DNA of 39,765 nucleotides from contig NW_005434620.1 of the NCBI RefSeq assembly GCF_000315625.1, forward strand, positions 487,349-527,113. The letters are read 5' to 3'. Both the position numbers and the translations under genes were made by a program. This stretch comes from Guillardia theta CCMP2712 (lineage: Eukaryota > Protista > Cryptophyta). Of the stretch, positions 1 through 39,765 are shown one piece after another (positions within the stretch are counted from its first letter, which is position 1; each line of letters opens with the position of its first letter). A model generated the notes under the pieces. It made no database searches. It worked only from the letters and a program-made list of their open reading frames with translations, and had not been told where the DNA came from.

Positions 1-106
1 CTTTTGTCTTTCTTCCTTTCCTCCTTCCCCTTTCTCTCATCCCCTTCCATCTTCTCTTCTTTCCCTCCTCCTCCCTTCCCCCTCCCCTCCCGTCCTCGAG
101 CTCCTC

Positions 107-3100
107 ACCTCAGCTGCAGAACTCCAGCACTGATGCATGAGCTCGATTATCTCCGACGGAACTGACTCATCGATCTGTTTCTCCAGCATCAGCCTCTTCC
201 TCCACGTCTCTCCCGCAAGATCCAACTTGCGCTCCTTCCATACCAACACTGCCCCCTGAACCGCAACCATACTGAACCTTCGCATTCTCCTCTCTCATCC
301 CTTCACTATTTCTACCTCCCTGCCCGCCAGCCTCCCAGCCTTCCTCTCTTCTTGCCTCCCTCTCTCTTCTTGTCTCCCTCTCTCTGCCTGTCTCCCTCTC
401 TCTGCCTGTCTACCCCTCTCCCAGCCTTTCCCTGCTTCTCACCATCGGTCGGAGCTCGCCTCGTTTGATGAGTTCCAGCGTCTGCAGGAGCTCGGCGTTG
501 GGGTAGATGGAGGAGGTGCGAGGATGGAAAAGTTCCCACAAGGTGATGGCGTACGCGTATACGTCCGATGCTGTGCTCTCCATTCCTCCATCTAGCAGCT
601 CTGGAGCTGTCCACCAGAAAGGAAGAGCGCCTGCCGAGGGGGGGGAGGAGAATCAGGGAGTGAGAAGTAAGGAGAGGTGAGGTTGCAATCGTTGAGGGCA
701 AGGATGAGTGTAAAGGGAAGACGAAGACAAGGACGAGGACGAGGACGAGGACGAAAGTGGAGGAGGATTGGGACATCGAGGAGGATCGCGATGGAACCAG
801 AGCACGAAAGAAAGGGACGGGGGGACAGTGGACGACGTTCTCACCATCAGCAGAGTAGTCACGGGGAGCAAGAGCCTTCAGTCCAAAGTCAGAGACCTTG
901 GGCGTGAGCTTGAGGTCCAGAAGGACGTTGGCAGCCTTTAGATTCCTGTGAAGCACCGGGGGCTTTGCGAGGTGGACATACTGCATGCCGCACGCGATGC
1001 CGGTAGCGATCTCCATCCTCACATCGAAGGGAAAGTCGAACTGATTGTCCGCCATGTCCCTCACGGAGCCATACTCGAAGTACTGCATGATGATCAGCTC
1101 CCTGCCCCGGTCGAGGCAGGCTCCCATGATCGGGCAGAGGTTGGGGTGCCGCATGCTGATCATGACCCGAACCTCCGCCATGATCCTCGACCGCGCCGAC
1201 AGGCTGATCCCCTGCCCCCTTCCAATCAAGAGCTCGTACCTCCTCGATGCCTCTCCCTGGCTGCTCTTCGACCCACTAAAGTTCCCAGAGAAGAACGCCT
1301 CCTCCTTCGACCCAAGCCTCCTGAACACCTTCGGCTCCACGGTGCCATCCCCAGCGAGCTTGTTCAAGTCACAGTCTGTCACTCGATCGGACGGAGGACG
1401 GAAGGCCTCGCTCGAGCTCCTGCCGAAGGTATTCTGCAGCCAGGAGACCACGATGGACGTCTGATTTCCTCCTTGCCTCCCATGGTCTTCCCACGCCGAG
1501 TAGTCAGCCGAGATGCATCCTTGCGCCTTTAGCTTCATGATCCTCGAGGACGGCATGAGTCGCTTGCAGGCGACGATTCCTCCTCGAAAGATCACCTGAT
1601 GCCATCAATCAGAGCAAGGAGCAAACTGCGGAGAAAAAACGGGGAAAGCAAGCAACAACAACAGCGGAGGAGCTTTACCTTGCTCACAATGCCATGGCAA
1701 CCCATCCCGAGGATGCGAGGGTAGTCGTAAAACGAGATTTCTGCCCAGCTCACACTCCACAGTGATGCGTCCCTTTGCCTGATCCACCGGCGGATAATCC
1801 AGATGAGGAGGAACGTGACAAGTGCAGCAACGCCTCCCCCAATGAAGACGTTCTTCAACTCCCAATCTGGAGGGGGAGGAACGACGTCTTGGCAAGGGCA
1901 AGGCCCCTGTAAGTTGTTTGGGTCGATAGAGGAGGGGGGCCAATCAGGATTATCCAGACAGTGAAGCACATGCTCTGCGCACGTCTGCTTTGCAAAGATT
2001 GCCATGGCATTTGTCATGGTCTGTGTCGTCCCGCTCGTTCCATCCCTCACAACCCTCAGGATCGGCTTTGTGGGGAGGTTGAGAGAGGGATTTAGCTGCT
2101 GCACTCGGCTGTCATTCCAGCATGTTATCTTCCCCAGAAAGATGTCGTTGATGATCGGGCCATTGAGGCGGAGGAAGGCACCGGAACCCAGGCTCAGGTG
2201 CGCAAAGATAATCACTGCGCTCGCAAACATTGGGAGGATCTGAATGTTCTGCTGCCTAGCACACAAGGTGAGCTTGGAATAATCAATTAATGCATCTGTC
2301 CCAGCGAAGTCAATCTGACACTGCAGGATGTCTTGGATGCCAACCCCTGTGGTGCGAGAAGGTCAGGCATCACATCAGAGGACAAGATCCAACAACGATC
2401 ACATACCTGAGCCACCTCCATCATATTGGACGATGACCTCATTCTGATACATCGCATACTCTAAGTTGAGGACATCATACAAACCTTTTGCCAAGGAACT
2501 CCCCGTTCCATACAACAGGATCTTCTGGAGACCCGTTTGATACGTGATGTTTTGAACAGGGATGCCATTGCATTTCATGTATTCCAGCCTTTGTTTTGCC
2601 TGATCTCGCAACTTACTATCAACATCACATGGTCCAACCTTTGTCAAACCTTCTCCTTCAAATCAGTCGGAAGCATTCCAAAATGGTTTTCATGTGCAAC
2701 CTACACCGATCGTCATTGAGACAACGGAATTCGACTAGGGGATGGGATACCGCAGCAACGCGATCCGAGGTGAGTATCCAATGAATATAATCATGGAGAG
2801 CCTTGGCTTTCATGCAAACATCGTTCGATCCAGTCCAATTTGTTGGGACCATGATATACCTAACAGCCGATCACTTTACAAGACGACAACAATGCTTCTG
2901 CCACACGTCATGGTGGAGATTGGCCAGGCATCAGTGGCATCAGGACTGAGGATGTTGGCACAAAGTCCCATGGGGCTGCAGTTTCCTTCAGCATTGGGAT
3001 CGCTCAATGCAAATGCCTTCGCCCTGACAGCCGCCTCAACTGTATCAATGCTCACAGACACCTGTTGCATTCTTGTGAGTGGAGAGTAGGAGAGGAAGAG

Positions 3101-3456
3101 GCTAGAGAGAGTAACAAGAAGGCATGGAATGCAGAGCTCACAGGGTTTCCAGCAGATCCTATCAGCTGGGCGATGATAATGTCCCCGCTCTGCGCTTCTT
3201 GTACAATCCGATTGTCATAGGCTGTATATCCGACGGAATATGGGTCACTGCGGACCAGGTTGATCATATCAAGGCTTGTTTGCATGTAAGTGAGAGATTG
3301 GCAGGTCCCGTTCAAGTTCTGCGTCGCATTGGATGCTCCCACAACGTACATAGTGCCAATCACGAACAGGAAGTAGACGAAATTATGTCTCGTCTCTGTG
3401 AATTGCCGCCAGGGAAGCCCTGGAGGCTTATTCACAGACAATGGACAAGATGCCAT
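107..3456 (-). CDS. Receptor-like (pseudo)kinase: signal peptide, circularly permuted PstS-like phosphate-binding domain, TM helix, TKL kinase domain (multi-exon; 3' end beyond window edge)
   Basis: Spliced reading: MASC...NFVYFLFVIGTMYVVGA (hydrophobic leader). PstS C-half motifs DMINLVRSDPYSVGYTAY, LIGSAGNP, DAWPISTMT, LHDYIHWILT. PstS N-half motifs LYGTGSSLA, VQYDGGGSG|VGIQDILQCQIDFAGTD (60-nt GT-AG intron 2347-2406), LRLNGPIINDIFLGKITCWND, VVRDGTSGTT. TM VFIGGGVAALVTFLLIWII-RRW. Kinase motifs LGMGCHGIV, VACK, MRHPNL, HRNLKAANVLL, VSDFGL, WTAPE, SDVYAYAITLWEL, LMHQCW. Confidence 0.88.
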
Positions 3457-3759
3457 GAACGGGAACCCGCACTAGGGTGGGTGGACGAACATGAGGGAGG
3501 GTTTTTCACAGCACACAGGACAATCGTGAGGCCCAGGTCCTGACCCCATTCATCGTCTGGGATCAGAAGACGAGGGAGCAGAAGGAAGAAGAGGTGAGTA
3601 GAGGTAGGCAGGAAGACGAGGGATGACTGAGAGAACGGAAAGTATGGAGAGGTATGTGATGAGAGGGTAGGATGGCGAGGAAGAAGCGAGGAAGAAGCGA
3701 AGAAGAAGCGAGGAGGAGGCGAGGTCGGCTTTCAGTGAGGAACAAAATGGAGTGTAGGG

Positions 3760-4420
3760 GGAGGCGACAGTGAAGTCAGGGAGGGTAGGGTATTTTAAGT
3801 GTGGATTGACGTGGTGGGGTAATATTCTAAAAAATTGAAATGTTTGGAGAAAAATTGATATTTTGAGATGAAAATATTTGAACATTTAAACAAAATTGCT
3901 CAGGGCCCGGAGAAGTCCGGTGAAGGCGGCGTATCGTGTCGGAAGGTTTGTTCGCTCACTTGAATCGAAAGTCCGAGCCTCTCAGTCACCCGAGTCCTGA
4001 GTCGGACGCGCGCCGGGGCCCGGCCCGGCCGCCCGGCCGACACTTCATAGCGTTGTCGCTCTCAACTGACCCCTCTGGTTTCCAATAGTTTTCTGTGGGG
4101 GTATCCTTCCACACATGTGAATAGCAAATGGCAGTTGGGGTCTGGGGTGGGTCAGACGGCTGGGAGCTGATTCAAATTGGTTGAGACCTGTTTAAGGGGG
4201 TAGGGTACTTCCTGGTAGCAAATAATTGTACCAACAGTACCAATTTTATGGTACATATTCGAGTACTGTTAGGAAAACTTGTACCAAAATAGTTTATGCG
4301 GTACCTCCCCTGTTCAAACTATGATGCTTTGGACCCACCTGTTTCCCAGTGAAAGTCCCTTCTCCGATGGGGTCAAGTTTTGGACCCTACCCTGCCTCCG
4401 ACCAACATAGACCACCCTTG
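3760..4420. repeat. Intergenic spacer module 1 (AT-rich block, GC-palindromic block, GGGGTA/GTACC-rich block)
   Basis: AT-rich 3790-3900; GC words ccggggcccggcccggccgcccggccg at about 4010-4040; repeated ggggta/gtacc/taccc to about 4420; no credible ORF. Confidence 0.55.
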
Positions 4421-6340
4421 TAGATCAGAGGGAGCTCTCAAGCCTTGCCCCTTCCCTTCCCTGGTTGCATATCCAAGGTTAGCAAGTGAATGTTACGCAG
4501 ACGTGACTCATCTGCAGCAGGAGAGCTCAGACGAGGACAAGCAGAGGCAATCCCTGCAGAATCTGGTGTGAGCGCAGCAGTCTGAAAACATCTCTGTGAT
4601 TGCAAACACATGTAAAGAGGGTTGATCATCATAGATTTTAGCAGCTTGAATAAGGAGTACTCCGCACGGACCGTCCGCTAGTGGCGCTGTACGATGGATG
4701 ACATTGACTCTCATGAGCAATAAGTAGGAAGTCATGAAGCATGTCACGGAGACAGCATGATCTATACTTATTTCATAGGAATCTGCTGCAAAGAGTCGGG
4801 CTTGAGGGCGGTCTGAGCAATATGCAAGAGTATTGCCAAGGCATGTAAAGAGTTTCAAGGAATACCAGTGCATTCATCAAATGGCAGTGATGAGGTACCA
4901 CATGAAGGCATGACTTGCAAATTGATTGCATGTCGTGTTCTATTTCATGACTTACAATCAAGACGCTTTGAGCGACAAAACGATACCCCTTGTAGCATTG
5001 TAAATCATAGTTCATTTCCTTCACCTCGAGTCGAAGCAAGAAATTTTCAAGGTGCTGATATCTTTGTTGTGACTAGACTGACTTGGTGTCAGGAGCAGTT
5101 AATTGATGTTGGATGCGATTGAATCATGCAGACGAAAATGGACATACCCTTTTGAATAAATTTTTCTTCTCGAGTCTCATACCAGAGCTTTCTTGCCTCT
5201 TTCTTTGTAACCTAACATGTACAAAGCATTGGCATTTTCTTACACAAAGTAAACTGAGCCTGACCAGCTTCTCTTATTCGCTGCATTCTCGCCCTTCCAT
5301 CATCCTGATCTTTTCCTCGCTTGACACCCTTGGGCCAATGCGAGTTGCATGCTGCGATATCATCAATTGTTTGGAAGGAACCAAGCGATAAGTGGAACAA
5401 AGCGCTCAGGTGCTATGCAGGCTGCAATGCATCGCCGGCATTCCAACCATATGGATAAGTTTGCCAACTTTGCGCTGCTCATATTACTTGCAGCAAAAGT
5501 CAACCATTCCAGATGATAAGGACAATGTATGAGACTTGCGCAGAAGAATGTGCAAACACGACGGTGAGTGTGCACGATTCCACATATACAAGAATGCTGC
5601 GCAGAAGCATCTACCAATTCCTTGTTTAACCACTCTTTTGATGAATGAGCATCGACTTCTCTAACATGTACATCAGGTCATGCAGGCTCATGTAAAAATG
5701 ATGATGTTGTTAGCAACAACTTGGCTTTGTTTTATTGAAGTACGTTGAAAACATCACCTAGGCCGCTACATATTCCCATGTCCGCTTTGCAACAGTTCTA
5801 AACCACGTATCACCATAAAGTTGTACATCATTCGACTAGTCCGATAACATCTTCATGTAGAGTCTCAGTTTTAAGCACAACGCGGTTTGTCGGAGCGATA
5901 CTGTGACTTGTTTGCCTGGTATGATTACATGTGACATGCTCTCTTACACAATTGAAGAGTATTGTAGAAAATTCAGTCAAGCGGTGCACAGTTCAGCCTT
6001 GCTTTCTTGCTATTCATCAAACATAGTGTATCAAACAGATGTCATCGTGTGGATCGACGCAAAATAAAGATGAACTCGAAGTTCTGTCTGAAAAATGACC
6101 CTTTGCAAGTACTGATGGATCGAGAGCAAGTTCTTGATGCTGTATCATTGAGAAGTAAAATGACAGTCATAAGCCAGTGCTATACGACTCGTATCCATCA
6201 GCTTGAAATATGAACCACTGAGTTTCATTCCATGAATCATCTTTCCTCCCGCATTCAAACTGAGAAACTCAGTGCTTGTCAACTCATGGGCATGGTTTCA
6301 GAGTTTGAATTTCCAGCAAGTTGAGGAAGGACAAGGCAGA
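4420..6340 (-). CDS. Hypothetical multi-exon protein, function unknown
   Basis: Many short minus-strand GT...AG introns separating open, non-repetitive segments (e.g. DDSWNETQWFIFQADGYE, WPKGVKRGKDQDDGRARMQRIRE, LRLEVKEMNYDLQCYK). No recognisable family motif; boundaries approximate. Confidence 0.4.
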
Positions 6341-6459
6341 CAGAAGCGTCAAAGAAAGTTGAGGGTCATCAGGGAAGGTCTGACGAGAGTCTGAGACTCA
6401 TGGACAGGGAAGGATAGGGATGCGCAAGTGCGGAGGGCAGGGAGATGGGGAGGGAGACC

Positions 6460-7210
6460 CCCTCTGCTAAATGTATTTTAAAAGGTACCCATTACAGTAC
6501 CAGACCAAGACCTGTACCCCCCACCCCCCTGTCGCGTCCGTTGGGTTCGAATATTTGAAATACTACCACGCCTACCCATCAGGTTCTGGTACAAATCATT
6601 ACTCCACTATACAAGGGCCTAAGTGATCCTATGCAAAGGCAATAGGAACAACTGTTTACTTATCTAAGCTCTCAATTACCCCCGGTTGCCGTTGAACGGG
6701 CAGCGCTGGAAATGGATTTTCAAACCTTCCAATCCTTCGATTTTTTACTCACACACAATTTTCTACTGGAAAATGCCTGGATCTGGTACAAATCCCAATT
6801 GTCAGCAAGTTCCTTGACCCGACAACGCTATGGCCCTGTGGGCTGCGATCGGACTGGCACGCCGGACGGGGCCGGGGCGGCCGGGCGGCGGCTCAGCGGC
6901 CTGAAGGCTGTCACATTACGCAGTGACGTGAACGAACGGCACACTGAAAATTGAATCATTACATGGTGAACTATGTTACATATTGACTATCAGTATCATG
7001 AGGCTGTCACTGCTGCCCATCGCTGATTGACTCGCCGAGGGTCGCGGACCTGGAATCTTGGCCGCATCTGAGCTTAGTCATCATGTGCTATCCAGCCGTA
7101 GCGCGCTATTCCATCCTGCAGTTGGAAATGTCTCAGTGAGTGCACTGAGTAGGCTTTTACCACTGTCGTGACACTACGATCCTGATCGGATCATGGCTGT
7201 TGCGCCGATG
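6460..7210. repeat. Intergenic spacer module 2 (TACCC/GTACC block followed by GC-palindromic block)
   Basis: ggtaccc, gtaccccccacccc, cctaccc at 6480-6700; gccggacggggccggggcggccgggcggcgg at about 6860-6890; then short palindromic words (gatc, catg, cagtg/cactg). Confidence 0.5.
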
Positions 7211-7213
7211 AAT

Positions 7214-9245
7214 TCACCTGGAGGAGGAGGAGGGAGCAGCAGAGGCCAGCAACCAAGAAGGTGAAGGACGTGTCAAGCTATCAAGCTGCATGTCAAAAAG
7301 CGCAACGCAAGGACTGGTAATGGGCAGCAGCTCACCAGCAGCGTCATTTCCCGGGCGCTCCCTGTAGTGCTTTCTGAGAAGTGCCTCCCATTGTGATAGT
7401 CTCCCGGCTGCACCCTGCTCATGCGCTATCAGCCTTCCTGTCGCTCTTCCCTCGCTCAGTGCTTGCCAGCCATTCGCGTCCTGCAGCAACGGATTCCGCG
7501 AGGACGAGCTTGAGTCGATGGAGCCGACGGCTCCAATCAAGTCCCTCTGGCTCTGATGATCGGTTCGCTGCATCAGTTGAAGGGAAGAGGCAGGTGGGGA
7601 AATCTCACGCTGGATCCTTGCAGCGAGTCAGGATGTTCCAGCATCCGGAGGGTAGTCTTGATGCTGCACCTGTCGAACGGATCTGCGTGAGAGGAACAGG
7701 GAGGAGGAGGCTATCGGCAACCTCATCCTTGAGAGGATCCCCAGAGAGCAGTAATGACGGCAGATGAGAACGGCTGAAAAAAGCTGAAAAGCGACTCCCC
7801 AGCAGTACCAGGCCAGGAGGTTATCCTGGAAGCTAAAGAGAGCGGGTGAATGACCTTCTTCTCAGTTTTCAACATGTACCCGGGCTGCAGCACGCTGGGT
7901 ACAGACCACTCTGCTCGGGCAGGATCCAGCATGAGGAGCACAAAGCCTCCTGGCACGATGAAGATTGATTCCAGGATGGTGAAGTATAGTGGCGTCCTGG
8001 TGCTCCAGTAGTGCAGCGCGATACCGAGAGCACTGCCTGCCATCGTCTGGACGCGGAGGTCGTCAGCGAGCGGGCTTCAAGCACAGAGCCCTGCCAGACC
8101 TGCCCCAGAGAGTGAAAGCCCCACGACATCCTTTCGCACATGACAGCCATCGTAACGAAGGCTCCTGTCGCCGTCATCTCGAAGCTCGATGAGGAATCCC
8201 AGATGAAAGCGCCGACAAGCGCCTGCTCGATCTGTCAAGATGCTCCCATGCACACCTTCTCCTTCACCCCCATCATTGAGTCACCACTCGGCATCCCATA
8301 AACGCTTCCGATCCTTCGGGCCTTCATCATTCATGTCAGGGCTTTCACCTTCCTTGCTAACCAACACCTTCTCATCATTGTAACTGCAAGTGCAAGGCCT
8401 GCTCTGGCGAAAGACAGTGTACAAAGCTACATCCAGGACGAGAGAGTAACAACAGCGATACAGGAAATGCAGAAGGCTGATCTGTTTTCTCACTTTCACG
8501 TCCTGTTAACTCAGATTGTCAAAAAAAAGTACCTTGACCGCGAAATAGGATGCTGGCGAGATGCTGATGGACCTTGAGTACCTTACTACGACCTGGTTGA
8601 GAAGAGTTGGTCAACAGGAATATATCTTCAGTGGAACGTCATCCTTACAGGTAAAGCAAGCAACAGTGTTGTCACGGTGACAGCAATTCCACGGGGATTC
8701 ACAAATGGCTGAATGATATCTAGGTGGCAGCGGTGAGTAAAGGCGTTCGGACGTCGAAACGACAAACCTCCGATAAATGTGAAGAGACTTGGAGGATACC
8801 TGTCACGCCATGAATCAGGGTTCATCAAAATCGGCATAGAAGGAGCATACTCGTATAAGCATCTGTTTAGCAAAGTATCGTCGTTGTTGTTTGTACAGTT
8901 CGTTCGAGGCAAGCTGTACATACTTCCCTCTGAGCAGATTCTGTAAGAAAGTAGTCTCAGTAAGGCATAAGATAATTCATCCCTGTTTCGCTCTCACGTC
9001 CCATTTCATGCAACCTTCTGCCAGCTTGATTCAGTCTCCCCTCTCAGTGAATTTTCATTTTGCCAACGAGACTTTTCTTGGTTCATCTTTCGCTCTGTCT
9101 CAACGACATCTCTCTGTGTAAGTATGCCTGATTCTTTCGCTTGCTCACACTCCCCCTCCCTCCTCTCCTCCCCACTCCTCTCGAAATCTTCATGTCTCTG
9201 CCCACATAGCTCCAAAGTGGTACTCGTGGGCTGCCATGAATTCAT
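7214..9245 (-). CDS. PAP2/type 2 phosphatidic acid phosphatase superfamily membrane protein (divergent motifs), multi-exon
   Basis: Three PAP2 motifs in the correct order: LYTVFRQSRPC (Kx6RP), YGMPSGDS (PSGH), CERMSWGFHSLGQVWQGSVLG (SRx5Hx3Q/D), with flanking hydrophobic segments. Termini approximate. Confidence 0.72.
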
Positions 9246-9269
9246 TTCCACAACATTCAACGGTCTGTA

Positions 9270-9960
9270 ACGTACCGAAGAAACGGATTATCATCACTGT
9301 AACGTTTTATAACTGACTTTGGGTTGTTGACTGAATCCCATGATCACGGTCGAAGGTTATGGACTACCAAGGGTGGGGTCCTTCAACCTTCCTCGTTGAC
9401 CCTACGAAAGGGGGGGTATTTCTTCTAATTTGAAGGGGTGGAGGTGGTCATTGATCACCGTTAAGTTGGATTAGGTAGGTAGGGGGTTGCAGTCAGTGAG
9501 GACTCAATACTATGATATGCCGAAGGGTACTACCGGGGTACCTACCGAGAAGACGGAAGTTCGTCCCTCATGTGAGTAGGGGTATCATCCCATAGTATTT
9601 TGTGTTATTTAGGGGGTAGGGGGTATGATAGTCAACAATAGGATTGGGTAGGGGTGCTGACCCGCAGTGAGAACGGATATCAAAATTCTAAATAGGCTCT
9701 GAAAAATTGGGGGGTGGGGTAGCCAAGATATCGGAACGAAAGGGGGTAGGGTGGTGTGAAACAGAAAAATAGATGGGTATTTTCCTGTTGGTCGGAGGGG
9801 TACAATTGCACCCCAGGGCCCTACGATCGGATCGACAGGAGCCGGGGTAGGGGTCCATCCCCCGAGTGAAGGGGTAGGCTGAGTTGGGGTGGTGAGGTTT
9901 GGTTTTTGGGGTTGTTGGTCCAAAATGCGATGGCAGTGAGGGAGTGTGGGGATGAGGATG
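9270..9960 (+). repeat. Intergenic spacer module 3 (GGGGTA(G)-rich tract)
   Basis: Many ggggta, gggtaggg and ggggtgg words on the + strand (e.g. 9411, 9535, 9611, 9742, 9844, 9871). ORFs here are Pro/Thr-rich noise. Confidence 0.55.
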
Positions 9961-10600
9961 GAGCGAAAGCGAAGTTGGGAGCTCGGGACATTGAGACTTC
10001 AGTTTTTCATGTCGTAGGAAGATCGGACTGACGCAAAGCGAGGATGCATGGAGGCCGCGGCGGAGCTTGTAACCATGCTCGTTGTTTGATGATCGTTCGT
10101 TATATAAGCCTGTACGGGATATGTCGAGATACCTGCAAACTTGATGGCAATGAGGCAACCTGATGAGCAGATATGAACAGAAGCTACTGGATATGCCATG
10201 CAGTGAGCCGAATGAGTTGTGAGGGACTTGTCAGCAAATGTGTGGGGTTGGAAACAGTCTGCTGTAATCAATTAGGAGAGGTGCTGTAATCGAAAAAGAA
10301 TTCCTCTTGGGAGACAATTCAAACATCCCTATAGAACATATGGAGATATAAGAGAATTTCTGCAGTGGCAGACTACTGCTGCGTAGGCATCTAGATTGAC
10401 ATGAGGATAGGGGTTTCGAATGTATAACCAGTTCAGAAACAATTGCGTCTCAAGCACAAGTCAAAGAATTGCAGGGTGCTAAATTGCATTTGCAGCCTCT
10501 TCCAAACAACCTCGCTGCTGAAAGTGGGTGAAAAAGGTTCCAAGGGCCCAGGCTAGAGCCAGGATCTCAAGTGCTGCTACGAAATCTGTACCTCCTGTCT
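9960..10600 (-). other. Possible small or fragmentary coding region, unidentified
   Basis: Gene-like base composition with short open segments (CLIAIKFAGISTYPVQAYIT; SPIFLRHEKLKSQCPEL) that run into spacer module 3. No family motif. Confidence 0.2.
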
Positions 10601-10637
10601 GTCACGGTGAGGAACGAAGGCTGTGCAGGAACTCTTC

Positions 10638-12709
10638 ATGACCAAGACAGGTGAGCACCAAGATGGCTGTTCGTGTTGTGCTGCTCAGCGGTGGCTCATT
10701 CCTTCAATGGCTCACCCGTTAACCCAGATTAAGGCTGAGAAGATCTTAAAAGCTTGCTTTCTACTTCTGGATTCATTTCATGACTGAGATATTCGCTGCT
10801 CTGATATGTAGACCTCCGAGGTAAGTTCCCTGTTCGGCCCACTGAATGTCCCTAACGCACGCGATCCCAAGGCACTCATACACGTTGACGGACTTGGGCC
10901 CAGCTCGATTTCGGATGGATGGTGAGAAGGAGCCTTCTCCGAATGATAAGTGAATGTGCGTGAAGGAAAATTGTATTCAAGGACAGATTTACAGCTCTAC
11001 AACAAACGAGGGCAGGTCAGTGATGAATGCCGCTGCTTCCTCCATGGTTCCTCATTCTGATTGCTGTAATTGGTACAGAGAATAGAGTGCAGCCACTACC
11101 GAGCTGGTCCCAACGAATTCAATGATTATCAACCATCACCTTGTGTGGTTTATCTGCATGGTGTCTCTCTGCTGTCAATCAAAGCTAGGTCGTGATACAT
11201 AGAATTTTCAGGGAATTGTGGCAGCCGTGTTGATGCTGATGAAGTATTGAATCTTCTCTCTGAATAACCACATTTCACTTTTTCTTGCACAGATCGTAGA
11301 AGGACTTCTTGAAGAAGGAGTCTCGGTGTTTTCATTGGATTTCTCTGGGTGAGTTCGGATCACGTTTGAAATGCTCACTTATTGTTGCTTGCTGAAAATC
11401 ATGCAGTTGCGGTCTGAGCGATGGGGATTTGGTCTCTCTTGGATTCTTTGAGCAGGTGACTCCTTCGTTCAGGGGAAAAAAGTCATGTTGAATCACATTT
11501 TTACACAAGGATGACCTGTCTTGTGCGCTTGAGTACTTGGCAAACGATCCAAACACAACATCGGTATGTCTCAGTCCTCTCCTCAGACGTGGTATTATCT
11601 TGACATAAAAACAAAAGGTGGCCATCTGGGGTCGAAGCATGGGAGCAGTTGTTGCTTTACTGGTCGCTGGGAGTGAACAGTTTAAGGGGATTGCATGCTT
11701 GGTGATAAGGCAGATCCTTGAAGCATTTGGCAAGCTCACTCCATTTGCAGATTTTAGACTCTCCGTATTCATCACTTCAACAGCTTCTAGAACAACTGGC
11801 TCATAAGTACATCCCTCAGGTACCCATCTCGAAATAAGATACAGTTGTTGACTCTTGTTGCTCAGGTTCCACTGCTTCCTTACGACAAGGTAGAGTTTAA
11901 ATTCATTTTGCTGTTCCCCGTCACATGGCATATATATGATTGCCGTGGTGTAAACAGGTCGTAGAAGCTGCTCTTCTCTCTCTTCGCCAGGCTGTACGGC
12001 AGGTGTGATGAGTGGGAGAAGATTCTGTTGCATTCGAAACTTACGACTGCTTCGCTTTGCCTCAGAAAGCAAACTACGATCTCTTTGATGTGGAGACAAC
12101 TTCTCCTGCGAGCAGGTCTGCAAGAAACGATAATCCAAACGAGGTTCCCTTATCTCTGTCCCACAAGATGCCGCATGCCGGCTTTGTTTGCCCACGCAAA
12201 AGACGACCAGCTCATCCCAGCAACACATTCGAAGTTGCTGATGGACGCTTATGCTGGGGAAAAAGTAAGATTTATTGGTAATTTATAGGTTTCCAATCTC
12301 GTTTTCAGGAACTTTTGGAGCTTGATGGAGATCATAATAGCGCAAGGTCTTGTCACATTGCACGGCTTCCCAGGAGTCTAAATACCTCTCGTCGCAGGGA
12401 AGGTGAATACCTCAAGAAAGTCTCATCGTATCTGGTCCGAAACCTCTCGTCCTCACCTCCTCTGACCATCGAGGTGGTTTGAATTTGTCCTTCTCCGACC
12501 ATCCGATATGCCAAGTGACATGGAACTCGAAGCAGAAGTCGAGGAAAGAAGTCACCGAAAAGAAGGGCCTCGAGCAGCAACACAATCAAAATCCTGTCGC
12601 TTGGTTTTCAAGGCAAGTTCGCAATCGTACGGCGAAAACCTCAGTGCCAGTTTTAATTGTTCTACTCAGTTTTGTTGGCGGACTCTTCCAAGCAGAAACA
12701 GCTAGATGA
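10638..12709 (+). CDS. Alpha/beta hydrolase (YqkD/ABHD-like serine hydrolase), many short introns
   Basis: Spliced motifs RPPR-HSYTLTDLGPARF, GVSVFSLDFSG-CGLSDGDLVSLGFFEQ-DDLSCALEYL, nucleophile elbow AIWGRSMGA (about 11620-11645), ILDSPYSSL, acid PALFAHAKDDQLIP, catalytic His LDGDHNSAR (about 12320-12345). Start codon tentative. Confidence 0.85.
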
Positions 12710-12719
12710 TGCAAAGACC

Positions 12720-13860
12720 GTTGGCACCGGGGAGTCCGAAAGCCTATGGGCCGTCGACCTTGACCCCCGGGCCCGGCGGCCGGCTAACTTGAAGGCTTAG
12801 TGACTTGTCAGACTACTAGGCTAGTGACGGACTCCGGGAGTAACACGTAATCGGCCATCGACCCGGATTATCGCTCGTCATGACGGTAGCTGCGATGCCA
12901 TGATCCGCCGGATAGCGGCCCGGCCCGGCCTACTAGGCTAGACTACCGGGCGCGCGTACTACGGTACCCGGTACATGGCCCACCGTCACTGTGACAGTGT
13001 CACAGTCTGGCTTCGTCCGGGCGGGGGGCCTCGCAGGCTCAGCCCGGGCCTGGCAACCGTCCGACCCGGTCAGCCCGGTGTGATCACTGTCATCATCAGC
13101 CCGGCCGGACTGACTCCCCGGTCAGACCCCTGGAAATCACTGACTCGGACCCCGCTCAGTCACTGTCGCACGCCGGGCCGCGCCCCCGGCCGGTGCCCGC
13201 CGCCGCCGCCCCGGCCGGCGAACTTCGAACTCGGAACTTTTAGAACTTTGGAACTTTGAGCTGTTTCCAAGTTTCGCTGCCTGAGCGATCCGAAGTTTCG
13301 CTGCATAGCAAATTTTCTGGAACTTTATGCCAGGGGGGTGGGTAGGCCTTGAACAAGTTGTAGGAACGAAGATTGTGGGGGTGGTCTGAAACCAAAGGGG
13401 GTGATGCTCCTTCGACATTTGGGGTAGTACCTGGGAAAATTGGGGGTAGGGTCCACTTCAGTCAGCACCACCTGATGACTGAAACTTGGGGGTGGGAGTG
13501 TTCAGAATTGTTTGCGAGACCCGGGGGTTGGCACTTCTCCATGGGTAGGGTGGTCTCATTTGTCAGAAATGGTGGGGTGGTGCACTGATAAGGCACTTGT
13601 ACAAGGGTCTATTGTTGCGGGGTAGGGATGCATGGGTAGGGTACTGAAAAAGGGGCCACTACAGGGTATTTCGAGTCGGAAGGAGGGGTGCATGAAATAG
13701 TTGGTTGGACAATGGCGAGAGCGGTGGTAGGGTGCTAGAAAAAGTCAGGAGTAGGGGTAGGAGTAGGGGTGGGTAGGGAGTACACTGGGGGTACATCACA
13801 GGGGAGGTGGGTTGGTGGGTCGCAGAGGCGGCATCGCAATGTTGCGCCGGGGCGTAGCGG
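12720..13860 (+). repeat. Intergenic spacer module 4 (GC-palindromic block, GAACTT cluster, GGGGTA block)
   Basis: 12720-13220 is rich in cccggg/ggcc/ccgg/gtcac/gactc; gaact(t) occurs five times at 13220-13256; aagtttcgctgc occurs twice (13269, 13293); ggggtaggg tract 13330-13800. Confidence 0.6.
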
Positions 13861-13899
13861 AGGTGAGATGATGGCGAATAAGAAGACGAAAACGAGGAT

Positions 13900-13912
13900 A
13901 AAGATGATGGTC

Positions 13913-13951
<39 letters not shown>

Positions 13952-14463
13952 GAGATTATGATGGAGATGGAGATGATGGAGATGGATATGATAGAGATGG
14001 AGATGGAGATGATGGTGATGGAGGAGATGATGGAGATGATGATCACGATGATGATGACGGAGATGATGGAGGTGGAGATGGAAATGGAAATGGCGATGAT
14101 GGTGGAGATGATGATGATGGTGGAGACGATGATGGTGGAGATGATGGAGAAGATGATGATGGAGACGATTATGGAGATGATGATGGAGATGGAGATGGAG
14201 ATGGAGATGGAGATGGAGATGGAGATGGAGATGGAGACGATGAAGATGGAGGAGATGATGGAGACGATGATGGTGGAGATGATGGAGATGATGATGGAGA
14301 TGGAGATGATGATGGAGATGATGATGACGATGGAGATGATGATGGAGATGGAGATGGAGATGAAGATGGAGATGATCACGATGAAGGTGGAGATGATCAC
14401 TATGGAGAAAAAAGAGAAGACGATGGAGATGGAGATGGAGATGGAGATGATGATATTATGATG
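13900..14463 (+). repeat. Compound microsatellite (ATG)n/(GAGATG)n
   Basis: About 560 bp of atg, gag atg and acg atg triplet units. Confidence 0.95.
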
Positions 14464-14659
14464 AGCAAACACTATGAGCAAGAGAAGGATTTTTTGGACT
14501 GCCACGGCCGAAACGCTGTGCGAGGGAATGGGGGAATGGGAATGCTGTCCAGAAAAGAGGTCGCAGGCTTGATAAAGATCTTGGTATGCAAGTCATTATC
14601 TCCATGTTCAATCAATCTAGTATTTCACATGCTCAACGTCTTGTCTTGCGTCTGAAGCC

Positions 14660-17600
14660 ATGTTAGTGAAGGGAGTGGGAATTCCATTTCCCCGACAGAT
14701 AACACTAACTCTGTTAAGATATCTGTGAACTTCCTTGACCAGTGCCCCACAGAAAACCGTCGCTCTCACCAGAGCCAGGGTCGCTAGCAGGAGCTTCCTA
14801 GCGACAGGTGTAGAGAAATGAATGAAGACCTTTTTCATTGTCGAATTTTCAGAACTGACTTGTAGTGTGCCAGCGTCCAAGATCAGACTTGAAAATGCTC
14901 GATCATACTCAAGGAAGACAACGATTCCGGATGTTGCTGGAGCCTCCTTCAACATTTGCTCCCAACAAAATCGCAGGCCTCGGATGGTCTTCTTCAGTCA
15001 GCAGAGACGTTTTGCTTCTACCTTCAAAGTAACACATTTGACATCTTGAACGCTGAAGTGATTGTTTTGGTTGAATTGCTTTGTGCAGGAGGAGTATGAG
15101 AAGCATGTTGCAGAACGTGCAGCACAAGGGATCGTTCCCAAGCCGCTTAGCCCCAAGCAATGCAGTGACCTTGTAAGCCATTAAGTTTTCGCTGCTATTG
15201 ATGATCGGCCTGCATGTGACCTGGATGCATCTTGCAGGTCGAACTTCTCAAGAATCCACCAAAGGGTGAGGAGGAGTATCTCCTGAATCTCCTCAAGACA
15301 CGGGTAATATTTCTGGCTTCAATTTTCATTCTTTTTTAATGCTGATCCAATCTCTCCATAGGTTCCTCCCGGTGTTGATGAAGCTGCTTATGTAAAGGCA
15401 AGCTTCCTTACCTCGATCGTGAAGGGTAACTTGTTACAGAGTATCAATTACTCTGTTTTGACGTGTCGATTCTTAGGATCTGTCTCCTCGCCTTTGATCA
15501 ACAAAGCACAGTAATTGGAACTATGTGCATTGATGCTTTCATCTGATATCATTCTCGTCCTTGTCGAACAGGGCTATCGAAATTCTTGGAACCATGCAGG
15601 GTGGATACAACGTCGAAACCCTGATTTCTGCACTTGATGATGCTCAACTCGCGCCTGTTGCATCGAAGGTTTGAATTTTCCGCTTTCCTCTGCTTGGTAA
15701 CTTTCGACTAGGCTCTCAAGAAAACATTACTCCTCTTTGATGCTTTCTATGACGTGGAAGCTAAGGCAAAGGCAGGCAACAGCTTTGCAAAGGAAATCAT
15801 ACAGTCATGGGCTGACGCCGAATGGTTTCTCTCAAAACCAGAGGTGCCAAAGAAGATCACAACTACCGTTTTCTTTGTCAAGGGAGAGACGAACACAGAC
15901 GATCTCTCGCCAGCTCCCGATGCTTGGTCAAGACCAGACATTCCACTCCATGGATTGGCCATGCTGAAGAATGCAAGGGAGGGAATCATCCCTGACAAGG
16001 ATGGCGAAATTGGTCCTATGAAGCAGATTGAGGAGTTGAAGAAGAAAGGACACCCTCTGGCTTACGTAGGAGATGTTGTTGGTACTGGTTCTTCCAGGAA
16101 GTCTGCTACCAATTCAGTGTTGTGGTTCATGGGGGAGGAAATTCCTTTTGTGCCAAACAAGAAGTCTGGTGGTGTTTGCATCGGAGGAAAGATTGCTCCC
16201 ATTTTCTTTAACACCATGGAGGATGCAGGTGCCTTGCCAATCGAGATGGATGTCACAAAGATGAACATGGGCGATGTGATTGACATTTATCCATACGAGG
16301 GAGTTGTGAAGAACAATGCAACTGGAGAAGTCTTGTCTGAATTCAAGCTCAAGACTGAAGTACTGTTGGATGAGGTTAGAGCAGGCGGAAGAATTCCTCT
16401 CATCATCGGCCGTGGATTGACATCAAAGGCCCGAAAGTCTCTCAACTTGGAGCCATCCAAAGTTTTTCGACTTCCAACTGGTGCCTCAGAGAAGAAGCCG
16501 GCAGGCTATACACTTGCTCAGAAGATCGTTGGCAAAGCTTGTGGCGTCGAGGGTGTTTCGCCAGGCACTTATTGTGAACCCGCGATGACTACTGTTGGCT
16601 CGCAGGATACTACAGGCCCGATGACTCGTGATGAATTGAAGGATTTAGCTTGCCTTGGCTTCAGTGCTGACTTGGTTATGCAATCTTTCTGCCATACTGC
16701 AGCATACCCCAAGCCCGTTGATGTTGTCACACATCACACTTTGCCAGATTTCATCCGTACTCGTGGAGGTGTCTCCCTTCGACCTGGAGATGGAATCATC
16801 CATTCATGGCTCAACAGGATGCTTCTTCCTGATACGGTCGGGACTGGAGGCGATTCTCATACTCGATTCCCAATTGGTATCTCCTTCCCAGCTGGCTCTG
16901 GCCTGGTAGCTTTTGCTGCCGCAACCGGCGTGATGCCCCTTGATATGCCAGAGTCGGTGTTGGTCCGATTCAAGGGCAAGAAGCAGCCAGGAGTTACGAT
17001 CCGTGATCTTGTACATGCCATTCCGTACCAGGCGATCCAGGATGGACTTCTCACAGTCGAGAAGAAAGGAAAGAAGAACATCTTTTCCGGACGCATTCTC
17101 GAGATCGAGGGTTTGCACAACATGACAGTTGAGGAAGCATTCGAAATTTCGGATGCCTCTGCCGAGAGGAGTGCAGCCGGGTGCACAATCCAGGTTGACA
17201 AGGACAAGATCATTGAGTACCTGAACTCGAACATCACGATGCTCAAGTGGATGATTAGCGAGGGATATGGCGATGCCCGTGCGATGGAGCGAAGGATTGC
17301 GTCCATGGAAGAATGGCTCAAGAATCCAGTCTTGCTCAAAGCCGATCCTAAGGCGGAGTATGCTGCCACCATCGAGATCGACCTTGATAAGATTAAGGAG
17401 CCTATTCTCTGCGCTCCTAATGACCCCGACGATGCCAGGCTGTTGTCTCAAGTTCAAGGAGACAAGATCGACGAAGTGTTCATTGGATCATGCATGACCA
17501 ATGTCGGACATTTCCGAGCGGCTGGCAAGCTGCTTCGCGAGTTTACCGGCCAGATCCCAACCAGGCTGTGGATTGCGCCCCCAACAAAGATGGATGCGGG

Positions 17601-17991
17601 TGTGCTGACTGAGGAAGGTTACTACTCCATCTTTGGACGTGTGGGCGCTCGTATCGAGATGCCAGGGTGCTCTCTCTGCATGGGTAACCAAGCTCGAGTC
17701 GGCGACAGCACCACCGTCGTCTCCACCTCAACCAGGAACTTCCCCAACCGTCTTGGCAAGGGAGCGAATGTCTACCTTGCCTCCGCAGAGCTTGCAGCTG
17801 TCGCTTCCATCCTTGGGCGTCTGCCAACTCCAGCTGAGTACTTGGAGTATGCGGCGAAGATCAACTCGACTGCCGCTGACACCTACCGCTACATGAACTT
17901 TGACAAGATGGAGAGCTACGTGAAGAGTGCGGCGAAGGTTGAAATCTCAGCGGAAGCTCGAGAGGCGGCAAAGAAGCATTTCTCGAAGTAG
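14660..17991 (+). CDS. acnB: Aconitate hydratase B (bacterial AcnB type) with probable mitochondrial presequence
   Basis: Exons spell [55 protein letters not shown], then one long exon 15712-17991 with [45 protein letters not shown], Fe-S cysteines FIGSCMTN and [10 protein letters not shown], and [10 protein letters not shown]. Six GT-AG introns between 15029 and 15711. The leader ends [10 protein letters not shown]. The exact start codon (14660-14984) is uncertain. Confidence 0.96.
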
Positions 17992-18120
17992 AAGCAAGGA
18001 GTGGGAGTTAAGTGTGTTGAGTCTGGTTGTGTGAGAGGAAGTGTAATACGATGGTTGCTGACAAACAGTCACAGTGAGTCTCTTTAAAGACAGAAAGGAT
18101 GGGAAATATAGGTAATGAGT

Positions 18121-20030
18121 TCAGAAGTACTTGTAGGCATCTTCCCCGCCCAGGTCGACGGGGAGTTGAGAGACGTCAAGGAATTCCTTGAGATCATTTT
18201 TCTTGGCAAACTTCACTTTCGCCTGCCACTTCGTCTCACCACCCCTCACGCCTCTCACATTGCTCCGGTTTTGCCCCCGCTCTCGTTCCTAGTCAGCTTC
18301 CCCCCTCCCTCGCTTTCGCACATGCCATCCTGTCCTACCCTGTACCGTTCTGTCCTGCCCTGCCCTGCCCTGCCCTGCCCTGCCCTGTCCCCGCTCTCTG
18401 CAGCTCGCTCTCTATCTCGTCTACCCACCTCCTCACAACCGCGCTCACGCAGATCGGACCTGAGTGACAGGATGTAGCCATGGGCGGATGACAACCCAGA
18501 AAGCAGAGAAGAGCACGGGGGCAGAGAGGAGGAGGCACACCCCCTGCGGTTCCCGTCACGCTGAAGCAGCAGCTTTCTCCTCACCATCCGCTCGGGGTAG
18601 AAGTTGGTGAGCATGTAGATGACGCGCTTGGCCGCTCGGTAGTCGATGTTGGACGCAGTGATACCCTCCTGTAAGGTGCTGCGTCAGATGAAGGAAATCT
18701 GATGATTGCGAGGAAGGGACCAGGTTGAAGATGATCAGAAATTGATCTGGTCCCGACGATCCTTCTAGCCAAGTCAGGATTGGATGAGCAACAAGCATCG
18801 ACTCAGTAGAAGAGGGAAAGAGGGAGCCCGAGACACGTTGTGGCAATGCAAGGCCGAGCGGAGTGATGGAAGAGAGGGAGGGATTGGTGGGAAAACGAGC
18901 AAGTGGTCTTGTGAAAGAGCAAAACGGAGGAGGACGAGAGGAGGGAGGGAGGAGTGACAGTAGTGGAGGGTTACCATCGTCGGCAAGAAGGGCTTCGGCG
19001 GAGTTCAGGAGGTAGACGCCGAAGATAGTAAGCTCATCGTAAGTTTGAAAGTTGGGATCGTGCCTTTGTCAACAGAAAGGTCACGAAGGGGGAACAATCG
19101 GCCAGGGTGCAACTAAGTACTCACTGCTTCACGTTGACCACAATCACAGGACGGTTGTTCTTGTCTCGAGCCCTGCACCGTCCACGTCATCATCCCGTCA
19201 TCGAAACACGCAGGCCATTCCGGCTTCACCTCAGTATGTAGCATTTCCCTGTACTCAACTGCCTCTGCACTCCAGGAGACGTCTGATCGATCTTCTTCAC
19301 CTATATCTCCATCACCATGACATGATTCCTTCCGTGCCTCCACCAGCTGCCTCCCCTACCTCCCCCCATCTTCTTCCCTCCCCTCCCTCCTCCCCCCCAT
19401 CACCTCCCTTCCTCCCCCCATTCCCCTAGCTGCGCACCCTCCCTTCCTCTCCTGACTCTCCTCCCCTCGTGGCCTCCCCTCCCTCCCCTTGCTCCTCTGT
19501 CTGCACCGGGAAGTCTAGCCCATAGCTGCACGATTCCTTCCAAGCAAAGAATCTCCTCAGCTTGTGAGCAGCTTTGCCGGCATCCTGCCAGCAAGAATGA
19601 ATGACCTCGTGGTAATCAGTGAGCAGATAGAAGCATCCGACCATCTGGTGTGCTCGGAGGAAGCGCCTGAGCAGTTTTTCGTCGATGTCATCAACCTGAG
19701 TGCAGCGGCTCGATCCCTGGCTTGCAACCACAGCGATCTCTGCTCACCTTGATGTCCTCGTCAAGGATCTGCATGGACTGGCTGCTCAGATCGCTACTAG
19801 ACAGACCTTGAATGCATGCATGTGACATGGCGCGCAGTCAGAGACGCGCACGGACCTTCGCTCAGCTCCTCCTTGCCTGCACCCTCCGTCTTCTTCGTCT
19901 TGCTCATCTCTTCTTCCGTCGGAGGCTGCCGGAGGATCTCCCGCATATGTGCAACAGCCTCTGCCTCTTCCTCCGCCTCCTTCCCTCCCTCCGCCTCCCT
20001 CCCTCCCTCCTCCCCGCCTCCTCCTCCCAC
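18121..20030 (-). CDS. CRAL-TRIO/Sec14-like lipid-binding protein, multi-exon
   Basis: DIDEKLLRRFLRAHQM (CRAL-TRIO-N), AAHKLRRFFAWK, DQFLIIFNL, NIDYRAAKRVIYMLTNFYPERM, KVKF...LKEFLDVSQLPVDLGGEDAYKYF-stop (TGA 18121-18123). Start approximate. Confidence 0.85.
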
Positions 20031-20059
20031 ATGGCGCGCGAGCATTCCCCATACCATGG

Positions 20060-20270
20060 CGCTGGGGAAGCTCTATATGGGGGCAAAGTAGTGGGGTGGG
20101 GGTGGGTCATTTTACACATGTCAAACGGATGGGGGTGGGTCCATAACCCGGCGTAGAGTTGACATGGTGTAAATCCATTTGATAGGAGGGGTCCAATCTC
20201 CTCTTGGTGATTTTAGGGGGTAGGGGTGGTAGAGATACATCATAGTAAGGTGGGGGTAATAAAAATGAAT
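20060..20270 (+). repeat. Intergenic spacer module 5 (short GGGGT-rich tract)
   Basis: gtggggtgggggtggg, gggggtgggtcc, ttagggggtaggggtgg, gtgggggtaa between the kinase and CRAL-TRIO genes. Confidence 0.45.
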
Positions 20271-20349
20271 GTCGGGGCAAACAAGGGAGGAGAGGAGGAG
20301 GAAGAGGAGGGGGGAAGGGGGGGAGGATGAAGAGGAGGGAAGGAGAAAA

Positions 20350-22768
20350 CGATACCACGAGACGATCCCACGTTCACAAGCTTTCCTGCTTGCTGGACAA
20401 AGGAGCATCGAAAATACATCAAAGAGGTCTTCCAGTTCAGTTTCAACTTTGTTTCCGCGCACTCAGCTCCATGTGTTAACCATTTACAAGCAGCCATATC
20501 AACATCACCACATATAACATCACAGGCGGCACAGAGAGGCTGGGTCAAGACACCATGCTGTCCTGCAACAAGCCCTCCAACAGCGTGTCTGTGCCGCGTC
20601 TCGGAATCGACTTCTTGCTCTCGAACGTGTGCATTCGAACCCATCGGTGCGAGATCAATCTCCTTGCCTGCCATGGACAAGTCAGCTCCAGCAAACGCCT
20701 TCGTCCCCTTCTCCTTCTCACCTTGGGCCGTCGCGAGGCCTCTCGTTGCAGGCAGGATAAGATGAAGCTCCTCCCTGCGCATGGGACGTCAGCGATCGGG
20801 CAAGATCCTTGCAAGAGATCACAACCTGTCTCTGAGAGCCCTGGGGGCAGCTCTGGCAGATCCTCCGACTTGGCTATCTTCATCAGCACCGCCATCGTGT
20901 TCAACCCTTCCCATGGCATCTTCCCAGTCATCAGCTCCACCACCGTCATCCCCAACGACCAGATGTCCGCCGACCTTCCCGCATGCTGCGAGAGGAGCAG
21001 TCAGCGAGGGTGAGGAGCCTCCTCACCGGCATGAGAGCCCTCGGGAATGAAGCACTCACCTTGTCCAGAACGATCTCCGGCGCCATCCAGTTAATCGTCC
21101 CAGCTGGGTCCCTGCCCGAGCTCGGCTCCTTGTACCATCCTGTGCTGTCTGTGTGCAGGTCATGGCCGAAGTGAACGTCGAACATCCTGCTGGCTCCGAA
21201 GTCCGCGAGTTTCGCGATCATCTTCAAGGACTCGACTCCCTTCGCCGATGTGATCTCGTTGTCCATTGCAGGGAAGAGCAGGCAGTTCGCACCCTTGATG
21301 TCTCGGTGCAGGATGCCGTTGTTGTGGAGGTACTCCAGCCCCAGCAGGAGCTGGGCTGTGTACTCCCGTGCAACGGTCTCCTCGAGGCCCTTGCTTGCTT
21401 TCGCGAGGTCTGCCAGCGATCCGCCATGTGCATACTCCATGAGGATGAAGAGTGTTGTGTCCGTCCGCTCTGAGCCGAGGAGGGTAACGATGGAAGGATG
21501 CGACAATGCAGACATGATGCTGATCTCCCTCTCCACCTTCCCAGCTCTCGATCCCATCAGCTCCACCTCCTTCACCGCGACGACTTGCCCTTTCCCATCG
21601 TTTCCGTCGACGTCCCAAGCAGAAAACACTGTCCCGAAAGCTCCTTGCCCCAGCAACTTCCCTCGAAACCACCTGAAACGAGTCCCGCAGAACATGTCAT
21701 TGCCGAAACCATGAGGAATCATTGAGGGAAGATTATCATGACATTTCCTGCAATCGCTTGTCTTCCTTTCATACATCGGCTGCTTCATGTCAGGCGCTTT
21801 CCTCGCTTCATCCACTCGGATTAAAACCTTGGCGACCTCGTTGCGAAACCGCACCGACTCGAGCTTCTGCACGATGTCTTGGCATTGAGAAGCAATTTGC
21901 AGGAGGAGCTGTCGACGGCCTTCTTGTCCAGTGCTCGTTGACGAGTAAGAGAGGTCCTCGTCGTCGGAGGATTGTGAGCAGACTGAGGTTGTCCGGTAAA
22001 TGACATCGTCCAGCGCTTGCATCCATAGATCAAGATCATCTGCCCTCTTGCTCGCATCTGATATGACGATTCTTCTCAGAGTTGCAGTCTCCATGTGTGA
22101 GAAGTAAGACGAGGAGACCTTGTTCTTCAACGCTATCAACTCCATGTAGACCATCAACGAGGCCGGGTCAACATCGAGCTGCGTGATGATCTTGGAGTTG
22201 ATGTTCAATCCATCGTCTTGCAGAGACAGCAGGATCATGTCCATAACACACAGGCATGGGATGCCCTGCCAGATGAAGGCCTTCCTGTTCACGAGGTCCG
22301 TGCTGGCGATGATGGCTCCGCTGAGAGCGTACATGCATGTCTCAAAGCAGTCGTCAAAGAACGAAGGCCAGATGCTGTTGAAGCGATCGGCAAAATCAGT
22401 TGAGTTCGAGACCTGCAAGGAGCTTCACCTCAGAAGAGCATCATCCCATCACAAATGTTACCGTGAAGAAGCTGCGAGCAGACGAAGGGAGTTTGTTCTC
22501 CACCACCATATTCTCCCATTTTTTCCTCTGGTTCTCTTCAAAGGATTCCAGCTCTATGATCGAACCCGCTGATATCACGGAACTCGATCTTCGGTAGTCC
22601 TGCCACGAGCATCAAACTTGTGAGCAACTTGTGCAAAAGGCGAAGCACCGGAACCGTTGGCAAGGATTCGCTGTCGTCGTATCGCTTCGGAGAGGAACAT
22701 CCCGTGTTCACTGAAGCACCACAGCCCATCTTGTATCTATCGCGCACTTCGGGACCATCTTGAAGCAC
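20350..22768 (-). CDS. STE11/MAP3K-like Ser/Thr protein kinase with N-terminal extension
   Basis: RWFRGKLLGQGAFGTVF, VAVKEV, REISIMSALSHPSIV, FILMEYAHGGSL, LEYLHNNGILHRDIKGANCL, KLADFGAS, GTINWMAPE, ADIWSLGMTVVELMTGKMPW, FILSCLQREASRRP. Both ends approximate; no clear terminal exon before spacer module 5. Confidence 0.9.
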
Positions 22769-23233
22769 GAGACATGGATGATGACGGAAGGTAGAGAAGA
22801 GGGAGGGCGGAAAGCAGAGAAGAGGGAGGGCCTTCGATCAAGACTTCTCAACCTCTTCTCAAGAGATCGCCATTCTTTCTCCTCACTACCACCGTTACCA
22901 GTTGTTTCCCAAACAGAGAGGTGCAGAGCCTATAAACCCTTGGTGCCCGGATATGTTCAAGAAACCAACGTCCCCTCTGCCCTTTCTCCCTCTTTGTCTT
23001 TCTGCCGGTCGGCTAGTCTATCGTTTTGAGAGTTTTGACGGACTCAATGGCTGAAAAGCTCTATTATTTCGTGTCTTTCTGTCTAGCAGTCCGTCTTTTT
23101 CCTTGCTTCGACCAACAAAAGCAATCCTCGTCAATCGATAAACTTCAGCTCAGCTTCCCTTCTACTTCATCTCCTCCTCCTCCTCCTCGTCCCTTCGCCT
23201 GCTCCTAGTCGCCATTCCGATCATGCTCTAAGA

Positions 23234-24970
23234 GTATATATATATATTAACTTCGTGATTATAACATACTCTTACACTTTTTCTTCGTGATTATACCACA
23301 AAGAATACTACTATTATACTTAGTACCCTTTGCGTATGATAATATTCTCATATCATTACTCTAACAATTTCCTTATAACCTAGTAAAAGTTTAATATTCG
23401 CTATCAAACCCTTACACACTATAAATAGCCCGTTTATGGACTGTAAGTAATACCTATGTTATTTAATAATAAACTATATATAGAATATACACCATACTAA
23501 CAAGTCTTAGTAGTTATTCGTGTGTAGTCTTATAAAATTTCTTCGTGACTCAATTAGACTTATCCCCACACACTAAAACTAACCTCATTACACCTTTTAA
23601 CATCTTCAATTAATATACTTTCATTTCACATTACACCCTTATAATACTATAAAATCCCTTTCAAATCTAAATCTTACCATATTTCCATTATTGTGTTTAA
23701 AAATGATTTAATCTAATAAATAATTACTTATACCTTACTTAATTATGACCGATTCTATGGCACTCTTCTATAGATACCCCCATAATTATAAAAATATTTC
23801 TATCATTGACGATGATATCTCCAAAAATCTTAAACTTCTCTATCAACAAAACTATCAATCTAAATTTGAACACTCTAAAGAACATTCCATCGGTCAATAT
23901 TCCGGACCTAGTTCTTGGACAGAACAACTACAATATTATGATATTAACTCATATGATGATATCAAATCTATTCAATTTGATTCAATACCCTCTAAACCCC
24001 TTCATCCTGAATTAGGCAAAATCAGATTCATTAATAAATACACCTTCGGTATTGATACTGACGAAATTCAACATATACTTCTTAATAATCGTCTCACATT
24101 CCTTAAAATATTTCAATTCCGTATTGAAAATAATAAAGCAGTTGCTACCATTCTTAATGACCTTAAAGTCTTTCTCAAAATTATTAAAACAGTTCTCGGT
24201 GATGAACATGAACTCTCTCGTAAATATCAAAGACTTACCTATGACTTTGATTATATCATCGTCCGTCAAATTGAAGGAGATAACACCCTTAATCAAAAAG
24301 AAAAAGCCAATTGGATCTCTTTCCCTACTATCCTTCAACTTAGAGACTCCCTTGAACATGAATGGCGCACTCTACTACAAAATAAACCTATGCTTAAAGA
24401 TACTAAAGCTGCAGATAAACTCATTTGGACAAAACATTATGCTATGCTCTTACTCAGCTGTTATACTCTAACTCCCCCTGTACGCCGTGAGCTATTCGGA
24501 ATCAGATTTCAACAATTTGAAAATAATGACTTTGTCTATATTCCTCAAGATATTAACAAACCTGTTGAATATGTCCTTTATACTATCAAAAAACTTCATG
24601 AACCTATTCAATATCCTGTAGGGTATGACGAACAATCCAGTTATAAACTATCACAACTTATCCGAGAATCTTATCAACTCTATCCCAGAACATTCCTTTT
24701 CCCTACTGTCACTGATATCAATAAACAAGCACAACCTAATACTATAGCTCTGTACTTTCAAAAACATGTTTGTGATAAAGTATACCTCTCTATTAATATA
24801 ATTCGTTCCAGCTTCATCACCTGGAGAAATCAAAATCCTTATTATACATATAATCAACGTAAAGTTGATGCTAATAAAATGAGAGATGATATTCTTGTCC
24901 ATCTTCAATACTATAACAAAGTACTTGACCCTGAACTAACCAAACTCAAAGAACAACAAGAAACACGTGC
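23234..24970 (+). mobile_element. AT-rich foreign island (probable fragment of an endogenous virophage/Polinton-like virus or other tyrosine-recombinase element)
   Basis: Abrupt switch to AT-rich, G-poor sequence at a (TA)n run (23235-23247); intronless 1.2-kb reading frame; abrupt return to host spacer sequence near 24970. Confidence 0.7.
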
Positions 24971-25127
24971 CGGAGCAACCCCCCTATTGAGTTTTTCCAC
25001 CCCACCCCCTAGCCATCCCACACACCTACCCTATTGTACCCCCACCTACATCATTTTATCTGGCTACCTTGTATCCAGTGGCAGTACCCCTATATTGACC
25101 TTTCAAAGTACCCCTATGTTTGACTGA
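23745..25127 (+). CDS. Tyrosine recombinase/integrase-like protein (last about 50 aa are read-through into spacer DNA)
   Basis: Motifs in YR order and spacing: LLLSCYTLTPPVR (Arg I), YTIKK (Lys), LSQLIRESY...FLFP, SINIIRSSFIT (HxxR-like), ANKMRDD, LQYYNK (nucleophile Tyr). Confidence 0.75.
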   Translation: MTDSMALFYRYPHNYKNISIIDDDISKNLKLLYQQNYQSKFEHSKEHSIGQYSGPSSWTEQLQYYDINSYDDIKSIQFDSIPSKPLHPELGKIRFINKYTFGIDTDEIQHILLNNRLTFLKIFQFRIENNKAVATILNDLKVFLKIIKTVLGDEHELSRKYQRLTYDFDYIIVRQIEGDNTLNQKEKANWISFPTILQLRDSLEHEWRTLLQNKPMLKDTKAADKLIWTKHYAMLLLSCYTLTPPVRRELFGIRFQQFENNDFVYIPQDINKPVEYVLYTIKKLHEPIQYPVGYDEQSSYKLSQLIRESYQLYPRTFLFPTVTDINKQAQPNTIALYFQKHVCDKVYLSINIIRSSFITWRNQNPYYTYNQRKVDANKMRDDILVHLQYYNKVLDPELTKLKEQQETRAGATPLLSFSTPPPSHPTHLPYCTPTYIILSGYLVSSGSTPILTFQSTPMFD

Positions 25128-26100
25128 AACTCGTTTTACTGTACTACCCTACCCCCTTTGAATAGCACCTGAGAGTCCCCATATCACTAACACGACCTTG
25201 TCTGCGCGACCCACCCTGCAGAGATATATGATTATCAAAGTTGAAATTGAACTTTCTTTGAGAACTTTATATTTGAAAATTAGGAGAAGATTTCTAACTT
25301 CCGTATGTGAATCGGTCGATCCTACACCTCCGCTGTGACACCTTCAGGTACCCTACCATGATTACAGATAAAACCCTCTCGTTCACCATCCACCACCCCC
25401 TCTTTGTACTTCCAAATCACCCCTTTGATTATCACCCCACCACCCCACTCGACCGGAGATACAAGTTGATTATTATGAAATATCATAGTACTGATTTTTA
25501 ACTTAACTTCGAGTAAAGGAAATAGTACCGTACGCCACTGTCACTGCTGCCCGGGCCTGGCCCGGCCGGGCCCGGCCGGCGCGGCCGCGGGCCCGCAGCC
25601 GCGGCCCCGGCGGGATGACGCCGAACTTGAACGCGCGGCCCGGGCCTGCCGCAGTGCGGCCAGCGGCCTGCCACTGACTCCGACCGAGCCGTGTGACACT
25701 TTAACAGTTGGCAGTGCCGGCGGCCCGGCCCGGCCCGGGGCCCCGGCGCCAACCGTTGAACCGTTGAATTGAGAGCCGGGGCCCGGGGAGCCTGAGTCTA
25801 GCCGGGCCGCCACTGGCACAGGCTGGCCGCCTCGGACGGGCCACGCCGGTTGAAGTTAGGCCGAGGCGGTCCGACCGGGCCCGGGACTCCGGCCCTGATA
25901 CTCAGCCCGGCAAAGTTAAGCCGCTCAGTCACTGCGGCGGACTCGAGGCTGGCATGTGACTCCGAGTGACTCAGAGCGGCCAAGCCACCGATGCCGGGAC
26001 CGGGGGCCCCCGGTGAACTTCCGAGTTCAAGACTCGAGTCACCTGACTTTTTGTGAGCCGTGGCACGTGACGGGCGGCCGCCCTTGTGGCCTCCAGTGGG
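24970..26100 (-). repeat. Intergenic spacer module 6 (TACCC block, AACTT words, GC-palindromic block; mirror orientation of module 4)
   Basis: cctaccc/gtacccc/ccacccc 24975-25450; acttaacttcgag at about 25500; dense ccggg/ggccc/ccgcgg plus gactc/gagtc and aagtt/aactt 25530-26100. Confidence 0.6.
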
Positions 26101-26120
26101 TTGAGGGGGGATGAGGACCT

Positions 26121-27319
26121 TTAGAATTGCGCCTGTCTGAACTTGACCAACTTGGCAATGCTGCAACAGAAGACGAGAGGGGAGGAGAAGCGAGAGAGAG
26201 GGGGCGGGCGGGCGGGGGGGGGGGAGTGAGTAGAGACAGAGAGAGAGGATGAGGNNNNNNNNNNNNNNNNNNNNNNNNNNNNNNNNNNNNNNNNNNNNNN
26301 NNNNNNNNNNNNNNNNNNNNNNNNNNNNNNNNNNNNNNNNNNNNNNNNNNNNNNGCGGATCAGCAATGGTCTTCACTTTCTAGGGAGTCCAGATCCACCC
26401 ACCTCACCGAATGATCTTTGCTGTCGGCGACCAGCAGAAACTTCCCATCCAGGCTTATGGCAACGCCAGTGGGTTCGTAGAACTGTGCATTGGTACCAAT
26501 ACCATCATTCAAACCCGAGACCCCATTCCCAACAAGATCATGACACGTATCTGGAATCTGCCAGTCCACATGCTTGATCGAGTGGTGGGACTTACCGCCA
26601 ATATAGGCATGGCTCCCAACTAGGTCCAACCCAGCGGGAATCATCGTTGGAGACCCCGCCGGGACAGCCACGATGGAACTCACAGCTCCCGTCTGGAGGT
26701 TGATCTTTCGCATGTGATCCGTGTCGACAACAACAAGAGCGAGGGAGGGAGGGAGAGAGAGAGAGGAAAGGAGAAAAAGAGAAAGGAGATGAGGAGAGAT
26801 AGAGGGGAGGGGATGAGGAAAGGAGTAGAGAGAGGTGGGAGGGGAGAGGAGGGGATGAGGAGGGGAGGGGTCCACGGGAAAGACAGGCAAGCTCAGCATC
26901 AGATGGGACAGGAGACGGAAGAAGGAAGTAGCAGAGGAGGGGTCCACGGGAAAGACAGGCAAGCTCAGCATCAGATGGGACAGGAGACGGAAGAAGGAAG
27001 TAGCAGAGGAGAGAGGGGCAGGCAGGAAGAAAAATGGATAGACTGCGTACAATTTGTTTCGAAGTTGTGTTGAGCAGATGTTTTAAATCATTGTCTGTGT
27101 ATTGATAGTTGCTCACGCTTTACTTCTCTGCGCAGAACAGCAGATATCATGTCGATTCTTCAATTTCTTTGCTTCTTCCTTTTCGTTTTCTCCCTTCCCA
27201 CACTTGCATTGCGGCCCTCCAGGCTTCCTGCTCCGAAAGGCTCTGCGGCACCCAAGCACTACGAGGACATCCATCCTCTGAGGTTTGTTCATATCTTCGG
27301 CAAACATACGCACTGGCAC
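26121..27319 (-). CDS. NHL-repeat (beta-propeller) protein, partial, interrupted by an N gap
   Basis: LVGNGVSGLNDGIGTNAQFYEPTGVAISLDGKFLLVADSKDHSVRWVDL is a typical NHL repeat; also DTDHMRKINLQTGAVSSI. Exon structure incomplete. Confidence 0.75.
26865..27011. repeat. Exact 72-bp tandem duplication
   Basis: ggggtccacgggaaagacaggcaagctcagcatcagatgggacaggagacggaagaaggaagtagcagagga occurs twice (tccacggg at 26871 and 26943). Confidence 0.95.
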
Positions 27320-27456
27320 TGATCTGCCGAGACGTTCGTCGACAAGACTTGTGACTATTGTTGATAATCTTTCGTGTGAAGTTGTGATGCGTTGGTCTAG
27401 TAAACTCTTATAACTTGACCTTCATATATGCACATAACATCTATCTTACAAATCAC

Positions 27457-30400
27457 TTATGCAATCGGGCTGTTTTGACTCTCCGTCACTTGCACGTCTT
27501 GCTCTAATTTGAGTTCTCCGATCTTCAAGCTCAGCTCCGTCTCGATCAAGTCAATCAACGGCGCTTCTCTGTTGCTCCTCCTCTTCCTCCTGTTGCTCTC
27601 CATCGCAACCTGCCGCAGTTCTGTCCTCATTTCGGCCATGCTCTCCTTGATCATGCCCCTGATCCCGCTCATCTCCTCATGAATCTTCTCCTCTACGCGC
27701 TTCATCAACTGAGCCTGCTGCTTGCAAGCCTTGGCAGCGACCTCGTGAGGCTCCATCCAGTATGCCTCGAACACGCCGCTGCCTCTCCGGTCTGAGCTGT
27801 GTGTCGTCGCTCCTAAGCTCTGATCGATCCGCTCCATATTGATCATCATTTCCTTTATCGCCGCGAGGAGGACCTCGATCTCCACCGACGACTCAAGGTG
27901 CATGATGGCGTCTGTCACCTTCCTCATGGTGAAGGTGCGCAGCTGCCCGACGATGATGGAGTGGAACTGCGGGAACCCGAGCTCCCAGTCGTCGTTGCAG
28001 AGCTTCCTCCCCTTGGTCAGCCTGTCAAAGTCGTCCTCTGTGAACTTGAGGTGGCTCGAGGGGTCGATCTTGTGCAGCCCGTCCGCCAGCTCCGAGTAGG
28101 AGATCGAGCCCGTCCTATCCACGTCAAGTAGGTCGAAGAGCTTCGCGATCTGATATTGCAAGTCGTCCGTGCTGTCGTACTGCAGGCGCTCAAGGAGAAT
28201 GTCGAGCGGGAAGGCGTCGTCCGCTCGCATCTGCATCGCTGCGGCCTTTGCACACTCCTCCCGATCCTGACGCGTCGCCCCGAAGAAGTTCTCGAGGAGG
28301 ACAGCGACCATGACCTGTGGGTTCGAGTGAGCCTGGCGAGGAAGGCGAGAGGAGGAGGGAGGAGGACGAGGATGGAGGACGAGGGAGGAGGGGGAGGGGG
28401 AAGGAGAAACCTGCAAAGAAGCAGAGGCAGCACAGGAAGGGAGAGGGCATGAGGTGACAAGAGGAAATGATAACGAGGGCGAGAGAGCGAGCAGGTAGCA
28501 GGAGATAGGTAGATCAAGGAAGGCAGGAGGGAGGAAAAGGCAGGAGGGAGGAAAACCTGGAGTAGGACGAGGACAACGATGCAAACGTAGCTGCACACGT
28601 AGGTGACGACGATAGGGTCCACTTGATCAGTCACTGGATCGAAGGGAGGCAATTTGTCGTCGGGCCAGCTGGAAGAAGAGGTCAGATTCTGAAGAGGAGG
28701 AGGACGAGGAGGGGGAATCGAGGCAAAGGGGGCAGGGATCGGCATAAGGAGCTTCACTCACTATCCATATGCGATGACGGCAAACATGGTGTAGTAGGCC
28801 TGAAAGAAAGTCCCTGTTGGCAGGGTGAGGAGTCGCCGTTTGCACTAACAACGGAGGGAGAGGAGGAGGAGGAGGAGGAGGAGGAGGAGGAGGAGGAGGC
28901 GGGAGGGGAGGAGAGGCAGAGGGGTTGGAGGTGGAGGACACGGCGGTGGAAGGTGGTGGAAGGCGCCGTCTCGTCTAGCGCTCACCAAACTCCTTCGGCG
29001 CCTTCTCCCCGAAGACCTCGACGCCGAGGGTGCAGTAGATGGCGATGACGATGATGCCGATGATGAAGGCCTGGGTGACGGGGATGATGCTGCTGACGAT
29101 GGCATGGATGATGCTCCTTAGCTGCCGCAGCCTCCCGAAGATGCGGATCACGCGGAAAGTTCGCAGGATCCTCAGGTGCTTCACCCCCGGAAGTTCCGAC
29201 AGGCCGAGCTGGATCAGTGAGACGGTTATGATGGTGAGGTCGAACCAGCACCTGTAACGAGAACATCTCAGTGAGGCGTTGGGGAGGGCGAGGGAAGGGA
29301 GAGAGCGGGGAGACAAATTTATGGAGGAGGGCAGGAGAGGGAGGAGGAGGCAGAGAGCGAGAAGGGAGAAGCGAAGAACGGGATCGAGGCTATATGGGAA
29401 GGGATTAAACCAAGCATCATGCACGAAGCGCCAGAAGAACCTTCCGAATATGTTGATTGCAAGCTCTGATGCAATTTGTCAGCACTTGAAGTTGCGACGA
29501 GGCGCAGCAGCGGGAGGGGATCCGGCCTCACCTATTGTGAAGATGATGGTGAACGCCAAGTCTACGAGCTGGAACTGGTTGTCAAGGTCAGACCCAGCCT
29601 GTGGTCTGATCTGCGTCTGTGCGATGATCAAGAAGAAGTTGGCAATGATGAGTGCCGCCATCACGCCCTGAAAGTAGATCGAATCCAACATGAGGCATGC
29701 CCTGTGCTGCCAGATGTCGATCCAATGTTTCTTGCTGTACTCCGACCTCTTTTCCTTAGCCGTGGATGCAATGATGTCCACCCAGTCGTGGACGGAGGCA
29801 TTGTTGGGTAGGAAGAAGAAGAAAGCTCTCCCCGAGTTGTATCCATCCGGTATCGTCTCGATCTCCATGACCTCTCCATTGTCGCGCTGCAAGTAGCGGG
29901 TCGCAGCGACTCTGGAGTATCCAGGGAGAATGACCTCCTCTACCTCTTCTGCCTCCTTGAGACACTCGAGCCCTTCGTGATTTGAGTTATGACGCGAGGA
30001 ACTCACACCCGCGTTCACTGACTTGATCTTCAAGCCGGTTGCGAAGGGGCTCCATCGCCTGTCCTGATTCTTGTGCTTCAGGAAAGGGTTCTGAAGAACG
30101 CGGTTGACTGTGACGATCTCTTCCGTCGGGATGCTATCCACGATCTCGACCTGTTCGTTTGCTAAAAGATAGTTGCCGTGCTCCTTCAAGACCTTTGTCC
30201 ATCGCTTCATGTCTTGATGGCTCTCGCAATTGAAGTAAACGATCGGTCGATTGTACGCATCGTTGATCTTGATCGCAAATGGAAACCCTTCCACCGCATC
30301 GTCTTCATCAGAGAGCCGACAGCCCAGCACGTTGAGCCTGAAGAAAGGCTTTTTTAGTCGTCGAAAGTCATCCTCAGTCTCATAGCACTCAAAATTCCCT

Positions 30401-30774
30401 GAACGCAGCACAGAGTAGCAGTTCTGCCACTTGTCTGCGCTCGGCTGGACATTTACAGCCATGTTTCCGTATGCATGGGGGAACCAAGATTTCGAGAGGG
30501 CGATGTAGAGCCTGTCTTGCGTCAAGATCAACCTTCTCCGCACCCAGTCTCCATGACAGTCGAGTTTGTCGGCGGTGTCGTCACGAATTCGCGACTCCTG
30601 GGGCACTGCGCTGGCCATCATTTCATCTTCACAGAAGAACTTGAAGCTCGAGAACGATCCTGATTTCATCAAGTTCCTTGCCCTTCTGATCCCATCCTTG
30701 TTGCCGTTTGCAGCTGCTGGCTTTGATCCAGAGCCTGTCCTGTTCAAGTGAACTGCTGCACCTGCAGCAAACAT
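27457..30774 (-). CDS. Single-domain (6TM) voltage-gated cation channel with N-terminal PH domains and C-terminal EF-hand/coiled coil
   Basis: S1 YFQGVMAALIIANFFLIIAQT; S2 VDLAFTIIFTI|ELAINIF; S3 WFDLTIITVSLI; S4 KHLRILRTFRVIRIFGRLRQLR; S5 AFIIGIIVIAIYCTLGVEVF; P-loop FGTFFQAYYTMFAVIAYGYWPD; S6 SYVCIVVLVLLQ|VMVAVLLENF; EF-hand DVDRTGSISYSEL; PH motifs KWQNCYSVLR...DMKRWTKVL. First in-frame ATG at 30774. Confidence 0.9.
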
Positions 30775-30776
30775 CG

Positions 30777-30826
30777 TTGCAATCTCTGTTTGCAATCTCT
30801 GTTTGCAATCTCTGTTTGCAATCTCT
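30777..30826. repeat. 13-bp tandem repeat (ttgcaatctctgt), about 3.8 copies, just 5' of the channel ATG
   Basis: ttgcaatctctgt ttgcaatctctgt ttgcaatctctgt ttgcaatctct. Confidence 0.9.
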
Positions 30827-31089
30827 CGCTCAAGCGAGGAGCTCCAGTCAATCACGAGTGAGACCTCTCTTCATGTCAGCAAAGCTGTGAATGTCGGCGA
30901 TCTACGAGCTGATTGCACCCGCAACACCTCAAATGTTACGAGAAGTTCAAGGTAGAATCAAGTCCAGCCATAGAGTTTGGTAATCACTGCCATGAACAGA
31001 ACGAAGTGGACTGGAGTGAGTGATGGCCAATGGCAGCGTGAGGGAGGAGGAGGAGGAGGAGGAGGAGGAGCAGTTGGGGAGGGGGAGTG

Positions 31090-31500
31090 GGGGAGGGAGG
31101 GTGGTCGGTCGAGGGTAGGGATTGTCCGGGGGAGAGAGGATTCGGTGCTGCTCGGGGCAAGTAAATCTTCTGAGGGGGTAGGGTGAATCACCCCACCAGT
31201 AAGAGGAAAAGTTGATTTTTTCTTGCGGGAGATCTATCTCAAGACTTCCATTTTCTCGATAAACGTAATAAGTAAAATGGAGATAGATTATGCCTTACAG
31301 TCTTCACACAGGCCTTTGATGGTAGTCGGGGGGTAGTCCTATCCCTCTATAAGTTGCTAGTAGTTCTCCATGCCACCAAGGGTGCAGAGGATATCTTTCA
31401 ACTCCGAAGTAGGGGTGGTCATTATAGACCCCACCCCTACCTTTCCACTGTGAAAAGGTGGGAGAGATAGGGGAGGTCCACTGTGGGTGGGGTTTCGTGA
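31090..31500 (+). repeat. Intergenic spacer module 7 (GGGGTA-type)
   Basis: gagggtaggg, gggggtagggtg, ggggggtagtcc, ccccacccctacc. Confidence 0.45.
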
Positions 31501-31559
31501 CTTTCGGAAGTCATATCAAGGAGAAGAAAAAAAAAAAGAGGCGGGGAGTAAAGTATGGT

Positions 31560-32990
31560 TGGAACCGACGTGCGCCAAGGTGGTTGTGAGCTCGACATCA
31601 GAGCAGAGGGCAAGAGATCATGGTGCTTGTATTCATATGGACCCGGGCCTGACTGAATCAATACACGACACAGAGTACAGTGATGTGATTTCAGGTGTTC
31701 AAGACCACTGGAAGTTGTAAAGGTCGCAGGATGCTTCTTTGGCTAAGAAGTGGACATTACCAGACCAGGACTCACGGACTGTAGCCGGGGAAAGATCGTG
31801 AAAAGATGATCGGAATGGAATGATTGACAGTCTGGTGTCAGTGCGAGATAAACGCTGTGCCGAGCAAGAATCCACCCACAGGTGGATGGAATGCTCGCCA
31901 GGCTTTCAAGGAGCCCATAGTTCAGATGTAGCACTGCTGGACCATGAGACTGTTTCCGGAAATCACCACGACAAACCTTCACATGTATGGAACAGACAGT
32001 AATGTGAAAATGATGTCATCACCAAGCACTGCTCATTAAAAACATTTTGCTTCCTTTACCATAATTGCACCATGATTTGTGGTTTTAACTACTTAAGTTT
32101 GGAAGCATAAAGAAAGAGCTACAGTTTAAAAATGTGGAAGAATTGCTCTACCTCTCTATCCCTTGAATACTCTATAATTTAGTTAGCGAACCAGGAGGCA
32201 TATTCCTCAGGAGTGATGATATCGGGGTTGCCGTGCCTGAAACAAAGATGTCAAACATCCACTAGCAAACGATTCGAGCAGGTCTTGCTTACTGAAAAGG
32301 GGTGGTCTCCGGCTCGCAGTTGGCGACCTCCATGTCTGGCTCAGCATAGACGTTGTAGTCCCATGCAGGATACTCGTAAAGGCCGAGAAAGCGAGCTGTA
32401 CATTAAGTCAGTCAGGGGTAGTACAACCAGGAAGCGTCAATGTAAATCCGCGTGACGAATGAAAACAAACAGCGATAGTATTCATCATTCCCCTTCGTAG
32501 AGGAGGAGCTGCTACGTCGATATTGGAAAATCTCATGAAACTTTGTGATGCTGGGAGAGGAAACGACCGAACGCTAGCAGTCTTGTGAAACGGACATTGA
32601 AGCAACCCAACACAAGCATATCGTTTGTAAGAGACGCCATTCAAAACACGCACAAGACACAACGATTGGGTGTAAAGTCGAAGTCCAAGCGCCAGGGTGA
32701 CTCGCGTGAACATCATCACATAGCAGGTGACAGCGTTGATGACAGAGGAAGCAAGCTTGAGATCATTCAGCAACAAACTCAAATATACAGCATGAATCAA
32801 ATAAATGTGTTCCTTTCCATGATGACAAACTGTCAATAGGGAAAATGCGAGAATCACATTCTGAGAGCATGTATCGTGACAATTGCTGGAGACAAAGCTG
32901 GTCCAAAAAAAAGCGACATAGCAGCGGGCGAAAGAATATCACATTGAAGGCAATAGTGAAGACTAAATGAGACAAGGCTGAAATTCATGT
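31560..32990. other. Possible hypothetical multi-exon gene, strand unresolved
   Basis: Non-repetitive, gene-like composition with several short ORFs on both strands; no motif recognised. Confidence 0.2.
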
Positions 32991-33189
32991 TCGGAGATCA
33001 GGGAAGCGAAAACAATGGACTTGGGATGAAGCGAGGGCTACGGGAAGAGGGAGTGGAAGGGTTGGAGTGCGGCGATAGAAAGGAATCTTGGCTGCCCACT
33101 GTGCATACCGGGGATGAGCTTGGTGAGCATGCTTTGCGAAGAGTCAAGGCGAAGGGGTTTTCAAAAACTACTTGTATGATTGATAAAAT

Positions 33190-33720
33190 AGAATGTACGG
33201 ATGCTTTTGAAAAATATTATTAAACACTACCAGATAGTGATTGATATAGTAAAATTTGTATGAAATATAATATAGTTAATTATTTTAAAACCCAGTTCCA
33301 GAAGTCCGCTGTCGGGTTCGAGTGCCCGGGCCCGATGACCCGGGCCCCAAAAAAAAATGCGTAAAAGTAAAATAAAAAGAAACAATCATTGCTCTGAGGG
33401 GAACCTGCAACCCGGTGGTATGCCCCCTACCACTGATACCCCCTTGCTGGGTCTAGGATCATAGGAAGGAGCTGCACCCACCCCTAGTTTCCCCAACATT
33501 CCCTAGCAGGGGTACCTGTGTGAGGAGATGGAGTAAAGCAAAGTTGGAAGGCGCATAGGGGTAGGGTAGGTAGGGTGGTTGTGGGTCGAAATGGACTCAA
33601 AGTAGGGGGTACTTAATGTCGAGGAGTGGGGTGTAAAATGGTATGGAGGGGTGGGAGGGTGGACGAAAAGGCTCATCGCTCAGTATATGCGATGTACGCG
33701 AGTAGGGGAAATTCGGGTAT
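33190..33720 (+). repeat. Intergenic spacer module 8 (AT block, short GC palindromes, GGGGTA block)
   Basis: AT-rich 33190-33290; gcccgggccc and cccgggcccc at 33324-33348; ggggtacc, ggggtagggtaggtagggtgg, gggggtac to about 33720. Confidence 0.5.
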
Positions 33721-33975
33721 GGATCGAGCGGAGGGCGAATAGATGGGAGAGAGAAGGAAAGATTCATTGAAGACGAAACATACAAGCTGAAGAAGAGAAG
33801 AAAACAGGAAGGCCAGTTATGAGAGATACAACAATGATTGGAGGTTTAATGATGCTGAAGAATCAAAACGAATTTCAGAAAGAAAATGTCCAACAACCAT
33901 AGCGCTCAGCCATTCCGTCACAATTGATCAACCAGAAGATAACTTGAATTTGACTCTGATTCTCAACACCCACGC

Positions 33976-36900
33976 ATGCCCTCCCGGCTCCTCCTCCCCC
34001 TCCTCCTCCATCTCCTCCTGCTGTCTCGCAACCCCCTCCATGCTGTGGTCTCCCCACCTCCTGCCGTGGTGTGTCCTTCCCCGCTGGTGCAGGTGAACGG
34101 GACCTGCTTCTGCAAGGACGACTCCAAGAGGGGAGAGATCTTCCAGTCCGGACGGCTGCTGGCGAGCCCCAGGAGCAGCTCCACCTGCATCATCAGCAGC
34201 GGCGCTGTCAAGTGCTGGGGAGACAACAGCTACTATCAGTTCGGGTACCAGGGGAAGCGAGCGGTGGGGACGGGGGCAGGAGACATGAGCTCGCTCCCGG
34301 CGCTCAACGTGCCAGGCAGCGCGGTGAAGGCGGTAGCAGGGGAGGGCTTCTTGTGTGTCCTCAACGACGCTGGGGAGATGTACTGCTCGGGCTCGAACGC
34401 GCTGGGGCAGGCGGGAGCAGGCAACGTCAACTGGACGGCGAGCATGACGAGGGTGAGCCTGGGGAGCGGGAGGAAGGCGACGGATGTGACAGCAGGGGCA
34501 TGGCATGCATGCGCGGTGCTGGACAACGGGCAGGTGAAGTGCTGGGGCTTACACACGCAGGAGTATCCCTGCTGCGGGGTAGGATCGTATCCCCCGAGCA
34601 ACTGGACGGAGGCGATGAGGAGGATGGGAGACAGCCTTCCGTACGTGCCCCTGCAAGAGCAGGTGCAGTCGATAGCAGCTGGAGACCTGCACACGTGCGC
34701 GCTGCTGGTAGGAGGAGACGTGCAGTGCTGGGGCGACAACTCGGTAGGACAGCTGGGAAGCAACGTGGCATCGCCGATGGGGTACGACGTGGAGGCCTCG
34801 TACGTGGGGATGCCGGGGGTGCGGTACGGAGTGAGGTAGAGGAGGAGAGGGAGGAGGGAGGAGGAGGTGACGCGAGCTTGGGAGCAGGATCTGGGCAGGA
34901 GGCTTCTCGACGTGCGTGGAGCTGGACACGTCGGAGGTGTTTTGCTTCGGGCTGAACAGGGACGGGCTGCTGGGGTATCAAGACACGACGAACCGGTGGC
35001 TGGCAGCGACGCCGGCGCCAGAGTACATGGAAGGGATCCAAGACATAGCGATCGGAGGACGGTACTTCGCGTGCTTCCAGCTGGTGGACATGACGGTGAA
35101 GTGCATAGGAAACAACGGGAAGGGTGAGGGAGGGGAGGAGGCGGAGGGAGGAGGTGACGGGGGTGTTGGTGAGCAGGTCAGCTGGGGACGGGGAAGGCAG
35201 GGAGCTCGGGGACGAGCTTCCTGAGCAACCAGACGGCCGTGCTGGGAGGGATGAGAGTGATGAAGGTCGTAGCCGGGTACGAGCATGCGTGCGCTCTGCT
35301 GATGAACGAGAGCGTCGTGTGCTGGGGGAGCAACACGTACGGGGAGCTGGGGATAGAGCAGGCAGTGGCTAGCCATGCTCCGAGCATGGCGCTTGTAGGG
35401 GACAAGCCGGACCTGTACCAGTACGTGACGTGCACGACGAGCGAGTACTGCCTTCTTCCGAAGTGAGCGGGAGGAGGGGGAGGGAGGGAGGGGGAGCTGG
35501 GGGAGAAGAGGAGGAGGGGGAAGGAGGGTCTGATGTGCGGGTGTGTCAGGCTTGGGAACGGCACGTACTCGGTGAGCGGAGACTCGGTACTGGCGGGAAC
35601 GACCGTGATGGCAAGGGAGGAGGGGGAGGCGAGGAGACGGAGAGGCTGGACGGGGGGAGAGCAGGCGAGCTGTCTGTGGAACTTNNNNNNNNNNNNNNNN
35701 NNNNNNNNNNNNNNNNNNNNNNNNNNNNNNNNNNNNNNNNNNNNNNNNNNNNNNNNNNNNNNNNNNNNNNNNNNNNNNNNNNNNNNNNNNNNNNNNNNNN
35801 NNNNNNNNNNNNNNNNNNNNNNNNNNNNNNNNNNNNNNNNNNNNNNNNNNNNNNNNNNNNNNNNNNNNNNNNNNNNNNNNNNNNNNNNNNNNNNNNNNNN
35901 NNNNNNNNNNNNNNNNNNNNNNNNNNNNNNNNNNNNNNNNNNNNNNNNNNNNNNNNNNNNNNNNNNNNNNNNNNNNNNNNNNNNNNNNNNNNNNNNNNNN
36001 NNNNNNNNNNNNNNNNNNNNNNNNNNNNNNNNNNNNNNNNNNNNNNNNNNNNNNNNNNNNNNNNNNNNNNNNNNNNNNNNNNNNNNNNNNNNNNNNNNNN
36101 NNNNNNNNNNNNNNNNNNNNNNNNNNNNNNNNNNNNNNNNNNNNNNNNNNNNNNNNNNNNNNNNNNNNNNNNNNNNNNNNNNNNNNNNNNNNNNNNNNNN
36201 NNNNNNNNNNNNNNNNNNNNNNNNNNNNNNNNNNNNNNNNNNNNNNNNNNNNNNNNNNNNNNNNNNNNNNNNNNNNNNNNNNNNNNNNNNNNNNNNNNNN
36301 NNNNNNNNNNNNNNNNNNNNNNNNNNNNNNNNNNNNNNNNNNNNNNNNNNNNNNNNNNNNNNNNNNNNNNNNNNNNNNNNNNNNNNNNNNNNNNNNNNNN
36401 NNNNNNNNNNNNNNNNTGCAGACTCGATCTTCTGCAAGGACGCGGGGCCGTCGTGGGCCATGACGCCGCTGGTAAGAGGGGAAAGGAGGAACGAGGAGGG
36501 AGGAGCAGGAGCAGGGAGGAGGATGACGAGGGGGAGCGGATAGCAGGAGCAGGAGCAGGAGGAGGGCTGGGACGGGAAGGACAAGGAGGAGCAGGAAGGG
36601 AGGAGTTGCCGAGCTGAAGGTCGGAGCAGGGGAACGCCACACATCAACCGACGAGCTGGTACCCGAAGTATGACGTGGCGTACAAGGGGAGAACGACGTT
36701 GTACTCATGCGCGGTAGGAAGGAAGAGAAGGGAGAGGGGAGGCGAGGGGGAGGAGCAAAATGACCAGGAGGAAGAGAGATGGGGGAGGAGCAGGTGTTCG
36801 AGATTGTGGGAAGGGACGAGCAGGGTCACGAGAAGGAAGGAGAAGGTCAAGGAGAGGAGGCGGAAGTAGGGCTGAAGTAAGTGCGAGCAGTGTATGCAGA

Positions 36901-37048
36901 GCTGCACGTGTACAAGGGCGAGAGTGAAGCGAAAATGGAAAACTTCTTGCACGTGCTACAACATGATCGACCTGCCGTCGGGCAGTGTGTCTCGGGTCAA
37001 CTACGATCCGATCGGAAGGTGAGACGGAGGAGAAGAGACGAAAGTAGA

Positions 37049-37082
<34 letters not shown>

Positions 37083-37585
37083 CGAGAGGAAGCGAGGTAG
37101 GGGTGGTAGGGTGGAGGNNNNNNNNNNNNNNNNNNNNNNNNNNNNNNNNNNNNNNNNNNNNNNNNNNNNNNNNNNNNNNNNNNNNNNNNNNNNNNNNNNN
37201 NNNNNNNNNNNNNNNNNGGAGGGTTTGGCTGAGATGATGCGGCAGAGGGTTATTGACGGTTGACTCGCTGACGAAAGTCAGTACCGCGAGCTACAAGGTG
37301 AGCAAGGAGGCTGAGGTGTGGGGAAGGGAGGAAGAGGAGAAAACGGAGCAAGGGAGAGGAGAGCAGAGGAGAGAGACAAGGAGAGAGCAGAGGAGGAAGC
37401 TGAGTTTCGGGAGGGAGGAAGGAGGAGGGGGGAGAGGAGAGGTACTGACGAGGATGGGAGCAGGGGAAATGCTCTTGTACGTGTGCGGACCAATACGGTT
37501 TCTAGAGGGGAGAGGGAGGAGAGGAGAGGAGAGGAGAGATGATGTAGATGTAGCGGGGACAAAGGCCAAGGAAAGATGCTTTTGA
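33976..37585 (+). CDS. Secreted/extracellular RCC1 (BLIP-II-like) repeat protein with small Cys-containing 3' exons; spans two N gaps
   Basis: Leader MPSRLLLPLLLHLLLLS; repeats STCIISSGAVKCWGDNSYYQFG, AGAWHACAVLDNGQVKCWG, AGDLHTCALLVGGDVQCWGDNSVGQLG, AGYEHACALLMNESVVCWGSNTYGELG; GA-rich introns. 3' exon linkage across the gaps is assumed. Confidence 0.8.
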
Positions 37586-38152
37586 GCAGAAACAAGTCTC
37601 GCAACGTGCAGCAAGCACAGCATCTTGTCCTTGTACGAAGAGCAAGGATGAAGCATGTGTGTGTAGATGTAGCAATCAATCAGCTCCTCAGCTTCAAGGT
37701 CTGTCATCCTTGCAATGATAAAATCTTCATGCTCACACGACTCTTGTGCGACTACCTCCGTCCCATCCTCGCTACATCTACATCATCTCTCCTCTCCTCT
37801 CCTCTCCTCCCTCTCCCCTCTAGAAACCGTATTGATTCGCACACGTACAAGAGCATTTCCCCTGCTCCCATCCTCGTCAGTACCTCTCTTCTCCCCCCCT
37901 CCTCCTCCTTCCTCCCTCCCGAAAATCAGCTTCCTCCTCTGCTCTCTCCTTGTCTCTCTCCTCTGCTCTCCTCTCCCTTGCTCCGTTTTCTCCTCTTCCT
38001 CCCTTCCCCACACCTCAGCCTCCTTGCTCACCTTGTAGCTCGCGGTACTGACTTTCGTCAGCGAGTCAACCGTCAATAACCCTCTGCCGCATCATCTCAG
38101 CCAAACCCTCCGTTGCCTCCTCCACCTTCACCACCACCCTCTGCTCCTCTCG

Positions 38153-38213
<61 letters not shown>

Positions 38214-38831
38214 TCTACTTTCGTCTCTTCTCCTCCGTCTCACCTTCCGATCGGATCGTAGTTGACCCGAGACACACTGCCCGACGGCAGGTCGATCATG
38301 TTGTAGCACGTGCAAGAAGTTTTCCATTTTCGCTTCACTCTCGCCCTTGTACACGTGCAGCTCTGCATACACTGCTCGCACTTACTTCAGCCCCGCAGCC
38401 AAAACTATCACCCAACTCCTCCCGCTCCTCCTCGTCTTCGTCTTCTTCCCCTTCCTACTCCTCCCCCATCTCCCTTCCTCCTGCCATCCCCTCCCCCTCC
38501 CCTCCCCTCCCCCCCACCTCTCCCNNNNNNNNNNNNNNNNNNNNNNNNNNNNNNNNNNNNNNNNNNNNNNNNNNNNNNNNNNNNNNNNNNNNNNNNNNNN
38601 NNNNNNNNNNNNNNNNNNNNNNNNNNNNNNNNNNNNNNNNNNNNNNNNNNNNNNNNNNNNNNNNNNNNNNNNNNNNNNNNNNNNNNNNNNNNNNNNNNNN
38701 NNNNNNNNNNNNNNNNNNNNNNNNNNNNNNNNNNNNNNNNNNNNNNNNNNNNNTCGTTCCTCCTTTTCCCCTCTTACCAGCGGCGTCATGGCCCACGACG
38801 GCCCCGCGTCCTTGCAGAAGATCGAGTCTGC
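36417..38831. repeat. Large imperfect inverted duplication (arms about 36417-37553 and 37770-38831; unique spacer about 210 bp)
   Basis: 36417-36495 is the reverse complement of about 38755-38831; 36869-37090 of about 38143-38392; 37218-37553 of about 37770-38112. Differences include (AGC)n length and a few substitutions. Confidence 0.93.
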
Positions 38832-39457
38832 AATACCTCCCTATCAGCTCTCCTCTTCCTCCCCTCCCTCCCTCCCTCCCTCCTTCCTTCCCCCACCACC
38901 TTTCTGCCTCCCCCTCTCCAGTCCTCTCTCCCCCAACTCCTCCGACTCCCGTCCTCCCCCTCGCTCCTCCTCCTCTCTCCCCCCCCTCCCTCCCTGTCTC
39001 CCTCCCCTCCCTCCTCCCTTACGGCTGTCCTTGAGGCAGTACGCTTGCGCCGCTGCTGACGGCAAGCAAAGTCCGTTCGAGTCCACGTACCTGCCGTGTC
39101 CCCCCGCCCCCCCGCCTGTCAGCTCCTTCTCCTCCTCCTCTCTCCCGTCCCTCCCCCTACCGGCAGCCTGTCATGCTCGTGTTGCTGGGGATCATCAGCC
39201 CCTGCGCACAGTCCTCCTGCATGCATTGAGCCAGCATGATTGCCTGCTCTCCGTCAGTGCCTTCAGCCTCCTGCCTCCCTCGCGTACTTGTCTGCTAGTC
39301 TTGTCCTTGCTGGTGTATGACCTCCAAGTGGAGCAGCTGGGGTTCAAGTACAGCAGGCAGGTCCCGTCCGACTTGATCAGCATCGTCAATTCGAAGCTTC
39401 CTCCTCCTCGTCTCTCGTCCCTCGTCCCTCGTCCCTCGTCCTCTCCTCCTTCTCCTT

Positions 39458-39507
<50 letters not shown>

Positions 39508-39765
39508 ATTCCTCCTCGTTCTCCTTCATGCTTCCATCCTTAGTCTCATCGTCGTCTTCATCCTCGGCTTCGTCCTCGTCCTGCTATATCGTCTCTCCCC
39601 CTTTCTCCCCCTCGTCACCTGCATCGCTCCGATGGCGCTCGAGCACTCCTGCGCGACGGTCCTCTTTTGCTCGATACACTGCACCCTGCTCTCATCTCCT
39701 GCCCCTCAAAATCCGTACTTCATCCCCACCCCGCATCCTCATCTGCTCTCATCGTCTCCCCCCCC
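37554..39765 (-). CDS. Opposite-strand copy of the 3' exons of the RCC1-repeat gene (paralog/allele), 5' end beyond window
   Basis: Exons shared with the + copy (DSIFCKDAGPSWAMTPL; VDSLTKVSTASYK) plus extra upstream exons (YVDSNGLCLPSAAAQAYCLKDS; LTMLIKSDGTCLLYLNPSCSTW) and an open exon through the spacer (EDGTEVVAQESCEHEDFIIARMTDLEAEELIDCY). Confidence 0.55.

Follow-up and report, generated by a model that had tools for sequence, protein, structure and literature searches.

Evidence for a circularly permuted PstS ectodomain on a probable single-pass receptor of the cryptophyte Guillardia theta

The phosphate-binding protein PstS of Escherichia coli (TIGR00975 type; PDB 1IXH and 9K3S) is a soluble subunit of an ABC transporter, and PstS2 of Streptococcus pneumoniae (SP_2084; PDB 4H1X), another bacterial transporter subunit, is naturally permuted, with the canonical N-terminal part at the end of its chain. 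Eukaryote databases hold many PstS receptors without permutation, in which the domain is joined to several outputs: two PstS units, a transmembrane (TM) helix, a kinase and a cyclase in Fabomonas (P0018); PstS, TM helix, pseudokinase and cyclase in Tubulanus (P0092) and Haliotis (P0113); PstS-cyclases in Andalucia and Ostreococcus; PstS-7TM GPCRs; and Pandoravirus kinases. The two animal proteins (P0092, XP_074655677.1; P0113, XP_067652446.1) are receptor guanylyl cyclase-like, have an unpermuted PstS ectodomain in which the phosphate motif is complete (S, S, D, R, D, S, G, T) and are annotated only as 'retinal GC-like' or 'ANP receptor-like'; in eukaryotic class C GPCR-type (7tm_3) proteins, P0010, P0016, P0023, P0028 and P0041 among others, the ectodomain consists of one intact and one degenerate PstS unit. 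The ectodomain of receptor guanylyl cyclases themselves is of the ANF-receptor type, not PstS.

We analysed a 39,765-nucleotide stretch of the G. theta genome (hereafter the window), at the start of which lies a minus-strand gene that a sequence-only reading had taken to encode a circularly permuted PstS domain used as a receptor ectodomain. Seven exons, separated by GT..AG introns of 47-83 nt, join into 747 uninterrupted codons; with two further exons added, the frame extends to 832 codons and the gene then exits the window at its start. The features of the gene and its product are:

3457..3580, minus strand: 5' untranslated region, from transcript contigs, with an in-frame TAG at 3474-3472 and upstream ATGs at 3553, 3549 and 3492
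3456-3142, 3061-2907, 2859-2751, 2700-2650, 2599-2407, 2346-1679 and 1595-845, minus strand: exons 1-7
3334..3456, minus strand: predicted signal peptide, residues 1-41, with a long n-region, a hydrophobic stretch at 26-41 and likely cleavage after V-G-A, by eye and hydropathy
2576..3297, minus strand: PstS C-terminal half, placed first; residues ~54-218, equivalent to E. coli mature ~171-315; exons 1-5
2531..2575, minus strand: linker bridging the former C- and N-termini, residues 219-233, carrying a C-x-G motif as in eukaryotic tandem-PstS junctions
1934..2530, minus strand: PstS N-terminal half, placed second; residues 234-412, equivalent to E. coli mature ~2-170; exons 5-6; S245, S274, D292, R375 and S379-G380-T381
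1850..1933, minus strand: Cys/Pro stalk, residues 413-440, with C-P-C; kept in the Hanusia protein
1781..1849, minus strand: single TM helix, residues 441-459, hydropathy 2.55, followed by basic residues
845..1738, minus strand: first part of a TKL-type kinase domain, with Gly loop, VACK (K508), a long Ser-rich insert, HRN at 713-715 and DFG at 733; intron 1678-1596
109..630, minus strand: kinase C-lobe exons 630-443 and 174-109, with APE756 and DVYAY, modelled from sequence only

Splicing of this gene is directly visible in assembled reads. The contig of run X1 (4276 nt, depth 112.7) has all six introns within 880-3580 removed as GT..AG joints and differs from the genome in no letter over that interval, and four of the six joints are seen in contigs of run X2; because these contigs are spliced, X1 and X2 represent transcripts. 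Over the same interval the DNA-like run X10 gave no spliced joints, and the raw-read run X15 gave just 5 matching reads among the 19.8 million read. Past the exons that can be modelled, 1476 nt of the X1 contig are left over. At the other end, both X1 and X2 contigs run unspliced from exon 1 to 3580, through the in-frame TAG, and carry only 180 and 203 nt more beyond that point. This unspliced leader with its in-frame stop means that no upstream N-half is missing and that ATG 3456, the proposed start, is the first usable one in frame. A normal PstS N-half in upstream exons, which would have made the protein a 1.5-domain tandem, is thus absent; a six-frame half-profile scan of the whole window likewise returned, above 9 bits, only parts of the receptor gene. 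The leader contains two upstream reading frames, one of 15 codons from ATG 3553 in a different frame and one of 25 codons from ATG 3549 (with ATG 3492 as its second ATG) that is in frame and ends five codons before ATG 3456; translational control by the three upstream ATGs is possible.

The remainder of the window is varied in content. At 15712-17991 (+) a single 759-codon frame encodes a bacterial-type aconitase B with the AcnB domains PF11791, PF06434 and PF00330, and an RCC1-repeat protein with a leader lies at 33943-34839 (+). The minus strand carries a protein kinase (20946-22424), an NHL-repeat protein (26360-27082) and gene pieces with a PH domain, EF-hands and ion-channel-like membrane segments (27457-30870). 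A long low-complexity, trinucleotide-like repeat at 13735-14655 has open frames on both strands. An intron-free frame of 467 codons at 23724-25127 (+) lies in a 33% GC island and gave no Pfam or PHROG match; by eye, motifs near its end resemble those of a tyrosine recombinase, which suggests an inserted mobile or viral element.

The motifs quoted in the sequence-only reading are all present in the receptor, and in the order given there. Against a 347-position profile built from 35 ordinary PstS proteins, residues 62-218 fall on positions 208-343, and residues 234-412 fall on positions 25-199, which bears out the claim of two complementary, swapped and non-overlapping halves. Half-profiles from other PstS proteins recover residues 59-215 as C-half with 66.5 bits, where the best of 300 shuffles reached 3.9, and residues 238-397 as N-half with 144.3 bits, and a profile in the permuted register conversely finds two swapped stretches in E. 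coli PstS, at precursor residues 198-333 and 22-194. Exon 6 alone matches PF12849 (PBP_like_2) with 35.3 bits against a cut-off of 27, and the Hanusia relative described below scores 30.2. The cut corresponds to W169/P170 of mature E. coli PstS, and residues near 169-175 belong to the C-lobe (PMC12976172). Residues 54-61 correspond to the GLGGKGN strand just past the cut and close the short gap between the halves, so the domain is complete. Two complementary segments that do not overlap therefore cover the whole domain in swapped order, which supports, at the level of sequence, an ectodomain that is one intact circularly permuted PstS.

The closest relative found, a Hanusia phi protein from EukProt (P0001) retrieved by the kinase exon, provides the same order in another cryptophyte, in keeping with the cryptophyte affinity assumed in the sequence-only reading. 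It is collinear with the window protein over 652 columns (31% identity, E 2e-95) and has the same breakpoints, matching profile positions 207-343 and then 22-182; the swapped order is therefore no accident of assembly. Seven cysteines of the window protein (172, 220, 350, 397, 404, 424 and 426) align exactly with it and one loop holds two further cysteines in both proteins, whereas Cys52, Cys284 and Cys303 have no counterpart. Metagenome and viral scans and a protein search from P0001, all of limited reach, yielded no third permuted member.

To see what such a chain might fold into, we used P0001 as a stand-in, its ectodomain being ~27-29% identical to that of the window protein. AlphaFold2 was given residues 23-389 and an alignment, cut in the permuted register, that combined 14 tandem-junction stretches with 5 window exons and 4 N-half fragments. 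The resulting model (mean pLDDT 86.8, pTM 0.88; 83-87 across five models) predicts one two-lobed domain with the N-terminal strand where expected. Its best Foldseek match in the PDB, and the sole one below E 0.001, is the permuted 4H1X (293 columns, E 1.5e-10, TM 0.60 by target, rmsd 6.2 Å); matches to ordinary PstS chains span only 171-201 columns (rmsd 5.4-7.8 Å), as expected from the swapped connectivity. The rmsd values are high for 4H1X and ordinary PstS alike, and since the alignment was itself cut in the permuted register, the model speaks for the feasibility of the fold and not for the monomer being what forms. Of the proposal of one bilobed permuted domain, the intact and swapped halves thus stand on profile evidence, and the two-lobed fold stands as a prediction on the Hanusia relative.

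The phosphate positions of E. coli PstS are T10, S38, D56, R135, S139, G140 and T141. In the window protein S245, S274, D292, R375, G377, S379, G380 and T381 occupy the equivalent places, as previously read, with G377 at the D137 position; all seven positions checked, side-chain or loop, are kept or conservatively changed. The E. coli D137G variant reportedly keeps phosphate binding. Gly at this position matches the engineered variant in PDB 1QUI/1QUJ, and equivalents of the E. coli binding positions are described in PMC5381212. Elsewhere in the site, the A9 position is S and the N177 position T. The P0001 site is more degenerate (S38 lost, T141 to S, D137 to H), so it is not uniformly kept in the family. 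All ligand positions lie in the N-half, although each lobe is built from both halves, and the site therefore needs the halves assembled. Judging from these residues, the permuted ectodomain likely binds phosphate.

The N-half, stalk, TM helix and start of the kinase are continuous within one exon. The kinase domain matches PF07714 and keeps the Gly loop, K508, N720, DFG and APE. The catalytic Asp of HRD is absent, HRN standing at 713-715 with the same letters in the X1 transcript contig, and the domain is likely inactive. Loss of this Asp defines one pseudokinase class, and in receptor guanylyl cyclases an ATP-binding pseudokinase precedes the cyclase (PMC4718504). The nearest kinase outside the window protein and P0001 is that of P0018 (E 5e-24), which has two PstS units; P0092 and P0113, with one each, are arranged as PstS-TM-kinase-cyclase, and the P0092 catalytic loop reads HGN. 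As deposited, P0001 ends shortly after the kinase, lacks a cyclase and cannot be aligned over the catalytic loop, and for these reasons it neither shows a cyclase nor confirms HRN. The window protein has the layout of a receptor cyclase (ectodomain, single TM helix, kinase-homology domain), and by analogy we lean slightly towards a class III nucleotide cyclase (PF00211) being encoded past the window, after the kinase.

How might the halves have become swapped? A search with the N-half over 1.84 billion representatives gave 2815 matches with E up to 0.001, from which 150 proteins were taken and 154 sequences examined in all; with this query the set is biased towards N-bearing proteins. Half orders among the 154 were N-C in 75, N only (fragments) in 36, N-C-N-C in 18, N-C-N in 10 and fourfold arrays in 4. 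The C-N order occurred only in the window protein and P0001 (2/154), and regular tandems of N-C-N or longer numbered 33/154. Many of the tandems belong to receptors of eukaryotes (Chromosphaera, Entosiphon, Fabomonas, Rhabdomonas, Plasmodiophora, Thecamonas), whose outputs are of the 7TM, cyclase or kinase-cyclase kind. The internal linker of the permuted proteins resembles eukaryotic inter-unit linkers, at 16-17 residues compared with 4-13 in eukaryote-type tandems, and a pair of cysteines around the final helices occurs in both permuted proteins and 26 of 33 eukaryote-type units but in none of 40 prokaryote-type units. A eukaryote-type profile fits the C-half better (67 bits against 46) and makes no difference for the N-half (139 against 139). 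In a tree the window protein and P0001 group together (0.99), and the sister group is not resolved. The linker and Cys pair shared with eukaryotic tandem-PstS receptors point to permutation by duplication (PMC3320104) with loss of the outer halves. We infer that, in a two-unit tandem receptor, unit 1 was stripped of its first half and unit 2 of its second, and that the old inter-unit linker now closes the circle.

Our working model is a single-pass receptor whose swapped-half PstS ectodomain likely binds phosphate and which would signal through a likely inactive kinase; taken whole, with its origin, we consider it evenly balanced between right and wrong. Phosphate would close the two lobes of the ectodomain. 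The TM helix follows the C-half in all six unpermuted receptors checked and the N-half in the window protein; the chain would emerge at the C-lobe, past the helix that grips phosphate with its S-G-T start, rather than at the N-lobe as in unpermuted relatives, and because of this exit closure would move the Cys-braced stalk and the TM helix. The shift of stalk and helix in what is probably a receptor dimer would re-set the ATP-binding pseudokinase, which would likely control a nucleotide cyclase beyond the window, marginally the favoured outcome, or a partner protein. Some details of the sequence-only reading need revision here. The count of N-glycosylation sequons is six, where it gave two. 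The domain had been thought to end just after the SGT loop, yet its end at W410-P411 lies ~30 residues past SGT and the TM helix begins 60 past; with ~30 residues to the domain end and 28 more to the membrane, a helix, Cys loop and 28-residue stalk intervene, and a direct lever from SGT loop to TM helix is too strong a picture. Nor is a stapling of the new termini through the N-terminal Cys52 supported, that residue having no partner in the Hanusia protein. We advance more tentatively, as a doubtful proposal, that a cryptophyte lineage rewired a eukaryotic phosphate receptor by permutation, moving its anchor from N-lobe to C-lobe beside the helix that grips phosphate, and that this receptor senses external phosphate directly and signals through a pseudokinase-cyclase.

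Several other explanations bear on parts of this model. The ligand may be a phosphorylated molecule or another oxyanion instead of free orthophosphate, or the site may have drifted to a new ligand: the D137, A9 and N177 positions have become G, S and T, the Hanusia relative lacks S38, many second units in eukaryotic tandems are degenerate, and similar A-to-S changes shift selectivity in C. perfringens PBP-1 (PMC5381212). That S, S, D, R and S-G-T nevertheless occur at all seven checked positions, in a protein ~35% identical to its best PstS halves, and that G at 137 and T or S at 177 are found in otherwise intact eukaryotic units (P0016, P0028, P0040), makes a different ligand somewhat unlikely. 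The assembly itself could also differ, as a domain-swapped dimer in which halves complete each other between two chains, each cleft comes from both subunits and the linker keeps the extended geometry of its tandem ancestor. Single-pass kinase and cyclase receptors are commonly dimeric. The linker is likely taken over from tandem junctions; there the corresponding C-half/N-half stretch is divided between two different domains, the match to Pandoravirus kinase models spanning 337-371 columns at an rmsd of 20-24 Å. Dimers of cyclases are described (PMC4718504). We nonetheless think a swapped dimer improbable, given that both permuted proteins have a longer linker than the eukaryote-type tandems, which it would need in order to span to the other half of its own chain, and that AlphaFold2 closes P0001 as a monomer.

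A bleaker reading makes the protein a truncated, decaying tandem-PstS remnant whose halves are complementary by chance and which has no sensing role. A likely tandem origin, a kinase without its catalytic Asp, three upstream ATGs that could damp translation and low expression in several runs would all suit it; 832 open codons, correct splicing, breakpoints shared, along with seven aligned cysteines, by a relative of just 31% identity, the two ends of the cut lying within a few residues and a full binding motif make it very improbable. Finally, a phosphate receptor could signal through its kinase domain alone, by weak activity or as a scaffold, with no cyclase. P0001 as deposited has none, K508, N720, DFG and APE are intact, and the 1476 nt past the modelled exons may be largely 3' UTR. 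Of the 40 proteins scanned, however, the three that are complete PstS-TM-kinase receptors (P0018, P0092 and P0113) all end in a cyclase, and loss of the HRD Asp, seen as HGN in P0092, is typical of cyclase-linked pseudokinases (PMC4718504); signalling by the kinase alone thus appears unlikely.

The ectodomain is purifiable and has a full phosphate motif and clear point-mutant controls, and it offers a clean natural case of probable permutation by duplication whose tandem intermediates are still present in relatives. Because the permutation changes the lobe tied to the membrane, it tests how Venus-flytrap closure passes to a TM helix. If the more tentative proposal of a rewired receptor is true, ordinary and permuted ectodomains would form a natural pair on the same chassis, and algae would have a concrete candidate for a cell-surface phosphate sensor.

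Titles and abstract openings in the open-access literature yielded no paper describing either a permuted PstS ectodomain or receptors of the PstS-kinase-cyclase type. The sequence-only reading had singled out the permutation as the notable part; the swapped order is real, but a natural PstS permutation was already solved in 4H1X. The cut in 4H1X differs, its chain ending near profile position 276 of 333, ~55 residues earlier, and at 17% identity an independent origin is likely. A receptor ectodomain with the present cut, and with the anchor on the other lobe, appears not to have been described before; the case is built on two genes. E. coli PstS shares the fold family and phosphate positions and aligns with both halves, but it is soluble, whereas the window protein is membrane-anchored, carries sequons and cysteines and has its halves swapped at W169/P170; with 79.4-80.1 bits against an NCBIfam cut-off of 205, its swapped order and its fused TM helix and kinase, it falls outside the bacterial PstS equivalog TIGR00975. 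Receptor guanylyl cyclases of the NPR1/GC-A type are alike in their Venus-flytrap ectodomain, single TM helix and kinase lacking the catalytic Asp (PMC4718504); they carry a cyclase domain, whereas the window gene is read only up to the kinase. The eukaryotic PstS receptors share with the window protein a PstS-type ectodomain, its Cys pair and linker motif, a single TM helix and a TKL-type kinase, but all keep the two halves in the ordinary N-C order.

Follow-up and report, generated by a model that had tools for sequence, protein, structure and literature searches.

A candidate phosphate receptor of Guillardia theta with a permuted PstS-like ectodomain and a probable ATP-binding pseudokinase

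What might be sensed, and what controlled, by a receptor in which the catalytic aspartate of the kinase domain is replaced by asparagine? This question is raised by a gene at the left end of a 39,765-nucleotide stretch of the Guillardia theta CCMP2712 genome (hereafter, the window; contig NW_005434620.1, positions 487,349 to 527,113). On the minus strand, an intron-rich eukaryotic receptor gene runs from about position 3456 to beyond position 1, the left edge of the window. Inside the window, the spliced reading frame has 832 open codons across eight introns, and the protein consists, in order, of a hydrophobic signal, an ectodomain with six sequons, a membrane helix and a kinase. The features, in window positions, are the following.

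3334..3456, minus strand: start codon at 3456-3454, followed by a hydrophobic N-terminal signal peptide or anchor (residues 23-41); spliced contigs are continuous over 3139-3560
2561..3312, minus strand: C-terminal half of the PstS-like domain, placed first (residues 49-223; profile positions 191-346); our own HMM, 83 bits, E 9e-26
3062-3141, 2860-2906, 2701-2750 and 2600-2649, minus strand: introns within the C-terminal PstS half, with GT-AG joints
1931..2524, minus strand: N-terminal half of the PstS-like domain, placed second (residues 236-413; profile positions 2-179), with an intron at 2347-2406; our own HMM, 127 bits
1790..1846, minus strand: predicted single transmembrane helix (residues 442-460), the strongest hydropathy peak
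1563..1732, minus strand: start of the kinase N-lobe, with the Gly loop GMGCHG (1714-1691), an intron (1596-1678) and the beta3 VACK motif (1574-1563; Lys508)
1203..1562, minus strand: low-complexity beta3-alphaC insert of about 120 residues
845..1202, minus strand: alphaC (Glu638, 1175-1173), catalytic loop HRNLKAAN (Asn715) and DFG (890-882)
443..630, minus strand: exon with the P+1 loop LPFWWTAPE (APE at 607-599) and alphaF, joined across the intron 631-844; the consensus of the X5 and X6 loose ends matches this exon
109..174, minus strand: last kinase exon in the window, with a probable acceptor at 174 or, as an in-frame alternative, 255; placed by alignment to the homologs P0002 and P0017, without read coverage

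The gene model is backed by contigs from sequencing runs. Run X5 gave one spliced contig of 4276 nt (depth 113) with six GT-AG joints, and the loose ends of the X5 and X6 contigs connect position 845 to the exon that begins at 630. Both runs are presumed to be RNA, and the GT-AG joints indicate that the contigs represent spliced molecules. Across 790-3560, the contigs of X5, X6 and the DNA run X2 contain no alternative letter; X2 differs from the window by three one-base gaps, all of them intronic, and is possibly the source of the window assembly and so not independent of it. An in-frame TAG lies at 3474-3472, 16 bases upstream of the receptor ATG, and because both spliced contigs cover this codon continuously, the protein starts at the ATG at 3456-3454. 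A signal role of residues 23-41 is suggested by their hydropathy and by the N-glycosylation sequons that directly follow. The leader (3457-3560, minus strand) contains three upstream ATGs (3553, 3549 and 3492) that open short frames of 15, 25 and 6 codons; two of these ATGs are in frame with the receptor gene, yet are halted by the TAG. Further upstream, a GC-rich inverted pair (79%; 4011-4034 and 6875-6898) surrounds a 2.8-kb gene-poor stretch that is possibly a small mobile element.

The initial annotation, made from the window sequence, described the kinase as a likely pseudokinase with HRN in place of HRD, in which the Gly loop, the beta3 Lys (VACK), DFG and APE are retained. The catalytic loop indeed reads HRNLKAAN (minus strand, 950-927), with Asn715 encoded by AAT at 944-942, and the contigs of X5 (depth 113), X6 (at this codon, depth 3.2 only) and X2 contain no substitution there. 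In the raw RNA run X19, 5 reads matched the gene in 764 million letters (~ 6% of the run), none of which covered the Asn codon. The Gly loop, the beta3 Lys (VACK), DFG and APE are present as described, and so is the alphaC Glu. The P+1 loop is altered as well, reading LPFWWTAPE in place of GTxxWxAPE, with the Gly-Thr gone; the alignment register here is ambiguous, and the Thr is missing in every register. In kinases, this Thr has a supporting role for the catalytic Asp. The residues of the ATP pocket (Gly loop, Lys508, Glu638, Lys717, Asn720 and Asp733) are all kept. Pseudokinases are defined at the sequence level by the loss of the beta3 Lys, the HRD Asp or the DFG Asp, and Asn715 places this kinase among them; the retained Gly loop, beta3 Lys, catalytic-loop Asn and DFG Asp would assign it to the ATP-binding class. 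The pseudokinase claim is thus upheld, and strengthened by the presence of the Asn in spliced contigs, the accompanying loss of the P+1 Gly-Thr and the intact ATP pocket. Most likely, the domain is an ATP-binding pseudokinase that arose in this gene after duplication.

By itself, the HRN motif is ordinary. According to the available part of PMC4718504, HER3 and JAK JH2 have Asn at the position of the catalytic Asp, bind ATP with one cation and possibly keep weak activity. The beta3 Lys, the catalytic-loop Asn and the DFG Asp are kept in these proteins as in the window kinase; unlike HER3, however, the latter also keeps the alphaC Glu, and it belongs to the TKL group rather than to the EGFR or JAK family.

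The expectation that the Asn would be conserved in relatives was not borne out. The closest named relatives are P0002 from Hanusia phi (31% identity over 829 columns) and P0017, the G. theta protein GUITHDRAFT_48170 (57% over 220 residues). P0017, the closest paralog, has the catalytic loop HKDLKAAN and the P+1 loop GTIFWNAPE; in the record of P0002 the frame is shifted across the catalytic loop, and its catalytic codon could encode D, G, A or V, never N. Among the 165 homologs fetched, we chose the 44 with a single kinase followed by a cyclase, and 43 of these keep the catalytic Asp, so that, together with the sister P0017, they lead us to reject family-wide conservation of Asn. The exception, P0137, a kinase-cyclase with an ANF ectodomain, has independently lost the Asp to Asn (HCN) and, like the window kinase, lacks the P+1 Thr; its Gly loop is degraded. 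No true ortholog came to light. Neither an ortholog with Asn nor the product of the receptor gene itself was found in three homolog searches, nor was either among the best 150 of 17178 matches in a 50% representative search seeded with P0002; a metagenome scan returned only 4 weak loci (26-29%), none a useful relative.

We built a kinase tree (FastTree, midpoint root) from 89 of 204 domains, namely 42 of the 44 cyclase-linked ones, the window kinase, P0017 and 45 others, with no animal sequence among them. The window kinase is sister to P0017 (support 1.0) and is nested in a clade of 41 members, 39 of them cyclase-linked (support 0.84); its branch is longer than that of P0017 (0.63 vs 0.31). 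In the 42 cyclase-linked relatives, 48 kinase columns are at least 90% conserved. The window kinase retains 33 of them, with two more lying past the edge of the window, and P0017 retains 37; the only departures private to the window kinase with respect to P0017 are D715N, G750L and T751P. From these alignments, the Asn appears to be a lineage-specific and gene-specific loss within a family that normally keeps Asp. The long branch also fits relaxed selection and, given that no Asn ortholog was found, selection for the Asn is only a possibility.

A long Ser/Gly-rich insert between VACK and alphaC had also been pointed out. The insert is real, lying within one exon covered by the spliced contig, which rules out an unspliced intron, but it is only moderately rich in Ser and Gly (32 of 120 residues) and is not special. 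From the beta3 Lys to the HPN motif of alphaC-beta4 there are 137 residues in the window kinase, 100 in P0002 and about 25 in ordinary kinases, and in the 33 kinase-cyclase relatives of the 44 in which this span was measurable it ranges from 55 to 332 (median 131). We therefore regard the insert as a family trait.

What makes the gene notable is that a probably kinase-dead paralog carries a permuted ligand domain. Pfam detects PF12849 in the ectodomain from one exon (35.9 bits vs the cut-off of 27), and the N-terminal PstS half matches PstS structures (E 2e-12). The exon 2408-2599 by itself gave no PDB match of use. Both halves are present: with an HMM for which five homologs supplied nine in-order PstS repeats, the ectodomain covers the profile from 191 to 346 and then from 2 to 179, once each, with a link of 12 residues, so that the C-half precedes the N-half, departing from the canonical N-to-C order. 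At the sequence level, the PstS domain is completely circularly permuted, which makes the ectodomain a permutant that would work like PstS rather than a standard member of that family. The same permuted order is found in P0002 and P0052 (the latter N-terminally incomplete). PstS-like segments were detected in 14 homologs, 2 of them permuted and 12 with in-order repeats; 5 of these 12 built the profile and 7 were tested with it, two of which match piecewise, yet in order. The whole window ectodomain aligns across the tandem-repeat junctions of P0024, which is consistent with a tandem PstS array having been trimmed to leave the C-half of one repeat and the N-half of the next. In tblastn searches of the window with seven homologs, the sequence upstream of the gene yielded no remnant of PstS. 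Among the titles and abstract openings listed in searches of the open literature, none mentions a permuted PstS receptor or this cryptophyte family.

The phosphate ligands of PstS given in the available part of PMC6549937, T10, F11, S38, D56, R135, S139, G140 and T141, correspond to S245, L246, S274, D292, R375, S379, G380 and T381 in the window protein, with two conservative changes. It is therefore likely that the ectodomain binds phosphate. The sequence, the predicted fold and the ligand positions are common to this ectodomain and bacterial PstS (PF12849; PDB 1ixh family, 4h1x). Unlike bacterial PstS, the window domain has its halves swapped, is attached to the membrane through lobe 2, where the new C-end lies, carries sequons and Cys residues, and has Gly at the position of Asp137. 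In P0002, whose ectodomain is likewise permuted, the GSG loop bearing the Ser38 equivalent is missing, in a record that is error-prone. For the fold, we used the AlphaFold model of P0002, a homolog rather than the window protein; it was computed from 13 sequences and has a mean pLDDT of 61, with values of mostly 75-94 in the ectodomain core. It aligns with PstS 4h1x with Z 16.0 and rmsd 3.9 over 214 of 257 residues. This match, over model range 22-318, is larger than a single half would allow, so that the two halves are expected to come together as one domain. A Foldseek search with this model had only kinases among its listed matches, and a structure-atlas search with the P0002 ectodomain returned generic PBP clusters at 0.90-0.92.

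The initial annotation further proposed that the pseudokinase possibly regulates a cyclase or other effector encoded beyond the left edge. Kinase-cyclase receptor fusions are already known in protists, as reported in the available parts of PMC4053784 and PMC5804921, and the window gene resembles the algal and protist receptor kinase-cyclases (P0052, P0025 and P0054, and the kinase-flanked cyclases of Acanthamoeba described in the same part of PMC4053784) in its signal, ectodomain, single membrane helix, TKL kinase, long beta3-alphaC insert and position in their clade. Several of these relatives have PstS-like ectodomains, and P0052 combines the permuted one with a kinase and a cyclase. The window gene differs in lacking the Asp that 43 of 44 keep and in the order of the PstS halves, which is canonical in 12 of the 14 PstS-bearing homologs, and no cyclase was matched within the window by the seven homologs. 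However, the X5 contig extends 1395-1476 nt past position 109, and in 10 measurable relatives the cyclase reaches to 227-266 residues past the corresponding point. Because of the family placement and this transcript length, a class III cyclase past the left edge is plausible, with the odds somewhat in its favor; the X5 remainder could instead consist of a long 3' UTR or belong to a neighbor gene. A further point against a cyclase is that P0002, the closest full-length homolog, has none in its record, although that record contains a frame error.

The likeness to the kinase-homology domains of animal receptor guanylyl cyclases (NPR-A/B and GC-C) stands as a functional analogy, not as common retention of a state, given that the algal and protist family normally keeps Asp. 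These receptors are single-pass proteins with an ATP-binding pseudokinase before the cyclase, the arrangement proposed here for the window gene, although the role of ATP binding in them is unsettled, according to the same part of PMC4718504. The window ectodomain is PstS-like rather than of the ANF-receptor type. The loss of the Asp in the window gene and in the animal receptor cyclases would be a convergent state, because in the former it is gene-specific within an Asp-keeping family.

Taken together, our preferred reading, with a probability of roughly 0.5 for the whole chain, is a phosphate receptor with a permuted PstS domain that signals through an ATP-binding pseudokinase to a cyclase encoded beyond the edge. 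We infer the following course: the ectodomain would have arisen by tandem-repeat trimming; catalysis would have been lost once the gene had been duplicated from a kinase-active HKD paralog; binding of phosphate, the presumed ligand, would close the permuted clamshell, whose lobe 2 connects it to the membrane helix; this closure would drive a rearrangement of the dimer; and the ATP-bound pseudokinase would pass the signal to the C-terminal cyclase by a change of shape, not by phosphorylation.

The same features allow an unlikely alternative, in which the protein has no cyclase of its own and is a kinase-dead co-receptor that binds phosphate and either pairs with the HKD paralog, as HER3 does with HER2, or serves as a scaffold. 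The sister P0017 keeps HKD and GT, its Hanusia counterpart has the permuted ectodomain without the Ser38-equivalent GSG loop where the window protein keeps all ligand positions, and the P0002 record ends, without a cyclase, about 50 residues beyond the kinase. Against this, the G. theta paralog is a partial model that does not include its ectodomain, the P0002 record has frame errors, and the 1.4 kb of further transcript would be unexplained without a C-terminal domain. A more elaborate version, which we regard as a long shot, is that external phosphate is perceived in cryptophytes by two permuted-PstS receptors, the window protein as the kinase-dead phosphate binder and the kinase-keeping paralog with a degraded binding loop, whose heterodimer would drive both phosphorylation and cyclic-nucleotide output.

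It is doubtful that the kinase remains active in an atypical, Asn form with low phosphotransfer, perhaps on Tyr. Every other catalytic motif is kept, and the LPxxWTAPE segment resembles a tyrosine-kinase P+1 loop, but the catalytic base is gone, the P+1 alignment permits more than one register, and Lys717 is of the Ser/Thr type. Weak activity with Asn is described for HER3 and JAK2 JH2 in the part of PMC4718504 cited above.

Still less probable is an expressed duplicate that drifts without a selected signaling role. The longer branch, the failure to find an Asn ortholog, the few X19 reads and the upstream ATGs of the leader are what such decay might produce; the frame, however, remains open over eight introns, the transcript is deep in X5, identity to the paralog is 57%, and the losses are confined to the catalytic pair, with the phosphate site intact. 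A plain assembly error at the Asn codon is largely refuted by the X5, X6 and X2 contigs, and an error or single-strain variant is very improbable: although X2 may be the assembly source, X6 is shallow at the codon and the runs may all come from one strain, three runs from three studies have no other letter, and the P+1 Gly-Thr is lost independently.

External phosphate sensing by eukaryotic algae is poorly defined, and this gene offers a concrete, expressed candidate receptor. As a natural circular permutation by tandem-repeat trimming, the ectodomain would be a clean case with in-order relatives available for comparison, and the shift of the membrane attachment into lobe 2 would alter the pull of clamshell closure on the membrane helix. 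The gene-specific catalytic loss within an Asp-keeping family appears to be an independent replicate of the step taken by the animal receptor cyclases.

Several other features were recorded in the window. A long intron-free frame at 15712-17991 (plus strand) encodes a bacterial-type aconitase B (PF06434, PF00330, PF11791), and a second kinase exon at 20946-22424 (minus strand) is unrelated to the receptor and has an intact HRD loop. Exons at 26360-30870 (minus strand) have PH, weak EF-hand and NHL matches, and possibly belong to an ion-channel-like gene and its neighbor. Two frames have no Pfam match, one of 316 codons at 11332-12282 (minus strand) and one of 467 codons at 23724-25127 (plus strand); the latter lies in an AT-rich island (GC 0.33), and its motif order is suggestive of a tyrosine recombinase from a Polinton-like or virophage element. 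Positions 13831-14450 are occupied by a degenerate GAT/GGA microsatellite array.

Follow-up and report, generated by a model that had tools for sequence, protein, structure and literature searches.

Unique GC-rich tracts beside the ends of a multicopy element in Guillardia theta are most likely piled-up excision scars

Introduction

How does a genome come to hold intergenic blocks that share short words and cannot be aligned with one another? This question is raised by a stretch of nuclear DNA from Guillardia theta CCMP2712 (GCF_000315625.1, NW_005434620.1:487,349-527,113, forward strand; 39,765 nt, hereafter the window), in which a preliminary description had listed eight such modules:

M1, 3760-4420
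M2, 6460-7210
M3, 9270-9960
M4, 12720-13860
M5, 20060-20270
M6, 24970-26100
M7, 31090-31500
M8, 33190-33720

Each module is made of up to two distinct components, a GC tract and/or a GGGGTA block (G block). The GC tracts adjoin the ends of a multicopy element and are most likely piled-up scars of cut-and-paste excision, and the G blocks are likely GGGGTA-rich element ends.

Results

The modules are real and mutually unalignable

Word counts in the eight blocks (5,528 nt) were compared with 300 dinucleotide shuffles and 300 shuffles of 100-nt tiles. GGGGTA occurred 32 times (8.9 in dinucleotide and 10.7 in tile shuffles), CCGG 67 times (35 and 31), GGCC 58 times (34 and 31), CAGTG 31 times (10 and 11), and AACTT 29 times (10 and 11); GAGTC was found 19 times versus 9, GTCAC 19 versus 10, and GTAC 37 versus 19. 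No shuffle matched the counts of these eight words, and that of CCCGGG was matched by 2/300 and 1/300. Because the words had been picked after the sequence was viewed, a leave-one-out 5-mer test was also run, in which each module was set against 100 of its own shuffles and against same-length non-module windows. Six of the eight modules exceeded all shuffles and all windows; M7 was marginal (1/100 shuffles; 1/75 windows), and M5 did not stand out (14/100 shuffles; 16/151 windows).

Linear alignment between modules failed, as described: the best blastn match was 63 nt at 76% identity, between two GC tracts, and laxer scoring gave 243 nt at 61%. The polar layout reported at 12720-13860, and mirrored at 24970-26100, was likewise recovered. 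A search of Rfam with positions 1-35600 returned no match, and the window held no tandem arrays beyond short doublets of 12 and 20 nt. The modules lie between genes, except that the first ~160 nt of M6 are in frame with a truncated recombinase open reading frame. Taken together, these data confirmed that the modules are real, non-random and mutually unalignable.

The GC tracts follow one symmetry rule

Clear GC tracts were confined to M1, M2, M4 and M6, with a small one in M8; M3, M5 and M7 had no clear tract. Here S denotes a C or G centre and W an A or T centre, and a complete double unit is written xyz-S-inverse-S-xyz. The proposed scar tracts, none assigned to a strand, are as follows (S-centred palindromes, observed versus expected):

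GC1, 3900..4045, unique, adjoining the left end of the element; 24 versus 10.1
GC2, 6833..7210, adjoining the right end of the element; 38 versus 15.8
GC4, 12720..13303, including the AACTT zone; 90 versus 30.0
GC6, 25530..26100, the densest; 121 versus 38.7 (A/T centres 13 versus 14.4)
GC8, 33290..33350, small; 8 versus 3.0

All five follow one rule, namely odd palindromes centred on a single C or G. S-centred palindromes numbered 281 versus ~100 in shuffles, whereas A/T-centred ones showed no enrichment (51 versus 47). The excess held for arms of 4 (32 versus 5.9) and of 5 (13 versus 1.9), and all 16 arm types lay above expectation, 12 of them with z >3. Such palindromes covered 67% of the bases of GC4 (versus 26%) and 80% of those of GC6 (versus 32%), while control genes gave z of -2.6 to 0.8. 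Palindromes with loops of 2, 4 or 5 were not enriched in the tracts. Even palindromes rose by a factor of 1.2-1.3, carried by only CCGG and GGCC among the 16 even 4-mers, and these two are by-products of the odd units. What had been read as a restricted vocabulary thus turns out, in the GC tracts, to be instances of a single symmetry rule. Nor were the suggested CpG-rich hairpins supported: CGCG and GCGC were depleted in the tracts (12 versus 19.8 and 11 versus 19.7).

Centres with A or T in the arm showed a spacing peak at 4 nt (26 versus ~12). Eleven complete 3-bp double units (9 separate sites) were found in 1,740 nt of tract, where shuffles expect 0.19 and none of 300 reached 11; the other 36,263 nt contained 5. 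Double units of other lengths were rare (one of 4 bp; none of 5, 6 or 8 bp) and none was A/T-centred. C or G stood on both outer sides of 8 of the 11 (expected 4.8), and an outer A in 3. Two-base double units (14 versus 1.47) were considered as a second duplication length and dropped; because spacing 3 was no higher than neighbouring spacings (14 versus ~12), they were neither counted nor used against a flank-derived hairpin tip. In 4/4 tracts, the 60 nt nearest the element side had the highest palindrome density or GC content (density in 3, GC in 3). In anatomy, the tracts match the P-nucleotide footprints that hairpin excision leaves when the duplication is 3 bp.

M1 and M2 hold the two ends of a multicopy element

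Three features define the element:

4046..6832, no strand assigned, multicopy 2.8-kb element with 13-bp CA..TG terminal inverted repeats
4046..4420, plus strand, left subterminal G block; GGGTA/GGTAC words point inward, GGGTA 3 forward versus 1 reverse
6460..6832, minus strand, right subterminal G block; GGGTA inward 4 versus 0, z 2.2, 4/200 shuffles

The ends were set by contig breaks and loose contig ends, and terminal repeats and target duplication were tested separately. Contig depth over the element was ~10-55x single-copy (runs X1, X2 and X6), and the unique contigs of runs X1 and X2 that cover GC1 stop at 4074. The terminal inverted repeats, at 4046 and 6832, are perfect over 13 bp; their termini are CA..TG and read CATAG, not CAC. 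No target duplication of 2-10 bp was found at the window copy, end shifts included. None of its 21 six-frame fragments (at least 45 aa) rose above the Pfam cut-off in a search for a transposase, and the copy looks non-coding. CATAG is also a P-element motif; a P-element reading of this end was rejected, as there is no 8-bp duplication.

GGGTA points inward at both ends (3:1 and 4:0) versus 0:2 in the 2-kb body. Under a model built from the six solo blocks the left block scored z 4.3, yet z 3.7 on the opposite strand. In M1 and M2, the GGGGTA blocks form the two ends of one multicopy element of 2.8 kb and point inward, and the statement that the modules do not look like transposons was wrong for these two. 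The GGGGTA/GGTAC words would be subterminal transposase-binding motifs. A 22-mer from the terminal repeat had no match in metagenome contigs. RNA reads of run X21 map to the element body, with any copy a possible source; none of the runs listed with this sequence is recorded as RNA. Indels within the element (5168, 5373, 5889 and 5555) are ambiguous between scar, slippage and deletion and were left uncounted.

Junctions of other copies enter different probable scar tracts

Other copies contributed eight junctions, seven of them right flanks and one internal, and no two were alike. Each had 2-10 S-centred palindromes per 30 letters, ~35 in total by eye versus ~6 for the window median, and each enters a different scar tract. 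One of two single-contig left flanks at the terminus (run X2, place 4045) was without an S-centred palindrome and not GC-rich. In run X2 contigs, the left terminal repeat carried the G-centred inversion AGC-G-GCT-G-AGC and the right one CTA-G-TAG; the starting sequence is known for both, and in each one centre is a G although the adjacent target base is a T. These two scars come from single low-depth contigs, visible as 30-letter ends.

The tracts also differed in the divergent run X6. A contig over GC2 could be aligned at 6936-7725, where it carried 34 substitutions and 63 gap letters, before it ran into 165 other letters; the distal part of this allele is shared and the proximal part different. 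At GC4, a contig of this run departed at 12722 and rejoined at 13307.

Solo G blocks are probably relic ends

Six further G blocks stand apart from the element:

M3, 9270..9960, plus strand, single copy; GGGGTA 10 versus 0
M4, 13304..13860, plus strand, begins CATAGC like the element end; z 4.1 under the element-end model
M5, 20060..20270, plus strand, short; not significant alone (14/100 leave-one-out; 18/200 element-end model)
M6, 24970..25529, minus strand, mirror orientation; GGGTA 7 versus 0, z 2.5
M7, 31090..31500, plus strand, marginal (1/100 leave-one-out; 13/200 element-end model)
M8, 33351..33720, plus strand; z 3.5 under the element-end model

M5 and M7 failed the element-end model, much of whose signal is strand-symmetric. 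No solo block aligned with the element, and GGGTAG occurred up to 8 times in solo blocks versus once at each element end. M3 showed a weak scar signal (30 S-centres versus 17.4) and one complete double unit at 9507. We regard the six solo blocks as probable relics of the ends of related elements: M3 likely an element end, M4 likely a left end and M6 likely a right end. A giant element running from M4 to M6 and carrying aconitase was considered and rejected; there was no common terminus, just GC-run matches of 8-9 nt.

A proposed mechanism and its simulation

We propose that a CACTA/CMCT-like transposase would insert the element, duplicating 3 bp (xyz), and at excision would nick one base within the element, so that the tip of the flank hairpin would be the element's own terminal C (G on the other strand). 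The flank would close as a hairpin; once host enzymes had opened it a few bases off the tip and joined the ends, what stayed behind would be xyz-S-inverse or, in full, xyz-S-inverse-S-xyz. A single event could add up to ~8 bases plus one C or G, and tens of events at one spot beside resident ends might yield unique GC-rich tracts of 60-600 bp. GGGGTA/GGTAC would be the subterminal motifs, at the ends seen in M1 and M2 and at the presumed relic ends in M3-M8. Of the word-wise synthesis suggested earlier, one part survives: the GC tracts are not mutual copies and were probably written piecewise by DNA-break repair, but the telomerase-like detail is unsupported.

With hand-set parameters, simulation of an element-derived tip and a 3-bp duplication gave an S-odd enrichment of 2.76 (observed 2.99), a W-odd value of 1.12 (1.21), GC of 0.69 from 0.48 (0.66) and a spacing-4 peak of 1.8 (1.8), and the C/G profile around centres agreed at distances 1-8. 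Among the simulations, a tip formed by the element's terminal C/G fitted best. The simulated arms were too long (arm 2 made up 64% observed versus 39% simulated), and double units were too many (6.3 observed versus 19 simulated per kb).

Discussion

Alternative explanations

The same scars could have arisen with textbook hAT geometry. The hairpin would then carry the final flank base at its tip, and a hAT5-like element whose 5-bp target is bounded by C/G would produce S centres as well as the 4-nt spacing. In Ac/Ds, P-nucleotides are described as centred on the complement of the base that flanks the element (PMC5873905), 5-bp duplications are on record for hAT5 families (PMC12730594), and the outer C/G of 8/11 double units is also compatible with a flank-derived tip and a 5-bp target. 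We consider this unlikely. When this geometry was simulated, spacing alternated, with odd-distance troughs of 0.2-0.5 (0.9-1.0 observed), and so did the C/G profile (0.20, 0.66, 0.37, 0.88 versus 0.31, 0.48, 0.53, 0.70 observed). Moreover, an outer A stands in 3/11 units, both terminal-repeat scars show G where the target base is T, and A/T centres would be enriched ~2.5-fold if targets did not have to be bounded by C/G.

Less likely again, the tracts may extend outward from resident ends: one end would be cut abortively, time after time, the hairpin opened and the break re-joined, with no full excision. This would account for the absent duplication, the position of tracts outside the ends, the gradient toward the end and the proximally different GC2 allele of run X6. 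It predicts, however, chained centres directed toward the element (0.53-0.64 in six simulations), where 52:54 was observed, and it leaves the spacing-4 peak unexplained.

There is a slim chance that the host selects the blocks as promoter, insulator or origin motifs (G-quadruplexes and GC hairpins) and that transposons merely prefer them as landing sites. Visual inspection places several G blocks immediately 5' of a gene start, M5 lies within ~10-30 nt of a possible minus-strand start codon, and the solo blocks exceed the element ends in GGGTAG. None of this explains why the symmetry rule holds for each of the 16 arms; a loop of one base is too small for an ordinary hairpin to fold, the canonical four-run motif of the G-quadruplexes suggested earlier occurs in just 2/8 G blocks, and run X6 shows turnover of the tracts. 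Taken alone, the solo G blocks could plausibly have a selected host role, although this is less likely than not.

A gene adjoining M6 raises a further possibility:

23745..24965, plus strand, AT-rich tyrosine-recombinase-like gene, cut by module 6 after ~residue 409

A Polinton-like or giant-virus-derived tyrosine recombinase might make hairpins and mobilise elements without target duplication. Integrases of this kind are reported to leave none, and G. theta to have Polinton-like viruses that carry them (PMC12220804, PMC4642659). The gene has a full-length 526-aa relative at 98%; R247, K283, R354 and Y390 are invariant in 31 relatives, only one of which matched Phage_integrase (E 0.0095), and relatives sit on giant-virus-type contigs. 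Such an origin is nevertheless improbable: the 3-bp double units indicate duplication, the gene is interrupted by a G block, and to its left there is neither tract nor G block. Seven related viral loci had 0-0.05 GGGTAG per kb and no tract, with a best-window z of up to 3.4 versus 10 here. Look-ups of the recombinase gave no loci in metagenome contigs and phages, none in viral contigs with A1, P0002 or P0005, and no PDB match; 10 viral loci matched a gapped word pattern, with best-window ratios of at most 2.3, and the two inspected were ordinary coding repeats.

Sloppy telomerase-like addition at breaks, or mis-assembly, has next to no standing despite G-rich, strand-polar G blocks, since TTTAGGG (2 versus 1.3) and TTAGGG are not enriched, tandem arrays are lacking save the short doublets, and one run X1 contig crosses 6807-13804 with 0 differences, so that assembly joins do not account for M3 or for most of M4, and mis-assembly is largely refuted for those two.

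What the scars would mean

We tentatively suggest that G. theta builds a sizeable share of its intergenic DNA from excision scars, left by an unclassified CA..TG family that returns to the tracts at its own ends and forms flank hairpins bearing its terminal base. As such a hairpin carries the element's terminal base, each jump would write a C/G-centred palindrome. If so, this would be a self-feeding, V(D)J-like sequence generator, by which cut-and-paste transposons create GC-rich intergenic islands from scratch, with turnover between strains and a countable record of past jumps. Excision footprints are usually seen singly; here they apparently pile up and occupy 1.7 kb or more in a stretch of 34 kb. 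Because the tracts are unique per locus, they would be missed by alignment-based repeat finders. For the chemistry of a CACTA-like transposase, the scar reading predicts that the initial nick falls within the element, one base from its end, and this can be set against hAT and RAG.

Comparison with known systems

CACTA elements carry arrays of subterminal motifs, and the element resembles them in its repeated short motifs, putatively for binding, at both ends. The CMCT clade (EnSpm/CACTA, Plavaka, Chapaev, Transib and ESTA) is described as having 5'-CA..TG-3' termini and 2-5-bp duplications, 3 bp in EnSpm and 2-3 bp in PlavakaB, which has CATCA ends (PMC12730594). The element shares CA..TG termini in short inverted repeats with this clade as described there; it differs in ending in CATAG rather than 5'-CAC..GTG-3' or CATCA and in having no target duplication at the window copy, 3 bp being deduced from the scars only. 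For the CMCT DDE transposase with C(2)C and H(3-4)H, none of the 21 fragments of the seemingly non-coding window copy reaches the Pfam cut-off.

In Polinton-like viruses, terminal repeats hundreds of bases long enclose capsid, ATPase and integrase genes; here the repeat is 13 bp, the G blocks do not align mutually and, among the reading frames examined, only a truncated recombinase-like gene is seen. TTTAGGG is given as a possibly ancestral telomere repeat in cryptomonads (PMC3622300), and the G blocks, unlike an interstitial telomeric repeat, have no tandem TTTAGGG-type units; the nuclear telomere repeat of G. theta was not found in print.

RAG-type hairpins yield even palindromes, and in this the tracts differ (enrichment of 1.2-1.3 observed versus 2.8-fold in a RAG-type simulation). 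V(D)J coding joints, Transib and Muta1 are described as forming hairpins on flanking DNA that host enzymes open, with junctional additions (PMC5499845), and the proposed scars would share all three features. The Ac/Ds hairpin model of hAT excision footprints with P-nucleotides (PMC5873905, PMC2921059) offers, in those accounts, the same short inverted insertions about one unpaired base, with arms mostly of 2-4 nt and microhomology joining. Ac/Ds is described there as centring on the complement of any flank base and duplicating 8 bp, whereas the tracts centre only on C/G, have a unit that implies 3 bp and pile footprints over hundreds of bases. No 8-bp duplication was found at the copy, nor the spacing-7 peak that 8-bp simulations with C/G-edged targets produced; a flank-complement centre is disfavoured by the C/G profile and the two terminal-repeat scars, while 8/11 double units fit a 5-bp C/G-edged target. 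Our literature search found no account of such G. theta tracts, of piled-up footprints or of CACTA footprint geometry, and the geometry may already be published. Single hairpin excision footprints are known; what sets these tracts apart from those of Ac/Ds is the restriction of centres to C/G, the 3-bp unit and the pile-up on the scale of whole tracts.

Composite structure of the intergenic modules

The preliminary description had reported eight intergenic modules (M1-M8) written in a restricted vocabulary and not alignable with one another by eye. The vocabulary proved to be real: the listed words were enriched over two kinds of shuffle, and a leave-one-out k-mer check that did not depend on the original choice of words gave a clear result in six of the eight modules, a marginal one in M7, and failed in M5. 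Alignment among the modules also bore out that they are mutually unalignable. Mis-assembly, raised there as a concern, was contradicted for M3 and most of M4 by a single contig of read run X1, which covers 6807-13804 with zero differences. The observation is real, yet GC tracts and G-rich blocks are combined in the modules. All of these results draw on the window and on two sets of aligned reads. Pfam matches in 6 of 13 ORFs between the modules comprised kinase, aconitase, PH, EF-hand, and RCC1 domains. Further features were observed as follows.

Other features in the window
14900-17991: bacterial-type aconitase B gene (GUITHDRAFT_95798), with introns at the 5′ end and a single exon of 2.2 kb; exon 15754-17988 encodes 744 of 745 residues identical to the Guillardia theta CCMP2712 protein, which marks the sequence as cryptophyte nuclear DNA
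26864-27011: 72-nt sequence duplicated perfectly in tandem, within intron-like DNA
37217-37765 and 37765-38330: long inverted duplication, found by eye, in which an exon-intron stretch close to assembly gaps is doubled; the cause could be a fold-back in the assembly or a genuine rearrangement
about 38755-38830: further inverted copy of about 36410-36475

A palindrome rule in the GC tracts

The words GAGTC, GTCAC, CAGTG, AACTT, and CCGGG have a common form, namely two bases, one C or G (S), and the inverse of the two bases. Such S-centred palindromes were counted in the five GC tracts, after exclusion of a low-complexity (GAT/GGA)-type array at 13860-14460, immediately after M4, whose ATGAT units also count as G-centred odd palindromes.

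S-centred palindromes in the five GC tracts (observed; expected)
GC1: 24; 10.1
GC2: 38; 15.8
GC4: 90; 30.0
GC6: 121; 38.7
GC8: 8; 3.0

In these tracts, all 16 of 16 arm types were above expectation, arms of 4-6 bases were far commoner than by chance, and 46-80% of the bases lay inside C/G-centred palindromes (20-32% expected); neither A/T-centred palindromes nor loops of 2, 4, or 5 were enriched. The signal was absent from six of the eight G blocks and from five control gene regions, and was weak (z about 3) in the M3 and M6 G blocks. Palindrome centres were most often spaced 4 nt apart, and direct repeats peaked at lags of 5-8, 10, and 13. Both the rule and the centre spacing are established. 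When the array after M4 was masked, complete double units (xyz-S-inverse-S-xyz) whose arm contains A/T numbered 11, at 9 sites, compared with 0.19 expected; the other 36,263 nt of the window held five complete double units.

Comparison was also made with run X6, a metagenome ∼4% divergent in the aligned stretch, whose joints could come from another organism. The X6 letters differ in GC2 left of 6936, and the X6 contig departs from GC4 between 12722 and 13307. From the complete double unit at 6950-6960, 2 letters are missing in the X6 contig, reflecting either a plain deletion or an alternative repair outcome of one old insertion.

A multicopy element with variable flanks

From about 4045 to 6830, contig depth rose ∼10- to 55-fold in runs X1, X2, and X6, which we read as roughly 10-30 copies, although contig depth gives no exact count.

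Contig depth at the right end of the element
X1: 1400-1633 vs 67.5
X2: 82-93 vs 5.9
X6: 127 vs 7.2

This 2.8-kb element (4046-6832) ends in a perfect 13-bp inverted repeat reading CA..TG. It contains the G blocks of M1 and M2, oriented inward, and the GC tracts lie outside. Its two subterminal regions have words in common, but their alignment stops at 13 bp. The window's copy showed no target duplication, and none of its 21 fragments was recognisable as a transposase. Because 358-368 nt of the right subterminal region (6338-6707) are missing from some copies, internally deleted subfamilies exist. RNA reads (X21) covered two parts of the element body, 4500-5200 and 5700-6200, in opposite orientations; a loose end in poly(T) precedes 5710, and neither part yielded a protein family.

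For junctions of other copies, 15 of 17 loose-end rows were considered, with the X6 row and two rows of mixed consensus excluded. Seven distinct right flanks, each from a single contig, were readable, as was one internal junction; all eight were different, and each carried 2-10 C/G-centred palindromes per 30 letters (counted by eye). Of two left flanks listed at the terminus, again each from a single contig, the pattern fitted one and not the other. The element and the variability of its flanks are established. In two contigs of run X2, moreover, G-centred inversions occurred within the terminal repeat, whose original sequence is known; in each of these single contigs, one centre was G and the target base was T.

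The solo G blocks and the gene beside M6

With a word model built from the element ends, four of the six solo G blocks (M3-M8) outscored at least 199 of 200 shuffles, the signal being partly strand-symmetric; the reverse model, built from the solo blocks, scored the element ends and not the element body. In M4, M6, and M8 the tract lies outside and the G block inside, and the M4 G block opens with CATAGC at the point where the X6 contig rejoins. As the simplest reading, we lean slightly towards the solo G blocks being relic ends of related families; a promoter-type motif is a possible alternative.

Within the AT-rich island at 23228-24965 (GC 0.24-0.36) is a tyrosine-recombinase-like gene that breaks off after about residue 409; the M6 G block takes the place of its last ∼117 residues. 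At E up to 0.001 the gene had 288 relatives, some of them on giant-virus-type contigs with topoisomerase II, Elp3-like, and poly(A) polymerase genes as neighbours. Hanusia phi has two relatives. The viral relatives carried neither module words nor tracts. We read this gene as a bystander.

Excision as the probable origin of the tracts

Palindromes that pair as far as one central base are a known signature of a flank hairpin that a transposase made and that was opened off-centre. PMC5499845 describes flank hairpins made alike by hAT, Transib, RAG, and Muta1. The tracts are probably piled-up excision scars of a cut-and-paste DNA transposon; the excision origin, like the nick position and the transposon family, is what we infer from these patterns. 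The element's terminal C/G would supply the hairpin tip, and the duplication would be of 3 bp. Fourteen models were simulated, followed by six refined ones. An element-derived tip with a 3-bp duplication reproduced the S and W (A or T) ratios as well as the spacing peak and the profile of bases flanking the centres; it raised GC from 0.48 to 0.69 with no selection and made 600 bp from about 86 events, but was too high in arm length and double-unit number. A tip derived instead from the flank, with a 5-bp C/G-edged target, agreed with the outer bases in 8 of 11 double units; the alternation that this model predicts was not present. One-ended growth of the tracts predicted an asymmetry of 0.53-0.64, against 52:54 observed. 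Simulated RAG-type tips, simple duplication, and hAT tips with no target rule gave wrong even or A/T-centred counts.

Comparison with known systems

In the literature searched there was no account of such tracts or such geometry. The tracts here would work like Ac/Ds footprints. For Ac/Ds, PMC5873905 (also PMC2921059) gives a centre complementary to the flanking base. For the CMCT clade, PMC12730594 gives CA..TG termini and 2-5-bp duplications. The element ends described here fit those termini, but this copy shows neither the duplication nor a CAC end, and no transposase was recognised in it; judged by its end sequences, the element is a candidate member of the clade. What the window contributes is a live element with defined ends situated in the tracts.
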